A stretch of DNA of 64,000 nt, taken from a virus. This document shows, in pieces, positions 1-64,000 of the stretch (positions are counted from its first letter, which is position 1; each line of letters starts with the position of its first letter). The notes under the pieces were generated by a model. The model searched no databases, was not told where the DNA came from, and worked only from the letters and a program-made list of their open reading frames with translations. Where the stretch lies: IMG/VR virus record IMGVR_UViG_3300045988_106581; one strand, 5' to 3'. The position numbers and the translations under genes are program-made.

Positions 1-502
1 TTTTTTGATACTCCAAGTTATCTCTGGCTTCCTCTATCATTGCAATTCTTGTTGGTTCGTCAGCAGCGAATTCAGAATGTTTTTCAATTCCATTTGCAGC
101 ACACAAGTATTGAGAAATTGTTTCATACACCACATAGTCAATACGAGTGTCCGTAAGTCTGTTGTGCAAGACGATTTCACCACTTATGTTATCTTTTGCC
201 ATCATAAACCCAGAAGTATCCATAGCGCCAAGCAAAATAGACATGTCCTGATTTTTATTGCCTATAAAAAGTTGCCGGAACATTTCAAAATCCGAAACCT
301 TCTGCCAATCAACCCCAACAGAGTCAAGCTGTGCTTTATAATCGCTTGATGTAGAACAGAATAAGTAAACCAACTGAAAATACTTTTGCTCACCATAATC
401 GATAATATCACCAACAGACGGCATGTGAATCGTAATTTTGTCATTGATTTTAAAATCTCTTCCACGCATCAAACTTGGCTCATACAGTTCTCGAAGTTCC
501 AT
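1..502 (-). CDS. hypothetical virion-module protein, partial (C-terminus beyond left edge)
   Basis: ATG at 502-500 overlaps the TGA of the upstream gene (ATGA). The frame stays open to position 1 (MELRELYEPSLMRGRDFKIND...). It is missing from the ORF track because there is no stop in the window. Confidence 0.55.
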   Translation of the reverse strand, partial: MELRELYEPSLMRGRDFKINDKITIHMPSVGDIIDYGEQKYFQLVYLFCSTSSDYKAQLDSVGVDWQKVSDFEMFRQLFIGNKNQDMSILLGAMDTSGFMMAKDNISGEIVLHNRLTDTRIDYVVYETISQYLCAANGIEKHSEFAADEPTRIAMIEEARDNLEYQK

Positions 503-981
503 CAACCACACCCCACAAGGTCATCCAGATCCTGCGTCTTGAACGTCATGATTCTCACACGATGGTGTAAATCCATGTTGTCCTCGATGTTGGATGTGAT
601 TTTAAGTTGCTTGATTCCAAAAATTGTACTGCCGTGTAATTCTTTCTCTACAAGACCACTCAGATAGTCAACTCGTGTTGCACCGCCATGACCTTTCATC
701 TTCATCAACGCTTGATTCACAATAACCCACACAGTAAGTGTAAAGTTCTCATACCAATCGTTGACATTGCTGCGGTCGATCATGTTTACCTTAAAACAAA
801 TATAGCTGTGTGCTGCCTCAATCGTGTCGGGAATATGGAAGTATGGGAAGATATATGTATAAATCGCCTCGTCAGGCTCTTCAATATCGTCATTACCCAT
901 TGCTTCAACAAGTCCTTCCGTATTGACCAGCTTTAAAGCCAATTTGTTTTTGTAGTCAGTAATCAATTCACTCGTTGTCAC
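502..981 (-). CDS. hypothetical virion-module protein (159 aa)
   Basis: ORF track. It overlaps its neighbours by a few nt within the late operon. Confidence 0.6.
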   Translation of the reverse strand: MTTSELITDYKNKLALKLVNTEGLVEAMGNDDIEEPDEAIYTYIFPYFHIPDTIEAAHSYICFKVNMIDRSNVNDWYENFTLTVWVIVNQALMKMKGHGGATRVDYLSGLVEKELHGSTIFGIKQLKITSNIEDNMDLHHRVRIMTFKTQDLDDLVGCG

Positions 982-2003
982 AGCAAACTCACCACCTTAC
1001 ATTCGATAGATGTATTTGCCGTACCATCTGCATTTGTCAAAGAAATCCTAACAGTTGCACCGTCCATGATACTATTATTCAAAATACGAATTTTGAAAAC
1101 ATCATCCGTAGCAACCTGTGTTTCAACAAAGCTCTTGAACTCATCAAGGCAAATAAAACTCCACTTTGCAACTTCCGCAACCTCTTCACCCGTAACGCTT
1201 GTGAACACCGGAGTGAACTTTTTCCAAGAGCCACCAACACGAACTTCCGGCTTGCCTGCATACTTAATAGTAGCTGTTACCTGAGAACCCGCATCCGGCT
1301 TATCACTCTTATTGGGCTCAAAATAATCACAAATCATCTTCTCAGCATTATCAGTCTTACTGTTATACTGATCCTGCCGGATATTCAACACAAGGAACCC
1401 CTGTGTCTTGCCATGCAGTTCATAACGCTCTGTGCTCTGATCAACAGAAGTCGTAACATACGTTTTAGGTTCGCCATTGATGATTTCCAGCATAAAACGC
1501 TTATCAAGGTCGATCAGTGCGGTCTCGTCATCAAAAGGCATCTGCACTTTATACTCACGTTGACTCAATGAAGTCATAACGATTTCCTTATTATTTGCGT
1601 AATAAGGCTTGCTCAGCGTTGCCCAACGAGAGACTATCTCACCAGTAATCGGATTTTGCCATTGGATCTGGCGGTTACACAGCTCCATCTTACCACGAAG
1701 AAAAATTTCATCGTTTGGTTCAATCTCAGTTACCAGCCATTTACAGTTGTAACAGTCAACAATATCACCAAGATTCAAAGAATCGCCAGGATAAGCCTAG
1801 ATTTTCTTTTCTTTAGCAATACTATTACTGCGACTAACAACCAGCTTCTGAGGTAAGCCATTCACAAGAGTATTATCCTCATAATCAACACTATCCTTGA
1901 AGTGTGCAGCGAAGTCACGTTTTGCAAAAGCAATTTTTATATCTTTTTTGTTAGACATTTTTGCGGCACCGCCAACAGCTCGCGCCCTCGTATAAAAGTC
2001 CAT
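978..2003 (-). CDS. putative virion/tail protein read through an in-frame TAG (1797-1799). Alternatively two ORFs, 1797..2003 and 978..1778
   Basis: AAGGAGG lies 7 nt before the ATG at 2003. ORFs 1797..2003 and 978..1778 share one frame and are separated only by a TAG plus 18 nt with no other stop. The downstream ORF has no SD and only a TTG start. Confidence 0.5.
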
Positions 2004-2015
2004 CGGTATACCTCC

Positions 2016-2516
2016 TTACTCAGAGTAGGAAGCGTATGTATCATAGTCGATGGTCTTACGCTTACGGGTTGAGCGGTCTTTTGCCATATAGTTGTCTAAC
2101 ATCGTCATATTCTCCTCGTGAATGTCTTTTACAAGAGCACGAATACTCGTGCGCTCATTGGCAGGGGAGAATACCTGTAAACTCGTAGGAAGGTCCTGTG
2201 CGCTAAATGCTTTCAACTTTCCAAACTCACGCTTAAAATGTTGCTCCAACATCAAATGCGCTAACATATCAATCTCATCGAATGTGAGATCTGAATTAAA
2301 CTCTTCTAGTTCTGAATCGTAATCATCGAAACTAAAATCCTCTTCCGGTTCAATGTTTCTGGTAATCACAGAAAGTGACTCCATCAAATAACTTTTTGCA
2401 CGGTCATGTACAAGATCTCGCACTTCATTCTCGGTTAAGTCGAAATACTGAAAGAAATTACTATCAGTTTCGACCAGCTCGTAGAACTTGTCGTATATTT
2501 CTGAAAATGCGGTCAC
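2016..2516 (-). CDS. hypothetical head/tail-joining module protein (166 aa)
   Basis: ORF track, with its position in the late operon. Confidence 0.55.
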   Translation of the reverse strand: MTAFSEIYDKFYELVETDSNFFQYFDLTENEVRDLVHDRAKSYLMESLSVITRNIEPEEDFSFDDYDSELEEFNSDLTFDEIDMLAHLMLEQHFKREFGKLKAFSAQDLPTSLQVFSPANERTSIRALVKDIHEENMTMLDNYMAKDRSTRKRKTIDYDTYASYSE

Positions 2517-2531
2517 ACTATCCCTCCAATC

Positions 2532-3233
2532 TTACTCGGCGGGAACGACCTCCGCCTTTTCTGCCTCTGCCTTCTTACGGCCACGCTTAACAGTAGTCTT
2601 TTTTACAGAATTATCCGGTGCAACAGTCTGTTCACCTGCCATAATAGCCTGCACCTGTACCATCATAGCCTGCATCTGTTTCTGCATTTCAGCCATCTGA
2701 TTCTTTGCAGTTTCAAGCTCTGCCTGAACATTATCAGCAGGCTTGGTCGCAGGTACAACAGACAGCTCACTATTACGCTTGCCAGCACGGAGCTCCTTAT
2801 AACGCTCGTCAATCAGGCGCTTTACCTTAGTAGACAGGTCTTCACCGGCATTGGTCATACGATAAAAACGACCACGAATACGCTCAAACTGAGCGCCATC
2901 CTTAATGTCAATCATACGCTGAAGATTTTCGACAGTGGGATTCAGAATCGCATCATCGATATCTTCAATGAATAAAACATCGTCACCCTTAATGCCAATA
3001 GCATCGAAAATTTCATTCTGCTCTTCAGGGCGAAAACGCAGAACACCATTCTTGAACGCAGAACAAGTGCTGTTCATATACATGATCTCTTCCGGCGGAA
3101 TAGGAATCACACAAGGCTCTTCCACACTACCGGGCTCGAAAGTATAGCCCTTACCGTTCAGTGACGAAATGGTAACCACGTTATCGTCGCAGTTCAGAAC
3201 GTCAATAAACTTCTTTTCCATCACGGAACTCAT
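2532..3233 (-). CDS. hypothetical structural-module protein with a K/A/E-rich C-terminus (233 aa)
   Basis: ORF track. It lies immediately downstream of the capsid gene and its terminator. Confidence 0.55.
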   Translation of the reverse strand: MSSVMEKKFIDVLNCDDNVVTISSLNGKGYTFEPGSVEEPCVIPIPPEEIMYMNSTCSAFKNGVLRFRPEEQNEIFDAIGIKGDDVLFIEDIDDAILNPTVENLQRMIDIKDGAQFERIRGRFYRMTNAGEDLSTKVKRLIDERYKELRAGKRNSELSVVPATKPADNVQAELETAKNQMAEMQKQMQAMMVQVQAIMAGEQTVAPDNSVKKTTVKRGRKKAEAEKAEVVPAE

Positions 3234-3250
3234 AATTTTGTCTCCTTTTC

Positions 3251-3279
3251 TATAAAAGCGGAGACCGCAAAGTCTCCGC
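3251..3279 (-). terminator. rho-independent terminator after the capsid gene
   Basis: On the minus strand: GCGGAGAC-tttgcg-GTCTCCGC followed by TTTTATAG. Confidence 0.7.
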
Positions 3280-3311
3280 CCAGATTTGCCTTTGGTAAAA
3301 CTAATGATTTA

Positions 3312-4310
3312 TCACTTAGACAGGACAATCTTAGCCACACGCTCAGGATGAGCAATGCTATAACCATAAGAGAAGTCCTTCAGCATCAGGTGAACCTTCT
3401 CGTTGTTGTTGTCGTAATCCTCGTAAGTATGAGTCTCACCCTTCATGTCAAGGTTACCCACGACACCAGCAATACCGAAGATGCGCTTGTCTGGGATCAG
3501 CATAGAGCCATCGCCAAGACGCTTTGCGGAGCTGACACCAGTGATAGCCACGCCATCATAGGTCTTAACCAGACCATAACGATTGAACTCGTCCTTAGCT
3601 GCGTCAGACAGGTACTGAGCATAGCCAGTCATACGACGCATCTTAGCACAATACTTCTGCAGGCTGACAGTAAAGGGGTTTGCACCATCTGCATACTCAT
3701 TCAGATACAGAGTCAGAGCATCCATTGCCTCCATAGTGGGCTCTGCACCAGTGACATCAATCTTCTGAGAACCACCAGTGATCATATCATCAACAGTATT
3801 GAAGATATCATAGAACATCTTATTCTTCAGAGACTCGCTCATAAAGGTAGTCAGAGTGGCAATAGACTTCCAACCATTGCGACGAATTTCCATAAACGAA
3901 ATGTCCGTTTCAACCTGAATATTCTTCCAAACAGGCTTAATGACCTCATAGTGCAGGTAGGACTTCGGTACGTTGCCGCCCTTAGCAGCCTCGTGAGCTA
4001 CCAAAGTATTGCGGATTGTACGACCTGCCTGATAATCGTCATTTTCACTGATAGTGCCACGATCAAACATAGCATCCAGCAACTCGTCAGGTGCATTGTA
4101 GGTGTCGTCAGTCACGGTACGATTCACAAACTGTGCAATCTCCTTATCTGGGTCACCCTTGTCAATCAGCTCGTTAATGTGTGCCTCACAAACCTCGGCA
4201 ATCTCCTTGTCCTCGGCATCCATGGGCAGATTATACTGAGTCTTCTCAGCAACACTATAAACACGACCAGGCTTCTTCATCAGCTCGGCCACTTCAATAT
4301 TCAGTGCCAT
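3312..4310 (-). CDS. putative major capsid protein (332 aa)
   Basis: Size and position (portal, then scaffold, then small protein, then this gene), flanked by terminator hairpins. No motif was verified. Confidence 0.6.
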   Translation of the reverse strand: MALNIEVAELMKKPGRVYSVAEKTQYNLPMDAEDKEIAEVCEAHINELIDKGDPDKEIAQFVNRTVTDDTYNAPDELLDAMFDRGTISENDDYQAGRTIRNTLVAHEAAKGGNVPKSYLHYEVIKPVWKNIQVETDISFMEIRRNGWKSIATLTTFMSESLKNKMFYDIFNTVDDMITGGSQKIDVTGAEPTMEAMDALTLYLNEYADGANPFTVSLQKYCAKMRRMTGYAQYLSDAAKDEFNRYGLVKTYDGVAITGVSSAKRLGDGSMLIPDKRIFGIAGVVGNLDMKGETHTYEDYDNNNEKVHLMLKDFSYGYSIAHPERVAKIVLSK

Positions 4311-4334
4311 AATTCATTTCCTTTCTCTTCGCGC

Positions 4335-4365
4335 GAAAATAAAAGCCGTCGCTCGAAAGTGACGG
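4335..4365 (-). terminator. hairpin terminator between the decoration-like gene and the capsid gene
   Basis: CCGTC...GACGG stem followed by CTTTTATTTT on the minus strand. Confidence 0.55.
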
Positions 4366-4407
4366 TTTTAAATCTCACGTATCATATTTCTCAGCTTAAA
4401 TTTTCAG

Positions 4408-4875
4408 TCAAGCAACAGTCTTTGCAACATCCAGCACACGAATAACAATCAGCTTGTGGCCGTTGTCATCCATAATGTCATGCAGCTCATAACGAGACGC
4501 ACCAGTAGCAACATCCCACTTGCCGTCAGTACCAACCTTCAGCACCTTACCCTTATTGCCATCGACAGCAATACCGGAAACATACTGATCAGTACCGTAC
4601 TGCTCACCAACATACATAGGAACCAGCTTAACAAACTGGTTTGCCTTAATGGCAGTGACCATCTCATCATAGTCATCAAAATTGGTCAGACTAGAATAGA
4701 TGCCCTCCGGGTTAAACTCATGTGCAACAATATACAGGTCATCAGAGGTCTCAGCAGAAGGCAGAACAACTTCGCCCTTAACCAGCTGAACACCCATACC
4801 GGTGACCATAGCGACCTTTGCGGCATAGTTAGCGGGAATATTCTTCGCGCCGTTCACCATCAGTTCACGAATCAT
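4408..4875 (-). CDS. hypothetical head protein (decoration- or scaffold-like, 155 aa)
   Basis: ORF track. It lies between the scaffold/protease gene and the capsid gene. Confidence 0.5.
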   Translation of the reverse strand: MIRELMVNGAKNIPANYAAKVAMVTGMGVQLVKGEVVLPSAETSDDLYIVAHEFNPEGIYSSLTNFDDYDEMVTAIKANQFVKLVPMYVGEQYGTDQYVSGIAVDGNKGKVLKVGTDGKWDVATGASRYELHDIMDDNGHKLIVIRVLDVAKTVA

Positions 4876-4902
4876 AATATTTTTCCTTTCTCTTAAATGT
4901 TA

Positions 4903-6450
4903 TTACTTACCCAAATATTCCCGCCATGCGTCACGCTTGTTAGCGTTAGTGGTGTTATACTTGGTTTCATTCAAATTCAGCTTGATACTCTCAGGCTTAT
5001 GTACCTCAGAGGTTTCAATCTTCTTTTCAGCAGGAGCCTTCTTGGCGGCTTCAACGCAACGCTCGGCAATCACACTCTTTATGCCGGTCTCGTCCAAATT
5101 CTCAATCAGACTTGCGTAATTGCCACCCTCGGAAACTTCAGCTTCAGTAATCATCTTGCTGGAGAGTGCGTACTGACGCAGATCCTCCTTCTTCTGTGCA
5201 AGCTCTGCAGCCGCCCTTTCTGCCTCTGCCTTCTCTGCCTGGTCCTTATATGGAGCCAGAAAAGCAACCTCTTCCTTTGCACTCTGCAGCTCAGTGTTCA
5301 GACTTGCAATAGTGTTATTCAGCTCCGCAATCTTGGTATTAACATCAGAAATAGAAACAGTCAAAGTGATATTCTGCGGCTCGCCAAGAGAAACTTCATC
5401 GCCCTCAACAGTATAAGGGAACATAATGTAATCCAGCTCGTTCATGTATCCCCACTTCTTGCACCAGATAGTGTGATCTTCAGGGAACACATCAGTCATG
5501 TAGTAATCAGAGCTAATCTTTGACACTGCATCTTCAAGCTTCATATACAGATCACGACCAGTCAGACTGGAAGTTTCTGGAGCGGGTTCAGGCTCACCAG
5601 CAGGCTCAGTCGGGGGAGGGGTTTCACCGCCTTCCTCGGAAGTCTGAACGTTAGGCTCTGCCGAAGTGGTGGGCTCAGTGGTAGACTCAATAGCGGTCTT
5701 TTCTGCCTGCTCAGTATTGGTTGGATTCTCAACCTGTGCGGTCTGAGTCTCCTTGTCCTTATTCAGTTCCAAATTTTTTGCCTCCTTTTCATTAGATTCT
5801 ATATTTGAAATCTCTTTTGTGTCCTCGATATAGGCATTTGCCAATTCAAGACCAAAATCGGTTTCAGCGACTTCAAGCAGTTTAGAGCACTTATATGCCG
5901 GTTCAACATTTGCACCAAGTAAGCAATGTGCAGTAAACACGCCATCGTCAATAATTTTTGCCATGCGGCCACCCACAATTCCCTTATGAGCTTTCAGCAC
6001 ATCGATTTCCCAACTGGTATTTAATGTGCCGCTCTCAATACGGCGTAGAATCGTCGCACAAGCCTTCGGATATCGCTTCCAGATCTTACAAGAGGCAACA
6101 ATAAAGTCGGTATCGTCAATTTTCTCGATACCGACCGACTGAAAACTACCGAATGCATCAGTGTCAAATTCAGCAGTTTTGTATTCATTGCCATCATCGT
6201 CTTTTCTGGTGACGACTTTCATATTGTGACCAGAAAAATCTAGTTCGCCCTTTGGAGCTACGACCAACTTACCAACAAGCGGGTTGCCAACCAATGTGCT
6301 CATCCAACTTTCAATGGTGTCACGGTTCAAAGCAACCTGATTCCCATTTACTGAGAAATCACAGATGACAAACTTGGCAAGATAGTGGTCTGGATGCTCA
6401 GTAATCTCAGAGCAACAGATGTTTCTACTATAGAAATACTCCTTACTCAT
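4903..6450 (-). CDS. putative prohead protease/scaffolding fusion protein (515 aa)
   Basis: Globular N-terminal domain, a low-complexity E/P/T-rich linker and a coiled-coil C-terminal half. It lies directly downstream of the portal gene. Confidence 0.5.
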   Translation of the reverse strand: MSKEYFYSRNICCSEITEHPDHYLAKFVICDFSVNGNQVALNRDTIESWMSTLVGNPLVGKLVVAPKGELDFSGHNMKVVTRKDDDGNEYKTAEFDTDAFGSFQSVGIEKIDDTDFIVASCKIWKRYPKACATILRRIESGTLNTSWEIDVLKAHKGIVGGRMAKIIDDGVFTAHCLLGANVEPAYKCSKLLEVAETDFGLELANAYIEDTKEISNIESNEKEAKNLELNKDKETQTAQVENPTNTEQAEKTAIESTTEPTTSAEPNVQTSEEGGETPPPTEPAGEPEPAPETSSLTGRDLYMKLEDAVSKISSDYYMTDVFPEDHTIWCKKWGYMNELDYIMFPYTVEGDEVSLGEPQNITLTVSISDVNTKIAELNNTIASLNTELQSAKEEVAFLAPYKDQAEKAEAERAAAELAQKKEDLRQYALSSKMITEAEVSEGGNYASLIENLDETGIKSVIAERCVEAAKKAPAEKKIETSEVHKPESIKLNLNETKYNTTNANKRDAWREYLGK

Positions 6451-6461
6451 CGTTCATCACC

Positions 6462-8090
6462 TCACTTACTATCTTCATTTCTTTGCTGGTCATAAATTTG
6501 TTTTTCAGTTTCCTCGCCCTTTGGACGACCTGTCTTTTTATCACTGTCACTACCACCGCCGGAATTACCGGTCGATGTATAAGAGGTCTGGCGAGCCACA
6601 AATACATCGTCATAACCTTCCTCGGTTTCAGCCTGACGCTTGCGTAGTTCGTCCTCGGCATGAAGTCCCATGTACTCGTAAGCAGTCTTGTAGGAACAGT
6701 TCAAAGTGGTAAACAGGAACTGAGCAATCGCCTTCTTCATCTCCATACCCATCATTTCAGTAGTAGAGACTTTCACATCAGGGCAGTACATCAGATCTAC
6801 ACCTGCATCTTCAAGGCGAATTCGATACCATCGCTTTAATACATCTTCAATCTGTTCTGCAATCTTACCAATATTTTTCATCAGCTGGTCAAGAGACACC
6901 TTTGCAGTTGAAACAGTCTGCTGACCATCAGTGTTCAAGAAACTGATACCCAAAGCAGCCATTTCTCGGTTACGATATTGCTTAACAGTCTCAATGTTCG
7001 TCATTTCAACCTTCGGCTCAACATATTTGATGTCCTTAACATAAGGGGCAGTCGTCACAAGCACGGTATTCTGTTTCCATGCACGCAGTAGGTTGTCATG
7101 TGCCGTAACCTGTTCAGCAAAGCCCTTTTTGTCGTTGTTTGGTCCCATCAACGCAGGGTCAAGTTGCTGCCAGATGATTTTCTTTGCCTTTGCCTTAGCG
7201 TTCACACGGTCTGAAGTATCAAAAGTCTCAAGCATCAATGCCGGACGTAAGGCGCGGAATAGGGGAGAGACACCATATTTTTGCCCCATGTTGCCAATAC
7301 GAATCACACCACAATGGTCAACATCCAATTTTGCATATGTATTACCATTCTTAAACGCCTGATACACCTCATCTGGATAATTGTTTTGAATCTCGATCTC
7401 CTGATTTTCAAAGAACAGTGCTTTATTTTTCTTGTCCTTCAGCATAGATTTACTCAAAGCGGACTTCAGTTTAGACATGTTAATAAGCACAACAGGCTGT
7501 CCATTTGATAAATAATCACTTATCTCAGCAATACCAAGAGGGTAGTAGTCTACAATATAGTTTTCATCCTTCTGACGCAGATATATAATGTAAGTGCCCT
7601 CTGCGTAAGTCATCGGAATTGCAGTACGCAGCAGACTTCGCACGTTGATTTGTGCGTTGAAATCATCAATCACTTCACGGGCATAATTTACCTGTTTTGT
7701 CTTATTACGCTTCTCAGGAAACTGTGCGAAACTGCATTTGAACTCCGTATTAACATTCGCCTCAATCGCATCATAAGTAATGCCAATCAGGTCATCCTTA
7801 TTGATATAATTACGAATGATTCCATTGACCGTCTGCACATTCGTCAGGCTTGACTGCAGCCCTCGTGCAAGCTCATCAATTCGGTCAACTGTAAGTGTCT
7901 CAGAGGAGGCTGAAATTTTTAGATATGTACTATATTGCTTATTTTCAGGGTCATAAGACGCAACTGCATTTCGGATGACGCTATTCATTCTCTCTTCTGA
8001 AAGCTCATTCAAAGAAGTAATAACAACAGTACCATCATCTGTCTGTGAAGCAGTCACGACATCAAAATCTTCTTTTTTCTTTCTTGCCAC
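6462..8090 (-). CDS. putative portal protein (542 aa)
   Basis: Size, with its position immediately downstream of terL. GTG start preceded by GAGGGGGG. Confidence 0.6.
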   Translation of the reverse strand: MARKKKEDFDVVTASQTDDGTVVITSLNELSEERMNSVIRNAVASYDPENKQYSTYLKISASSETLTVDRIDELARGLQSSLTNVQTVNGIIRNYINKDDLIGITYDAIEANVNTEFKCSFAQFPEKRNKTKQVNYAREVIDDFNAQINVRSLLRTAIPMTYAEGTYIIYLRQKDENYIVDYYPLGIAEISDYLSNGQPVVLINMSKLKSALSKSMLKDKKNKALFFENQEIEIQNNYPDEVYQAFKNGNTYAKLDVDHCGVIRIGNMGQKYGVSPLFRALRPALMLETFDTSDRVNAKAKAKKIIWQQLDPALMGPNNDKKGFAEQVTAHDNLLRAWKQNTVLVTTAPYVKDIKYVEPKVEMTNIETVKQYRNREMAALGISFLNTDGQQTVSTAKVSLDQLMKNIGKIAEQIEDVLKRWYRIRLEDAGVDLMYCPDVKVSTTEMMGMEMKKAIAQFLFTTLNCSYKTAYEYMGLHAEDELRKRQAETEEGYDDVFVARQTSYTSTGNSGGGSDSDKKTGRPKGEETEKQIYDQQRNEDSK

Positions 8091-8107
8091 ATTTTCACCC
8101 CCTCTGC

Positions 8108-9652
8108 TTAGAAGTCAATGTTAGAAATACAAATCGGCGGAGCAGTCATTGTCTCCACCGCAGACTGGCGCACTTTATCCTTACGACGTAATTCATATAG
8201 ACGATGAGCTAAAAGCACCATTGTGTACGCGCGGTCATCTTTCATTTTATTGGCGCGGTCTGGTGGTAACGCATAAGTTACAGAAGTGTTTTCGGGATTT
8301 GTGGTTTTCTGCATACTTGTAATCTCATTTTTCATAAGGTCAATGTTCACCCATGCCGTTTGCTCATCTAAAGACAGCTCGTGCGTTTTCAAAATTTCCT
8401 GACCAGTTGCCTTATCTACACCATCCACAACCTGAACGTAATCTCCACCGTTATATTCAAGAGGAAAGTGGATAACACCAAGATTCATCAATTCAATAAG
8501 CTCTTCAAACATGATGGAACGAAATTTACGCGGGCTAATCAAACGCAATTTGTCTACGGCGTCAGGATAACGAGCGTCATACCCTTCGTAAAGCTCATGA
8601 TTTGCATCAATAAATCCACGATGTTCTGTGCCGGATTTGTCAGTCCAGTTATTTAGCAAACCGTCTGCATAAGTAGAAGTACCGCCGCCGCCTGCGCCTT
8701 GATCAATCATTAACGAATCAATATACTCATAGTCTGGGTTCTGTCCGTTGTAATGAAGAATCAATTCACGCAACTCCTCGATTTGACGGTTTGAGTCCAT
8801 CTTGTATTTTTTTGAATTCGCTAAATCAACCATATTTACACAGTTGATGATATCGCCGCACATACCATTTTCTGGGTCATTATAAATACGCATAATTGAT
8901 ACGATAGAGTTATCCATAGTACGAGCAGGGTCAAAAGCAATCACATACTTATATTGCTTGTCCCAGTATAACTGCGGTAAGTATTTACGCTCATTACGGC
9001 GAACCGTACCCCACTTAACAATCTGATTTACACCGCCATCGCGGGATGGTTTATTATAATATTCACGCATTGCCTTCTCGTGCGCGGATTTTAAAGCTGC
9101 TTCAACCTTATCTCTTGTAAGCAGAGCTTTGTATGGTTTACCATTCATGTAGACCTGAATTGCAACATCGCAAATCATGTCACAAACAAAATAATCGCGG
9201 TCACCAGCAATCATTCGTTTTGCAAAGTTTTTGTAATACTTATAAAAAAGCTTCTCCATAGTATCTTGACTAGAAGCATATACGAGCTGTGTAGGTACTT
9301 TTCGAGGTTGAGTGTCTGGGTTATAAGAATCATTTGTATCGGTGACGAAATCCGTATTCTGTGTTGCAAAAGCTTCACAAACAGTAATTAACTCATCAGA
9401 GCAAAACGCCGCTTCATCAAAGAACACAAGAGTGGCTCTGCGCGAGCGATTGGCATCCGGATTGGAGTTCAATGTATTTATGGAACTACCGTTATAAAAT
9501 TCAACAACGTACCCGGCGGGATTATGACTAAATCCGCTTTTGTTAGTTGGAGATTTAACAGTTTCTTTTTCTGCAATGTCCGTTAAACTACGAATAGACG
9601 CTGCTGTTTTACCAACACGAGTTACAATTTCTTCTATCTTATTAAAAGTTTC
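8108..9652 (-). CDS. terL: terminase large subunit, exon 2 (Walker B and nuclease domain)
   Basis: The frame is open from 9655. It reads ...ETFNKIEEIVTRVGK...VVEFYNGSSINTLNSNPD...ATLVFFDEAAF (Walker B-like), but has no start codon of its own until the TTG at 9472. Confidence 0.75.
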   Translation of the reverse strand, partial: ETFNKIEEIVTRVGKTAASIRSLTDIAEKETVKSPTNKSGFSHNPAGYVVEFYNGSSINTLNSNPDANRSRRATLVFFDEAAFCSDELITVCEAFATQNTDFVTDTNDSYNPDTQPRKVPTQLVYASSQDTMEKLFYKYYKNFAKRMIAGDRDYFVCDMICDVAIQVYMNGKPYKALLTRDKVEAALKSAHEKAMREYYNKPSRDGGVNQIVKWGTVRRNERKYLPQLYWDKQYKYVIAFDPARTMDNSIVSIMRIYNDPENGMCGDIINCVNMVDLANSKKYKMDSNRQIEELRELILHYNGQNPDYEYIDSLMIDQGAGGGGTSTYADGLLNNWTDKSGTEHRGFIDANHELYEGYDARYPDAVDKLRLISPRKFRSIMFEELIELMNLGVIHFPLEYNGGDYVQVVDGVDKATGQEILKTHELSLDEQTAWVNIDLMKNEITSMQKTTNPENTSVTYALPPDRANKMKDDRAYTMVLLAHRLYELRRKDKVRQSAVETMTAPPICISNIDF

Positions 9653-10060
9653 CGATTATATAAATTAAAATTTAATGTACATCGCAACTGCACACTGCCG
9701 CATAAAACGGCCACACAATTTCTTGTCGTGCGTAGACTATTTCATCATCCAAATATAATTTGGAGCTTGATTTTTCCTCCGCCATAAGCTTGCGGTTTTA
9801 CTCTCCCACAAGGAGATAGTCGTTGAACCTTACCCTGTCATATAGACGTTACGGGCAGTGGCTGCATGAACATGGATTATTACGAGCTTTAGCACGCCAT
9901 AAAACGCTTTTATTTCAGCATAGCTCATCTCTACGTTTTTTCCGCTTTCGCACATTTACGTTTACCGTTTTCGATTCCGCTTTAGTGTAGAGCTTTACCA
10001 ATTACCTGCAATTAACCAAGAAGCACACACACATCTCTGTATATGTGAGGCAACTACCTT
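9653..10060 (-). other. group I intron (no ORF) interrupting terL
   Basis: It separates the Walker A exon from the Walker B exon and carries stop codons. It has an R-like element GGTTCAACGACTAT (reverse complement of 9816-9829) and an S-like element AAATAGTCTACG (reverse complement of 9731-9742), giving the P7 pairing GACTA/TAGTC. The 5' exon ends in U (..CAGAGU) and the intron ends in G (..AAUCG). Confidence 0.65.
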
Positions 10061-10363
10061 ACTCTGGTCACCGACAGATGACACTATATAAATACCCTGA
10101 TTCTCATACAATATAGCCTTTAGTAGAATGAAAACAGAACCTACAAAAGACTTACCAAAGTTTCGACTACACGCCCAAAGAACATGACTTGCATTCCAGC
10201 TTTGTTCCAGCATGTATGCCTGTGCGTCAAATAGTTGAATACCCAATAAATCTCTGGCCGCAATAACAGGATTACGCCGATAGAATGCAATCGTTGCCGC
10301 ATCACACTCGTAAATCTTACGTTTTACGGCAGTAATAATAGGCGCTCTTTGCTTCATTCTCAT
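10061..10363 (-). CDS. terL: terminase large subunit, exon 1 (Walker A)
   Basis: ...LWACSRNFGKSFVGSVFILLKA...IYIVSSVGDQS. After this point the ORF continues into intron sequence and stops. Confidence 0.75.
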
Positions 10364-11478
10364 ACGGCATCACCATCCGTATCTTTTACGCTTGCGTCAA
10401 TACCAGCATCTTCCAACAGTTCCTTGAGCCGCTGATTCTCGATAAGAGACAGCCTGTATTTTTCCTTAGCGTCATCACTTTCTTTCTGGAACTTATCAAT
10501 CAGTTCTCTTTGTGTATCGAAAATTTCCTGCATGTCATTTTCGTCAAAGAAAGCATTTTCCTTGATTGCCTTAACACTCATATCTGCCGCCCATTGAGTG
10601 CCCGGAGACCGTAACTGGTCGTAGAAATTTGCTTCTGCACCAGCAATATCCTTTTCACGCATATCCTTCATTAAGAATGTAAGCGTATTACGTCCGGCAT
10701 CCTTGTTAGAACGGTTCTTGACAGAAATCTCGTTTTCCTTGGCAATCTTATCGTTGTTAGAAACCAACTTGACCTTAATATCATTCAGACTCTTGATTGC
10801 TTCAGCCGAGTTCATCGGGTTTAAGCGGGCAATCTGCAAGTCAATTTGTCGAATTTGATTATTATTGTTCACAACCTGAACAATCTGGGATAATTTGAAC
10901 GGGTCGTCCTCAATACCATCCTCAAAATACTTGATGAGTTCGCTAAACAAATAGCGACGATCTCCCTCGTTATAACCATCAAATGGGTCGTACCCAATAA
11001 CAGAAATACAGTCATCCTTTGCTTGAATCTCAATCTTAGACCACTTCTGTTCTTTCTCTTCCTGAATGTCAACAGCCGTTTTATTCAGCTCTCCACTGGT
11101 AATCGTAGTACAGAAGTTTTGAAACTGAAACTGTTTGTTGTTTAGTTGGCGAAGATATAAACCTACGGAGAAATTATTATTATGAGACACAACCGAATCA
11201 AAAAGAGAATTGTAAAACGGGGCATCAAGAAGATGACACATTAAGATACAAGCAGTACGTTCGCTTCCATATCTTGTCTTAAATTCATCAAAAAGACTAT
11301 TCACGCACTTCTTACAAAGAGGCGCATAGCAGTCATTTGCTTTATAAAGTAAGCTATGTGGTAGTCGATAAAAAGTTCCTACCGGATCTTCTTTTTCATC
11401 ACCGCAACGACAACAATGGTAAGTTGGCTTGTTTGTCAGAACAATATCTTCTTCAACAACCTTTTTCTTTCTAGGCAA
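10360..11478 (-). CDS. putative terminase small subunit / DNA-packaging accessory protein (zinc ribbon plus coiled coil)
   Basis: Lies directly upstream of terL and overlaps it. GGAGG sits 7 nt before the TTG at 11478. It has a CxxC...CxxC motif and a coiled-coil C-terminus. The function is inferred from position only. Confidence 0.4.
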   Translation of the reverse strand: MPRKKKVVEEDIVLTNKPTYHCCRCGDEKEDPVGTFYRLPHSLLYKANDCYAPLCKKCVNSLFDEFKTRYGSERTACILMCHLLDAPFYNSLFDSVVSHNNNFSVGLYLRQLNNKQFQFQNFCTTITSGELNKTAVDIQEEKEQKWSKIEIQAKDDCISVIGYDPFDGYNEGDRRYLFSELIKYFEDGIEDDPFKLSQIVQVVNNNNQIRQIDLQIARLNPMNSAEAIKSLNDIKVKLVSNNDKIAKENEISVKNRSNKDAGRNTLTFLMKDMREKDIAGAEANFYDQLRSPGTQWAADMSVKAIKENAFFDENDMQEIFDTQRELIDKFQKESDDAKEKYRLSLIENQRLKELLEDAGIDASVKDTDGDAV

Positions 11479-11822
11479 ACAAACACCTCCATTCAAAATC
11501 AAAATAAAAGCCGTAGAACGTGCGCACATCCTACGGCAACAAAATACCCCGGCTCTTGCGCATCATGGAGAGGCCGTCGGGGTTAATCTAAATTAAGACC
11601 CATGACATTAGCTGCACTCGTATCATTGAGTTGCTTACTAACATAGGTCTGTTAAGCACAAAGTGATGTGATTGTGGTACACATTTTCAAAAGAGTCACA
11701 ATCACATCTATATCATCTATTTGGGCTTGCACCCTGCCAGCGAACCGGCATAATAATCAAAATAAACCTGCCGCCAGAGGGAGTTTAACTAACGGCAGGC
11801 TTGCAAAAGGGGAGATGCTGGG

Positions 11823-11893
11823 TGCGGGTAGTGGTGACGATCCACTCTATACTGGATTATGGGCCCAGCCAGCACACCGGCGCTGTCACCCGC
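11823..11893 (-). tRNA. tRNA-like, anticodon CAT (Met/Ile2), irregular T-arm
   Basis: Acceptor GCGGGTG/TACCCGC, anticodon arm CTGGG-CCCATAA-TCCAG. The T-stem has only 4 clean base pairs. Confidence 0.4.
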
Positions 11894-12022
11894 GTTATAT
11901 AGTCGGCTTGCTACACTATACATCGTGAACTGAAACCGATAACTCGAAACGTCACGTTATAATCGTTCTGTTTCTACAAAGACAATTCTTTATCTGCCAT
12001 TACAATTTAATTCAGTTGGCCT

Positions 12023-12097
12023 TGGCACGCCCACTCCGAATCCAACAGAGATAAGTGAGTTTAGAGCTCACCGTCTTAGGCATTAAACGATAGGCGC
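12023..12097 (-). tRNA. amber suppressor tRNA, anticodon CTA
   Basis: Acceptor GCGCCTA/TGGGCGT (with G-U pairs) followed by G-CCA. D-arm GTTT/AGAC. Perfect anticodon stem GTGAG/CTCAC with loop C-T-CTA-A-A (anticodon at 12062-12064). T-arm CTCTG-TTGGATT-CGGAG. Confidence 0.75.
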
Positions 12098-12102
12098 ATA
12101 AT

Positions 12103-12179
12103 TGGTGTATCCGGCGAGATTTGAACTCTGCGATACCTCGATTAAAAGTCGAGTGCCTTACCAGCTTGGCTACGAATAC
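12103..12179 (-). tRNA. tRNA-Lys (TTT)
   Basis: Acceptor GTATTCG/CGGATAC followed by A-CCA. Anticodon arm CTCGA-CTTTTAA-TCGAG. The T-stem has one bulged A. Confidence 0.6.
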
Positions 12180-12246
12180 ACAATAAAACCTACCTTTTAG
12201 CCGGTGGTAGGGAACCGGTATAATATAGGCCCTCCGGGAGAAGGAC

Positions 12247-12338
12247 TGGCGCTGCTGATCCGATTCGGACGGATGAATGGGTTTAACCATTGGTGGTGTT
12301 CAGGGCCACTGCGTTAGACCAGACTACGCTACAGCAGC
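12247..12338 (-). tRNA. type II tRNA with a long variable arm, anticodon probably TGA (Ser)
   Basis: Acceptor GCTGCTG/CAGCAGC followed by G-CCA. T-arm ATCCG-TCCGAAT-CGGAT. Variable-arm hairpin AATGG/CCATT. The anticodon loop CCTGAAC has C at position 33, which is unusual. Confidence 0.5.
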
Positions 12339-12404
12339 ATAATAACCCTACTTTCCTGTACAGCTACCTTTATATAAAGGTGTAGGGAATAGCCATACAA
12401 TCTT

Positions 12405-12482
12405 TGGTGATCCAGGTTGGAGTCGAACCAACGATGTTTCTAATGTCACGGAGTTACAGTCCGCTATCTTCGCCACTGGATA
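12405..12482 (-). tRNA. tRNA-Tyr (GTA)-like
   Basis: T-arm GTTGG-TTCGACT-CCAAC, anticodon arm GCGGA-CTGTAAC-TCCGT, encoded CCA. The D-arm is degenerate and pair 1-72 is mismatched. Confidence 0.5.
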
Positions 12483-12723
12483 TACTGACTCATATAAAAC
12501 AAGCATCCATCAAACCATCCGAGCTAAGTTGAATTGTTCTCGTGTTGATAAAACGCTTGTTTTAAACTTTAATGGTCCGCACTTACGGTGGCGGAACACC
12601 TGATGTTTTAAATCGCGCACTGACACGGCGCAATGCGATTGGCTTGGCATTTTGCTCCTCGAAGCTACTCTGCGTCTGACTTTACAGCTTATACACGGTT
12701 GCAACCAATGACCGCTTTCGCCA

Positions 12724-12794
12724 TGCCACCTACAGGAATCGGACCCGTATGTGAAAATTACAAATTTCCCATTCTACCATTAAATTAAGGCGGC
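12724..12794 (-). tRNA. tRNA-Thr (TGT)
   Basis: Acceptor GCCGCCT/AGGTGGC, anticodon arm GGAAA-TTTGTAA-TTTTC, T-arm ACGGG-TCCGATT-CCTGT. Confidence 0.7.
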
Positions 12795-12921
12795 ACATAA
12801 AATAACCCGTAGACATCCGCCTACGGGCATAGAAAAGGAGACAATAAATGATGTCCCAAAGCAGACCTTGCGGTCGTACTTCTTTTTTAATTACCCACTT
12901 ATTGGTAGGGTGTCACCGCTT

Positions 12922-13920
12922 TTAATTCAAACGCACAATATGCGTTTTACTCTCAATCAACTTTCCATCCTTGTCCTGATAGACAACAATGAAACCCTCT
13001 CGCTGCGGAGTGGTCAGTTTACCGTCTGCATACTCCATTTTTGAAGTATCACAACAACAGCCCTGCTCGTATAGATTGTACTTTCCAACAGAATAAGAGC
13101 CGACACGATGTACATGACTCATAACCAGCGAATCAAAATCAAGTCCAATATCCTGAAAATAGCGTAGCGCTTTTTCACTTGTTTTCAAAATTCCAGATGA
13201 GAATGCCATAGGATGACACAGAACAGTGCTTCCTATCTGGCTGTACCAACTGTCATTGTAAATGATTTCAATTCCTTCTGCGCTAAACACCTCAATCAAA
13301 GGATCATAATGAACCTTTGTATGAAGCTCCTTGTTATAATGGTTAAATCCATCAATAAGAATAAGTTCAAGTGCAGTCTTCGGCATTAAGGCGAGAAGAT
13401 CCTCGTCAATGTTCTTGGCAAGATAATTCTGGAAACGAATATCATGATTGCCGTAATTGACCACAACCTTTTTAGGCCGTAGCATTTCAATCAGGTCAAT
13501 CAAATACCGTCTTGCCAACAGAATTTCATCCATTGGACTTTGCCGATACACACGCGAAAAACGCGACAGGGCAGCGGCATCTACGCAATCTCCGTTTACC
13601 TGAAGGATATCAATCTTGCCAGCGTACTCACTAAAAGTCTCAATAGGCTTCTGGAATGGAATATGTAGATCGGAAATAGACAGAATGCAGGTTCCTACAT
13701 CTCTATTAAATAATGACTCCTGATACTGCATACCCGCACGGAATGCCTTAAAACGCTTGCGATATGCACACTCACCAAAATTCTTGCCCAACTCATCATT
13801 GAGCACCTTGGATGCACCATCCCAAGTCAACTCTCTAGCCAGAACAGCATTCCCGATTCTTACAAAGAAGTCATCGCTCGTTTCTTCTGGCCGTTTATTA
13901 TAGCAACCCATTGGCATCAA
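12922..13920 (-). CDS. calcineurin-like metallophosphoesterase
   Basis: Motifs SDLHIPF, NGDCVD, GNHD and SHVH occur in the canonical order. Confidence 0.65.
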   Translation of the reverse strand: MMPMGCYNKRPEETSDDFFVRIGNAVLARELTWDGASKVLNDELGKNFGECAYRKRFKAFRAGMQYQESLFNRDVGTCILSISDLHIPFQKPIETFSEYAGKIDILQVNGDCVDAAALSRFSRVYRQSPMDEILLARRYLIDLIEMLRPKKVVVNYGNHDIRFQNYLAKNIDEDLLALMPKTALELILIDGFNHYNKELHTKVHYDPLIEVFSAEGIEIIYNDSWYSQIGSTVLCHPMAFSSGILKTSEKALRYFQDIGLDFDSLVMSHVHRVGSYSVGKYNLYEQGCCCDTSKMEYADGKLTTPQREGFIVVYQDKDGKLIESKTHIVRLN

Positions 13921-14105
13921 GCCTGGTCGCCCAGCAGCTCATCAGAAGTAGAAATATTGATGGTGACTCCCTCAATACCATCCCACTTTGCCAGAGCTTC
14001 CTTCAGATTGAAGACATTCTCGCCATCCTTGGTAATCTCGGTGATAGTGCCCTCGGCAGTATCAATAATAACGTTCTTAAAAACAACACTCTTCTTAGCA
14101 ACCAT
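13917..14105 (-). CDS. YonK-like small protein (62 aa)
   Basis: The pattern ..TEITKDGE..F.LKE.L..W.G...VTI....DEL resembles SPbeta YonK as recalled from memory. Confidence 0.4.
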   Translation of the reverse strand: MVAKKSVVFKNVIIDTAEGTITEITKDGENVFNLKEALAKWDGIEGVTINISTSDELLGDQA

Positions 14106-14147
14106 AATTCTATTCTCCCTTATATTTTATTTCAATTTTGAAATGAT

Positions 14148-14882
14148 TTAGCGATTAAACTGAATCATATCCGCCCATGTACTAATCCATCCACGATGAT
14201 TTGTGTGAAGTTCACAAATCGCAGTTCTATCATGACCTCTAAAGTGTTCAAGATATGGAAGGAAACCACTGTTTTGCGGATTTTTGTACAAGTCACACTG
14301 GCCTGTATGACCGATTACGACAAGTTTACATGAATCCTTCAACCGGGTAATAACCTTCAAAAGATCACTTAGATAGAAATTCTGCGTTTCATCGAGCAAG
14401 ATTACTTTTTTGTCAAAGGTGATGCCGCGCATATATGTGTGAGTTGCACACTGAATATACGCACCATATTTCTGACTTTCAGGATTATCATCAACAATCA
14501 TCGCAACATTTGGATTAACGCCAATAGTCTCAAGTGCCTGATAAAGTGGTTCCATATACGGAGCACTCTTCTGTTCCTGCGTGCCTGGAAGATAGCCTTG
14601 CTTCTCTTCCTGTGTAGGAGAAACAATATATGCGATACCATTATATAGTCCATACTGAACTAACAAATTCGCCACACCGACAGCAATCGTAGTCTTACCA
14701 GTACCAGCACGGGCATTACAGAACACAACATCAATATCGGGATTCCAGATTGCGTCCCTAAAGATTTTCTGTTCAGGATCGAGCGTCATTCCATAAAAAG
14801 TAGGATATTCATCCAGATTCTGCGGGACATCCTTCTTCTTACGCATTTCAGTCTTATCAGAAGCCATATATTTACTCCCCAT
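14148..14882 (-). CDS. phoH: PhoH-like ATPase
   Basis: Walker A ARAGTGKTT, Walker B ILLDETQN and GHTGQCD. Confidence 0.7.
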   Translation of the reverse strand: MGSKYMASDKTEMRKKKDVPQNLDEYPTFYGMTLDPEQKIFRDAIWNPDIDVVFCNARAGTGKTTIAVGVANLLVQYGLYNGIAYIVSPTQEEKQGYLPGTQEQKSAPYMEPLYQALETIGVNPNVAMIVDDNPESQKYGAYIQCATHTYMRGITFDKKVILLDETQNFYLSDLLKVITRLKDSCKLVVIGHTGQCDLYKNPQNSGFLPYLEHFRGHDRTAICELHTNHRGWISTWADMIQFNR

Positions 14883-15505
14883 TAGTTAAACTCATCCACA
14901 TCATCGCAAATCTTATCTACGATACCAAAGTTGACCTGCTCATTAGCATCCAGATACCAATCCTTAGCCTTATTTTTGGTCATGGTCTTCTTATCAATAG
15001 TAGAGTGAGCCATAATATACTCACGCATCTTCACAACCTGCTTCTCATAGTAGTCCATAGCCATCTTAGACTGCTCGAAAGTACCCTGAGTACCGCCAGA
15101 GCCACTGTGAATCAGCGCGGTAGAGTGAGGCAGGGCGAAGCGCTTCTGACCAGACAACAACATTACAAGAGCAGCACTCATTGCAATACCTGCGTTGATC
15201 GTCCAAACAGGAGTCTTACTCAGCGCAACAACATCAATAAAGCTGAACATTGCATCCAGCTCGCCGCCGTAGCTGTAAATAAACAGCTTAATAGGCTTGC
15301 GCTGCTCAACAGGAGTATCCTTATCAATACGGTTATACTGCAGAATCTTTCGCTCAATTTCAATCAGAGATTGGTCAATCTCAAAGTCGATAAAGAAGAT
15401 GCGATCCTTCTCATCGACATAGAAATTCATCATCTCAGGAGAGGGGAGACCGCCACCATTCATCAGGTTGGTGATCTCTTCTGGCAGTTGAATTTCAAAG
15501 TCCAA
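14882..15505 (-). CDS. ClpP-like serine protease (S14 family)
   Basis: GIAMSAALVMLLSG (Ser), ALIHSGSGG (His) and C-terminal ..GIVDKI. Overlaps phoH through an ATGA. Confidence 0.65.
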   Translation of the reverse strand: MDFEIQLPEEITNLMNGGGLPSPEMMNFYVDEKDRIFFIDFEIDQSLIEIERKILQYNRIDKDTPVEQRKPIKLFIYSYGGELDAMFSFIDVVALSKTPVWTINAGIAMSAALVMLLSGQKRFALPHSTALIHSGSGGTQGTFEQSKMAMDYYEKQVVKMREYIMAHSTIDKKTMTKNKAKDWYLDANEQVNFGIVDKICDDVDEFN

Positions 15506-15531
15506 TAGTCTATACCTCGTTCTTTCAAAGA

Positions 15532-15711
15532 TTAGTAACGTGCGTTACGCTGCATCTGTTTCAACATCTTGACAGCGGCAATATTAAAAGGAAGCAACTC
15601 AAGATATCGAGCAGATTCTTCCAGATACCGCTTGTGACGGGTCTTTGCAATGCAAGCATGAGGGAAGACCTTTCGCACAGCCTTCGCTTCGGACTTAGTA
15701 ATTTCAATCAT
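15532..15711 (-). CDS. hypothetical small basic protein (59 aa)
   Basis: An internal ATG with a GAAAGGGTG SD within ORF 15532..15792. Confidence 0.4.
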   Translation of the reverse strand: MIEITKSEAKAVRKVFPHACIAKTRHKRYLEESARYLELLPFNIAAVKMLKQMQRNARY

Positions 15712-15820
15712 TAGGTAAAACACCCTTTCAAAATAAAATAGGTAGGAAGAAAACAAGCGTCCTCGCTCTCTCCCTACCATAACTTTCCGCACTGTGTTTT
15801 ACTCTATATATGTAAAATTA

Positions 15821-15836
15821 TAACGTATCTACGTTA
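15821..15836. promoter_or_regulatory. palindromic operator-like site TAACGT-N4-ACGTTA (copy 1 of 3)
   Basis: ATTATAACGTatctACGTTAAAATATTGC. The same extended sequence occurs at 55833 and 23206. Flanking TATAAT/TAAAAT hexamers are present. Confidence 0.5.
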
Positions 15837-15858
15837 AAATATTGCACTTTTTCACATT

Positions 15859-16614
15859 TCATAAATCAAACATTTTTCTATTTTGTGCGGTTTTCTCAAT
15901 ATTTACGTTTTTAGCGCACTTACGACAGTATTTTTGCCTACGTCCGGTGCGAGCAACCATCTTCCCGCAACAATCACACTTGATGTATTCTTTCCCACAA
16001 TACTGACTCCACAGAATGCCAGCATTCTCAAAATCGTCCACAAAAATCTCATGAGAAGAGTCCGGCTCCGCAATCAAAACATGGATATTCAAGTTGTCAA
16101 TCTTTTTCAAGCTTGCAAACCCAATAAAACCAAGATTATGTAACTCGCAAATCATCTCGTTCTGTTTTTTCTCATTCACGGATATGTTTGCCATCCTGAA
16201 AATATCAGCCGTATCTTCCGTAATCCAGTAGTTGCATTTTTCATTAACAGCAATATGGTATTTTGCCAGACACAGCATCGTGAACATCAGGCGTTGCATC
16301 TGCTTGCTTTCAAGTGCTTGAATCTTCTCTACCTCAGCCTTCGTAATGCACACACCATCAAGTTCGACCATAGGACGACCTTTAGCAGAAGCAATCGCTT
16401 TATCAATCAATTCTCTATCCAGAACCTTGTTGTATCCTTCAAAATGACGCAGCATATACTCGTTAAGCTTTTCTCTTACGTCATCCTTTGAGTATCCCTT
16501 ATAGAAATAGTATTTCGCAACATAATGCAAAACATGCCCCGCTTTCTTCCAAGGCACATCCTTCTCTAGCCACTCTTCAGCGTAAAGAACTTCATTCAAT
16601 ACAATCATCCGCAT
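15859..16614 (-). CDS. hypothetical protein with a C-terminal zinc ribbon (251 aa)
   Basis: ORF track. C-terminal CDCCGK...YCRKCAKN. Confidence 0.55.
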   Translation of the reverse strand: MRMIVLNEVLYAEEWLEKDVPWKKAGHVLHYVAKYYFYKGYSKDDVREKLNEYMLRHFEGYNKVLDRELIDKAIASAKGRPMVELDGVCITKAEVEKIQALESKQMQRLMFTMLCLAKYHIAVNEKCNYWITEDTADIFRMANISVNEKKQNEMICELHNLGFIGFASLKKIDNLNIHVLIAEPDSSHEIFVDDFENAGILWSQYCGKEYIKCDCCGKMVARTGRRQKYCRKCAKNVNIEKTAQNRKMFDL

Positions 16615-19375
16615 CCTCCTTGCTATTCATGTTAACCAACACATCCTTGAAACGCTTACCATCATATTCAATATCGCCATTCTCATCCTGCACAAGAGAA
16701 TGAATCATACCGTCATGGCGTTCTAACAAGCGTTTAATCAAAGTATCGTGAAATAGTTCCCAGACTATTGCAATACTGGATGCATTTTTCTTACAAAGAT
16801 CAAGCATGATGTCGCAAAGTACATCGTCATTAGAACACTTGTCATGAAGATTGCGGAACATACTTTCCTGATACAGCGCAATGCGCTCCCTGCGGTCTGC
16901 GCCGGTTTCTTTATTATTGTTTCCGTTACCAGAATGGATTGCGTTACCACGAGCAAACCTCAAGTAATCCTTAAAAATAGAGCGGATACCATAGTATTGA
17001 GAGCTGGTATACTCCACACCAGACTTGAGTGAGTCGTAATCAAACTTGCGCCTTATCTTGAGTTCTTCTTCAAAATCTTCCAGCTCGTCCTCAACAGTCC
17101 AGCACAGGCGGTTCATGGTACAAGAATTGATTCCGACCGGCATCCGATAAAGGTAATACTGGATAACCATTTCATCCACATCGTCCTTGACGGTCTTTTG
17201 CATAATCTCATCCAGACCGGCAAACCCATCCCACTTGATGCGCTTGCGAGCTGCGGCCACATACTGCTTGTAATCACGCATCTGGGCAGGGTAGATGTAG
17301 CTCATAAAGTACGGCTTACGCCATGCGCAAATACTACTCCAGAACTTCTTATCCTCGATAGTATCAGGATTATCATCGTCTTTAACGGTGCAAGCTTTAT
17401 TGTCGTACCAGTATTGCGGCATATCTGTCGTAGCTACGCCTTTTATTTTGTCAATCGCGTTCTGCTGATAAAGCTGTCCGCAGATAATGCGATACGTAAG
17501 TTCATCGTACTCTTTACTACCTTGCTCAAATTTACTTCGCACATCAAACATCGTTGTAATTCGGTTTGTTGTGCGTCCAATATTATCTCCAAATCCGCTG
17601 ATATTAGATTCAATAAAATCCTTTTCGGTCGGAACTTTTTTCTCGCATTTGCGCTGGACACAAAGAACGACCGGCTCATTTACCCATTTATCAATGAGAA
17701 CTCTATTGTCGGTAGAAAATGTAAGGTCGGCATCGAAATCTTCACCGTTAAGTGCTGCACACATATTATCCCACGCATTGGTGATAAACACGGACTTCAT
17801 ATAGCGATACCAGTATTGGCAATCATCAGATACATTCAAATTCATGCACCGAATATTTGCCATCTGACTCATAGGAGCTCTAAAACAAGCAACCCTCTTA
17901 ACGTCTCTATCATTCCAAAAACGACTGTAAACCTCACCGGCCTTCAATAGTCCGGTTACCTCCATCCGAAACATAGACTGGCAAAGCGCATATGGATCGC
18001 CACTCGCAACTTGAAAATTCCCTCGTACCTTTACAACACCCGTTTTTGCCTGAGAGATTCGCTTTTTAATAAAGTACCGAATTCGATTCTGCACATAAGG
18101 GTCGTTGATCATTTCTGGCTCAATCATAAGAGCCTTAATATAGTCGTTTTCCAAACTGTTTATGTAATTTGGGTCATCACGCATTCCGCTACCACGCAGG
18201 TACAACAGCGCATCACGCCAATCACCGCCCATAACGCCCTTAATCTCGTCTAAGGTTGGTTTCACAAGCTCACAAATCTCATCATTCGTAAGCTGATAGC
18301 TTTGGATAAACTGATAATTCAGATTGCGCTCCTCATCAAGCTCCAACTCACAAGTCTTGGTTACAGAGAAGTGATAGTGGTTCTCTCTACAGTTTTCAAG
18401 ATAGTCCTCACAACTATGGTAACTATCCCAGAGCTTTAGCATAGAGGTGCTAAGAACGACCTGAATTCTATTGATGTCGCGATAATCTCCCCATGCGTCC
18501 TTTAACATATTCTGTTTTGCTACCTTCTTAGCGAACTCACGAAAAGGGAAGGGGAATAACATACCTTTGCAGAACGCATTTCGCACACAGAAGCCAGACG
18601 CGGTGGATGGAAGTTTCAGATCCTCACTCCACTGTTGTGCAAGATCATAACTAATAAGTCCAAACCCATCATTCGCACACAGTTCACAATCATGTTCATT
18701 ATCTTCAACTATCGTAGGTTCTCCAGATACTCCGTCATCCAGAACAACAACATGGTCTTTAAAATGCGTATAACAGTCATCAACAACAAGCACACCATCA
18801 GGGTCAGTAACCGGAATAGAAGCAGAGCAGGCAAGCGCTCTATAAGCCTCTAATTTTGCAGGTACAAACTCCATTCCTTTATTACGGCCATTATCAATTC
18901 GCTTGCGGATTTCGTCAACAAGACGGTCACTCACAAACACAATCGTACTGTTTTTAACACCACCGGTAGTCCCAACCAGACGTCGATACGTAATTCCATT
19001 GATTTTAAATCCCTTGGGAGAACACGCCCGGCGGTAATCATTCTTCTTATCAACCACCAAACACATATAATCCGGCTTAAACTGAACTGCATCCAGCTCA
19101 GTGTATAATCTCCGAATCTCCCGGCGGTTCTCCAAGCAAGATGGTTCATTCCGCAGCATTTTGATTCTACGCTTGATACTCCGTGCTTTAGCCTCTGCGT
19201 CCGTAACACCATTCAACTCATCAATCCATCGTAGAACAGTGCTATCAGCCAACGAGATAATCTCGTGATTTCGTCTGGCTTCATCTAATGGTAGGGTTAA
19301 ATCCCATTTTGCTTCAACCAGACGCTTCGTATGGATCTTAAAAACAAACTTCTGGCAAGTTTGCTGCTTTGCCAT
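16592..19375 (-). CDS. YonO/RdRP-like single-subunit two-barrel RNA polymerase (927 aa)
   Basis: ACFRAPMSQMANI...ITNAWDNMCAALNGEDFDADLTFSTDN resembles the R.P...(hhh)..GGDxDGD..(F/Y)..WD catalytic loop of YonO and cellular RdRPs. All three Asp residues are retained and the Gly is replaced by Ala. Confidence 0.6.
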   Translation of the reverse strand: MAKQQTCQKFVFKIHTKRLVEAKWDLTLPLDEARRNHEIISLADSTVLRWIDELNGVTDAEAKARSIKRRIKMLRNEPSCLENRREIRRLYTELDAVQFKPDYMCLVVDKKNDYRRACSPKGFKINGITYRRLVGTTGGVKNSTIVFVSDRLVDEIRKRIDNGRNKGMEFVPAKLEAYRALACSASIPVTDPDGVLVVDDCYTHFKDHVVVLDDGVSGEPTIVEDNEHDCELCANDGFGLISYDLAQQWSEDLKLPSTASGFCVRNAFCKGMLFPFPFREFAKKVAKQNMLKDAWGDYRDINRIQVVLSTSMLKLWDSYHSCEDYLENCRENHYHFSVTKTCELELDEERNLNYQFIQSYQLTNDEICELVKPTLDEIKGVMGGDWRDALLYLRGSGMRDDPNYINSLENDYIKALMIEPEMINDPYVQNRIRYFIKKRISQAKTGVVKVRGNFQVASGDPYALCQSMFRMEVTGLLKAGEVYSRFWNDRDVKRVACFRAPMSQMANIRCMNLNVSDDCQYWYRYMKSVFITNAWDNMCAALNGEDFDADLTFSTDNRVLIDKWVNEPVVLCVQRKCEKKVPTEKDFIESNISGFGDNIGRTTNRITTMFDVRSKFEQGSKEYDELTYRIICGQLYQQNAIDKIKGVATTDMPQYWYDNKACTVKDDDNPDTIEDKKFWSSICAWRKPYFMSYIYPAQMRDYKQYVAAARKRIKWDGFAGLDEIMQKTVKDDVDEMVIQYYLYRMPVGINSCTMNRLCWTVEDELEDFEEELKIRRKFDYDSLKSGVEYTSSQYYGIRSIFKDYLRFARGNAIHSGNGNNNKETGADRRERIALYQESMFRNLHDKCSNDDVLCDIMLDLCKKNASSIAIVWELFHDTLIKRLLERHDGMIHSLVQDENGDIEYDGKRFKDVLVNMNSKEDADDCIE

Positions 19376-19405
19376 TCGGCAGTCACCTCCGTATTCTTCT
19401 AAAAA

Positions 19406-19426
19406 GTATCCTGTGTAATGTAGCTA
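19406..19426 (-). promoter_or_regulatory. conserved 21-nt motif (TAGCTACATTACACAGGATAC on the minus strand), copy 1
   Basis: Its gene-proximal end lies 30 nt upstream of the RNA polymerase ATG (19375). One of 8 copies. Confidence 0.55.
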
Positions 19427-19452
19427 TAAAGAAAAAATATAAAATTAGGCTT

Positions 19453-19632
19453 TTACAGATAGCAGTTCTCGCCATCTTCCATAGTCTTGAGCCAAAGTCG
19501 TTCACGCTCCTGATAGAGCTCATCCAGCATATCATCAGCAGCCTCATACTCGCTGCGTGTCAGACTATTGCTATTCATGTTACGCACAAGCTGCTTGATC
19601 TCTGCATCAACATCCTCGTAAGTTCGCATCAT
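19453..19632 (-). CDS. hypothetical small acidic protein (59 aa)
   Basis: ATG at 19632 directly after the TGA of the upstream gene. Reads MMRTYEDVDAEIKQL...GENCYL, stop TAA. Below the ORF-track size cutoff. Confidence 0.5.
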   Translation of the reverse strand: MMRTYEDVDAEIKQLVRNMNSNSLTRSEYEAADDMLDELYQERERLWLKTMEDGENCYL

Positions 19633-20028
19633 TCATTCTTCAACTTCCATTGTGACCATGCTGATTTTACGATATGGACACAAGACTTGCATACACCGGT
19701 CAATATCATCAAATACGACATCTTTTCTTCGACCACGTTCTGTCTTTTCGTGTTCAAAATATTGACAGATATCGTATAGACGAATTTCAATCGCTTCTAC
19801 CACACCATTGAACTTGTGGTGATTTATGATTACGGAATAAATATAATCAGAGTAAGTAATCCTGTCTATTTTCAATGAATCGAAATCTTTACAGATGTCT
19901 TTGATAATATATTCCAAAGCTATTACACTAGATCTATCTGGTGCTACAATATCACAGTTGTGCTCAATTGCGTATTTGCAAGCATCATATGAACGTCCAT
20001 ACCCACGAGGTAAAAGAACTTTCTCCAT
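19633..20028 (-). CDS. hypothetical protein (131 aa)
   Basis: ORF track, with overlapping starts and stops in the operon. Confidence 0.55.
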   Translation of the reverse strand: MEKVLLPRGYGRSYDACKYAIEHNCDIVAPDRSSVIALEYIIKDICKDFDSLKIDRITYSDYIYSVIINHHKFNGVVEAIEIRLYDICQYFEHEKTERGRRKDVVFDDIDRCMQVLCPYRKISMVTMEVEE

Positions 20029-20348
20029 TACTTAACCTCCTCGTCCATAACAGCTCCACAGTTAGGACAAAACTTTGATTTATCAATATTTTTGCTAGAA
20101 TGACAAGCCGAGCATTCAACAAAGAAACTTTCTCCAAAATCTTCAAAATGCTCAATCCAATGAGCATGGATTACTCGATGAAACTCGCCGCCTGCGGCCA
20201 TCTCTTCTTGCATGTATTGAATTGCCCCATTCAAAGTCATCTTGCATACAGTTTTCTGAAAAGCAGAAACAAAACTGTTATCAATCAATAGCTTTGTATC
20301 TTCCAATGTCTGAATCAAGTGTGTCGCGTTAATAAACTTATCCATCAC
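20028..20348 (-). CDS. hypothetical protein with a C-terminal zinc ribbon (106 aa)
   Basis: ORF track. Contains ECSACH...CPNCG. Confidence 0.55.
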   Translation of the reverse strand: MMDKFINATHLIQTLEDTKLLIDNSFVSAFQKTVCKMTLNGAIQYMQEEMAAGGEFHRVIHAHWIEHFEDFGESFFVECSACHSSKNIDKSKFCPNCGAVMDEEVK

Positions 20349-20623
20349 TTGACCTCCTCAGCCACCCGGCGGATCGTCCCATCAATCTGTTCAAGCTCTG
20401 CCAGCAAAACATCCACGGTATCAGCATCACTTTCGGAAATATTCAAATCCTTGATCTTATGTAAAGCCCATTCAAGGTTCGGGTAATAACCGACTGTAAC
20501 CTCCTTTACGCCGGTGCCCATCTCACCAGTCTTTGGATTCTTGCCAGATGGCCGCTGCTCAACAATAACGAGATTCCGCTCATCGCAGTTCTTTATAATG
20601 TACTTGCCAAATTGAATTTTCAT
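20345..20623 (-). CDS. hypothetical protein (92 aa)
   Basis: An internal ATG with an AGAGGGAGAG SD in ORF 20345..20692. Confidence 0.5.
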   Translation of the reverse strand: MKIQFGKYIIKNCDERNLVIVEQRPSGKNPKTGEMGTGVKEVTVGYYPNLEWALHKIKDLNISESDADTVDVLLAELEQIDGTIRRVAEEVK

Positions 20624-20685
20624 TGTTCTCTCCCTCTTGTCTAAGTATATTTTAAATAAATAAGATTTCATAAGTGTAACTTTTA

Positions 20686-20916
20686 TTAACAATCTTTTCT
20701 CTTGAATCCTTGGAAATCAGCCATTCCCCAACTGCCATCAGGACAATGATGCGTTACATATCTATGAACGCCAATGCCGCAACCTTTTGGAAAGTATTTA
20801 TCTTTTGTCCATAATTCAAAAATTGCATCAGTTACCAAATTTTCATTTCCTGTACTTGAATCGACAAACAACTCTCCACAAAGACGACATTTATAAGTTG
20901 CATCAAACAAAGTCAT
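20686..20916 (-). CDS. hypothetical Cys-rich protein (76 aa)
   Basis: ORF track. Confidence 0.5.
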   Translation of the reverse strand: MTLFDATYKCRLCGELFVDSSTGNENLVTDAIFELWTKDKYFPKGCGIGVHRYVTHHCPDGSWGMADFQGFKRKDC

Positions 20917-20943
20917 ATTAGACCATCCTTAAAAATTATTTTT

Positions 20944-21216
20944 TTATTCTTTTGCACGGCTAATCTCAAATGCAGCCACATCGTTCATGAAATCATTGAT
21001 ATGTAGGTACTTGTCAGACTTCCGCACAGTCTTAGGCTTGAACTCTTGGCACTTGCATCGCACCTCATCACAAGTGGTGAAGCACGGAATTTCATACTGG
21101 CATTTTGTGCAGACATATTTCTTGTGGAACTCTGGTAAGCGTCCAACCGATTGGTAACTCTCATAGGTTACCTTTAAATCAATCCAATAGGGGTTATCAA
21201 AATTCATTATCGTCAA
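20944..21216 (-). CDS. hypothetical Cys-rich protein (90 aa)
   Basis: ORF track. Confidence 0.5.
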   Translation of the reverse strand: MTIMNFDNPYWIDLKVTYESYQSVGRLPEFHKKYVCTKCQYEIPCFTTCDEVRCKCQEFKPKTVRKSDKYLHINDFMNDVAAFEISRAKE

Positions 21217-21225
21217 CCTTCTTCC

Positions 21226-22395
21226 TTACCTTTTATAAGAACCATACCATTTAAATCCAGCACGAGGAATTCCAGAATTTGCAGGGACACGAATCATTCC
21301 ATCTATAAAGAGCTGAAGAACCTCATCACTCAACTGCCTGTGCACAAAACGAAATGGTGGTTGAGAAGCATTATTGTAATATTCTGGATTTTCCTCCAAT
21401 ACCGCTCTACCTCTTCTGACGGCAGAAAGTGTTGGGATATTCTCACACATCGCATCATTCATCTCGTGAAAGCATTGCTGTTGCAATTTATATTCTGTCC
21501 GTGCAGCAGATCGCTTCAACGAGTTCGGCTCAATCGTAATATGGTACATCGGTCGTGCTAGGTCATATGTAAAAATTTCCTTGAACCTATTATCTAATTC
21601 TTCATAGAACTCATGAAGCCGTCCAGTCAGAAATACGTCTTGTTCACTCTGGCACACTCGACCAGATGACGTATAGAACTCATGAAGTACATTCGTATAC
21701 ATCTTCATATAAATGGCCTTTTGGTCTTCAGAAGGAATATGGTACTCTTCTGGATTATGGTTTATAAACACAGCGGGGCAGTCTTCAAAAAATAGTTCCT
21801 TGTTTTTCGCCATAGATCTAAGCGCAGACTCAATGTACCCAACCATTGTAGATTTAGTACATTGTTGAAATGTCTCAGCATCCGCTGCTAAATTCTCTCT
21901 AAACTCATCCATTTGATCACGAGCAATACTTTCTAATGGTGTACCAACTATTTCAGCCCAGAAGGTATCATCGCCATGTAAATCTTCTGGATATTGATAA
22001 AAATTTTTGTTAGTCATTCCACACGCTCGTAGTATTGCAGTTGGTGTCCAAAAAAACTCCATCCAACTACTGCCATCGCATTCTCTAAGTAAGTGGTAAG
22101 CAATCTGGTTCTGCAAACGCAAAGAGAATTTCCCTTTATTTCTTGTCGGCAGAGGAGGAAGCACCTCATTATCTGGACGAATCTTTACAATAATAAAGCG
22201 CTTTCCTTCCTTTTTAAATTCAACAAAACGATTCAAATCTTCAAGGAAGTGTTTTTTACTATTCCCACCCAACGGTTTTCCGTTTTTATTAAGGATGTTG
22301 AGATAAGTAGATAACTCCAAGAAGTTTGAGAACTTTTGTCCATCACTTAATTTGTTGACCATATCCTGCGTAACATTATAATTATTTTGCTCCAT
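21226..22395 (-). CDS. hypothetical protein (389 aa), first gene of the leftward block
   Basis: ORF track. A GGAGGC SD precedes the ATG at 22395. Confidence 0.6.
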   Translation of the reverse strand: MEQNNYNVTQDMVNKLSDGQKFSNFLELSTYLNILNKNGKPLGGNSKKHFLEDLNRFVEFKKEGKRFIIVKIRPDNEVLPPLPTRNKGKFSLRLQNQIAYHLLRECDGSSWMEFFWTPTAILRACGMTNKNFYQYPEDLHGDDTFWAEIVGTPLESIARDQMDEFRENLAADAETFQQCTKSTMVGYIESALRSMAKNKELFFEDCPAVFINHNPEEYHIPSEDQKAIYMKMYTNVLHEFYTSSGRVCQSEQDVFLTGRLHEFYEELDNRFKEIFTYDLARPMYHITIEPNSLKRSAARTEYKLQQQCFHEMNDAMCENIPTLSAVRRGRAVLEENPEYYNNASQPPFRFVHRQLSDEVLQLFIDGMIRVPANSGIPRAGFKWYGSYKR

Positions 22396-22650
22396 ATTGC
22401 CTCCAGTTCTAATTTAGTTGTACTGACGAGTCTGTATTATATATATGTATAAAGATACATAGTCGTCAGTACAAGTACAACTATCACAAAATATCTCTTA
22501 ATGGTTTACTCGACTTGAAGCTATGGAGCGTAAGCGACATAGATTCAATTTGAGTAAACCTACGAGCGTCCTCAGACGCGAGATCTCTCTCCACGCCCTG
22601 TCTGGAAGACTACTATAAATATCCACCACACTACATCTATCTTCTTTGAG

Positions 22651-22671
22651 GTATCCTGTGTAATGTAGCTA
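22651..22671 (-). promoter_or_regulatory. conserved 21-nt motif, copy 2 (leftward)
   Basis: GTATCCTGTGTAATGTAGCTA on the plus strand, 255 nt upstream of the 22395 start. Confidence 0.5.
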
Positions 22672-22709
22672 TCTACACTCATTATATCATCAAAATGCCA
22701 AAAGTTCAA

Positions 22710-22730
22710 TAGCTAAGTAACACAGGATAC
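22710..22730 (+). promoter_or_regulatory. conserved 21-nt motif, copy 3 (rightward)
   Basis: TAGCTAAGTAACACAGGATAC, divergent from copy 2 with 38 nt between them. Confidence 0.5.
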
Positions 22731-23205
22731 AAATATTTTAGCACCTATTATAATAAGGTATGTTTCTTGGAATGTTATCTATTCATGACTCGCAAGCTCG
22801 CTTCCGCTCTATGAGCGGGCGACCATTGCTAAGTAAGCTGACGGTCACTACGTTCTCTCTGCATATTTAGTTCAAGTCGCTATTACACATTATTCTCCAG
22901 AAAGGATATCCAAATGCTCTATATATTCTGTGTAAGCTGCCAGAGGCTACAATCATACTCCTTATAAGTCTTTAAAGTCTCTGAGAGTGCTACTCAGATG
23001 CTAGATCAGTCCATTTATGGCGATAGGGGAGTATAGATGAGTACAAATAGATACTTTACGCTCCGAAGAATGATCATTTTCGGTACATTTAGGGAACACA
23101 TCGGAAAAACCCGCATGAATCCTAGGTTTTTCGGCTTTTATTAGGTCAAAAAGGAACAAAATAGGTGGTAAAAGATACAAATAAAAAGAAAAACTAGCAA
23201 AAATA

Positions 23206-23221
23206 TAACGTAAATACGTTA
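23206..23221. promoter_or_regulatory. palindromic operator-like site TAACGT-N4-ACGTTA (copy 2 of 3)
   Basis: ATATAACGTaaatACGTTAAAT. Confidence 0.45.
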
Positions 23222-23974
23222 AATTCTAGCTAGTTACCGAATGGGCTACCGATTGAAAAATAGCGATCTTAAACCACTTTTTTGGTATTTTTGATGGAAA
23301 ATGAGAGATTTGTGAGTATATGTAGAAGAGGGTATAGGGATGTATTTTGGGGATATTTTTGTCAGGGGAAAGTGTACCCCGGGGAGGGGAGGAGGTAGAG
23401 AGTGTGATGGAGTGCCGGGATGGGATAAGATGGAGATTAGGAAGGTTTGATAGGAATTAGAAAGAAGGTAATTTTTGTGGAGATTGCTGTGTAAATTGTA
23501 TAGTAATATGGAATATAACAAATTGATAATTGGTGATTATGAATAAGAAAGATGTACTGGGGGGCTCGGCCTGCTGCCTAGAACGTCCAAAAAATGAAAA
23601 GTGCACCCCTACCTTGTCCAGTGCTGGAAATGCTCAAAATACGACACTCAACAGGGCAAGGAACGGCGGGAAGTTTTGGCGGTATCTAGTATCTGAAAAC
23701 AGGAGCAACAAAAGTTAAAAGTTTTAACTATTTTAATTCAATCTTACACATTGCCGGGTGTTTCTTTTGTTCGCTAATTGTTGACACGTTGCCGGGCGTT
23801 TCATATCTTATGTACTTTTCATATACTGCCTATATATTTTTTGATATACCATTCTTTTTCCCTTATAAGGTAATTATATATTATATTTTATCCTTATTTC
23901 AGCCAAAAACACCCACGATTCACTAAAATATAATTTTTAACGATATATCGCTATTTTATAAAAATCTATAATTC

Positions 23975-24011
23975 TTGCAACTTTTGTGCATGAATTGCAA
24001 CTTTTATACAT
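23975..24011. repeat. two direct repeats TTGCAACTTTT(G/A)T(G/A)CAT
   Basis: Read directly at 23975-23991 and 23995-24011. Confidence 0.6.
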
Positions 24012-24018
24012 AGACTTC

Positions 24019-24098
24019 CTAGCAAGGAACCGCTATAATTAAGCCACAATCTAGCAAGGAACCTAGCAAGGAACCTAGCAAGGAACCTAGCAAGGATT
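24019..24098. repeat. 12-bp iterons CTAGCAAGGAAC: one isolated copy plus four tandem copies (the last is degenerate)
   Basis: Copies at 24019-24030, 24051-24062, 24063-24074, 24075-24086 and 24087-24098 (the last ends ..GATT). Confidence 0.8.
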
Positions 24099-24919
24099 GC
24101 GCCGAACTTTGAAAACTGAATCAATCTTTTGTGGGAACGGCTCAAATGTTCCCGCTTAATCTAGGCAAGTGCAACAAGCCCATCGTGGTTATAAATCAGC
24201 AGTCTACCGGAACGGTAAAGCACCTAGAAAGTTTGATTCAGTCGGAAAAATTCGGCGGTGTAGGTAGCACCGATTTAAAAAAATCCAGCGCTTGCAAATG
24301 GGCGTCAATCGTGCATTCCGCACGCAATCAAACACACTTGCTATCCTACCGTATAGGTTAGAAAGATACGGAAAACAGGAAACACGGCTTGACCGTTTAA
24401 TCACTGTTTTGGTTTTGGCAATGCAAGCCGAAAAAACCTAAAAAAGCCGTTTGTCCGATTAAGGCATAGAGGGCAAACAATCCGCATTCACCGGATACTA
24501 GAACGCATTGTATGCACACAAAAACCGTTGTACAGAAAAGAGGGCAACGGCCATACATTGCAAGACTAGACAAGTAAGGGCAAGAAAGAAAGTACAGTTT
24601 GCGTATACTACAAACTAACTTTTGTGGGTTTATATCCACGGGCTACACGTTGCAAGGTTTATACTTTGCTTGTATGGTTTATGCCATACTCTATTGTAAC
24701 AAAGTCAAGTGTAGTTTGCAAGGGCTGTACAGCAAAGGTTTTTTATCTGTTTTCCAGCAAATTAAACAGACACAAAAGGTGTACATACTTTGCCCTTTTT
24801 AGGGCAAATCATAAGCTCATAAGCAAGGCGTTTTGTCTAGTTTGTGGGCTTTGATTTGCGCTAAAACGCAAAACCATACGACTATACACAATTCAGAACA
24901 CAAAGAAAAGAGGATTATT

Positions 24920-25756
24920 ATGCGTAAAGTCATCACTATGCCCGAATTCCGCACCGCTATTCAAAACAAAACCGTTGATTCTTTCAACGCTTGCGATTTG
25001 CTGGACTTGCTCAACAATTCCGCCGAAATGGCAACGGCAAACGGCAACGAAACCGCTGATTTAATTAAGGCTATTGCGGACAACAACAAGGCCGAAAACG
25101 AAACTATTTGCACCGAAAAGTGCAAGACTTTGATTGCAATGGAACGCGCCGAAATGTTCCGTACCTATTGCGTAAACCCAACTTATACAGGCCATAAATT
25201 CAGCGGTAAAAAGAACGACAAAACCGGCAAATATGAATTGACTGAATCCGCTATGCGCATCAAGTTTGCAAAGCTGGAAAAGGTTTACCGTGATACCACG
25301 GGCAAAAAGTATGATACCCTTTGCCGTTCCGACTTTTACGGCAAACTTGTTATGCTTTTCAATGGCTTTATGGCTGAATCCCTTTGCACTGATTTGACGG
25401 CAAACAAGCCTGTTCGTTCCGAAAAAATGCTTGACGCGCTCAAAAATGCACAGCTTGAATGCTTTACCAGCAACAAGAACAACAAAGAAACCCGCCTTGC
25501 ACAGTTGCAAGCCATTTACAACGCTATTTTGCCTGAAACCATGACGGCAAAAGCACTTTCTTGTGATATGGCTTATATCAAGACGGCATACACTAAGGCA
25601 AAAATGGGCACTGTTACCACGTTGAACGACAACGCACTGATTGACGAAATTATTGTAACTATCGGCTATGCACTGTCCTTTGATGAATCTACCGGCAAGC
25701 GTTCTCGTACATACGATCTTCAGAGCAAGTCTGCCTTTTTTAAGAAAGCAAGGTAA
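24920..25756 (+). CDS. hypothetical protein (278 aa), first gene of the rightward block
   Basis: ATG after AAGAGGA within ORF 24833..25756. Confidence 0.6.
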   Translation: MRKVITMPEFRTAIQNKTVDSFNACDLLDLLNNSAEMATANGNETADLIKAIADNNKAENETICTEKCKTLIAMERAEMFRTYCVNPTYTGHKFSGKKNDKTGKYELTESAMRIKFAKLEKVYRDTTGKKYDTLCRSDFYGKLVMLFNGFMAESLCTDLTANKPVRSEKMLDALKNAQLECFTSNKNNKETRLAQLQAIYNAILPETMTAKALSCDMAYIKTAYTKAKMGTVTTLNDNALIDEIIVTIGYALSFDESTGKRSRTYDLQSKSAFFKKAR

Positions 25757-25915
25757 GTAAGCTACATCTAACCTAATAACACTCTGGGGCGGGCAATAGT
25801 CCGCCCTACTCTTGCAAAATCGGTTTGCCGTGACGTGGCGCAAGAGCTTTCTAACCAAATGACCGATATTTCCGCACGAAAAGTGCGCCTATTTTCAGAA
25901 AAGGAAGTGAACACA

Positions 25916-26542
25916 ATGAAAATTTCTTTGCATCAAAAGAATACACCTGTAGTGTTTCGTGGTGTATCTGTTCCGGCAAATTCCATTTACGGAACAATTA
26001 AGGCAGAGAATTATAACTTTGTCTTTGTTTCAATGCCTAAAATAGATTCTTTCGACAAAATGCCTTTTGTGTTCTACCAGAACGGCAGAATCGTTAAAAA
26101 TATTTATTCAGCTATGCTTGAATCTGCTATTTCTCAGAACGTGAAAAGCCTTGCAAATGACGGAAAAATCACGCTCACATACTGGAATCATAAGGCAGAA
26201 CAAAGGGCAGAAATGCGCATTGTAGAACGTGAAAACAAGCGTAAATCAGAGCGCAAAGAATGGCAAGAAATTCGATCCGCACAGAAAAACCGTGATTCAG
26301 CTGGGCACAAACCTAGCAAACACACAAAAGCAATGCGGGCAAAGCCTAACTTTTATACGGCAGAATACAACGATCTTTCTAAACGTATCTATGGTGAATC
26401 CATTGATATGAATGGGACGGTCAGACGTTGTCGGAATAGAACGGCAGAATACATGGACGGCAGCGGATTAGGAAAATTCCGTGGTGATATGCGTCCTTTG
26501 AATCCGCAAATGCCTTTGAAATCCGGCAAAAAGGCAAGGTGA
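25916..26542 (+). CDS. hypothetical protein with a basic C-terminus (208 aa)
   Basis: ATG after AAGGAAG within ORF 25835..26542. Confidence 0.55.
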   Translation: MKISLHQKNTPVVFRGVSVPANSIYGTIKAENYNFVFVSMPKIDSFDKMPFVFYQNGRIVKNIYSAMLESAISQNVKSLANDGKITLTYWNHKAEQRAEMRIVERENKRKSERKEWQEIRSAQKNRDSAGHKPSKHTKAMRAKPNFYTAEYNDLSKRIYGESIDMNGTVRRCRNRTAEYMDGSGLGKFRGDMRPLNPQMPLKSGKKAR

Positions 26543-26546
26543 TAGT

Positions 26547-26870
26547 ATGGCTATGAATCCCTTGTCAGAACGGCAGAACCATGCTATAATTGTACCATCA
26601 ATAAAAAACAAAGGTGGTGCGATTGTGGGCAGACCTAGCAAATATGATAACATGAGCAAAGAAGAAATTCTTGCAGCAATGCGTGAACGGCAGAAAAAAA
26701 ACGCCTCTTATCAGTGGAAAAAGACTTGCACTCTTACTTTACAAGAAGGCGAAACGCTTGAAAATAACTTTCTTGCAAAATTTGAATGCGATAATGTTTC
26801 TCAGCTTTTGAAAAAAATCGTTCATGGTGAATTGATTATTTCTCAGGCAGAGCCGTCAGAATCCAACTAA
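26547..26870 (+). CDS. hypothetical protein (107 aa)
   Basis: ORF track. Confidence 0.5.
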   Translation: MAMNPLSERQNHAIIVPSIKNKGGAIVGRPSKYDNMSKEEILAAMRERQKKNASYQWKKTCTLTLQEGETLENNFLAKFECDNVSQLLKKIVHGELIISQAEPSESN

Positions 26871-26893
26871 GAACCACAATAACCCAACAACAA

Positions 26894-26926
26894 CGTCTTG
26901 TGAATTTATCGCAAGGCGTTTTCTTT
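26894..26926 (+). terminator. rho-independent terminator
   Basis: CGTCTTG...CAAGGCG stem followed by TTTTCTTT. Confidence 0.6.
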
Positions 26927-27003
26927 ATGCCATGTTTTGTATAATTATGCAAATATTATGCAAAATATGCAAAAATGAAAACACGTCAGAAAGGAAAAAT
27001 ATT

Positions 27004-27132
27004 ATGATTCTTGACTGCTATATCATCCGTGAGTATTTGCCGAATGGCAAGCATACTGATCACGGCTATTATGAGCGTCAAGAAATGCTTGACGCTGCAT
27101 CCGATTTTATCAGTATGGCAGGGGAAAGTTAA
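27004..27132 (+). CDS. hypothetical small protein (42 aa)
   Basis: ATG after GAAAGGAAA within ORF 26932..27132. Confidence 0.4.
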   Translation: MILDCYIIREYLPNGKHTDHGYYERQEMLDAASDFISMAGES

Positions 27133-27145
27133 GAGGTTTAGAACT

Positions 27146-27490
27146 ATGTATGATTTGCGTGAACACAAGGAACTGATTAGCCGGTTGGTTTCCGAGGCCA
27201 ACCAGAACGACCCCAACTGGGAGTGGTCGGTCAGACGCCTCAGCAAGAACGTGGCCTGCATCTTCTGGGGTTACCTCGAATACTGCGATGAAGCGGAGTT
27301 ATCGTTTTCAATCAAGCTCGGCGAAGCCGATGGCAGATGCTGGGTTGAGGCTCGTAACGAGCACGGCTGGATACTGGAAAGTGAGATTGTAGCTGACAAG
27401 AACTTTCCATTCTTGAACTACCCGATTGACAATGCCGTTGAGAAGATGGTTCGCTGCATCGTCAACACCGCAAAATGCTGGATTGAATAA
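27146..27490 (+). CDS. hypothetical protein (114 aa)
   Basis: ATG after AAGAGG within ORF 27011..27490. Confidence 0.5.
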   Translation: MYDLREHKELISRLVSEANQNDPNWEWSVRRLSKNVACIFWGYLEYCDEAELSFSIKLGEADGRCWVEARNEHGWILESEIVADKNFPFLNYPIDNAVEKMVRCIVNTAKCWIE

Positions 27491-27505
27491 GAGAGGAGAA
27501 CAAAA

Positions 27506-27634
27506 ATGAAAACCTTATTGATGCTCTTTGGTTACACCGCCTATCAGGCCGGATGTATTGCACCCATGATGTGGTTTTTTATTCTGGGTGCCGTCATTAT
27601 GGGAGTGGCAGAATGGAAAGGGTGGTTAAACTAA
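27506..27634 (+). CDS. hypothetical small membrane protein (42 aa)
   Basis: GAGAGGAGAA SD. Hydrophobic sequence MKTLLMLFGY...WFFILGAVIMGV. Its TAA overlaps the next ATG. Confidence 0.4.
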   Translation: MKTLLMLFGYTAYQAGCIAPMMWFFILGAVIMGVAEWKGWLN

Positions 27635-27930
27635 TGAAAAAAGAAGATCTGGTTGCTCTTGACGTCGGCAACGCCTACACGATACTGTTCAACAAGGCAA
27701 ATTATTACATGCCCTATATTGTGGCGTGGCATTTTGACCCGTATTCCTGCACATGGGATCAGGGTCACTATTTTGAATCCCTGAAAGATGCAAAGAAATT
27801 CTTTGCAGAGCAAGAACGCAACAATGCAAACTGTCGTTATTGTGAAAAGATGGATTGTCCCCATCGTGATGCACTCAGGCGTTTGCCCCGTGAATATGGT
27901 GGTTTGGGTCTTTGCAAGAACTTTGAGTAA
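27634..27930 (+). CDS. hypothetical protein (98 aa)
   Basis: ATG within ORF 27553..27930, overlapping the upstream stop. Confidence 0.5.
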   Translation: MKKEDLVALDVGNAYTILFNKANYYMPYIVAWHFDPYSCTWDQGHYFESLKDAKKFFAEQERNNANCRYCEKMDCPHRDALRRLPREYGGLGLCKNFE

Positions 27931-27945
27931 AGGAGAATGAAAAGC

Positions 27946-28128
27946 ATGAAAAAATATGTCATGTATGAATCGCTTGGAACATGGTACATCACCACGGCAG
28001 AGAACCACAATCGCTATATCGAGGATGCACGGCAGATTCACAATCTTGGCCGTGATTTCGAGGAGGCGAAAGCTATTGTTAATTACAATTGGCACGGCTT
28101 TGATGATGTTGAAATTATTAAGAGGTGA
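27946..28128 (+). CDS. hypothetical protein (60 aa)
   Basis: AAGGAGA lies 9 nt upstream. Confidence 0.45.
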   Translation: MKKYVMYESLGTWYITTAENHNRYIEDARQIHNLGRDFEEAKAIVNYNWHGFDDVEIIKR

Positions 28129-28133
28129 GAACT

Positions 28134-28391
28134 ATGACCGCAAAAGAGTATTGCAAGAGCCATCCGGTAACTGCTTACGATAGCAGCTATGGCCGGTGCG
28201 GTGGGTTTCAGATCCACGGCGATATCGAATACGGCATTGACGATTACCTTTACGGTATGTCCGGTGTGCTGTGTGAGGATGAGAAATATTTTCACTACCA
28301 TCACCTGAAGATTCACGAAACGATGTCCGGCAGATTTTACGTCAGATGTTTCGGCAAGCGAATCTATCTTGATGAGTGTATGAGAGTGTAA
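28134..28391 (+). CDS. hypothetical protein (85 aa)
   Basis: AAGAGGTGAG SD. Confidence 0.5.
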   Translation: MTAKEYCKSHPVTAYDSSYGRCGGFQIHGDIEYGIDDYLYGMSGVLCEDEKYFHYHHLKIHETMSGRFYVRCFGKRIYLDECMRV

Positions 28392-28404
28392 AGGAGAATA
28401 CAAG

Positions 28405-28545
28405 ATGAAAAAGGGTCAATGGTTCATGAACGATGAGACCGGTGTTATCACCAACATTCATCGTGAAGCTGTCGAATGGTATCGGCAGGGTGCAAACATT
28501 TCCATCTGGATCAACGGCGTGGTTGTGTGCCGTTGGAGTCACTAA
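28405..28545 (+). CDS. hypothetical small protein (46 aa)
   Basis: AAAGGAGAA SD. Below the ORF-track cutoff. Confidence 0.4.
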   Translation: MKKGQWFMNDETGVITNIHREAVEWYRQGANISIWINGVVVCRWSH

Positions 28546-28556
28546 GAAAGGAGAAA

Positions 28557-28892
28557 ATGAAAATGAGAGCAAGTGTCGAAGTTTACGAAAATAACGCAGG
28601 CGGTATTTATGTTGCCGTCTTTGGTAAGAACGGCCTGGAGAATCTATTCGTTGTTGCTCCTGATGGTAACGAAACTAGAATGACAAGAGTATTCTATCAG
28701 GAAGCACTATATGGATTCTCTGGTGTAGATGACTATAATGCAGAAAATTTCTCTGGGCTATCCATGGACGATGCTTATGATGATATCTGCGGTGGCAGCA
28801 ACCTGATCGCAGAGTTTTATGACAATCAGGTTGTAAACTTGTATCCGGCAGACATGAACATTGCTGGAATGAGGTTGTTTGGTATGGCTTGA
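28557..28892 (+). CDS. hypothetical protein (111 aa)
   Basis: GAAAGGAGAAA SD. The start may instead be 28563. Confidence 0.5.
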   Translation: MKMRASVEVYENNAGGIYVAVFGKNGLENLFVVAPDGNETRMTRVFYQEALYGFSGVDDYNAENFSGLSMDDAYDDICGGSNLIAEFYDNQVVNLYPADMNIAGMRLFGMA

Positions 28893-29049
28893 TCGTACAT
28901 TTACAAAATAGTCATGAATAAACAACGTATCAACGAACTAAAATGTGACGTTAATAAAATCTACATTTTAGTGCTTGACAAAACAAGTGGTATCCTGTAT
29001 CATGTAGCTAGAAATGGTAGTCCGTCAGAGGACTTTTATTTTTACTGTG

Positions 29050-29070
29050 TAGCTAAGTTACACAGGATAC
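29050..29070 (+). promoter_or_regulatory. conserved 21-nt motif, copy 4 (rightward)
   Basis: TAGCTAAGTTACACAGGATAC, 24 nt before the ATG at 29095. Confidence 0.55.
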
Positions 29071-29094
29071 TCAAGAAGAGGAGAGTCAACTGCT

Positions 29095-29643
29095 ATGGCT
29101 ATGTATAAAACTAAGAAGGATGCAGCTTACGCATGGGTTCAGGAGTTCAATGCGATTCCTCAGAGCGTGATTGAAAAGCTCGCCAAGGTCGATTTGGAAG
29201 AGAATGGCGAAGGCATTACTGAAATCACGCCGCCGTCTTGTGGTGATCGTATCTATATCTTTAGCGGTGACCACTATGGTGAAAATGGTGAGATTCGGAG
29301 CTACAACGAAGATGATAACACTTACAGAATTTGTCTCGACGGCACTGGCGAGGAAGTTGATGTCAGAGAAGATGATTTTGAAGTCGAGCGTGACGACTTC
29401 TTTCCGATGTGGGGAACGATGTGGCAGTTTAGCGACGGTTGCGACAACTGGTGGCTTGAAAATCATCTTCAGGAAATGGCAGATTGTGGATTCCGTATCT
29501 ACGAGCAAGAGGATTTTGAGTACATTTTCGGCATTGATGGTTGTGGCTACGACTTTTATGAGGCTCATTGGATTCCGCTTTATGAAAAGCGTGGATTCCA
29601 TTGGGACGATGAGACTGTAAAGGAGATGGAAGAAAATGCGTAA
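29095..29643 (+). CDS. hypothetical acidic protein (182 aa)
   Basis: ORF track, with a GAGGAGAG SD. Confidence 0.55.
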   Translation: MAMYKTKKDAAYAWVQEFNAIPQSVIEKLAKVDLEENGEGITEITPPSCGDRIYIFSGDHYGENGEIRSYNEDDNTYRICLDGTGEEVDVREDDFEVERDDFFPMWGTMWQFSDGCDNWWLENHLQEMADCGFRIYEQEDFEYIFGIDGCGYDFYEAHWIPLYEKRGFHWDDETVKEMEENA

Positions 29644-29875
29644 GACGTTGCTTGAACGGCTTTTGGATGCCGGATATCCGAAAGCAGAAATTTATCATCA
29701 TATGTCTGACCTTTATGTTTTTGTAACACCGTTGACTACAAAAATTATTTCAGAATGGCGTGATGAAAATGGGTATACAATGAACTTGCATTGTGCAAAA
29801 TTCGTGGATCAGATTACGGGGAACATGATGTACGACTGTGCTTTTCAGTATTACGAGGTGGAAGAAAATGACTGA
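29636..29875 (+). CDS. hypothetical protein (79 aa)
   Basis: ORF track. Confidence 0.5.
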   Translation: MRKTLLERLLDAGYPKAEIYHHMSDLYVFVTPLTTKIISEWRDENGYTMNLHCAKFVDQITGNMMYDCAFQYYEVEEND

Positions 29876-30035
29876 TATGCAAGAAATGATGTGGGATGTT
29901 CTCTGTGAAATGTCAGGTGAAGATGTCGCAAGAGTATTTACCAACTATTATGGTAATCAGCTTTTGAGCAACGACTTCCATAAATTCCTTATTGACGAGG
30001 GATATATGGCTTCTGAAGAAGGGTGGGTTGGCTGA
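29868..30035 (+). CDS. hypothetical protein (55 aa)
   Basis: ATG within ORF 29838..30035. Confidence 0.45.
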   Translation: MTDMQEMMWDVLCEMSGEDVARVFTNYYGNQLLSNDFHKFLIDEGYMASEEGWVG

Positions 30036-30274
30036 TGATTATTGATTTGATTCTCGACCGTAAAGACGGAAGGCACTACAGCGCACACGATTTCTATATT
30101 GAAATCAGAAAATATGAACGTTTGGGTGTTGGCACTCACGGCGAGGATATTTCTATCGCAATGGATTACGGTGATAACCGTGATGTGCAGCGTGTTCTGT
30201 GTCAGTACATCCAGCGCAATGGATACCCGGCAGACATTGAGGACTACATAAGAAGTCAGATCTGGGTAGTGTGA
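30035..30274 (+). CDS. hypothetical protein (79 aa)
   Basis: TGATG overlap with the upstream gene. Confidence 0.5.
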   Translation: MIIDLILDRKDGRHYSAHDFYIEIRKYERLGVGTHGEDISIAMDYGDNRDVQRVLCQYIQRNGYPADIEDYIRSQIWVV

Positions 30275-30362
30275 GCAGCAGATGCTAGGTGATTAGCGGT
30301 ACTAGGGCAGATATAACCGCTACCAATGCAAAAGCATAAAAATATAAAAAGGAGCGACTGAT

Positions 30363-30578
30363 ATGGAAACAATGTACGACCGCATTAAGCGAATGGATAA
30401 GCATGAGCTTGCTGAGTTTATCTATGTTGTTTATCAAGCTGGTGTTAGAGATGGTGAACAAAATCTTTGTGATTCTCCTATGGGATTTTTTGGTTGTTGT
30501 TACTTCCTTAATGATAATGCAAAAATATGGATGCCGAATGATAAGCTCAAAGACCTTTATGATGCTTTTTATATCTAA
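30363..30578 (+). CDS. hypothetical protein (71 aa)
   Basis: AAAGGAGCGA SD. Confidence 0.5.
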   Translation: METMYDRIKRMDKHELAEFIYVVYQAGVRDGEQNLCDSPMGFFGCCYFLNDNAKIWMPNDKLKDLYDAFYI

Positions 30579-30604
30579 AATCATGCTTTTATGAGGTGAG
30601 AAAA

Positions 30605-30886
30605 ATGGAATCTACAATTACTTATAGTGTCCATGGTTGGGAAAACAAAAACAGCTGGGCCACATTTTCTAAGGATGGATATAAAACCAAAACTCGTGCG
30701 CTTCATAAGATGCAACGCATGATTGATGGCGGTTGTTTTGCAATGGTAAATCTCAGGGAAGAATCCGTTTATCTCAGAGACGAACACAATGACTTTTCTA
30801 CAAGCAGTGTGATTTATTCTTGGGACAACGAAAAAGGTTGGACTAAATGTGATGGAAAGGACGTGACAGAAGATGACCAACACTGA
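30605..30886 (+). CDS. hypothetical protein (93 aa)
   Basis: GAGGTGAG SD. Confidence 0.5.
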   Translation: MESTITYSVHGWENKNSWATFSKDGYKTKTRALHKMQRMIDGGCFAMVNLREESVYLRDEHNDFSTSSVIYSWDNEKGWTKCDGKDVTEDDQH

Positions 30887-31058
30887 AAAGAACATTATCC
30901 TTATGGCTCTTTCTTTCTATCGGCGTAAGCTGATGGATCAGAGTGTTTCATTCCTTAGAGCTGGCAATCACGAGGATGCAAAGCAGTCAACGATGGAAGC
31001 GGCCAACGTGAATGCATTGGTGATTAAGTTTACAAGAGAAAAGGAGCTTGCAATATGA
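30873..31058 (+). CDS. hypothetical protein (61 aa)
   Basis: ORF track. Confidence 0.45.
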   Translation: MTNTEKNIILMALSFYRRKLMDQSVSFLRAGNHEDAKQSTMEAANVNALVIKFTREKELAI

Positions 31059-31522
31059 ATAGCGAAAATAAGATTATTGTGACCAGCTGGAATGGAAAGT
31101 CCTGGAAGATGACGCCTGAACAGATTGAGGCGGCATACCGTTATAGAGAATTTCAGTATCGTATCAGCGATGCAAAAAATCAGATTGAACTTAATATTGA
31201 TTTGATTGAAGCAAAATATGGTTATTCCTACGATGAAGCGATTGAGTATGCAGAAGAATTAGCAGAGTGCTTTAATGAAAATTTTGATTGTGATGTACCT
31301 GAAAACGATGCGTGGAGCAACTGTATCGAAGAAGTATTTAGCTCTCTTGATAGAGTAGGAAAGATTAAACAAAAGTTGGAACGTAATGGATATTGGATTG
31401 ATGAACTTGAAAGTTCTGATGGTGATATTCGTATTTGTTCTAATTTGAGTAGTCTTCCGATGTATTTTGATTCGTGGAAGGAAATTAAAGAATGGATTGA
31501 TGAGGTGGCAGAAATTGACTGA
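31055..31522 (+). CDS. hypothetical acidic protein (155 aa)
   Basis: ORF track. Confidence 0.5.
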   Translation: MNSENKIIVTSWNGKSWKMTPEQIEAAYRYREFQYRISDAKNQIELNIDLIEAKYGYSYDEAIEYAEELAECFNENFDCDVPENDAWSNCIEEVFSSLDRVGKIKQKLERNGYWIDELESSDGDIRICSNLSSLPMYFDSWKEIKEWIDEVAEID

Positions 31523-31751
31523 TCCTTGCCGTTACTGTGTGGCACCTGATCGTTATCCTGGTTGCCACGATCATTGTGAGAAACTAAAAGCCCATCGTGA
31601 AAGTGACGAGTATAAGAAGCTGTGTGAATACAAGAATACATACCTAAAAAGCCATTCGACAGCAAGTTCTTCCCAGATTAACAAAGCGATGCGGTATTTC
31701 AAATATAAAGGTTATAGCCTTTATGGATTCAAGAATGTTGGGAGTGTGTAA
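31467..31751 (+). CDS. hypothetical Cys/His-rich protein (start uncertain, possibly the TTG at 31516)
   Basis: ORF track. Contains CRYC...CHDHC. Confidence 0.4.
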   Translation: MIRGRKLKNGLMRWQKLTDPCRYCVAPDRYPGCHDHCEKLKAHRESDEYKKLCEYKNTYLKSHSTASSSQINKAMRYFKYKGYSLYGFKNVGSV

Positions 31752-31752
31752 A

Positions 31753-31974
31753 ATGTGGGATTTAGTTGAAAATGAATATTCTAAAAAATATGGAATTGGG
31801 TGCGCAACCTTTTTTCGTGACAAACAATTAAAAACAGCAATGGTTATGTATAAATATAATGGCCGTAGCGTTATGTTTTGCTATTCCGAGTATGATAATA
31901 AGATTCTATCTGACGGTGATAAAGACGAAATTGAGATGACAATTAAAATGAAACTCAACTTTTGGAAGGATTAA
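31753..31974 (+). CDS. MWDL-family paralog 1
   Basis: MWDLVENEYSKKYGIG... Four tandem genes share this N-terminus. Confidence 0.55.
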   Translation: MWDLVENEYSKKYGIGCATFFRDKQLKTAMVMYKYNGRSVMFCYSEYDNKILSDGDKDEIEMTIKMKLNFWKD

Positions 31975-31976
31975 CT

Positions 31977-32207
31977 ATGTGGGATTTAATTGAAGATGAA
32001 TACTCTGAAGAATATAAAATCGGAAGAGCAAAGTTCAAGAACAAACAAACAGGTCATTACTTCACAATCATGTATATGGTATTTAGTTTTTATGTTTCTT
32101 TTTATTATCCAGAGTATTCTTTCTTTTTTGTTCTTCCTACCGCAAGAGATAAAGAAGAAATGAAAGAAATTATTATTTTAAGACACTCTAAAACTTTGGA
32201 GGATTAA
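31977..32207 (+). CDS. MWDL-family paralog 2
   Basis: MWDLIEDEYSEEYKIG... Confidence 0.55.
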   Translation: MWDLIEDEYSEEYKIGRAKFKNKQTGHYFTIMYMVFSFYVSFYYPEYSFFFVLPTARDKEEMKEIIILRHSKTLED

Positions 32208-32209
32208 CT

Positions 32210-32446
32210 ATGTGGGATTTAATGGGTAACAATTATTCAGAAGTATACGGTATTGGATATGCTTTACTGAATGGAATTTCAGCTGGATTTTATGTGAGTG
32301 TCATGTACAAGGATCTTGGAGATAAAATTCACTTCTATTATCTTGATAATGCTCCTTACGGAGAACTCGATGATAATACCAAAAATAAAATTGAAGATAT
32401 TATCCGTGATAACCTTAACAAGCGTCATATTTTTGGGGAGGACTGA
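32210..32446 (+). CDS. MWDL-family paralog 3
   Basis: MWDLMGNNYSEVYGIG... Confidence 0.55.
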   Translation: MWDLMGNNYSEVYGIGYALLNGISAGFYVSVMYKDLGDKIHFYYLDNAPYGELDDNTKNKIEDIIRDNLNKRHIFGED

Positions 32447-32448
32447 TC

Positions 32449-32697
32449 ATGTGGGATCTGAGGGAAGTTCACGCTTGTTTTGATGGTGAAGGTTGGGTAT
32501 GGAATGAATCTTTTCATCACAAGAATGTGTTCGTAGGAGAGAATGAAGATCCGAAAGAAATCTTTTGGCAGGAATGTCAGATATTCTTTCTTCAGGATTA
32601 TCTAAACAAGTGTGAAATCGTGGATGATGGCGATATTCTGGAACTTCAATTGAAAGGTTCTGGTGAGCCGGTTCTTGCTATGGTGATTGCAGAGTAA
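32449..32697 (+). CDS. MWDL-family paralog 4 (divergent)
   Basis: MWDLREVHACFDGEG... Confidence 0.5.
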   Translation: MWDLREVHACFDGEGWVWNESFHHKNVFVGENEDPKEIFWQECQIFFLQDYLNKCEIVDDGDILELQLKGSGEPVLAMVIAE

Positions 32698-32710
32698 AGG
32701 AGAATGAGTT

Positions 32711-33031
32711 ATGAAAATTCACCCTAAATATATTGATGTTTTGGAATCGCTGGATTGGCGCGTATGTGACTATACAGGTGATGGCAGAGTTGAAATTGAA
32801 AATTATTCTCCAGCAGGAGAGGACTTAATCGTTTGTGTGGAGGTTGAAAATTTTCCTGAATCAGTTTATGAGTATGCCTGTGATTTTGATGCTGATGAGC
32901 ACGCAGAGATGTGGGTGGGGCATCGTGGTAAAGGCGGTTGTCCTTCTAGTGTCAGAGAACTTATTGACGACGCTGATGCTATTAAAGAAATGTTGAAAGA
33001 ATTAGCTAATAGACTTATGGAGGTGGAATAA
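32711..33031 (+). CDS. hypothetical acidic protein (106 aa)
   Basis: ORF track, with an AAGGAGAA SD. Confidence 0.5.
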   Translation: MKIHPKYIDVLESLDWRVCDYTGDGRVEIENYSPAGEDLIVCVEVENFPESVYEYACDFDADEHAEMWVGHRGKGGCPSSVRELIDDADAIKEMLKELANRLMEVE

Positions 33032-33034
33032 ATT

Positions 33035-33307
33035 ATGACTCGTTTTTATCTTAATGCGGGTGCTCTTGGCCGTTGGATGCACCAGAATAAAGCACAACAC
33101 GCTGGTGCTTATGTCGAAGGTGTTTTGGTTGATAGTTTTGTTGTTGAAACAAAGCGTGGTGTTGCAGCTATCTATGAACACGCTCTGAATGAGTGGACCA
33201 GTAACTATTATGTTGAGTTCACCGATTATAAGAACGGTTTTAAGAACGGAGAGGTCGATAAGATTTGGTCTGATTGGTACGCTTTTGAAGAAAAGGCTAG
33301 TGCATAA
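33035..33307 (+). CDS. hypothetical protein (90 aa)
   Basis: ORF track. Confidence 0.5.
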   Translation: MTRFYLNAGALGRWMHQNKAQHAGAYVEGVLVDSFVVETKRGVAAIYEHALNEWTSNYYVEFTDYKNGFKNGEVDKIWSDWYAFEEKASA

Positions 33308-33314
33308 GAGGTGA

Positions 33315-33506
33315 ATGTCTATGAATGATGTTGAAAAGATTATCAATGCCTTGAAGGACGAATATTCTTATTGCCAAGATATTGCTTACACTGCACTAAA
33401 AGAAAGCGATGAAGAGAGAATGACATGGTATTATGGCAAAGCAAACGGAATTAAAAAGTCTATTGAAATAATCGAAAAAATGAAGAATTACGGAATCATT
33501 TTGTAA
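33315..33506 (+). CDS. hypothetical protein (63 aa)
   Basis: ORF track. Confidence 0.45.
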   Translation: MSMNDVEKIINALKDEYSYCQDIAYTALKESDEERMTWYYGKANGIKKSIEIIEKMKNYGIIL

Positions 33507-33522
33507 AAGGGAGATTTTAGAT

Positions 33523-34377
33523 ATGAAAAACCTGTATTGCTACGACAATGAAATCATAAAGTGGATCTACGGTGATAATCTGTATTGTTTGCATATCCAG
33601 CACGATGATGAAGCAGATAATAATCCTCGTTGGTGGGATGACCATGATTCCACAATGGCCTGTTTCCATTCTCGATACAATCTGGGTGATAAGATTGATG
33701 CAAAAACACCGGAAGAGTTTTGGAATGACCTGGTTTACAAGTATTGCTCTGATGAAGAAATTCTGGATGCACTTTTTAACATGAAACTGGAAGAATCCTG
33801 TGTGGTTATTGACAACGATAACAGTAGTATTGAAGAAACTCGTTATGCGATTTGTTGTCGTGAAGATCAAGCCAATCCTTGGGATAGTAATTTGAAATAC
33901 AATGAAATTGCGACGTATGCTCATGGTGATTTTTCTATTCGTGATTGTCAGATTCTTCTTGATAAGCATATTGCATGGCTTCCTCTTTGGCTGCATGACC
34001 ATTCTGGCTTGTCTATGGATTGTGATACACGGTTCAGAGGTTCGTGGGACGATAGCAATGTTGGTTGGATTGTAACCGCTATTACGGATGGTTCGGATAA
34101 TACCAAAAATGAGGCAGAACGAATCATGCGTGATGAGGTAAAGACTTATAGCGATTATCTTTCCGGTGAGAATTACGGCTATATGCTTTACAAAGAAGAT
34201 CACGGAGAATGGAAGGAGATTGACAAAGCATTCGGATTCATCGGTTCCGATGTACTTGAAAACGGTATCATATACAGCGCTGGTTGTGGCCTTGAAAAAG
34301 CATTAAAGGAAGATCGGTGCCGTATTGGTGATGCAGAGAAGGTTTTGACCGTTACTTATAATTTTGATAAGGTATAA
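33523..34377 (+). CDS. conserved hypothetical protein (284 aa)
   Basis: ORF track. Contains HSRYNLGD and HDHSGLSM...WDDSNVGW, motifs recalled from plasmid and phage proteins of unknown function. Confidence 0.55.
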   Translation: MKNLYCYDNEIIKWIYGDNLYCLHIQHDDEADNNPRWWDDHDSTMACFHSRYNLGDKIDAKTPEEFWNDLVYKYCSDEEILDALFNMKLEESCVVIDNDNSSIEETRYAICCREDQANPWDSNLKYNEIATYAHGDFSIRDCQILLDKHIAWLPLWLHDHSGLSMDCDTRFRGSWDDSNVGWIVTAITDGSDNTKNEAERIMRDEVKTYSDYLSGENYGYMLYKEDHGEWKEIDKAFGFIGSDVLENGIIYSAGCGLEKALKEDRCRIGDAEKVLTVTYNFDKV

Positions 34378-34380
34378 ATT

Positions 34381-34599
34381 ATGACATATATTAGAGAGAT
34401 TGATGGAAAATGGTATGCTTTTGCAGCAAACACCGATAACGGTCAGGTCTATTCTATCGGAAAAGATAATCCGAAAGATGGGCAGTGGTTTGCAGGTTTA
34501 ACTGATAGTGGAATCAAGTACGTTGCTTCTCCTTGCCCTTCTCGTAAGGCAGCTTACATGAGAGCGATGAGAAACGGTTCATACGGCGGAGTGCTGTAA
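34381..34599 (+). CDS. hypothetical protein (72 aa)
   Basis: ORF track. Confidence 0.5.
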   Translation: MTYIREIDGKWYAFAANTDNGQVYSIGKDNPKDGQWFAGLTDSGIKYVASPCPSRKAAYMRAMRNGSYGGVL

Positions 34600-34626
34600 A
34601 AGTTGAATTTTAGGAGGAAAATAAAG

Positions 34627-35121
34627 ATGGATGACAACATGATGGAACGTCAGATTGCTGATTATATGGTAGAGTATGGCACTAAGAATACAAATTATGG
34701 CACATGGGTGTTTGAGGTTGATGAACTGGCGAAAAAGTTCAATATTACAGAGAAATGGATTCAGGAACATGAAGATGGTATTATGTCTGAGCTGTATCTC
34801 AGAGAAGAAGTGGCTGACGTTGAACGTGAATTAAGCGGCAATGATATGACTATCACACTTTTTGATGTGAATTTCTACACCGACTATTGCCCTAACTATA
34901 TTGAAGACGAACAGGAAAAGGATGATGGCGTAGATCAATATTGGTTTGCAGAAACTCGTTGGTGTACCGATGATATTATCGGTATTGCAAAAGGCAATGG
35001 AATTGAAATGACTCCGCAGCAAGCAGAACAGTGGTGGAAAAAGAATGAAAACTGGTTCAAAAATGCTCTTGTTGAATATGGCAATGAAGTGCTAGAAAAT
35101 GTAAATTTTGATGAGGTATAA
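34627..35121 (+). CDS. hypothetical protein (164 aa)
   Basis: TAGGAGGAAA SD before the ATG at 34627. Confidence 0.5.
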   Translation: MDDNMMERQIADYMVEYGTKNTNYGTWVFEVDELAKKFNITEKWIQEHEDGIMSELYLREEVADVERELSGNDMTITLFDVNFYTDYCPNYIEDEQEKDDGVDQYWFAETRWCTDDIIGIAKGNGIEMTPQQAEQWWKKNENWFKNALVEYGNEVLENVNFDEV

Positions 35122-35124
35122 AAC

Positions 35125-35295
35125 ATGAAAATGAATATTGATATTGATATTGAACGTGTTGGAAGTGGTTTGTTTAACGTCTATATCAGTGATAATGGAA
35201 ACTCTGGTGCCGAATACAAAAATGTAGATTGCGATCAAATTGGTGAGTATGTAGCAGATTTGATTGATTGTTTGGAAGAAAGTTATGAGGTGTAA
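35125..35295 (+). CDS. hypothetical small protein (56 aa)
   Basis: Below the ORF-track cutoff. It fills the gap between neighbours. Confidence 0.4.
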   Translation: MKMNIDIDIERVGSGLFNVYISDNGNSGAEYKNVDCDQIGEYVADLIDCLEESYEV

Positions 35296-35298
35296 GGT

Positions 35299-35634
35299 AT
35301 GAATTATGATAATGGACCTTGCTGGTTGTGTATTGAGAAATCTTGTAAGAATTGTCCATGCGCTGTTGCGGAAGCATATGAAAATACATATTTAGATGCA
35401 CAGTGGATGCAGAAGTTAAGTTGGAATAAAGATGATTGCGATAAATTTGTTGAGCGTCTTTGGAAAGAAAACACAGATATCGCATGGACCGAAAATGAAC
35501 GTGGAGAATTAGTTCTTGATCAAAATTGGAGAGGCTTTCCCGTTGGCAGTTTCACACAGGATGATTGGTTCCGTTGGGTGGATGAGTTCCATAGTAAGGG
35601 TGTCGGTTGGGTTTATGAGAACATGAGTGCATGA
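35299..35634 (+). CDS. hypothetical protein (111 aa)
   Basis: ORF track. Confidence 0.5.
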   Translation: MNYDNGPCWLCIEKSCKNCPCAVAEAYENTYLDAQWMQKLSWNKDDCDKFVERLWKENTDIAWTENERGELVLDQNWRGFPVGSFTQDDWFRWVDEFHSKGVGWVYENMSA

Positions 35635-35647
35635 AAGGAAGAATATT

Positions 35648-35881
35648 ATGTGGTGTGTTATTGAGTGTAGTTGTGACGGTGAAATTTTTGAGCCTGATTT
35701 CTTCGATAGTAAAGAAGAAGCGGCAGAATTTATCAAGGATGATGTAACTGAATGCTATGAAAATGTTAGTGATTTACCAGAAGCTAATATTTTTATTGAA
35801 TCTGATGGACTTTCTGCCACAGTGAATACAGACGAATACAGCTGGGGCTGGAAAGCGTTTGATATTTCTGACAAAATTTAA
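35648..35881 (+). CDS. WCVIECS-family paralog A
   Basis: MWCVIECSCDGEIFEPDFFDSKEEAAEFIKDD... A paralog lies at 37636. Confidence 0.5.
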   Translation: MWCVIECSCDGEIFEPDFFDSKEEAAEFIKDDVTECYENVSDLPEANIFIESDGLSATVNTDEYSWGWKAFDISDKI

Positions 35882-35896
35882 AAGGAGAGTTTTATT

Positions 35897-36400
35897 ATGG
35901 TTACATACAAAATGGTTTCGCTCTATGAGAAGTACAAAACTGAATGGATGCTTGAACACGATATTACCATGGATGAGTTTATTCGAGAGCTTGATAATTT
36001 TCGTATCGAACGAGAACAGGACGGCGTTGAGTTTAACAGTATTGAAGATGTTGTAAACAGCTTTGAAGCTGACAGCAACGGCTTTGATGGTGAAATCTGG
36101 GCTTGCTATGACGAATGGCAAGACAATGAATTTTTTGAAGAACTGTGCGATCGTGTTCGTGATAAGGTTTGTATTGACTGGGGAGAAGAAGCGGAAAACC
36201 TTGTGTTTCATACCCCTGTTGATGGTCATGAAAACGTTGTGCTTTCTCCTGACGAAAATCATGACGATTGGGGAGAAATTGTTGCGGAGTTCATTCTTTA
36301 CGGCGACTATACAACAAATGAAAAGGACGAAAGCGAGAAGTTCCGCTCTGTTCTCATTACGTGGCTTTGGCTGAATGATGAGAAAGGAAACGCTTATTGA
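35897..36400 (+). CDS. hypothetical acidic protein (167 aa)
   Basis: ORF track. Confidence 0.5.
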   Translation: MVTYKMVSLYEKYKTEWMLEHDITMDEFIRELDNFRIEREQDGVEFNSIEDVVNSFEADSNGFDGEIWACYDEWQDNEFFEELCDRVRDKVCIDWGEEAENLVFHTPVDGHENVVLSPDENHDDWGEIVAEFILYGDYTTNEKDESEKFRSVLITWLWLNDEKGNAY

Positions 36401-36573
36401 TGTATTACCATCTTGAATATTCCGTTAAACACTTTATGTACGGCGATACATACAGAGGGCATGAAATCTATCCCACAAAAGAGCTGCGCGATGCGGAACT
36501 TGACTGGATGAAAACGTGTTACAGCAAGCCGACAGAGCTTGTCTATACAACGTATGAAACCGAAACACTTTGA
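36400..36573 (+). CDS. hypothetical small protein (57 aa)
   Basis: TGATG overlap. Below the ORF-track cutoff. Confidence 0.4.
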   Translation: MYYHLEYSVKHFMYGDTYRGHEIYPTKELRDAELDWMKTCYSKPTELVYTTYETETL

Positions 36574-36604
36574 AGATAAGATAATAATATAAAGGAGAAT
36601 AAAT

Positions 36605-36919
36605 ATGAGTAATTTGAAATATAGCTGGAAATACGGGGAAAACGAATATCAAAAATATTACGATGTTTATATTGGAAAAGATTATCTTTGTGTCTGGCAA
36701 AACAAATGGGAACCTGATATTTGGATGGGGATGTCCCGTGATAAAACGATTCATAACAAAACAAAGAATAATAAATATCGTCGCAAAGAAAAACTTCCCT
36801 TGAATACACATTGGAGCGAACTGCGATGTGACACTATTCTTTGTAGTATTGATCCTGTTTATATGATGAAGAAAGTCGAATATTGTTATCGTCATAATAT
36901 TGATGAAATTTCAGAATAA
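36605..36919 (+). CDS. hypothetical protein (104 aa)
   Basis: ORF track, with an AAAGGAGAA SD. Confidence 0.5.
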   Translation: MSNLKYSWKYGENEYQKYYDVYIGKDYLCVWQNKWEPDIWMGMSRDKTIHNKTKNNKYRRKEKLPLNTHWSELRCDTILCSIDPVYMMKKVEYCYRHNIDEISE

Positions 36920-36931
36920 GGAGAACGAATA

Positions 36932-37117
36932 ATGAGATATGACACTCAATCAATGGCGAAAATACTTTGCAGAGTGGCAAATGTTGAATACAGTCCCGAC
37001 TTGGAAGAACTTTTATATCATTTGGATATCCAAGCACAGAATCCTAACAATGCAGATTTTAGACGTAATGGACTTGCTATTATTGCCAAGGCTTGCGAGA
37101 ATTTAGAGAATAAATAA
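36932..37117 (+). CDS. hypothetical protein (61 aa)
   Basis: ORF track. Confidence 0.45.
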   Translation: MRYDTQSMAKILCRVANVEYSPDLEELLYHLDIQAQNPNNADFRRNGLAIIAKACENLENK

Positions 37118-37133
37118 AATCGAGGTTTTAAAA

Positions 37134-37379
37134 ATGTGGACTTTTAATAGAATTTATCTTCGGGAAAGTTGTATTTTGCTTGTTGAGGAGGACGGAGAAA
37201 AGAGTGCAATCACAACAAGTGCATATGACTTAATAAAAATGTACAATAACGGTGAGAGCGAATGTCCTGGTGATAACACAAAGGTTATTTATTGCTCGAT
37301 TTTTAATGTAAAAATGAAATGTAAAACGTTCAAAGAACTTATGGATATGCTTGAGAAAATTGTAGCTGATTGTTGTTGA
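37134..37379 (+). CDS. hypothetical protein (81 aa)
   Basis: ORF track. Confidence 0.45.
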   Translation: MWTFNRIYLRESCILLVEEDGEKSAITTSAYDLIKMYNNGESECPGDNTKVIYCSIFNVKMKCKTFKELMDMLEKIVADCC

Positions 37380-37389
37380 GGTTTTAGAT

Positions 37390-37623
37390 ATGGAAAATAA
37401 AGCAGTGGTTGTTGTTTATGACGATACGATGTGTAATGGTCCTTACCGTGTAGAACACAAAACAATGGAAGATGCGGTAGAGTCTGTTAATAATGATTTT
37501 GAAAGCATGATGAAAGAACTGCGAGATGAAGGCTATGAACCTGAATGGATACGTGACGGCCATCATATGCTTGAGGTTTATGTTCCGAATACGTCTATTA
37601 ACGCATGGTGGGATTTTGAGTAA
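37390..37623 (+). CDS. hypothetical protein (77 aa)
   Basis: ORF track. Confidence 0.45.
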   Translation: MENKAVVVVYDDTMCNGPYRVEHKTMEDAVESVNNDFESMMKELRDEGYEPEWIRDGHHMLEVYVPNTSINAWWDFE

Positions 37624-37635
37624 GGAGATTTGAAA

Positions 37636-37905
37636 ATGGAACTGTGCGATGAGATTTGGTGCGTTATTGAATGCAGTGTTGACGGCGCAGCATTTGAGCC
37701 GGAGTTTTTTAAGAGTGAACAGGCGGCGAAGGATTTCATAAAAAGAGATGCAGAGGAGTGCATGGAAACTTATTCTGGTTATCAGGATTTTCAGATCGCA
37801 TTTGACCCAGAAGGAATGGTTGCGTTGGTCGGTAACAAAGATATGAGTTGGACTTGGCAGGGATTTAAAGTGACTCGTAAGATTGAAAATTTATGTGAGG
37901 AATAA
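37636..37905 (+). CDS. WCVIECS-family paralog B
   Basis: MELCDEIWCVIECSVDGAAFEPEFFKSEQAAKDFIKRD... Confidence 0.5.
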   Translation: MELCDEIWCVIECSVDGAAFEPEFFKSEQAAKDFIKRDAEECMETYSGYQDFQIAFDPEGMVALVGNKDMSWTWQGFKVTRKIENLCEE

Positions 37906-37907
37906 AT

Positions 37908-38120
37908 ATGAGTATGAATATCAATGAGATTAAGGATTTTGAGCAGAAGATGATTGATAGTGCATTTATTGATGCTGTTGATTATGATCCGAAGGTGGCT
38001 GCACGAGCTGTTGGAGCACGCAAGATGAAAATGAAGGGCGTGTGCTCCTTTAATGAGTACATTAGTTATTTGCAGACCATTACCGACAATGCAAAGTTGT
38101 TCTGGAAGTATCAGTTTTGA
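37908..38120 (+). CDS. hypothetical protein (70 aa)
   Basis: ORF track. Confidence 0.45.
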   Translation: MSMNINEIKDFEQKMIDSAFIDAVDYDPKVAARAVGARKMKMKGVCSFNEYISYLQTITDNAKLFWKYQF

Positions 38121-38129
38121 GGTGACGAT

Positions 38130-38291
38130 ATGGATAAATTGGATGAAATTATAAAAATCTTTGAGAGTGAACGAAAATACTACGAGGATCTTTATGAACG
38201 TGCCTATACATCGGAAGAAGAAAATTACTATGGTGGTATTGTGAATGCGCTAGAATGGGCTATTCGTGTTATTGATTTGCGACGTTCTTGA
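38130..38291 (+). CDS. hypothetical small protein (53 aa)
   Basis: GAGGTGA SD. Below the ORF-track cutoff. Confidence 0.4.
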   Translation: MDKLDEIIKIFESERKYYEDLYERAYTSEEENYYGGIVNALEWAIRVIDLRRS

Positions 38292-38320
38292 TAAAACAGT
38301 TCTTTTAGGATGGAGCTAAT

Positions 38321-38680
38321 ATGCATGACTATTTGAAAAATACTCTCGTAGAACAGTACGGATTAAACATCACAAGCGAATATGATGACCATAAAACGTA
38401 TCAGATTGAGGCCGAGAATAAACTAATTGTAGCGTTTATCTCGTCTCCATTTGATAAGATTTTAAAGTGGCAGGTAAGATTCTCAACAGTTGCCGCTTTT
38501 GATCGGTGGTCTAACTCGAGTGCTGTATGGAAAGAATTCGATACAGAAGCTAATGTCATCAATTATCTTAAAAAAGAGATGTTTGAAATTTACGTAGAAC
38601 TTTTAAAATATTTGTCTGATGAGTATAAAGAACTTTGGAATTTATTGGATGAGATGGAAGCGGAGGAATATAAAAAATGA
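38321..38680 (+). CDS. hypothetical protein (119 aa)
   Basis: ORF track. Confidence 0.5.
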   Translation: MHDYLKNTLVEQYGLNITSEYDDHKTYQIEAENKLIVAFISSPFDKILKWQVRFSTVAAFDRWSNSSAVWKEFDTEANVINYLKKEMFEIYVELLKYLSDEYKELWNLLDEMEAEEYKK

Positions 38681-39978
38681 AAAACAATTCTATGACTGTA
38701 ATAACCTCTAAGCAATTCGGTGCACTGAATGTGGATGTGTACCAGAATGATAAACATCAGTATTATATGACCCGTGAACAGATTGGGCGAGCACTGGAAT
38801 GTAAAGAACCTCGAAAGTACATTGCGAAGATCCATGAGCGTAATGCAGACCGTCTGGACTCCTTATCAACTGTCGTCAAATTGACGACAGTTGAAGGTGG
38901 AATCACGAAAGAGCGTGAAATTATTTGTTACAGTTTGCGTGGCGTGATGGAAATTTGCCGTCTGTCTCGTCAGCCGAAGGCAGATGCGTTTATGGATTTC
39001 TGTTGGGACATTATGGAATCTTTGATGCGTGGTGATTCCGTTCTGGCTACTCCTAAGATGGATGCTGCGTTGAGCAAGGAGTTCATTGATGCAAGACTTC
39101 ATGCTTTGTTTGATAGTGTGAAGAATCTTCAGAACGAACTTGATTCTACTCGTAAGGATCTTAGTGACCGGATTGAGGAAGCGCGTGCTACCAGCAACGA
39201 AGCACTGAATGTGATTAGCAGCGTATCTCAGTGTGTTCATCAGATTAAGGACAAGCAGATGGATAACGCGATTCGCGCTAAGAACTATACTCCTCGCAAT
39301 GTTTTTCAAGACGAAATGAGTGAATGGCGTAAAGATTTGTATAGCAAGATTGGTGTGATTGCAAATACCAAAGGTTACACGAATAAAGAGACGATTCACA
39401 AGATCTATGAATATCTGAATCGTAATTATGGTTTCGTTTTGGAAGATGCTCGTGCAAAGTATATTAAGAGAACGAATCGTAGTGGGAAAATCTCTACGAT
39501 TGATATTATCGAAGAGGACTCCACTTGGAAATCCATTATGGGTGCTGTTGTTGCAGATATGTACGCAGCATCTATTGAACGTCTACACCAGAATCAGAAT
39601 GAACTTCGTCCGGTTTTGAAGACCATTGAAGCAGTTCCTGAAGTAAATGTAAGTGATGCGCCTATTGTCAATGTAGTAGTTAAAGAAGTTGTAGAGGAAA
39701 AGCCCAAGAAGCAGAGCGAAACGGCAACTTACTTGATTCCGATCATCGAACCGTTGGCACAAAAGATTGGCGATAAAACCATTCATTATCACAAGACTTA
39801 TCGCATGGTTTACAACAAAATTGGATTCACTAAGATGGAAAACATGATGAAACAGTATAAGCGTGTTCATGGTCGGATTCCGAGTCCTAAGACAAAAGTG
39901 TTCCTTGAGAATGACAAAGCTATGCGAATGTTCAAGAAAGCGGTTAAAGAGCTGATGAAGGAGCAGGAGAGTAAATAA
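38677..39978 (+). CDS. Bro-N / antirepressor-like DNA-binding protein (433 aa)
   Basis: The N-terminus FGALNVDVYQNDKHQYYMTREQIGRALE...IAKIHERN resembles a Bro-N (phage antirepressor) domain. Confidence 0.55.
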   Translation: MKNNSMTVITSKQFGALNVDVYQNDKHQYYMTREQIGRALECKEPRKYIAKIHERNADRLDSLSTVVKLTTVEGGITKEREIICYSLRGVMEICRLSRQPKADAFMDFCWDIMESLMRGDSVLATPKMDAALSKEFIDARLHALFDSVKNLQNELDSTRKDLSDRIEEARATSNEALNVISSVSQCVHQIKDKQMDNAIRAKNYTPRNVFQDEMSEWRKDLYSKIGVIANTKGYTNKETIHKIYEYLNRNYGFVLEDARAKYIKRTNRSGKISTIDIIEEDSTWKSIMGAVVADMYAASIERLHQNQNELRPVLKTIEAVPEVNVSDAPIVNVVVKEVVEEKPKKQSETATYLIPIIEPLAQKIGDKTIHYHKTYRMVYNKIGFTKMENMMKQYKRVHGRIPSPKTKVFLENDKAMRMFKKAVKELMKEQESK

Positions 39979-40598
39979 TGTATGTAATATCGAATGGTCA
40001 TAACTATATTATGAAACGGAAAGGAGGTCGAATCTGCGCTACCTGTGATGTTAATTTGGCATTGCAGTTTGAATCTAAAGGACTAGCGATTTGTGAAATC
40101 AACAAGCTTCCCGCCGGGTATAAGAACGGGCACTACGCACCAAAGTTTATGGATGAAGCTACCATCGTAGGCAAGAGTCCGAATATAACGGTTCCGGCTG
40201 TAAAACAAAATACATACGCGTTTCATATGGAAGATTCTGAATGGCTGGCGGAACTTAAAAAGAATCTGGTTATCACAGATAAAACCATGTGTAATCTAAA
40301 AGAGCTGTATTCAAAAGTGTACGGTGATTTGACTGCTGCAAGTGATGAAATTGATGATCTTGAGCACGCTATTGAGTTTAAAACTGTAAACGCAGCGCAA
40401 GGCTATCAGCTTATGGCAGAACTTAAAAAGGCTCGCCGGAAGCGTAGAGAAGCTAAGGACGCAAAGCTTTTGCTTGAAATTGTTATGAATACAGAAACCA
40501 GAGAATGGGGAGATGGTAAGCTGGAAACTGCTATTGAGCAGCTTGGCACTCGTCAGTTTACTCCGAAAGTTCGTGACGATCTGTTTGAAAAGAATTGA
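39978..40598 (+). CDS. hypothetical protein (206 aa)
   Basis: ORF track. Confidence 0.5.
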   Translation: MYVISNGHNYIMKRKGGRICATCDVNLALQFESKGLAICEINKLPAGYKNGHYAPKFMDEATIVGKSPNITVPAVKQNTYAFHMEDSEWLAELKKNLVITDKTMCNLKELYSKVYGDLTAASDEIDDLEHAIEFKTVNAAQGYQLMAELKKARRKRREAKDAKLLLEIVMNTETREWGDGKLETAIEQLGTRQFTPKVRDDLFEKN

Positions 40599-40609
40599 GG
40601 TACATAAAA

Positions 40610-40864
40610 ATGACGATTCATATTTTACACGAATGTATTGATTCTAGCGATTTTTACGCAGAAGGTAATATTATTACCATTAACAAAGATAAAGAGAAGT
40701 TGTCCGAAAAGATGTTCTTGCTTTATAAGGATTGCCGGGATTCGGAAGGAAATAGTGTGAACCAGGACGAAACGTGGTGTGATTCATGTGAGGCGTCCGT
40801 TATTAGTGAGAGCTCTGGAAATTACTATCGACATCATTGGAAAATTGACAAGTTTGAGGTGTAA
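40610..40864 (+). CDS. hypothetical protein (84 aa)
   Basis: GAGGT SD before the ATG at 40610. Confidence 0.45.
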   Translation: MTIHILHECIDSSDFYAEGNIITINKDKEKLSEKMFLLYKDCRDSEGNSVNQDETWCDSCEASVISESSGNYYRHHWKIDKFEV

Positions 40865-40867
40865 ATT

Positions 40868-41092
40868 ATGATGGTATATGGAAACATAACCTGTAATCGC
40901 TGTGGCATTACATGGTATGGCCCTAAATGTGGAAAGCTCTATTGTGATGAATGTCGTAAGATAATAAGAAATGAGGCATCCATTCGATGCAAGAATAAAA
41001 AGAAACATAAACCAACATTTGTTGAGATTGTGAGAATGGCAGATGCTGAAGGATTATCTTACGGTAAGTATTGCTTAAAGTATGGAATTTGA
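40868..41092 (+). CDS. hypothetical zinc-ribbon protein (74 aa)
   Basis: CNRCG...CDEC. Confidence 0.45.
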   Translation: MMVYGNITCNRCGITWYGPKCGKLYCDECRKIIRNEASIRCKNKKKHKPTFVEIVRMADAEGLSYGKYCLKYGI

Positions 41093-41102
41093 GGTGAATG
41101 TG

Positions 41103-41957
41103 ATGAGTGCGCTTAAAAACGAAAAGAAAATCGAAAATACTGTTGCTCTTGATTTTTCTGACTATGATTCTTTTAACAAAGAAAAACGTCAAAAGGTAGT
41201 AAAAAAGAATTATAGCCTGACTCGTATGGAAGCAAATCATGGGTCAGTTCAGCCAATTAAAGACAAAGAGGATATCAAACGTATTTCAGAATATTTCTGG
41301 ATTAAACGTCAGTACCGCAACTGGTGCTTGTTTAATGTAGGATGTTGCACAGGATTCAGAGCAAGTGATTTGCTTCGTTTGAAGGTTTCTGATGTAGCAG
41401 CTACAGATATGAATGGAAAGGTTGTGGTGAATTTCAACGCAAAACTTCGTGTTAAAGAAAAGAAAACAAATAAGTATCGTATTCTTAAAGTTCCGGTCCC
41501 GGCACTAAAGTGTATTCAAACTTATATCAATATTGATGGATTGTCTTATGACGATTGGCTCTTCCCATCTCGGCAAGGCAGTTGGAAGAACTCCATGAGA
41601 ACAAACGGTGGAACGAGCGTAAGCAAGTCTGATGTGTTCCGTATGTACGATGCAAATCCAAAAGAGACGGGAGATCCGCTTGATGTGGATTCTTTTGGTA
41701 GGATTATGCGTCAAGTCGGTAAGGAATTAAATCTTCCTGTCCAGCTTGGTTCTCATAGTTGTCGTAAAACCTTCGGATATCAGTTTATTGCGTCTCATCC
41801 AAATGATGTAAAAGCCTTAGCCTGGTTACAGCATAGTTTTAATCATAGTAGTCAGGCAATCACGCTTCGCTACATTGGCCTAGATGAAGAAGTAGATGAC
41901 GAATACTACTCTGGAATTGATTATGGCGTGGACACTCATAGTGAAAATGAGGAGTGA
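41103..41957 (+). CDS. tyrosine site-specific recombinase
   Basis: GFRASDLLRLKVSDV (Arg I), HSCRKTFGY (H-x-x-R) and HSSQAITLRYI (His, Tyr), in canonical order. Confidence 0.7.
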   Translation: MSALKNEKKIENTVALDFSDYDSFNKEKRQKVVKKNYSLTRMEANHGSVQPIKDKEDIKRISEYFWIKRQYRNWCLFNVGCCTGFRASDLLRLKVSDVAATDMNGKVVVNFNAKLRVKEKKTNKYRILKVPVPALKCIQTYINIDGLSYDDWLFPSRQGSWKNSMRTNGGTSVSKSDVFRMYDANPKETGDPLDVDSFGRIMRQVGKELNLPVQLGSHSCRKTFGYQFIASHPNDVKALAWLQHSFNHSSQAITLRYIGLDEEVDDEYYSGIDYGVDTHSENEE

Positions 41958-41963
41958 TTAAAA

Positions 41964-42170
41964 ATGATTATTGGCGATGAGTCCAATGACATAGAAGAGT
42001 TTAAGGAAGGAGACTGTGTAATCTTGAATCATTTACTTGAAGGAACTGTTGAATACATATCAAAGATGGGCTTCGCAGAGGTCTTTTTCAAGACGGATTG
42101 TGGTGGCGGCTACATTCCTGTTAGCTTGAAAGAATTGGAGAAAATGATTGATGGCAAAGATGTACATTAA
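41964..42170 (+). CDS. hypothetical protein (68 aa)
   Basis: ORF track. Confidence 0.45.
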   Translation: MIIGDESNDIEEFKEGDCVILNHLLEGTVEYISKMGFAEVFFKTDCGGGYIPVSLKELEKMIDGKDVH

Positions 42171-42843
42171 ACTCTGGGATAGCTACGAAAGTTATTTTGA
42201 ACCGCTCAGTGACGCTGAAGTGGGGCGACTGGTGCGAGCGATGATGAAATATAAGTCGCTCGGAGTAGAGCCAGAATTCAACGGGAATGAACGGTTCACT
42301 TGGCCTGCTATCAAAAGAGAGCTTGATGAAGATGCCGCTTATACAAAAAAGAAATCTGATATTGGAAAACTTGGCGGTGCTCCGTTAGAAAATAACAATG
42401 CAGAAAAGAAAACAAGCAAAAACAACCAAAAACAAGCTGGACATAGGACTAAGGACAAAGGACTTAGGAAAAGGTCGTCTTCGTCTTGTGATGAGACGAC
42501 AACGACGAAACCTATCGAGGATGTTTTCCGAGAGAATATCGGGAAGCTTGGTGCTACTGGTCAAAAGGCTTTAGCCGAATATATTGAACGCATGGGCGAT
42601 GAACTTGTACTGGCTGTGATTGGAAAGTGTTCTGATCTTGGTGGAAGCACATGGGCTTATGTGCGAAAAGCCCTGGATGAAGCTGAATCTCTTGGTTGCA
42701 AGACTGTTGATGATTACCGCCGGGTGTGCCCGATAGGCTCTGGTCGTAATCTAAGAGTGGATAGACAAACGCCTAGTGGAAATGACTGGCTCAAGAATGC
42801 AGCTTTAAATCGTAGTTTGGGCAGATTGAAGAAAGACGCATAA
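42151..42843 (+). CDS. DnaD-like replication/organizer protein (start uncertain)
   Basis: The C-terminus ...LAVIGKCSDLGGSTWAYVRKALDEAESLG resembles a DnaD/DnaB_2 domain. There is a basic low-complexity linker. Confidence 0.45.
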   Translation: MAKMYIKLWDSYESYFEPLSDAEVGRLVRAMMKYKSLGVEPEFNGNERFTWPAIKRELDEDAAYTKKKSDIGKLGGAPLENNNAEKKTSKNNQKQAGHRTKDKGLRKRSSSSCDETTTTKPIEDVFRENIGKLGATGQKALAEYIERMGDELVLAVIGKCSDLGGSTWAYVRKALDEAESLGCKTVDDYRRVCPIGSGRNLRVDRQTPSGNDWLKNAALNRSLGRLKKDA

Positions 42844-42867
42844 AAGAGTGATTTTAGGAGCGTGATT

Positions 42868-43056
42868 ATGATGAATGAAGATATCGTTTTGCGAGGCGAT
42901 GAAGTAAAGCAATTTGTGTATAATCTGCATCATCCTAATGTTACTAAAATAGTGGAAGAGAATAGACGACGGGATAAGGCACTTGACGAAGTGAACTATC
43001 AAAAAACAGAGGATGGTTTTACGTTTGATATTGATCAAAGTAAATTGGAGGTTTGA
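42868..43056 (+). CDS. hypothetical protein (62 aa)
   Basis: AGGAG lies 7 nt upstream. Confidence 0.45.
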   Translation: MMNEDIVLRGDEVKQFVYNLHHPNVTKIVEENRRRDKALDEVNYQKTEDGFTFDIDQSKLEV

Positions 43057-43059
43057 ATT

Positions 43060-43461
43060 ATGGGACTGTTACTTGGTTTGGGTTTGCTTGGCGCAGCGTT
43101 TGGTATTGACGCAGTAAAGCAAGCACCGTTCGATAGAGCGTATCGCCGTCTGGAAAATGAATGGGGAACCTGTACATCGGAAGAGAGTAGGCGGTGTGAT
43201 GCTCTGAAGTATGCCGTACAGAATGGTTTGTGCTTTGAGGGCGAGAAGAAACCTGTGATTGAGTGGCAGAAGCTGAGAGATCTTCAGTGGAAGTATCAGT
43301 TAGCTGGCATCTCTTGGCCGAGAGAATCCGCGATTCGAGATGTGTGCCGTCTGGCGGCTCGTGACCGTGGATTTGAGTACAAAGGATATCTGCGAAACAC
43401 ATTGACGTTTGGTTATATCACTGATCCGAAAAACATTTGCAAGCTTGGTATTGCAGATTGA
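43060..43461 (+). CDS. hypothetical protein with an N-terminal TM/signal segment (133 aa)
   Basis: ORF track. Begins MGLLLGLGLLGAAFG. Confidence 0.5.
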   Translation: MGLLLGLGLLGAAFGIDAVKQAPFDRAYRRLENEWGTCTSEESRRCDALKYAVQNGLCFEGEKKPVIEWQKLRDLQWKYQLAGISWPRESAIRDVCRLAARDRGFEYKGYLRNTLTFGYITDPKNICKLGIAD

Positions 43462-43475
43462 GAGGAAATTTGAAA

Positions 43476-43781
43476 ATGAATAACACTCGTAGAAAAGCTA
43501 TTAAGCAGATCATTGACCATTTTGATTCCATCCGTAAGAAGCTGGATGAGCTTGTATCTGAGGTCGAAAGTGTAAAATCCGATGTTGAGGACATCCAGTG
43601 GGAAGAAGAAGAGTATCGTGATAATATGCCTGAAAATCTGCAGGGGAGTGAACGGTATGATAAAGCAGATGATGCTTGCACGAATTTGTCTGATACTGTG
43701 GATGCTCTGGAGGATATGATTGGTGCTCTGGATTTTGACTTTGGTGATGTGACCACATCTTTGGAGGAAGCGATGGAATGA
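43476..43781 (+). CDS. hypothetical acidic coiled-coil protein (101 aa)
   Basis: AGAGGAAA SD before the ATG within ORF 43437..43781. Confidence 0.45.
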   Translation: MNNTRRKAIKQIIDHFDSIRKKLDELVSEVESVKSDVEDIQWEEEEYRDNMPENLQGSERYDKADDACTNLSDTVDALEDMIGALDFDFGDVTTSLEEAME

Positions 43782-43966
43782 TTAACACAACAAATCCATT
43801 GAGGAGAAACGCATGGGCTGTGTTTTTGTACAAAGGCAGACAAGTTTATTCATATCTTTTGCGTAATAGCAATCTTGGGGACAAGGAACGTATGGTAGAA
43901 CTGTTGGCACGAAGGTACATGACAGAGCCTGAGAATATTGTTGTAGATATTGAATTTAGAGATTGA
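43778..43966 (+). CDS. hypothetical protein (62 aa)
   Basis: ORF track. Confidence 0.45.
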   Translation: MINTTNPLRRNAWAVFLYKGRQVYSYLLRNSNLGDKERMVELLARRYMTEPENIVVDIEFRD

Positions 43967-44060
43967 GGTGATAGAGAATGACCGCATTTGTAATGTTTTC
44001 TTTCAATGTGGCGCTGATAATAGCAGTGAATAATAGTCCGTTTGCATTTTAAGTGGAGAC

Positions 44061-44294
44061 ATGAATATGAAAGAACTGGAAGAAATTTACAATCGATTAT
44101 ATGATGAATACATTGACGCTAGACGAGAGCATTTTGAGTCTGCTCTCGATATGAAAAAGAATGGTGGCAGAATATATCTACATGGTAAAGTGCATGGGTT
44201 AGAAATTGCTATTAACATCGTCGATGAAGTGCTCAATAGGGAAAAGGCAGAATATATCAAGGAAGCTTTTGACGTAGACCCATATAAAACCTAA
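44061..44294 (+). CDS. hypothetical protein (77 aa)
   Basis: ORF track. Confidence 0.45.
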   Translation: MNMKELEEIYNRLYDEYIDARREHFESALDMKKNGGRIYLHGKVHGLEIAINIVDEVLNREKAEYIKEAFDVDPYKT

Positions 44295-44315
44295 ATTCTG
44301 TGGAGGGAAAACTAA

Positions 44316-44831
44316 ATGATTATTACTATGTATCGAAGAAAATGGAAATTCTCGGTGATGAGCGCAGAAGACGCAGAAGACTTTATCCGACAGCCACATT
44401 TTGAACGGATTCGGTTTATCTCAATCACTGAAGCTAATGGCCATCATATTGATTTTCATAAGTGTAATGGTAATATCACATTCCTGCCACTGAAGTTTGA
44501 TGATTGCACTACTGATTTAGAAGGCACCTGCATCACAGATATTCAGGCTAAGAATATTGTAAAATTTGTTCTGGATGATCATGAAGCAGATAAGACGGAT
44601 TGGTTCTGCGTGAATTGTGGTGCTGGTGTGTCGAGATCTGCAGCTGTATGTGCAGCTATTATGAGAATTCTGTGCAATGATGATATGCCGGTGTTCACAA
44701 ATAGCTACTTCTGCCCAAACATGACGGTTTACAGAGAGGTGTTAAATGCCTGGATTGATCGTTTGGCCGATGAAAACGAAAGTGTTTCGACTGAGATATG
44801 GAATACAGTGAATGCAATGAACAAAGATTGA
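44316..44831 (+). CDS. dual-specificity / Cys-based phosphatase-like protein
   Basis: The CX5R(S/T) signature NCGAGVSRS sits in an appropriate C-terminal position. TGGAGGGAAA SD. Confidence 0.55.
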   Translation: MIITMYRRKWKFSVMSAEDAEDFIRQPHFERIRFISITEANGHHIDFHKCNGNITFLPLKFDDCTTDLEGTCITDIQAKNIVKFVLDDHEADKTDWFCVNCGAGVSRSAAVCAAIMRILCNDDMPVFTNSYFCPNMTVYREVLNAWIDRLADENESVSTEIWNTVNAMNKD

Positions 44832-45148
44832 TAGAAACCAGGTTCTTGTGGACACTTAACAAAAGGATGTGTAGACCGATGATATAACTATTGATGACGT
44901 AGGATTATTAGTAAAATTTTGGTAATTTTGATAATTGTGTTGAATAATGTCTTTATGTGGTGTATGCTTGAGACAACCTCAATACAAGATGGTCAAGCCA
45001 AAAGAATGTGAGGTTAATATAATGTGGATTATGATAATTTTGTTTATGGTATTGAATGCCGTGTGCGTACTTGGTCTGTTGGAAGCACTTTCCGATGCTG
45101 ATGATCAGAGTGAGCGGCTGGCGATGGAACAGGGGAAGGAGGGTCGAA

Positions 45149-45379
45149 ATGGATAATTTGAAACCGTGCCCGTTTTGCGGTGGAGAAGTTGCCATTGCCG
45201 AAACAGGGACTGACGTAAAGAAGTGGATGTTTATTTCGAGAGCGCATGGAGAAAACAAATGCTCTTGTCGTATTTTCATGGAAAGCGGAGAGTATTGGTT
45301 TGATTGCTCCGAAAAGGATAAAGAAAGAATTAAAGCCGACCTTATCGAAGCATGGAACAAACGAATTTATAAAAGCTGA
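45149..45379 (+). CDS. Lar-like restriction alleviation protein
   Basis: The MDNLKPCPFCGGEVAI N-terminus is typical of the Lar family, as recalled from memory. Confidence 0.5.
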   Translation: MDNLKPCPFCGGEVAIAETGTDVKKWMFISRAHGENKCSCRIFMESGEYWFDCSEKDKERIKADLIEAWNKRIYKS

Positions 45380-45400
45380 GATTTAAGGGGGTGAAATGCT

Positions 45401-45724
45401 GTGGGAAGAATTATTGACGCAGATGCCTTTTATCAACAAGAATGGATTCGTTGCGGGATGTATGAACCAATGATTGGCGTTGATAAAGTGGATTCCAACA
45501 AGGGGACATTATACAGAACCTTGCGAAGCCGATTAAATAAATCCCCAGAGGTGGATGCAATTAGAGTTGTTCGCTGTAAGGATTGTTGTCTTTGGAACAC
45601 ATGGGACAAGCAAGAAGAAATGTGCAGCTGTGCTCACTTCACGTTGGATGATTCCAATGCTGTATATACAAAGCCCGAAGATTTTTGTAGCTATGCTAGT
45701 CGTAGATATTATTGGGAGAAATAG
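45401..45724 (+). CDS. hypothetical Cys-rich protein (107 aa)
   Basis: ORF track. GTG start after GGGGGTGA. Confidence 0.45.
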   Translation: MGRIIDADAFYQQEWIRCGMYEPMIGVDKVDSNKGTLYRTLRSRLNKSPEVDAIRVVRCKDCCLWNTWDKQEEMCSCAHFTLDDSNAVYTKPEDFCSYASRRYYWEK

Positions 45725-45733
45725 GATAAAGCT

Positions 45734-45913
45734 ATGTGGTATGAACACATCAGATGCAAGGAATGCGGTGGAATCATCGGCTCGTTTGATGGAGGAAAAA
45801 CGTACAGATGTGATAGATGCAAGCAGGAGTATCCGATTTATAGCATCAAATATGACTTTGTGTTTTCAAATTCAAAGACAGGGTGGGTATTTCCTGTAAT
45901 TGCAGTCGAATAA
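45734..45913 (+). CDS. hypothetical zinc-ribbon protein (59 aa)
   Basis: CKECGG...CDRC. Below the ORF-track cutoff. Confidence 0.4.
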   Translation: MWYEHIRCKECGGIIGSFDGGKTYRCDRCKQEYPIYSIKYDFVFSNSKTGWVFPVIAVE

Positions 45914-45937
45914 AAACTAATATTTAAGGAGGATTCT

Positions 45938-46690
45938 ATGACAAGGAATGAATTGCTTGGAGCGCTGTGTTTTCCAGAATACAACTTCATTCGAGATAAT
46001 GAACATCTTGGAAAGCATATGATGTTTGTGACGGTCGGTGGTAGTCATGCATACGGAACGAACGTTGAAGGTTCCGATCTTGACATCCGTGGTGTGGCGC
46101 TGAACTCGAAAGAAGACCTTCTTGGTCTCGGTGAGTTTGAGCATTATGTGGACACTCAGACTGATACAACGATTTATAGCTTTAACAAAGCTGTGAAATT
46201 GATGTGCAGTGGAAATCCCAATATGCTGGAACAGTTAGGAAATGCCGATGAACTCGTTATTAGCTATAACCCAATGACGCAGCTACTTATGGACAACAAA
46301 AACCTATTCCTTTCAAAGCGTGTGATTTACTCGTTTGGAGGTTTTGCAGGCAAGCTGATTCAAAAGTCTGATACATTAGACAAAGATCCAATCTACCATA
46401 ATTCAAAGAAAATGCACAAGACGGTAATGAATGCAGTTCGTGTATACCTGATGCTCTTTGACATCTTGGAAAAAGGTGAAATTAAAACCTATCGAGACAA
46501 CGATCATAACTTCCTGACGCAGCTTCGCAACGGTGAATATGATTACAAAGAGATTCGTCAGCAACTGATTCCGGCCTATGAAAGCAGATTGTCAGTTGAC
46601 AAGAGCGAGACTTACCTGCCGGACAATGTTAATTGGAAGCGTGTAAACGAGCTTGTAATGACCGTAAATGAGGAGTCTTTAAAGATTTGA
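45938..46690 (+). CDS. Pol-beta-superfamily nucleotidyltransferase (RlaP/Nuc-transf-like)
   Basis: GGSHAYGTNVEGSDLDIRG, which fits G-S...D-x-D. AAGGAGGA SD. Confidence 0.6.
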   Translation: MTRNELLGALCFPEYNFIRDNEHLGKHMMFVTVGGSHAYGTNVEGSDLDIRGVALNSKEDLLGLGEFEHYVDTQTDTTIYSFNKAVKLMCSGNPNMLEQLGNADELVISYNPMTQLLMDNKNLFLSKRVIYSFGGFAGKLIQKSDTLDKDPIYHNSKKMHKTVMNAVRVYLMLFDILEKGEIKTYRDNDHNFLTQLRNGEYDYKEIRQQLIPAYESRLSVDKSETYLPDNVNWKRVNELVMTVNEESLKI

Positions 46691-46714
46691 TAAAACCAAT
46701 ATTTTTGAAAGGAA

Positions 46715-47341
46715 GTGATTTTTATTAACTCTAATTTGTTAATAAATCGTGAGCAAAGTATTGCTATTGTGTGTATAATGTGTCTGCTGGCAGGGAATCT
46801 GGTATCGAAGATCAGCCCGGTGATTCAGAATCAGAACAATTCATACCTTTATAATAGTAGTCCTCCGGCAGTTAGTATTGTGCAACAAGAGGAAAAAGAG
46901 CCAGAAGTCATTGTAGAGACTGTTATTGAGACGCGGATTGTGAACTTCAGTCAGGAAAAGCGCGAACTCACTGATGATGAGCGTGCTCTTGCGGAGCAGA
47001 TTGTTGCTTGTGAAGCAGGTGCTGATAGCTTAGAGGGTCAGATGGCTGTGGCTCAATGTCTTTATGATTCCGCTGTACTTGACGGTCTAACCATTCAGCA
47101 GGTCTTTAAGAAGTATGGTTATAGTTCCTTATATAATAGGAAGGTGACGGCAGAGAACGAACTGGCTGTGTCTATGGTATTTGATTACGGCGCTAAAATT
47201 TCAAATAAGCCAATTCAGTGGTTTGTGACCCCGGCGGCAGCTCTAGGCAGTTGGCACGAGCGTGGAGCAACCTTTGCTGGACAATTTGGCGCACATAGGT
47301 TTTATTACAACAAAGAGTTGGTTGTTAATGATGCAGAGTGA
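46715..47341 (+). CDS. SleB-like cell wall hydrolase with an N-terminal TM segment
   Basis: LAEQIVACEAGADSLEGQMAVAQCLYDSA resembles the SleB/CwlJ hydrolase_2 domain. Confidence 0.5.
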   Translation: MIFINSNLLINREQSIAIVCIMCLLAGNLVSKISPVIQNQNNSYLYNSSPPAVSIVQQEEKEPEVIVETVIETRIVNFSQEKRELTDDERALAEQIVACEAGADSLEGQMAVAQCLYDSAVLDGLTIQQVFKKYGYSSLYNRKVTAENELAVSMVFDYGAKISNKPIQWFVTPAAALGSWHERGATFAGQFGAHRFYYNKELVVNDAE

Positions 47342-47464
47342 ATGATATCATCTAAAACTTCGATAAATCATACAACAAAAAGATGTGTAACATATTGACG
47401 AAAACAAAAAGATGTGTATAATGTATCTTGAAAGTTGTTTATGTGAGCGGAAGGCGGTATTTCG

Positions 47465-47791
47465 ATGAGTGAGAAAAAGGTTTTGGAAGTTATACAGGTC
47501 GAGAATTTTCTGAAGTACATAAGAAAAAAGCGAGTGTGGGTCTGTTTTATTTGTAATGGTGTGGATGTTCACATGATCTGTAAAAAGATGGGCGACATTG
47601 GCGTAGAGACGCATGGGATTGCAAAAGGTATTGGATTTTTTGGAAATGAAAGTCACATCGAATTGCGGCAAGAATGTCACGAAGTAAGGAGAGTAGAGCT
47701 TAGGCGTGACGATAAAGAGAAAGCGTATGAGATGATCTTCGATAATACCAATGTATTTGTATCGGAAAATCCAGAACTGTACGGGCACTAA
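47465..47791 (+). CDS. hypothetical protein (108 aa)
   Basis: ORF track. Lies directly upstream of the MazF-like gene but does not resemble MazE. Confidence 0.4.
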   Translation: MSEKKVLEVIQVENFLKYIRKKRVWVCFICNGVDVHMICKKMGDIGVETHGIAKGIGFFGNESHIELRQECHEVRRVELRRDDKEKAYEMIFDNTNVFVSENPELYGH

Positions 47792-47810
47792 AAATATTTT
47801 CAGAAACCTC

Positions 47811-47839
47811 TTGACTTCTGCAATGGTATCCTGTATAAT
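47811..47839 (+). promoter_or_regulatory. consensus sigma-A/sigma-70 promoter
   Basis: TTGACT (47811-47816), a 17-nt spacer, then TATAAT (47834-47839). It lies 44 nt before the MazF-like ATG. Confidence 0.65.
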
Positions 47840-47846
47840 GTAGCTA
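47826..47846 (-). promoter_or_regulatory. conserved 21-nt motif, copy 5 (variant, leftward orientation)
   Basis: GTATCCTGTaTAATGTAGCTA. The single G-to-A difference creates the TATAAT of the overlapping plus-strand promoter. Confidence 0.4.
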
Positions 47847-47882
47847 TGGAACGGAGCTACACTACTACAGAGGAGAAAGACT

Positions 47883-48308
47883 ATGGATAACAATATTGAC
47901 CCAAAGGTTGGAGAGGTTTGGTTGGTTGATTTATCCAATGCGACAGGTCATCAGCAGCGCGGCATTCGACCGTTCGTTGTGACAAGTAACAACAAGCGCA
48001 ACTTCTTCAGTCCAACAATCAAAGGAAATCCGTTGTCTTCAAGAATATACAAGCGCTCTCGCTCTCCGGTTCATGTCCTACTCTCAAAGGAGGACTGTGA
48101 TTTCCTAGAGGTTGATAGTATCGTTCTATGTGAAGAGACTGATACACTTAACAAAGGACAGTTCATCAAGAAACTTGGTGTCTTGTCGGAGCGTCAGATG
48201 AATATGATCGCAATGGCAAGATGCAAGGATGAACCGTTTTTGCTCGCAGCATTCCTGAGCGGCGTGCAATATACTATGGAATTTCAGAATTTTGCCGCAT
48301 TTGCTTGA
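47883..48308 (+). CDS. MazF/PemK (EndoA)-family endoribonuclease toxin
   Basis: KVGEVWLVDLSNATGHQQRGIRPFVVTSNNKRNFFSPT...VDSIVLCEETDTLNKGQF aligns along its length with B. subtilis EndoA/MazF as recalled from memory. Confidence 0.8.
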   Translation: MDNNIDPKVGEVWLVDLSNATGHQQRGIRPFVVTSNNKRNFFSPTIKGNPLSSRIYKRSRSPVHVLLSKEDCDFLEVDSIVLCEETDTLNKGQFIKKLGVLSERQMNMIAMARCKDEPFLLAAFLSGVQYTMEFQNFAAFA

Positions 48309-48361
48309 TTTTTTATAAGGTTTAATGGTACACTACATATAATAAGAAGGAGTGTGCCACT

Positions 48362-49288
48362 ATGCTTACTGAAGAAAAAATCAACGCTTTTGCTACAAGG
48401 TATTCTGACAGAAGTAGCAAATTTGTTGTTCAGACATTGCGTCATGTCATGGATTACGAATCAGAGTGTGGATGTGATTTGTTTAACTTCACAAAAAATG
48501 ATTTCATAAAGATGTTCATCAAATATAACTGGGTAAATTCGAGTCGTTCATATAAGAATGTAAAATCAATACTCACTGGTTATCTTAAAAGTGAAGATCG
48601 GATAAGTATGTACGACTTAACTGAACTTGATGAAAATGACGTAAGTGCAGACAATATGTATGATGACAAGTATTTCGCATCAACTGATGAGTTTGTTGGC
48701 CTTTTAAATAAATACAACGAGCCGTACCAAATTCGTATGAATGTAATTGCTGTGCTGTATTGGATTGGGCTTACATCCGAAGAAGTTTCCAATCTGACAA
48801 TTAACGATGTTGATTTTGAATTAAATTCTGTTCTTGATAAGACTGATATTGATGAAAATTTAATGGATATCATTAAGCGGTGCTATGAGATGAAACAATA
48901 TGAGGCCACCAACATGGGAGGTTGTAGAACGTTTTATGTCATAAATGGTGATTATATCCTTCGTAAAACAGAGGATAGAACTGGAATGGACAGTGATCCG
49001 AAGATGTCTACACATACAATCCACAATCAGATTGTGCGGTTAAATAATATTATCAAGAAAGGAAATAACAAAAAAGTTTTGTGTCAACAACATCTTGCAA
49101 GAAATTGCGAGTATGTGAAGGTCTACAATTATTATAAAAATCATCCTGAGTTTGACCTTGCTAATCTTAGCCTTGGAAAAAGTAAAGATACTCTTAAAAA
49201 CATTATTGGAAGAACGTTCAGTAAGGTGACTTATATTAGTTTCCGGCAAGGATATAAGGGCTGGGTCGAATACTTCCACAAAAATTAA
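48362..49288 (+). CDS. hypothetical protein, possibly a degenerate integrase-like fold (308 aa)
   Basis: ORF track. LYWIGLTSEEVSNLTINDVD resembles the Arg-I box but has T in place of R. No clear H-x-x-R or Tyr box. Confidence 0.4.
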   Translation: MLTEEKINAFATRYSDRSSKFVVQTLRHVMDYESECGCDLFNFTKNDFIKMFIKYNWVNSSRSYKNVKSILTGYLKSEDRISMYDLTELDENDVSADNMYDDKYFASTDEFVGLLNKYNEPYQIRMNVIAVLYWIGLTSEEVSNLTINDVDFELNSVLDKTDIDENLMDIIKRCYEMKQYEATNMGGCRTFYVINGDYILRKTEDRTGMDSDPKMSTHTIHNQIVRLNNIIKKGNNKKVLCQQHLARNCEYVKVYNYYKNHPEFDLANLSLGKSKDTLKNIIGRTFSKVTYISFRQGYKGWVEYFHKN

Positions 49289-49294
49289 AAACAG

Positions 49295-49317
49295 GGGGCT
49301 TTAGCCCCTTGATTTTA
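49295..49317 (+). terminator. rho-independent terminator
   Basis: GGGGC-TTTA-GCCCC followed by TTGATTTT. Confidence 0.7.
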
Positions 49318-49323
49318 ACATTA

Positions 49324-49344
49324 TAGCTACGTGACACAGGATAC
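49324..49344 (+). promoter_or_regulatory. conserved 21-nt motif, copy 6 (rightward)
   Basis: TAGCTACGTGACACAGGATAC, 21 nt before the ATG at 49366. Confidence 0.55.
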
Positions 49345-49365
49345 TTGTTAGAAAGGGAAATGTAA

Positions 49366-51579
49366 ATGAGAACGCTTTTGCTGTTCCGTGGAGCTCCAGG
49401 TTGTGGGAAGTCTACCTATATTAAAGAGCATAATCTTGAGCAGTACGTATTGAGTGCTGATACACTTCGCCTTATGTGCCAGAGCGCACAGGAAACACCT
49501 GCCGGGAAGCTGGAGATTTCTCCGCAGAATGATGATGTTGTATGGGAAATGCTTTTTAAACTGCTTGAGGTGCGTATGAGTCACGGCGAGTTTACCGTGA
49601 TTGATGCAACGAATTCCAAGACGGTCGAAATGAATCGTTATAAGAATCTTGCAAAACAGTATCGTTATCGGATGTATGTTATTGACATGACTGACCTTCC
49701 GATTGAGGAGTGCAAACGAAGAAACGCTCAGAGAGAATGGCTGAAGCGAGTTCCTGAAGCGGTCATTGATAAGATGTACGCTCGGTTTGTTACTCAAAAA
49801 GTTCCTTCTGGCGTGAAAGTTCTTCCTTCTACTACGGACGTGATGTCCGATTTGAACTACTATCCGAATGACTTCAACCAGTGGAAGAAGATTCACGTCA
49901 TCGGTGATGTTCATGGCTGTTATACTTGTTTAAGTGAATACCTTGGTGAAATGAGGGACGACGAACTTTATATCCTCGTTGGTGATTATCTCGATCGTGG
50001 CATCGAAAATGTTGAGGTGTTCAAGTTCTTGTGTGATGTTGTAAATAACAACCGCAAGAATGTGATCCTTTTGGAAGGAAATCACGAGCGTTGGCTGAAC
50101 AAGTGGGGGCATGATGAACCGGTTCAGAGTGAAGAGTTTGCAAACTACACTCGCCCGCAGCTCTTTAAAGCCGGTATTGACAAGAACACTGCTCGTAAGA
50201 TCTATTCCAGAGTCGGCCAATGTGCCTACTTTGAGTATGATGGGAAGAGGTATTTCGTGAGCCACGGTGGTTTGAGTTATCTGCCTTATTTCCTTCCTTT
50301 TGTATCTGCTGATCAGATGATTAAAGGTGTAGGTCGTTATCCTGATATGCTAACCGTGGCTGAGTCTTGGGAAAAATCGATGCCGGATAGCTACATTCAG
50401 ATCTTCGGTCATCGAAATGTGCAGGATGTTCCTATTGATATGGGGCATCGGTGCTACAACCTCGAAGGAAAAATCGAGTTTGGTGGATATCTCCGTTGCG
50501 TGGAACTTGAACACGGTCAGTCAATCAAATGTGTAGAAACTAAGAACAATGTGTTCCGAAAAGAAGAGCCAAAGACTGAAACTGCCGTTGAAATGAAAAC
50601 TGAGTTTGATAACGCAGAACTTGTTAGTAAGATGCGTCAAAGCAAATATGTGTTTGAGAAGCGATTCGGAGATATTTCTTCTTTTAACTTCTCTCGTGAA
50701 GCATTTTATAAGAAGCACTGGGATGAGGTTTCTACCAAAGCAAGGGGATTGTTCATTAACACAAAGACGAATAAAATCGTAGCTCGAAGCTATGATAAGT
50801 TTTTTGCTGTCGGTGAGCGGAACGAAACGAGAATTGGAAACCTTCAGAACACTTTGAAATTTCCGATGACTGCATATCTGAAAGAGAACGGATTTCTTGG
50901 TATCATCTCGTATGATGCAGAACAGGACGGTCTGTTTATTGCAAGTAAATCTACTCCTGAAGGGCCTTTTGCAGATATGTTCCGAAAGATTCTCATGGAT
51001 ACGACTTCTGATGAAGATCGTAAGAATCTGAAGGAAGTTGCAAAAGAGAATGGTTCTATCATTTTTGAGGTGATTGATCCTGTGAATGATGCTCATATCA
51101 TCGAATACAAGAAACCGCACATTGTTTTGCTGGATATTGTTGCGAATGATATGAGCATCAGTGTGATGGATTACGATGACCTGAAGCGTGTTGCTGAAAA
51201 GTGTCATTTGCAGATTAAGGAGAAGGTTAAGATCTTTGAGAGCTGGAGTGAATTCTATCCTTGGTATGAAGAAGTCATGAATGAGAATTATCTGCACCAT
51301 GGCATTGAGCATATTGAAGGCTTTGTCTTGAGAGATAACAACAATTTCATGTTTAAGCTGAAACTTCCTTATTATAAGCACTGGAAGTTCTTGCGTGGTG
51401 TTATGCAGAGCGTTCAGAAACGTGGCTATTATGAAAATACCGCAAAGTTGTTTACTGCTGAGGATAACCTGTTCTATGGTTGGATGCGTGAGCAACGAGA
51501 GAAAGATCAAGAGGCGTTTAGCAAGAAGGGTATCATTCAGCTGCGGAATGAGTTCTATGCAAGTCAGCAGAAGAGCTGA
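49366..51579 (+). CDS. trifunctional RNA-repair enzyme: polynucleotide kinase, metallophosphatase and RNA ligase (Pnkp-like)
   Basis: P-loop GAPGCGKST. Phosphoesterase motifs GDVHGC, GDYLDRG, GNHE and GHRN. Ligase motifs KENG (I), FEVI (III) and EGFVLRD...FKLK (V). The domain order matches Clostridium thermocellum Pnkp. Confidence 0.75.
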   Translation: MRTLLLFRGAPGCGKSTYIKEHNLEQYVLSADTLRLMCQSAQETPAGKLEISPQNDDVVWEMLFKLLEVRMSHGEFTVIDATNSKTVEMNRYKNLAKQYRYRMYVIDMTDLPIEECKRRNAQREWLKRVPEAVIDKMYARFVTQKVPSGVKVLPSTTDVMSDLNYYPNDFNQWKKIHVIGDVHGCYTCLSEYLGEMRDDELYILVGDYLDRGIENVEVFKFLCDVVNNNRKNVILLEGNHERWLNKWGHDEPVQSEEFANYTRPQLFKAGIDKNTARKIYSRVGQCAYFEYDGKRYFVSHGGLSYLPYFLPFVSADQMIKGVGRYPDMLTVAESWEKSMPDSYIQIFGHRNVQDVPIDMGHRCYNLEGKIEFGGYLRCVELEHGQSIKCVETKNNVFRKEEPKTETAVEMKTEFDNAELVSKMRQSKYVFEKRFGDISSFNFSREAFYKKHWDEVSTKARGLFINTKTNKIVARSYDKFFAVGERNETRIGNLQNTLKFPMTAYLKENGFLGIISYDAEQDGLFIASKSTPEGPFADMFRKILMDTTSDEDRKNLKEVAKENGSIIFEVIDPVNDAHIIEYKKPHIVLLDIVANDMSISVMDYDDLKRVAEKCHLQIKEKVKIFESWSEFYPWYEEVMNENYLHHGIEHIEGFVLRDNNNFMFKLKLPYYKHWKFLRGVMQSVQKRGYYENTAKLFTAEDNLFYGWMREQREKDQEAFSKKGIIQLRNEFYASQQKS

Positions 51580-51694
51580 ACTAAAATAGACATTTTATCG
51601 TGATTTTCGTTAAAATAATTAACGAAGTATCGTGATATTTCTTCCTCCGAAAATGCCCTGTGTAGGGCTGACAGCCGGGAAAGACCGGCAATAT

Positions 51695-51778
51695 GGGGAT
51701 ATGGTGAAATGGCAGCCACGCTGGTTTCAAGTCCCAGTGTCGAAAGACGTATCGGTTCAAATCCGATTATCCCTACCA
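51695..51778 (+). tRNA. tRNA-Leu (CAA)
   Basis: Acceptor GGGGATA/TATCCCT followed by A-CCA. Loop TT-CAA-GT. Long variable arm. T-arm ATCGG-TTCAAAT-CCGAT. Confidence 0.75.
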
Positions 51779-51978
51779 TGAAGATCAGTTGGTTTAGCTC
51801 GCGCAAGAGAAAACATGTGCCTTGGCGAACGACAAAGTGTGAATACCGGTTGATACACACAAGCCCTACCGGAGACGAATAAGGTGAAAGTTGGTTGGCC
51901 ACCGGCTGAATAGACTCCAATCCGCTAGAAAACTAAACCATAAAACGAACGTTAGGCTGTTTCTGATCTTCTATATAA

Positions 51979-52062
51979 GCCACCGTGGTGAAATTGGCAG
52001 GCACGAGGGACTTAAAATCCCTTTCTGGCAACAGAGTACGGGTTCAAATCCCGTCGGTGGCA
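51979..52062 (+). tRNA. tRNA-Leu (TAA)
   Basis: Acceptor GCCACCG/CGGTGGC. Anticodon arm AGGGA-CTTAAAA-TCCCT. Long variable arm. T-arm ACGGG-TTCAAAT-CCCGT. Confidence 0.8.
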
Positions 52063-52069
52063 TTTATAT

Positions 52070-52145
52070 CCGGGTGTAGCTCAGTTGGAAGAGCGCGTGC
52101 TTTGGGAGCATGAGGCCGCAGGATCATGACCTGTCACTCGGACCA
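52070..52145 (+). tRNA. tRNA-Pro (TGG)
   Basis: Acceptor CCGGGTG/CACTCGG followed by A-CCA. Anticodon arm CGTGC-TTTGGGA-GCATG. Confidence 0.75.
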
Positions 52146-52150
52146 TATAA

Positions 52151-52224
52151 TGCGTCGTAGCCAAGCGGTTAAGGCAGGGTCCTTTGAAGTCCCGATTGCG
52201 AAAGTTCGATTCTTTCCGGCGCAA
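52151..52224 (+). tRNA. tRNA-Gln (TTG)
   Basis: Acceptor TGCGTCG/CGGCGCA. Loop CT-TTG-AA. T-arm GAAAG-TTCGATT-CTTTC. Confidence 0.75.
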
Positions 52225-52258
52225 TAACGAATAAAACGTACAGGAAGTGGAAATGTAA

Positions 52259-53011
52259 GTGGCGTTAATTGATTTATATTCAAAAGAGGAACTAAAGACA
52301 ATAGTTGAAAATTCTTACTCAATAGCAGAGATTATTAGGAAGTTGGGATATTCAACGAATTCCGGAAATAATAATCAGACTATTAAGTCTCGTATAAAAG
52401 AATACGAAATTGACACGTCTCATTTCAGACATCAAAATTGCACAAAGAGATCACCGGAAAATATTTTCGTTGAGAACTCAACAGCAAAGCAATCAGTTCT
52501 GCGACGTTGGTATAAGAAAGGTAATTATTCTCAATATGTATGTTCTATTTGTGGTTTGCTTCCAGAATAGAATGATAAACCATTGACTTTGATTCTCGAC
52601 CATATCAACGGAAAAAATAAAGATGATAGGATTGAAAATCTTAGATGGGTCTGTCCCAATTGTAATCAACAATTAGACACAACTGGATACAAGAATCCAA
52701 ATCGAGCAGTATCTGCGAGAAGAGTTTATGAAAGACGTACTGTTGAAAAGAAAATCTGTCCTAGATGTGGCTCGTCAATGAGTTATAATGCCGACATGTG
52801 TAAATCATGTTGGGAAGTAGAGAAAAAATCAAAAAAGAAACCTTCACGTGACATTTTAAAGAGCTTAATTCATACAAAGGGCTTTATGGAAATTGGAGAT
52901 GAATATGGCGTAACAGATAGAGCTGTTGCAAAATGGTGCAGATCTGAAGGGTTGCCATATCGAATGACGGACATTAAGAAAATTCCTGATGAAGAGTGGG
53001 AGAAATTATAA
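52259..53011 (+). CDS. HNH homing-type endonuclease with an in-frame TAG (52568-52570). Either a pseudogene or read through
   Basis: ORFs 52259..52570 and 52583..53011 are in one frame. The junction reads ..CSICGLLPE-TAG-NDKPLTLILDHINGKNKDDRIENLRWVCPNCN, so the HNH core lies just after the TAG. Confidence 0.6.
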
Positions 53012-53071
53012 TGTACATATTTTATTTTGGTGAGTCTCCGCCTTGAATTGCAAGGCATCCTCGATTTATAT

Positions 53072-53153
53072 GCGGATATGGTGGAATGGCAGACACGCCA
53101 GACTTAGGATCTGGTGCTTCGGCGTGTGGGTTCGATGCCCACTATCCGCACCA
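53072..53153 (+). tRNA. tRNA-Leu (TAG)
   Basis: Acceptor GCGGATA/TATCCGC followed by A-CCA. Anticodon arm CCAGA-CTTAGGA-TCTGG. Long variable arm. Confidence 0.8.
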
Positions 53154-53254
53154 CGGTCATGAATCGTTGTTGTTCATGGTTGAACTCCTTTGACCACTAT
53201 TATTCCCAGCTCGCCAGTGATGGTGCAGTAGTGCTTTGCAAGCTGGGTTTTCAT

Positions 53255-53329
53255 GCAGCGGTCGTATAACGGTTAGTACATCGTCCTTCCAAGTCGATGG
53301 AGTGGGTTCGATTCCCATTCGCTGCTCCA
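53255..53329 (+). tRNA. tRNA-Gly (TCC), copy 1
   Basis: Acceptor GCAGCGG/TCGCTGC followed by T-CCA. Loop CT-TCC-AA. T-arm GTGGG-TTCGATT-CCCAT. Confidence 0.7.
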
Positions 53330-53510
53330 ATCTCGTATGGGTAGGATTTTTAGCAGTCAGATCCTGCTGCGCCTGTGCGAGATACCACCCCGAAAGGGGC
53401 TAACGAAATTATCCATGTACGTTATTCTCGGCTCGCTCGAAAGAGTGCAGCGTGCCTTTGCAAGCCGAGCATCCCAGCCTAGTGATGCCAGTTGCTAGGT
53501 TGGTTCTTAT

Positions 53511-53586
53511 GCGACTGTAGTTCAATTGGCAGAGCGTCAGATTTCCAATCTGAATGTTGCGGGATCGTCCCCCGTCAGTCGCTCCA
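53511..53586 (+). tRNA. tRNA-Gly (TCC), copy 2
   Basis: Acceptor GCGACTG/CAGTCGC followed by T-CCA. Anticodon arm TCAGA-TTTCCAA-TCTGA. Confidence 0.7.
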
Positions 53587-53716
53587 CACGCAGCCCCTTA
53601 CGCTGCACCGGTTACTCAGAGCCGAAAGGAACCTATATGTTACGACATGGTTGCCAAGAGTGATCATATTGGAACGCGACGTAGCTTGGATAGTGAGAAT
53701 TAAATTCTGAGGTATA

Positions 53717-53786
53717 CGGCTGGATAGCTTAATGGTAAAAGCGCTCGGAAACACCGAGAGATGAGGTTCGATTCCTCCGCTGGCAT
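53717..53786 (+). pseudogene. degenerate tRNA-like sequence
   Basis: Good D-arm (GCTT-AATGGTA-AAGC) and T-arm (GAGG-TTCGATT-CCTC). However, the anticodon loop has only 5 nt (CTCGG-AAACA-CCGAG) and the acceptor strands do not pair. Confidence 0.3.
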
Positions 53787-53813
53787 CGCGCCGACGAAAG
53801 TCGGCGTTTGCAT

Positions 53814-53890
53814 GGGATAGTAGCTCAGTTGGTCAGAGCTGGCGGCTCATAACCGCTTGGTCGGGAGTTCGAATCTCTCCTGTCCCACCA
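53814..53890 (+). tRNA. tRNA-Met (CAT)
   Basis: Acceptor GGGATAG/CTGTCCC followed by A-CCA. Anticodon arm GGCGG-CTCATAA-CCGCT. T-arm GGGAG-TTCGAAT-CTCTC. Confidence 0.8.
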
Positions 53891-53916
53891 GCCCGATAGG
53901 GCGTACATAAAACCTG

Positions 53917-54786
53917 CTAGAACTTTTGTTTTAAATTATGTAAGGAGGGATTTTCTGCTAGACAAATCAGCGTCTGGTCTTGCAACGTAGAAATCGTTGC
54001 ACTCAATTCAGTTTGAACCAGAGCACCTTTACCGCCACCTTCACATCCAGAACGGATTTTTAAAGTGTAGGCTGCAGGTTCTGTGCATCGAGTCGAAGTC
54101 TCTCGATGGTCTGACTCCAATACTCGTCCAATTCCTTCTCTTCCAGACCTTCTTGTTCCTTCACTTTCTGCACCACCTGTGACAGAGTTCCTGGATTCCA
54201 CCATTCGATCATATCCAGCAACGCTTGCTTCAGGAGTTCGAGTAAAGGTTTTCCACGCCGGGATGCTCTCACAAGAATCCCCTGACATGCTCGTGCGCTC
54301 AAATAGAATTTCTGAGGCACGTTGTCCTCCAAAATCCATGACAAGCGCGATTCTCTGGCGGCGCTGGGCGACTCCCCAGTATTTAGCGTCGAACAATCTC
54401 CATGCAAGAGACCATCCATTACCGGAAATCGCTCCAGATTTTTCCCACTTTCCGTTCTTTCCTGAAGGTCGAGGAATTGAAACGTCTGGCTCGACAATGC
54501 GTGCAAATCTTTCCAACACACATCTGAAGTCTTCGCCTTTGCTTGAGCTGAAAGCTCCTCTGACATTTTCCCAGATTGCAAATTTTGGATATTCTCCATT
54601 GGTGGCCTCCCTCATTTCTGTAATCACACGAATCATTTCAAGGAACAATCCAGAGCGTTCACCAGCCAAACCTTCACGTTTACCGGCCTGACTCAAATCT
54701 TGGCAGGGACTGCCTCCTGTGATACAGGACACCGGCTCAATCTGCCATCCATGGAGTTGTGTGATATCTCCGTAATGCTTCAGTTT
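53917..54786 (-). CDS. cytosine-5 DNA methyltransferase fragment A (motifs IV-VIII plus the first half of the target-recognition region)
   Basis: ..HYGDIT..GGSPCQDLS (IV), FAIWENVRG (VI), QRRQRIALV (VIII) and GGGKGALVQ..SATISTLQDQTLI. There is no motif I. The frame opens right after a TGA at 54787-54789. The first in-frame canonical start is the GTG at 54732. It ends in TAG. Confidence 0.7.
   Translation of the reverse strand, partial: KLKHYGDITQLHGWQIEPVSCITGGSPCQDLSQAGKREGLAGERSGLFLEMIRVITEMREATNGEYPKFAIWENVRGAFSSSKGEDFRCVLERFARIVEPDVSIPRPSGKNGKWEKSGAISGNGWSLAWRLFDAKYWGVAQRRQRIALVMDFGGQRASEILFERTSMSGDSCESIPAWKTFTRTPEASVAGYDRMVESRNSVTGGAESEGTRRSGREGIGRVLESDHRETSTRCTEPAAYTLKIRSGCEGGGKGALVQTELSATISTLQDQTLICLAENPSLHNLKQKF
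53923..53933. repeat. left arm of the 11-bp inverted repeat (CTTTTGTTTTA)
   Basis: It is the exact reverse complement of 54884-54894 and lies within the last codons of fragment A. Confidence 0.7.
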
Positions 54787-54802
54787 TCATTCCCCCTTTT
54801 TA

Positions 54803-54823
54803 GTATCCTGTGTAATGTAGCTA
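54803..54823 (-). promoter_or_regulatory. conserved 21-nt motif, copy 7 (leftward, inside the candidate invertible segment)
   Basis: GTATCCTGTGTAATGTAGCTA on the plus strand. It lies 12 nt from an SD and ATG (54790) upstream of fragment A. Confidence 0.5.
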
Positions 54824-54883
54824 AAAGCCTTAAAATAAGCGAAAAATAACAGACGTATCAACGTCATATTATCCATTCGCCTA

Positions 54884-54894
54884 TAAAACAAAAG
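54884..54894. repeat. right arm of the 11-bp inverted repeat (TAAAACAAAAG)
   Basis: Lies 10 nt upstream of the GTG of fragment B, in the open part of the B reading frame. Confidence 0.7.
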
Positions 54895-54903
54895 ATTTCG
54901 CCG

Positions 54904-55503
54904 GTGGTATTTGAGAGTCACAGTCAGGACGCTCGATACACTCAGCAGGGTGATACAAGTCCGACTTGTACTGCTCAGTGGGGAACGGGCGGTAATAATA
55001 TGCCGCTGGTTGTTGAAAAGAAAGCCTTTGCGATGCAACGCATTGGTGAATACAAGGAAAGTGAACAGGCTAGTACGATGAAGTCTCGTGACTACAAGGA
55101 TGCTACTGACCTGATTACAGAGAAAGAAACGAAGAATCTACGATGGATTGTTCGCCGTTTGACTCCTTTGGAGGATGAACGGTTACAGGGTTTCTATGAC
55201 GGATGGACTGATATCGGTGATTGGGTTGATGAGAATGGGAAGAAGCACAAGACTTCTGACGCAGCTCGTTATAAGGCACTCGGTAATTCAATCGCTTTGC
55301 CTCAGTGGTATTGGATTTTCCAGAAGATGAAGCCGTATATTGGTGAGAATCCTACTCTTGGCAGCCTCTTCGATGGGATCGGCGGCTTTCCGCTAGTATT
55401 TCAAAGCACATATGGCGAAGGTACTGCCATTTGGGGGTCAGAAATTGATAGCTTTTGCGTTGCAGTAACTAAGAAGCATTTTCCAGAAAAGCAAAGAGGA
55501 TAA
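54904..55503 (+). CDS. cytosine-5 DNA methyltransferase fragment B (second half of the TRD, motifs IX-X, fused to motifs I-II)
   Basis: VFESHSQDARYT..GTGGNN, RRLTPLEDERLQGF (IX) and YKALGNSIALP (X), then in the same frame MKPYIGENPTLGSLFDGIGGF (I) and GSEID (II). GTG start with no SD. Confidence 0.7.
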   Translation: MVFESHSQDARYTQQGDTSPTCTAQWGTGGNNMPLVVEKKAFAMQRIGEYKESEQASTMKSRDYKDATDLITEKETKNLRWIVRRLTPLEDERLQGFYDGWTDIGDWVDENGKKHKTSDAARYKALGNSIALPQWYWIFQKMKPYIGENPTLGSLFDGIGGFPLVFQSTYGEGTAIWGSEIDSFCVAVTKKHFPEKQRG

Positions 55504-55505
55504 AA

Positions 55506-55781
55506 ATGGGAGCTTTTATTGCAAGACAGCCTAACGGTTTGCTGTGTCGGTTTTCTTCGGTGGTCGATTGTGTCACCGATTACAACATGACCGAAGAAGA
55601 ATATATCGAGATGTGTGCTGAAAGGGCACGAAAAGAAGCACGAGATGTTCTTGACCATTATATTAAGCCGTTTGAAATGGTTGATAGATGTTTCTTCCCG
55701 AACAACATTACAATCGAAGAACACAAGCGGATTATGAAGGAAATGGAAAAGCCCGTTGACAAAGCAACTCATATTCCGTAA
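55506..55781 (+). CDS. hypothetical protein (91 aa)
   Basis: ORF track. It begins 2 nt after the stop of fragment B. Confidence 0.5.
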   Translation: MGAFIARQPNGLLCRFSSVVDCVTDYNMTEEEYIEMCAERARKEARDVLDHYIKPFEMVDRCFFPNNITIEEHKRIMKEMEKPVDKATHIP

Positions 55782-55832
55782 TAAGAAAATCTCATAAAAG
55801 GCTAATTTTAGCAAGAAAATAACGAAAAATTA

Positions 55833-55848
55833 TAACGTGGATACGTTA
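55833..55848. promoter_or_regulatory. palindromic operator-like site TAACGT-N4-ACGTTA (copy 3 of 3)
   Basis: AATTATAACGTggatACGTTAAAATATTGC, about 30 nt before the ATG at 55878. Confidence 0.5.
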
Positions 55849-55877
55849 AAATATTGCGGAAAGAAAGTGATAAATCA

Positions 55878-56243
55878 ATGAATCCGGTTGAATTTCTTAG
55901 TAACGGACAATTTAAGGCAAAGAATGGGGAAGATAAGTATTTTGTTAGAATCGCAAGGAAAGGAATGCCATACAAGACTATTTTTGTTCATTATAAAAAT
56001 GGTTTTAATTCCGAACTGATGCTTTCTAGTGAGGTCATTTCTGATGGAACACTTTATTTTACTTACGGAGCTATTAGAGACGTTATTCTGAATGCACTTT
56101 CTTTAGCCTATGATGAAAACAAGGCTGTTATATTAGGAGATATTTTAATTAGTTCTGAAACTGGAAGTTTTGGAACAAAAGAAAAGCCGTGGTTATGTGA
56201 TAAAACCGTTGTACGATTACCATACCAATTAGTTGAGGAGTGA
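55878..56243 (+). CDS. hypothetical protein (121 aa)
   Basis: ATG within ORF 55854..56243. Confidence 0.5.
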   Translation: MNPVEFLSNGQFKAKNGEDKYFVRIARKGMPYKTIFVHYKNGFNSELMLSSEVISDGTLYFTYGAIRDVILNALSLAYDENKAVILGDILISSETGSFGTKEKPWLCDKTVVRLPYQLVEE

Positions 56244-56247
56244 CACG

Positions 56248-56454
56248 ATGAACAGCAAAATTCCTATCAATGTAACCATTGACCCCGGTTCTTTGAGTAT
56301 TCCAACAAGTCCTATCTTCCAGAAGGAAAAGAACACATATCTCTGTCCGTTTTGTGTGACGAAGCTGGAGAAGCTTGAACCGAAATGTCCAGAGTGTCAT
56401 CGCAAGATGGATTGGAGTAGGTTTATTGAAAAGAAGGAGGAGATGTTCAGTTGA
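56248..56454 (+). CDS. hypothetical zinc-ribbon protein (68 aa)
   Basis: GAGGAG SD. Contains CPFC...CPEC. Confidence 0.45.
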   Translation: MNSKIPINVTIDPGSLSIPTSPIFQKEKNTYLCPFCVTKLEKLEPKCPECHRKMDWSRFIEKKEEMFS

Positions 56455-56729
56455 ATATAGATTTCTTCCAACGGCGCAAGACACAGCTTGAAGATACTCT
56501 TCTTTTGAAAAATCAGGCAGTCGATATGCTTGATTATCTAAAGACGCATTGTATCAATAACGACCAGTATTGTACCATTCGAGATTACATTGAAGAAGCT
56601 GCGAAGATTCTGGAGAGTGACCTCGAATACGCAAACAATAAGCTACAATCCGCATTCAAACCTAAGTATGGCCGGAACAACAGATTGACTCGTGCTCAAT
56701 CTAAGATGTTCCGTGATAGAGAATATTAA
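56451..56729 (+). CDS. hypothetical protein (92 aa)
   Basis: ORF track (TTG start). Confidence 0.4.
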   Translation: MNIDFFQRRKTQLEDTLLLKNQAVDMLDYLKTHCINNDQYCTIRDYIEEAAKILESDLEYANNKLQSAFKPKYGRNNRLTRAQSKMFRDREY

Positions 56730-56746
56730 AAATGGGGTGATGCCGT

Positions 56747-56959
56747 ATGAACACATGTAAGAAAATATGTAACTGGTGTGGTCGTGAAATCAAGCCGATA
56801 GGTAGCGAGCAGGGAATCAGTTTTGAGCATCAATACTCTTATGGTAGCCAACTTGATGGTTCGCTTTTGAGTTTTGATTTATGTCCTGAGTGTTCAGAAC
56901 GGCTCCCAATAGTGCTCGGCGCAATGTTTGTACATAATCCCTTAAAGGACGATTTCTAA
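56747..56959 (+). CDS. hypothetical zinc-ribbon protein (70 aa)
   Basis: ORF track. Contains CNWCG...CPEC. Confidence 0.45.
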   Translation: MNTCKKICNWCGREIKPIGSEQGISFEHQYSYGSQLDGSLLSFDLCPECSERLPIVLGAMFVHNPLKDDF

Positions 56960-57105
56960 CGGCGAGTGCCGTATAAAATATAAGCCATCAATAAGCCAAA
57001 CGGAGGAGAATACATAAAATGAATAGTGCATGAATTGATTCAAGACAACAAAAAAGAAACATAAATGATTATCAATGAAACAAAATTACATAAAGGAGAC
57101 TTGAT

Positions 57106-58209
57106 ATGGCAGATAGAATTTTTAATCTTCCTCAGACCCGTGGTTCTTTTGAGATGGCTGGTAAAGTTACCGGCACCCAGCGTAGTAACTTCTATAATGA
57201 GAAGGAAACTAAGAGTGGTGCTATGCGTCGTGTTCTGAGCTTTGGTGTTCAGACCTCCAATGAGAATACCTTCTATGTTGATCTGGCTGGTATGCCTCGT
57301 GATAAGGTCTACTTCTTCCGCCGTGCCGATAAGGACAAGGGCATCGAGAAGGATAAGAAGGAAGTCGCTTGGAAGGATCGCATGACCTATGTTGCACCGG
57401 AAGGTTACGACATGATTGGCGTTAAAGTTGGTGTTACCAAGAAGACGAATGAGTCTGGTAAGGTCGTCAATGACAACAAGACTCTGACTGATTTCGATGC
57501 AGCCAAGGAGATCTCTGAGAACCTGCATGACGGTGATAACGTGTATGTCCGTGGTAACATCGAGTACAGCACTTACAACGGCAAGCACCAGATTCGCTTT
57601 GTTCCTACTCAGGTTTCTCTGAGTTCTAAGGAAATCGACTTCGATGCAGAGGGTTTTGAAGAGCTGGCTCTGTTTACCCAGACCATTGTTTACACTGGTT
57701 GCCGCAAGAGTGATGAGGGCGATGAAGTAGTTGTCGATGCAAAGATCGTGAATTACAACACTATTGAGGATGCAGAGTTCTTCATTGACTATAAGGCAAA
57801 CACTCAGAATAAGGTTCTGGCCGATTCTATTCGTAAGCGTTTGAAGCCTTATACTAGTTTCGAGTGTTTTGGTCCCATCGTTAATCAGCAGAAGGTTGAG
57901 GAAGTTGAGACTGAGAATATCTGGGGTGGTCCTAACAAGATGAAGCGTCAGAGCACTCCGGCAGTTCGTAAGCTGTATATCGAGGGTGTTAATCCTGATT
58001 CCTTTGATCCGAATCCCGGCGATAAGGATGCAGAGCCTACCTATACTGAGGACAATATCTCCGAGGCACGGGCAAAGATCGCTGCCAACGCTCAGGCTAA
58101 GAAGGACTTCGATGGCAAGGCAGCTGAGAACGATACTTCTTGGTGGGGTGGTTCTAACAAGTCCACTGCGACTCCTGCTGATGAGGAAGAGGATGACTGG
58201 GGAGTGTAA
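57106..58209 (+). CDS. putative ssDNA-binding protein (367 aa)
   Basis: AAAGGAGA SD. Acidic C-terminal tail ..PADEEEDDWGV. It is the first gene of the replication cluster. The OB fold was not verified. Confidence 0.45.
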   Translation: MADRIFNLPQTRGSFEMAGKVTGTQRSNFYNEKETKSGAMRRVLSFGVQTSNENTFYVDLAGMPRDKVYFFRRADKDKGIEKDKKEVAWKDRMTYVAPEGYDMIGVKVGVTKKTNESGKVVNDNKTLTDFDAAKEISENLHDGDNVYVRGNIEYSTYNGKHQIRFVPTQVSLSSKEIDFDAEGFEELALFTQTIVYTGCRKSDEGDEVVVDAKIVNYNTIEDAEFFIDYKANTQNKVLADSIRKRLKPYTSFECFGPIVNQQKVEEVETENIWGGPNKMKRQSTPAVRKLYIEGVNPDSFDPNPGDKDAEPTYTEDNISEARAKIAANAQAKKDFDGKAAENDTSWWGGSNKSTATPADEEEDDWGV

Positions 58210-58219
58210 TTTTTAGTCT

Positions 58220-58240
58220 TAGCTAAGTAACACAGGATAC
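58220..58240 (+). promoter_or_regulatory. conserved 21-nt motif, copy 8 (rightward)
   Basis: TAGCTAAGTAACACAGGATAC, 36 nt before the ATG at 58277. Confidence 0.55.
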
Positions 58241-58276
58241 TTATAAAAGAAAAGATTTAGAGAGGAATTTACATAT

Positions 58277-59425
58277 ATGGCTATGATTCGTAAGGCATCT
58301 GCTGTTCGTAAGAAGCTTCATATGCTGATTTATGGTGAGCAGGGAACTGGTAAGTCTCGTACTGCAATGCAGTTGTGTTATCTGAAGAATGCAGACGGCA
58401 AGCCGTTCCGTGTTCTGTATCTGGATACCGAGAATGGTTCTATTGATAACTATACTGAGGAACTGGAAGCCAATGGTGTGAATCCTGACAATCTGCTGAT
58501 TGTTTACACCCAGTCTCTGGCAGAAGTTCAGGATTATATCAAAATGGTTACCAACGATGAGGATATCGAGGATGAGAATGGTGATGTTTATCTGGACGCA
58601 GATGGCAAGCCGTTCCGTGCCGACGCTCTGGTTGTTGACTCCGCATCTATTCTCAAGATGACAGCTACTCAGGGTCTCACCGCCTTCTCGCAGAAGCGTG
58701 CCAAGGTTAAGGCTGCATCTCAGGGTCTGACTGGTGATGAAAAGGCAGTCAAGATTGAGGGAGCTGGTATGGAGCTCAAGGATTTCAATACCCTGAACTT
58801 CAAGGGTCAGTCTCTGATTCTGGATCTGAATGCATCTGGCGTGAACTACATTGTTGTTTGCCGAGAGAAGGACGAGAAGCATACTAAGGTTGTGAATGGT
58901 TCTATCGTAAGTGAGCCCACTGGTCGCAAGATTCCTGATGGCTTCGCTGGTCAGGAGTACAACGTTGATACTGAGTTCCGTCTGTATTTCCAGGATGGTC
59001 AGCAGCTCGCTTTCTTTGATAAGGATCGTACTGGTATGCATAAGGGTGGTGAGGTCGTTGAGGATCTGACTCTGCTTGAGTATCAGGATATTATCTCTAG
59101 TAGCGCAAAGAATCGGGAGAACGTCATCAAGAACGGCCTGAACGATGCTGTTAAGACTGAGGTTAAGCTGAGTATGCGTGACCTTGGCATCGAAAACGAT
59201 GAGCCGGATGATGTTCCGGCAGATAAGAGTTCCGATAGTAAAGAGCCTTCTCTGGACGACATCAAGGCAAAGCTGAACGATCTGATTGCTTCTGCTTCTC
59301 CTGTGAAGAAGAGTGCAGCACAGAAGGCGGTTAAGGCGGCGGGTCTGTCTACCGCATTCCGTTCTATGACTGATATCGAGGAACTGAAGAAGGTCGCTGC
59401 AATTATGGAGAAGGAACTGGCTTAA
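58277..59425 (+). CDS. RecA-fold / AAA ATPase (Sak4-like recombination or replication ATPase)
   Basis: Walker A YGEQGTGKS and Walker B-like LVVDSAS. Confidence 0.5.
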   Translation: MAMIRKASAVRKKLHMLIYGEQGTGKSRTAMQLCYLKNADGKPFRVLYLDTENGSIDNYTEELEANGVNPDNLLIVYTQSLAEVQDYIKMVTNDEDIEDENGDVYLDADGKPFRADALVVDSASILKMTATQGLTAFSQKRAKVKAASQGLTGDEKAVKIEGAGMELKDFNTLNFKGQSLILDLNASGVNYIVVCREKDEKHTKVVNGSIVSEPTGRKIPDGFAGQEYNVDTEFRLYFQDGQQLAFFDKDRTGMHKGGEVVEDLTLLEYQDIISSSAKNRENVIKNGLNDAVKTEVKLSMRDLGIENDEPDDVPADKSSDSKEPSLDDIKAKLNDLIASASPVKKSAAQKAVKAAGLSTAFRSMTDIEELKKVAAIMEKELA

Positions 59426-60117
59426 TGGAACTAACCCGTAAATGCAAGATTTGCGGGAAGAACATTTTCATCGAGCGAGACCGTAGCACTTTTTTCTACG
59501 ACAAGACTGGTTTTTACCACAAAGATTGTTTTATAGAAAAAAAGAAAAATCAAAAACGCCCTTGGACAGATGACCTGCTGAGGGCATTTTTTGACAAAGT
59601 GAATGATACTACGGACAAAAAGGTCGATGATCTTCTTTCCAAAAAGAGAGAACAAGACCACAATCGTGAGCTTGCACATATCAAACAGGAAGAGAAAAAG
59701 ATTCTTTTCGACCATATTCGAGATACATACGCCCCGGCGGTTGTTCCTGGCAGCTTCTACTCGAAACTCACGCAGTTGATTTCCGGCAATTATTACAAAT
59801 ATAGAGGTTCTATTCCTCCGCTAGAACTTTACGATATGTGGGTTCTAGCGAAACCCCGACTAGATAAGATAATTGCCGAGAAAGAAGCGAAGGGTTGTGA
59901 TATGAGCCAGCGGTGGAATTACGATTTGGCTGTTTTGCTGGCTCAATATCCTAGTTATCTTGAACGAAAAGAAAAACTAGCTTCGATTCGCAGTGAAAGC
60001 GAAAGCAAAACGAAGGAAAACTTGACTGAAACGGTGCTGAAACGAATAAAAACAGTACCGAAACAGAGCAAAAACGAGAACGAAATTGATATAAATGCAA
60101 TTCTCGATGAGATATAA
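59425..60117 (+). CDS. hypothetical protein with an N-terminal zinc finger (230 aa)
   Basis: ORF track. Contains CKICGK...HKDC. Confidence 0.5.
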   Translation: MELTRKCKICGKNIFIERDRSTFFYDKTGFYHKDCFIEKKKNQKRPWTDDLLRAFFDKVNDTTDKKVDDLLSKKREQDHNRELAHIKQEEKKILFDHIRDTYAPAVVPGSFYSKLTQLISGNYYKYRGSIPPLELYDMWVLAKPRLDKIIAEKEAKGCDMSQRWNYDLAVLLAQYPSYLERKEKLASIRSESESKTKENLTETVLKRIKTVPKQSKNENEIDINAILDEI

Positions 60118-60134
60118 AAGAGGGAGGTGGATGA

Positions 60135-61658
60135 GTGGAACTCATTTCAAATATCCCGAACGAAATTCTATTTGTTGGCGCAATTTACAAGCATCCTGAC
60201 TATTTGGTCGAGTATGGGCATTATGTCAAGAGCAAGTACGATTTTGCCGATGAAGCAACAAAATTTTTCTACGACGCAGCGTTGATTATTTATGAAACTC
60301 GGACTCAGGAATTTAATAAAACGTCTGTTTTAACGTTTATGGCTGAAGACGAGTCCAGATTGTCCCAATATAAGCGGCTGAAGGGCTGGTCAACCATTGA
60401 ATACTACATGAGCCTTGCGAATGACGATGACATCAAGGGATATTTCAATATCCTGAAGAAATATTCGTTACTTCGTGAGTATCAGAGAAACGGATTTAAC
60501 ATTGAAGGAATCTTGAAACATCGACAGTTTGAAATGTTTGGTGCTCAGGACATTTACAAATTGATTCGTGGCAAGGCCGATAAGATCAATACAGTTATCA
60601 TTACAAACGATGATGCTGAGATTTTGAATAATGGTCTGCTGCCAATGGTCAATGAACGTCTGAGCGTTCCTGATATGGGCTTGCCGTTCCAGTATCCCAT
60701 CATGAACGATTTGTTCCGAGGATTGAAGCTGGGCACTGTGATGTTCAATGGTATGCCATCTAACGCTGGTAAGACTAGATACATGATGGCGATTGTTGCC
60801 TACGTCACATTGGTTCAAAAGCAAAAAGCTCTTTTGCTGCTGAATGAGATGGATCTTGAGTCAGTCCGGTATTGCTTATTGGTTACCGCCATCAATAATC
60901 CTGTGTTTCAAGAGTTGCATGGTCATCGCTTCCATAAGGATGAGCGAGAAATCACCCTTGGAATGTACCGGGATGCAAATGGAAACTTCATTTTCCGAAA
61001 GCAAAACGAAGACGGAGAATACATAGAAAGCATTGATGAGTTCACCGCTCGTGTCTATGAGGAAAGCGAAGAGTACCGCAATGTGCTTGATGTTTGCCAG
61101 TGGATTGAGAACGAATCACAAGGCTTGATTATCGCAAAGGATGTTTCTGCTGATTATAGTGATAAGTCCCTGCGATTTGAAATCCAGAAAGCAGCTCTCA
61201 CTCAGGGAGTTAAGTATGTGTTCTATGATACTCTAAAGAACGACATTGCATCGATTGGTGAATGGGCAGCATTCAAGGTCACGGCCACCGAGCTTGAAGA
61301 GATTGCGAAGAATCTAAAGATCTTTATCTACGGTAGTATTCAGTTGGCTGAAAATGCCCATGAGTATCTTCCTGATGAGCTGAATTCAAATAACATTGCT
61401 GAGTCAAAAATGATTAAGCATGTTGCTTGGACGATGGTTCTATTCAAGGAGATTCCAAAAGATAAGTTCGTGAAGTATCAATACATCTCTCATGACCCTG
61501 AGTGGGGCGGTGACTGTGCCCATCGGTTGAATCCAGATAAGCGGTATTACGTTGGAAACATCGATAAAAACCGTTTTGGTGAGAAAAAGAAAATCATGTT
61601 TGAAGTGAATTTGAACCAGAATATCTGGAAAGAGGTCGGTGTCTGCACCAGAAAGTAA
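60135..61658 (+). CDS. DnaB-like replicative helicase
   Basis: N-terminus ..ILFVGAIYKHPDYL. Walker A GMPSNAGKTRYM and Walker B-like YVFYDTL. Confidence 0.6.
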   Translation: MELISNIPNEILFVGAIYKHPDYLVEYGHYVKSKYDFADEATKFFYDAALIIYETRTQEFNKTSVLTFMAEDESRLSQYKRLKGWSTIEYYMSLANDDDIKGYFNILKKYSLLREYQRNGFNIEGILKHRQFEMFGAQDIYKLIRGKADKINTVIITNDDAEILNNGLLPMVNERLSVPDMGLPFQYPIMNDLFRGLKLGTVMFNGMPSNAGKTRYMMAIVAYVTLVQKQKALLLLNEMDLESVRYCLLVTAINNPVFQELHGHRFHKDEREITLGMYRDANGNFIFRKQNEDGEYIESIDEFTARVYEESEEYRNVLDVCQWIENESQGLIIAKDVSADYSDKSLRFEIQKAALTQGVKYVFYDTLKNDIASIGEWAAFKVTATELEEIAKNLKIFIYGSIQLAENAHEYLPDELNSNNIAESKMIKHVAWTMVLFKEIPKDKFVKYQYISHDPEWGGDCAHRLNPDKRYYVGNIDKNRFGEKKKIMFEVNLNQNIWKEVGVCTRK

Positions 61659-61667
61659 GGAACTACA

Positions 61668-62690
61668 ATGGTAAATATCGCAGATCTGAAAAATTACATT
61701 CTTGAAGAACAGCAGATTGAGCCGATTTTGGAAGAGCTTGGTTGCCATCACATTAGTCATAAGACTGGTTATTACCAGTGCGCAAATCCAGATGGTGACA
61801 ATAGAACGGCACTCTGCGTTTACGAGAATGAAAATCTTACTGCGGTAGATTACACACGAGATATTGCCAATGGAAAGACCAGTTGTGATTTGATTTCTGT
61901 CGTCCAGTTCTTTCTGGAACTGTCTTTCCCAAAAGCCATTAAGCAAATCTGCGAATGGGTTGGTCTTGACTACTATCACAACTTCGAGGAAGACCTTCCT
62001 AAAAGTATGCTGATTCTAAAAGAACTCATTGCCATGCAAAATGAAGGTGAAGAACACGAGGATGACCGTCCGATAGTCCCCATCTCCGAAGCTATCCTCG
62101 GTTATTATAAACCTTATGTGAACCAGATTTTTGCTGACGATGGGATATCTTATGAGACGCAGCAGGAGTTTGAGATTGGCTTTGATGAACTGACAAATAG
62201 AATCACGATTCCAATCAGAGATGAAATTGGCACTCTGGTTGGTGTAAAGGGAAGATATTTTGGTAAGCCTCCTGAAGGCGAATTAAAGTATCTATATCTT
62301 GAGCCGTGTGCCAGAAACCGTATTCTGTATGGTCTGTATAAGACAGAGCCATACATTAAGAATGAAGGTCTGGTATATGTTGGTGAAGCCGAAAAGTCTG
62401 TCATGCAGATGTGGAACATGGATGTTTACAACTGTGTGGCGACTGGCGGTAAGAAGGTTTCACAGAATCAAATTGAAATTTTAACACGTCTTTGCGTTGA
62501 TATTTGTTTTGTATTTGATAAAGACGTTCAGCTTAGTGAGCTTATGGTTCTCGCCAATCGATTTGTCGATGGCGTAAGTGTGTATGCTGTAGTAGATGAT
62601 AAAGGGATTCTGGATGAAAAGGAAGCCCCGACTGACAATCCTGAAAAATTTAAAGCATTGATTGAGAATTATGTTAGGAGAATTAAATGA
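61668..62690 (+). CDS. DNA primase (zinc finger plus TOPRIM)
   Basis: CHHISHK...YQCANPDG... and TOPRIM-like VYVGEAEKS and FVFDKD. Confidence 0.6.
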   Translation: MVNIADLKNYILEEQQIEPILEELGCHHISHKTGYYQCANPDGDNRTALCVYENENLTAVDYTRDIANGKTSCDLISVVQFFLELSFPKAIKQICEWVGLDYYHNFEEDLPKSMLILKELIAMQNEGEEHEDDRPIVPISEAILGYYKPYVNQIFADDGISYETQQEFEIGFDELTNRITIPIRDEIGTLVGVKGRYFGKPPEGELKYLYLEPCARNRILYGLYKTEPYIKNEGLVYVGEAEKSVMQMWNMDVYNCVATGGKKVSQNQIEILTRLCVDICFVFDKDVQLSELMVLANRFVDGVSVYAVVDDKGILDEKEAPTDNPEKFKALIENYVRRIK

Positions 62691-64000
62691 ATGTAAAACT
62701 CTGGAAGGGGAGTAGGAACGACCTATCAGACCCGATTGGAACGATTATGGAGAACAGAGGGGTTGAGGATTATAAGACCTACATGAACCTAGATGATTCT
62801 TGTTTGAATTCTCCGTGGGAACTGGACAACATGGAAGATGCTGTCCGGCTGTTGAACAAACATATTTGGAATAAGTCTATTATCTCTATCCTTGTAGACT
62901 GTGATGTGGATGGATTCACAAGTGCTTCAATGATGTTTCAGTATTTGAAGACGATTGGTTATTTTGGAAAAATTATTGTTCTGCATCATAGTGGCAAGGA
63001 ACATGGACTCTCTAAAGAAATTGAGATCCCACCTGAAACTACCTTGCTGATTATTCCTGATGCTGGTAGTAACGATGTTGAGCAGTGCAAGGAACTTCGT
63101 GATAAGGGCATCGATATTCTGATCCTTGACCATCACATCTGCGACAGAGAGAATCCTTACGCAGTAATCGTCAATAACCAGAATGGTACATATCCTAATA
63201 AGGAACTGTCTGGTGCTGGCGTTGTGTATAAGTTCCTTCAGGCTGTTGATGAATATAATTGGACTGATGTTGCAGATAGGTATCTTGATCTAGTGGCTAT
63301 CGGAAATATCGGTGATGTTATGGATATGCACTCGCATGAGACAAAGCGCCTTTGCACAAAAGGTCTGGCGCGAATTGTAAATCCGATGATTTGTGCTTTG
63401 GTTGAGGCGAATAGCTTCAACATCAAGGGTGATCCGACTATCAATGATGTTCAGTTCTATATCGTTCCGATGATGAACGCATTGATTCGTGTTGGCTCAT
63501 CTGAGCAAAAGAAGCGGATGTTCCGTGCGATGGTCGGTGAAGAACAGACTTTCCAGTACACTCCGACTCGTGGCAAGAATGCCGGTGTCACGATTGATGA
63601 GACTCTGGCGCAGCATGTAGCTCGCGAGTGCTCCTCTTGTAAGTATCAGCAAAACAAGACCAAGGACAAGGCCGTCGCGGAACTTCAAAACTGGATTTCT
63701 AAGTATGGAGCGGATAGAAGTAAAGTTTTATTTTGTAATTCCACTGGCATTCTGGACAGTAATTTGACTGGCGTTGTAGCAATCAAGCTGGCTGAAATGT
63801 ATGGTAAGCCTTGCGTACTACTTCGAGAGATGGCCTGCCCTGAAGAACCAGACGAAAATCAAGAGTATTTTGGTGGTTCAATGAGAAATCCTGATGGTTC
63901 TCCGATTGAAAGTCTAAAGGAGTTTTTAATGAGTACCGGAGATTTTGAGTCGGTTCTTGGTCATGATAATGCCGCTGGCGTAAAAATCAAGAAAAAAAAC
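62687..64000 (+). CDS. RecJ-like DHH-family exonuclease, partial (continues beyond right edge)
   Basis: The frame is open from the ATG at 62687 to the window end, so it is not in the ORF track. Motifs LVDCDVDG, IIPDAGS, ILDHH and GAGVVYK. Confidence 0.65.
   Translation, partial: MNVKLWKGSRNDLSDPIGTIMENRGVEDYKTYMNLDDSCLNSPWELDNMEDAVRLLNKHIWNKSIISILVDCDVDGFTSASMMFQYLKTIGYFGKIIVLHHSGKEHGLSKEIEIPPETTLLIIPDAGSNDVEQCKELRDKGIDILILDHHICDRENPYAVIVNNQNGTYPNKELSGAGVVYKFLQAVDEYNWTDVADRYLDLVAIGNIGDVMDMHSHETKRLCTKGLARIVNPMICALVEANSFNIKGDPTINDVQFYIVPMMNALIRVGSSEQKKRMFRAMVGEEQTFQYTPTRGKNAGVTIDETLAQHVARECSSCKYQQNKTKDKAVAELQNWISKYGADRSKVLFCNSTGILDSNLTGVVAIKLAEMYGKPCVLLREMACPEEPDENQEYFGGSMRNPDGSPIESLKEFLMSTGDFESVLGHDNAAGVKIKKKN

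Follow-up and report, generated by a model that had tools for sequence, protein, structure and literature searches.

The polymerase locus

A 21-bp motif recurs, in about a dozen almost identical copies, at the heads of the non-structural operons of a ∼135-kb phage of gut Faecalibacterium. The window analysed here, a stretch of 64,000 nucleotides of this phage, also encodes an RNA polymerase: a gene on the minus strand (16592..19375) specifies a 927-aa single-chain, two-barrel protein of the YonO/RdRP type, with the catalytic DFDAD at residues 546-550. The protein matches only the RdRP family PF05183 in Pfam, and its nearest relatives are YonO and proteins of clostridial and Enterocloster phages. 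BLASTP aligns it with YonO of an SPbeta-like phage (E = 1e-22), DFDAD being placed opposite DNDGD. By sequence, the enzyme is assigned to the YonO family of two-barrel RNA polymerases, with an intact DxDxD triad. A T7-like (Pol I-like single-subunit) polymerase, the likeness drawn in the original prediction, is rejected on the Pfam match and the YonO alignment.

The end of the polymerase gene is overlapped by a 251-aa gene (15859..16614, minus strand) that is kept beside it in distant relatives. The model of its product has helical and winged-helix-like parts, with an invariant CxxC...CxxC zinc ribbon; its Foldseek matches have E-values of at least 0.2, and the protein is a candidate DNA-binding partner of the polymerase. 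An SPbeta-like late operon comes after the polymerase gene on the same strand: the window contains a YonK-family ORF, and relatives at 49-59% polymerase identity have the Pfam families YonK, YonJ, YonG, terminase and YonD behind the polymerase. Pfam identifies no repressor, HTH or sigma gene among the 133 ORFs of the window.

A 21-bp motif at operon starts

The motif consensus reads TAGCTA, then a variable YAYAAY, then ACAGGATAC. Two fixed blocks, TAGCTA and AYACAGGATAC, flank a free 4-nt centre, and the edges are sharp. Searching the window for TAGCTAMRTDACACAGGATAC with up to three mismatches allowed returns nine sites, each with 0-1 mismatch, against a background of 0.01 from shuffles; no other dispersed long repeat occurs in the window. 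Eight copies had been predicted, all at the correct coordinates, and the ninth (28990..29010, minus strand) had been missed. Every copy is intergenic, as had been claimed, the ORF over the copy at 29050 being only 64 aa long.

Forward-type copies stand shortly before genes. On the minus strand, 30 nt separate the copy at 19406..19426 from the ATG of the polymerase gene downstream. The copy at 22651..22671 heads the leftward operon running to that gene; it occupies about +3..+23 of a strong host-type promoter and is followed by an RBS and, 21 nt on, by a 43-aa ORF starting with GTG. On the plus strand, the copy at 29050..29070 precedes an ATG at 29095 by 24 nt and heads ∼50 tightly packed small genes (29095-47341). 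The copy at 49324..49344, 21 nt before the ATG of a Pnkp-like kinase/phosphatase/RNA ligase gene, lies directly behind a terminator-like hairpin (49293-49309), matching the terminator that had been predicted there, and the copy at 58220..58240 is 36 nt from the ATG of an AAA_24 ATPase gene at the head of the replication module. The copy at 54803..54823 (minus strand), preceded by a terminator-like hairpin (54865-54852), stands 12 nt before a 17-codon ORF and before the 5' part of a C5 DNA methylase gene. It belongs to an invertible cassette, a 972-bp segment inverted relative to close relatives through 11-bp repeats that are distinct from the motif.

Across the family, the forward site classes are co-oriented with the downstream gene in 8/8 cases, with the start codon 12-36 nt away and the RBS beginning 4-20 nt past the 3' end of the motif. 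The claim that orientation always matches the gene holds for these classes but not for every copy. The reversed copies at 28990 and 47826..47846 (both minus strand) point antisense and have no ORF downstream on their own strand, an arrangement found in 60/60 and 20/24 family contexts, respectively; the copy at 22710..22730 (plus strand) faces a conserved near-palindrome followed by 2.1 kb without ORFs, and the copy at 54803 sits in the inverted segment. Some copies point directly at a hairpin or terminator, or run antisense into a gene. The evidence supports the motif as a signal that is non-random, tied in its orientation and placed where operons begin, in a phage with an RNA polymerase gene of its own. 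As judged from its sequence context, the motif is an element that controls transcription.

Interlocking with host-type promoters

Of the 13 site classes, ten have a consensus-like sigmaA promoter no more than ∼130 bp away, the motif being placed at the -10, at +3..+26 or next to the -35. In three classes the motif covers the -10 and spacer of a consensus host-type promoter, in two it is found at about +3..+23 (the promoters feeding the polymerase gene among them), in one it abuts a -35, and in three further classes it comes just past a terminator that follows a host-type promoter. In three independent reversed classes, TTGAC(A/T) occurs on the opposite strand exactly 9 nt beyond the motif, giving an 11/12 sigma-70 match, and this fixed distance indicates that the motif centre is the -10 there. 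Within the window, the promoter TTGACA-17-TATCAT (28975..29003, plus strand, 11/12) has as its -10 the reverse complement of the copy at 28990, and its TTGACA is invariant in the family; a terminator-like hairpin with a T-run (29019..29044, plus strand) separates the promoter and the reversed copy from the copy at 29050, with which the reversed copy forms a second divergent pair, after that at 22651 and 22710. The reverse complement of the copy at 47826 likewise supplies the -10 of TTGACT-17-TATAAT (47811..47839, plus strand, 11/12), which lies upstream of a MazF-like gene at 47883 and is predicted to drive it.

At 22.7 kb, a sigmaA-type extended -10 promoter, TTGAAC-17-TGaTATAAT (22681..22709, minus strand), ends 9 nt before the copy at 22651, and the copy at 22710 abuts its -35 in the opposite direction. 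Among 60 distinct relatives (TTGAAY-17-TGnTATAAT) the hexamers are invariant and the spacer varies. This promoter leads to the polymerase gene 3.3 kb away, with no terminator-like hairpin seen between them, which bears out the suggestion of an additional host-dependent start. In relatives, a moderate sigmaA-like TTGCTA-18-TATATT ends 9 nt upstream of the polymerase-proximal copy (19406), and a third control region has three motif copies, no more than 150 bp apart, that surround a single promoter and a pair of hairpins.

The motif had been described as unlike a -35/-10 pair. The forward copies conform to this: they have no conserved -35 and no sigma-70-type hexamers 16-18 nt apart, and no sigmaA elements are recognisable at the three forward classes behind terminator-like hairpins. 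The description fails for the three reversed classes when the other strand is read, where such hexamers are present (two of the window copies being, as reverse complements, the -10 of an 11/12 promoter), and motif positions 7-12 are TATAAT-like in many relatives. Conservation within the motif is lowest at this -10-like centre, which lacks -11A/-7T equivalents in most window copies; in the window, only the reversed copies keep the T at position 12.

Distribution in phages and in the host chromosome

The motif search in the genome and its relatives, proposed with the original prediction, covers more than 100 related phage contigs of ∼135 kb and recovers about 12 homologous sites, and none in the family beyond 11-12 homologous classes. 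The predicted copy before the polymerase gene is present in 80/80 relatives examined, at a fixed 30 nt from the ATG, and the 10 kb behind the gene are free of copies. All relatives at 81-99% polymerase identity have the motif. Phages whose polymerase is 59%, 49% or 38% identical lack it, and their loci yielded no substitute multi-copy motif; the best match in the SPbeta-like yonO-yonK region has 4-5 mismatches.

The same 21-mer is conserved in the aroD leader of Faecalibacterium genomes that are free of the phage and of its polymerase. The layout is TTGACA-17-TATTAT, 12 nt, the reverse complement of the motif, 26 nt and the aroD ATG; relative to the aroD promoter, the motif occupies about +6..+26, directed toward an rrn operon. 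When genomes were chosen by their AroD homologs (83-86% identity) and not by the motif, the site was found again, both blocks unchanged around a randomised centre, and by this comparison the 21-mer is under constraint in host genomes. The host site is identical to some phage copies at 21/21 positions, and a search without mismatches gives one non-coding site per genome. None of the loci examined joins phage DNA to the host aroD-rrn flanks.

A proposed operator for a DNA-binding factor

The leading reading, with a probability of roughly 45%, takes the motif for an operator, or a 'stoperator'-like site, bound by a DNA-binding factor that the host encodes or that is shared. The host-chromosome copy and the tight interlocking with host promoters make a regulator site somewhat likelier than a promoter of the phage polymerase. 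The motif would be an asymmetric bipartite site for one sequence-specific DNA-binding factor, which would gate transcription of the phage's non-structural half by the host sigmaA RNA polymerase. At promoter-linked sites the bound factor would occlude or block the host polymerase; isolated forward copies would act as an oriented roadblock before the first gene, like the stoperators of mycobacteriophage L5. The factor is probably host-encoded, or a phage factor of the same specificity, since phage-free hosts retain the site. The early and middle programme of the phage, including expression of the YonO-type polymerase, would be tied to that factor.

An operator is suggested by the sharp boundaries and free centre, by the restriction to 11-12 homologous classes, by the sites that overlap or closely follow host-polymerase-type promoters (10/13 classes) and by the additional intergenic sites co-oriented with transcription (8/8 forward classes). 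It is also consistent with the T at position 12, kept only where the overlapping -10 requires it, with the three-copy control region, with the intact host site beside the aroD promoter, and with the phages that keep the polymerase without the motif. Against it, the forward classes all aim at the downstream gene from just before its start codon, and the genes at the three classes behind hairpins would need read-through. A 17-position asymmetric site fits the promoters of single-polypeptide RNA polymerases better than repressors, and no cognate protein of a repressor or HTH family was found among the window ORFs. The host has a single exact site per genome, and that copy runs against the direction of aroD transcription, whereas the roadblock-type copies of the phage are forward.

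A possible promoter of the phage polymerase

It is possible, but no longer the leading reading, that the motif is the promoter of the YonO-type single-chain polymerase, perhaps acting with the co-translated 251-aa winged-helix/zinc-ribbon protein. The host polymerase would make the phage enzyme from the 22.7-kb sigmaA promoter; the phage enzyme would then initiate at or near the 3' end of the forward copies, boost its own gene and the SPbeta-like late block, and take over other operons, and the reversed copies would switch off the host promoters that they overlie. A promoter here would require, geometrically, a start near the motif, since the RBS follows so closely. Such a role is in keeping with an intact polymerase and no sigma homolog in the window or in 3.5 Mb of family loci, and with a motif that is the window's only dispersed long repeat: a long, nearly invariant, asymmetric element with an AT-rich centre, whose central hexamer often lacks -11A/-7T equivalents and whose forward copies stand close to start codons, behind terminators and without sigmaA elements. 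The invariably spaced copy before the polymerase gene and the motif-free 10 kb behind it match the single long YonO-dependent late operon of SPbeta (PMC5467207), and the single-chain two-barrel polymerases of Thermus phage P23-45 use conserved motifs (PMC10770324).

Several observations speak against this role: the constraint on the 21-mer in phage-free hosts; the operator-like positions of the 10/13 classes interlocked with host-type promoters; the copies that would fire straight at a hairpin or terminator, or in antisense into a gene; and the clades with 38-59% identical polymerases that lack the motif and in whose loci no multi-copy equivalent was found. Overall, the original interpretation is supported in part.

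The searched literature contains no promoter consensus for YonO-family enzymes, which makes the question worth testing. It is improbable that the motif is the first such consensus. If this were so, the perfectly conserved host copy, which points into an rrn operon, would let the phage enzyme transcribe host rRNA once the host polymerase is sidelined and, face to face with the aroD promoter, would silence aroD, a case of promoter mimicry of a constrained host sequence; the reversed copies in host-type promoters would be a host-to-phage polymerase switch.

Other explanations

Explanations other than an operator or a YonO-type promoter are doubtful even when pooled. Very unlikely is a -35-independent promoter for the host core polymerase, served by a phage sigma or co-activator encoded outside the window, which covers only about half of the genome. 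In PMBT24, a related phage, a sigma factor gene lies next to that of the YonO-type polymerase, and the TATAAT-like positions 7-12 would suit such a promoter. However, no part of the motif is less conserved than that centre, which mostly lacks -11A/-7T equivalents in the window copies, the block spacing is too short for a -35/-10 pair, the window ORFs contain no sigma domain, the 3.5 Mb of family loci contain no homolog of the PMBT24 sigma, and the host copy would be left unexplained.

The odds are slimmer still for a 5'-leader element acting in RNA as a pseudo-Shine-Dalgarno, a CsrA-like site (ACAGGAUAC) or a processing site upstream of the RBS. Forward copies do fall within the presumptive 5' UTR, and the 3' block is similar to RUACARGGAUGU, the selection consensus of CsrA. 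Yet any RNA made across the reversed and host copies would carry the complementary sequence, if these copies are transcribed in the first place, the distance of these copies from -35 elements is fixed in the DNA, the TAGCTA block and the fixed 4-nt gap find no explanation, and no window ORF matches the CsrA family.

Just as slight is the chance of a site-specific recombination core, for example for tyrosine-recombinase integration at the host aroD-rrn region with the free centre as crossover: the 21/21 identity with the host site, the two arms around a variable centre, two tyrosine-recombinase-like genes (one ending 36 nt before the copy at 49324) and phage contigs of 211-283 kb, suggestive of integration somewhere, are outweighed by twelve copies per genome in conserved synteny, arms that are not mutual inverted repeats, the lack of a phage-host junction among the loci examined and a sole observed inversion that relies on other repeats.

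Comparison with known systems

Mycobacteriophage L5 (cluster A) reportedly has repressor operators and 'stoperators', as described by Brown et al. in 1997. The arrangement here is similar in that an asymmetric site occurs in many copies, some over an early promoter and others in one orientation in short intergenic gaps. It differs in that the site is 21 bp and bipartite (13 bp in L5), the host chromosome keeps a site of the same sequence, a host-type -10 is formed by reversed copies, and a Pfam search of the 133 window ORFs found no HTH or repressor family. With T7-type class II/III promoters the motif shares a length of ∼20 bp, near invariance, a tied orientation and a position shortly before the RBS, sometimes behind a terminator; unlike them, it overlaps host promoters, occurs in the host genome and accompanies a polymerase outside the T7/Pol I-like family.

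SPbeta has a homologous polymerase followed by YonK/YonJ/YonG/terminase-type late genes in the same order. One start site has been mapped there, downstream of yonO, and the sequence of PyonO is not defined (PMC5467207); the SPbeta-like yonO-yonK region has no copy of the motif described here. In Thermus phage P23-45, the promoters of the single-chain two-barrel polymerases gp96 and gp64 have conserved motifs, at least 15 nt long, upstream of mapped start sites (PMC10770324). The P23-45 motifs come from start-site mapping and ChIP-seq, whereas the present one is known from sequence, and both the sequences and the polymerase families are unrelated; common to the two phages is the combination of long conserved motifs with a non-canonical, sigma-less phage polymerase.

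Distribution of the motif

The window holds nine matches to the motif pattern, each with 0-1 mismatch, against a chance expectation of 0.01 from dinucleotide-preserving shuffles. The original prediction listed eight copies of this asymmetric 21-bp element; all eight are present, and the count fell short by one copy at 28990-29010 (-). Together with 29050 (+), where copies are named by their start coordinate, this ninth copy forms a second divergent pair with spacing equal to that of 22651 (-) and 22710 (+). The motif is the only dispersed long repeat in the window, which offers no second motif as an alternative promoter for the polymerase.

Alignment across the family gives the consensus TAGCTA-YAYAAY-ACAGGATAC. 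As the aligned columns were themselves selected on the motif, what counts as evidence is limited to its sharp boundaries and its free centre: information content falls off to background exactly at positions 1 and 21, and positions 7-10 are almost free. A search of the genome and its relatives, proposed with the original prediction as a check, recovers recurrent homologous sites across the family. The 484 distinct contexts, collected in two pattern scans and at the polymerase loci, sort into 11 recurrent classes (one with two tandem sites), or about 12 near-identical sites per family genome. Nine of the 11 classes are window copies, and the remaining two make up a third control region, located between the helicase and ligase genes ∼10 kb past the window's right end. 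In 80 relatives, one copy precedes the polymerase ATG, always by 30 nt. Upstream of the polymerase gene there are divergent pairs at distances of 3-4.5 kb and 9-10 kb, and the 10 kb behind the gene contain no copy.

The phage family and its host

More than 100 family contigs of 120-141 kb are found in IMG/VR, with polymerases 83-99% identical, so the window covers about half of one genome. Two findings identify the host as Faecalibacterium, a keystone gut commensal: an F. prausnitzii assembly contains a partial polymerase, and a 370-bp stretch (27102-27471) shares 96.8% identity with a hypothetical gene of Faecalibacterium phage FP_Brigit, which is otherwise unrelated. The 370-bp stretch suggests that phages of this host have recently exchanged DNA; the first 50 kb of FP_Brigit contain no motif. 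The family is abundant in human gut metagenomes, and no description of it was found in the literature searched.

The window has a G+C content of ∼41%, and its genes diverge at ∼22.5 kb, leftward on the minus strand and rightward on the plus strand, with a flip in the sign of the GC skew. The same place coincides with 2.1 kb without credible ORFs (22731-24832). Copy 22710 faces this stretch, in which five 12-bp iterons (CCTAGCAAGGAA, 24018-24099) occur along with several promoter-like repeats and AT-rich tracts (23870-23960); it may be a replication origin or a region for partition. The plus-strand side carries about 50 small genes, two tyrosine-recombinase-like genes, a tRNA cluster, a C5 methylase, a replication module and an RNA-damage and repair cluster (45938-51579), which encodes an RlaP-like nucleotidyltransferase, a 737-aa Pnkp-like kinase/phosphatase/RNA ligase and, under a consensus promoter of its own, a MazF/PemK-like toxin. 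A PDB sequence search with the first early protein (389 aa) gave no match. Compared with the close relatives L297 and L298, the 972 bp at 53923-54894 stand in the opposite orientation (99% identity in reverse) and are flanked by the 11-bp inverted repeats CTTTTGTTTTA/TAAAACAAAAG. The segment contains copy 54803 and the 5' part of the circularly permuted C5 DNA methylase, which is whole in L297 (472 aa) and split in the window, and it looks like an on/off inversion switch. The 13 phage tRNAs include one with anticodon CUA (an amber suppressor, 'Pyl' in ARAGORN) at 12023-12097 (-), and a single TAG separates each of two otherwise fused ORF pairs (52259-53011 and 978-2003). Recoding of TAG was rejected as the cause of the ORF-poor stretches, since ORF lengths show no gain.

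The polymerase and its partner gene

The original prediction likened the motif to T7-type promoters. A T7-type identity of the 927-aa polymerase (16592..19375, minus strand) is ruled out: the protein matches the Pfam RdRP family (PF05183, E = 4.6e-14), and its tblastn neighbours are likewise not T7-like, the closest being found in Clostridium phage c-st and Enterocloster phages, at 38%, along with YonO of SPbeta-like phages, at 25%. In the alignment with YonO, the catalytic DNDGD of that enzyme is paired with DFDAD (aa 546-550) of the 927-aa protein. YonK, YonJ, YonG, terminase and YonD homologs lie directly behind the polymerase in relatives with 49-59% identical polymerases, Enterocloster phage PMBT24 has the same gene order, and the window contains a YonK-family ORF, which together make the block left of the polymerase an SPbeta-like late region. 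Strong terminator-like hairpins on the minus strand, with 10-17 bp stems and T-runs, lie inside this block behind the polymerase operon (15741-15778, 12805-12828 and 11510-11537), so that the late block needs either a terminator-insensitive polymerase or further promoters. In some genomes of the clade with 59% identity, the polymerase is split into 646-aa and 278-aa ORFs ∼340 nt apart (L295:3268-6384, L296:2828-5946); possible causes are an intron, a frameshift or a split without an intein.

A 251-aa partner gene (15859-16614, minus strand) overlaps the end of the polymerase gene, including its stop codon. Its position is kept in relatives with 38-59% identical polymerases, and its own homologs reach down to 31% identity. 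The AlphaFold model is confident (pLDDT 88.5), with winged-helix-like folds and a zinc ribbon of four invariant cysteines (CxxC...CxxC); Foldseek returns weak matches only (E >= 0.2), to winged-helix DNA-binding domains. The partner is a candidate motif-binding factor, or a candidate specificity or transcription factor of the polymerase.

Forward and reversed copies

Seven forward copies point at a downstream gene: 19406, 22651, 29050, 49324, 54803, 58220 and the ligase-proximal copy of the third region. Each is followed within 12-36 nt by an RBS and start codon, three have a hairpin and T-run upstream, and none has a conserved -35. Their central hexamers in the window (CATTAC, AGTAAC, AGTTAC, CGTGAC) are unlike a -10. 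The reversed copies (28990, 47826 and one in the third region) face no ORF on their own strand and have an invariant TTGAC(A/T) on the opposite strand, exactly 9 nt past the motif's 3' end. The resulting plus-strand promoters take their -10 from the motif itself: TTGACA-17-TATCAT at 28975-29003 from copy 28990 and TTGACT-17-TATAAT at 47811-47839 from copy 47826, each scoring 11/12, the latter driving the MazF-like gene. The T at position 12 that this opposite-strand -10 needs is kept in the window by 28990 and 47826 only. The arrangement at 29.0 kb recurs in the third region: a host-type promoter with a reversed copy comes first, then a hairpin/terminator, then one or more forward copies, and last the RBS and gene.

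Other copies are also linked to host-type promoters. Copy 22651 begins 9 nt past the -10 of the extended -10 promoter at 22.7 kb, copy 22710 abuts the -35 of that promoter, and the polymerase-proximal copy begins 9 nt past a moderate TTGCTA-18-TATATT. The hexamers of the 22.7-kb promoter are invariant and its spacer variable in 60 distinct relatives. A near-palindrome kept in all relatives (ACCTATTATAATAAGGT, 22743-22759) starts 13 nt beyond copy 22710 on its downstream side and might serve a second regulator as its operator. It had been anticipated that the polymerase gene, preceded by its own motif copy, might need an additional host-dependent start. The 22.7-kb promoter is such a start; no terminator-like hairpin is seen between it and the polymerase gene, which resolves the bootstrapping concern.

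A copy in the host chromosome

A scan for exact matches in one genome per prokaryotic species yields 29 stretches. Five are coding-sequence coincidences in tsaE and mutL, shared by descent, and were rejected as motif sites, and 13 are singletons in unrelated taxa. The remaining 11 are one homologous non-coding locus of Faecalibacterium, among them F. prausnitzii ATCC 27768, F. intestinale and F. tardum, between aroD and presumed rrn promoters. On the aroD strand, TTGACA-17-TATTAT is followed by 12 nt, the motif's reverse complement, 26 nt with an RBS, and the aroD ATG. In the motif's forward direction there are two consensus promoters, after which the contigs end, as expected upstream of a presumed rrn operon; the contigs themselves carry no rRNA sequence. 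A reading of this locus as a promoter followed by the motif was rejected, the spacer of that supposed promoter being 23 nt and its TTGACA inside aroD.

Because the scan gives exact matches only, the locus was re-sampled via AroD homologs (83-86% identity): the motif blocks are intact (one G3A change), and the 4-nt centre differs in almost every species within ∼150 nt that are otherwise near-invariant. The Faecalibacterium loci with the conserved copy are L359-L365, L369-L374, L381 and L383-L391 (e.g. L365:234-254). The host loci have no similarity to the phage and no phage locus has host flanks. The chance of a 17-position, non-coding, operator-placed match in the host genus is estimated at well below 1e-3, and the link between phage and host motif is therefore treated as real.

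Operator or promoter

From its sequence context, the motif is probably an element that controls transcription at operon heads. The favoured, still tentative reading (probability about 0.45) is that of an operator for a putative DNA-binding factor, which naturally explains both the promoter-linked copies and the host copy. The isolated forward copies would then be, by analogy, stoperators of the L5 type.

The originally proposed promoter of the phage's own, YonO-type polymerase is a somewhat weaker candidate. It accounts best for the forward copies, for how long and invariant the element is, and for the absence of any sigma: no ORF in the window has a Pfam sigma-factor match, and 3.5 Mb of family loci contain no homolog of the sigma factor encoded by PMBT24. 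It is opposed by the host copy and by the exact way in which 10 of 13 site classes interlock with host-type promoters, both of which favour the operator. Against it also stand copies directed into hairpins or antisense, three copies crowded around one promoter, and clades that keep the polymerase without the motif or any substitute. A hybrid, in which the polymerase promoter would imitate a host sequence under constraint and the phage enzyme could transcribe rrn from the host copy, is improbable. Recognition by a phage sigma or activator is more doubtful again, in view of the same missing sigma. An RNA-level element and a recombination site are the least credible. A junction from phage integration at the host site occurs in no locus. 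A search for Rfam families at the motif sites gave tRNAs only.

Significance

Among the known relatives of cellular RNA polymerases, the YonO-type enzymes are the smallest, and the question addressed is how they locate promoters without sigma. With about 12 near-identical candidate sites, the family allows a clean test. As a promoter, the motif would give a defined template for biochemical and structural work; the PDB copy searched holds no YonO-like chain or structure. As an operator common to the host aroD/rrn region, it would mean that a large gut phage has placed its whole early programme, its own polymerase gene included, under a host regulator, which would bear on decisions between lysis and dormancy in the gut. 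A search for transcript 5' ends among metagenome contigs gave 55 matches, all from DNA assemblies, 0/55 ending at the motif.

Comparison with other phages

The motif is absent from PMBT24, and no equivalent was found in the clades with 59% and 49% polymerase identity. PMBT24 has its own six-copy repeat TTCAATTCGTAAAGTAAAA (L200+L201: 1082, 2160, 5038, 73410, 73599, 87076), which lies away from its polymerase gene; four of the six copies are followed by conserved sequence with an inverted repeat. In SPbeta, one YonO-dependent start has been mapped and its promoter left undefined (Forrest et al. 2017, PMC5467207); PyonO, compared over its placed forward primer only, shows no similarity to the motif. 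The 1.7-kb non-coding yonN-yonK gap of the SPbeta-like phage Goe12 (L199:7650-9339) holds the YonO-dependent start region and two copies, ∼140 nt apart, of a ∼29-nt repeat, CAGTTGaCAgGCAACATAAAAACTTG, which the published PyonO reverse primer resembles. For the virion polymerase of the crAss-like phage phi14:2, no common upstream motif is reported (bioRxiv 10.1101/2020.03.07.982082); a precedent for conserved motifs comes from the single-chain, two-barrel polymerases of P23-45, which do use them (PMC10770324).
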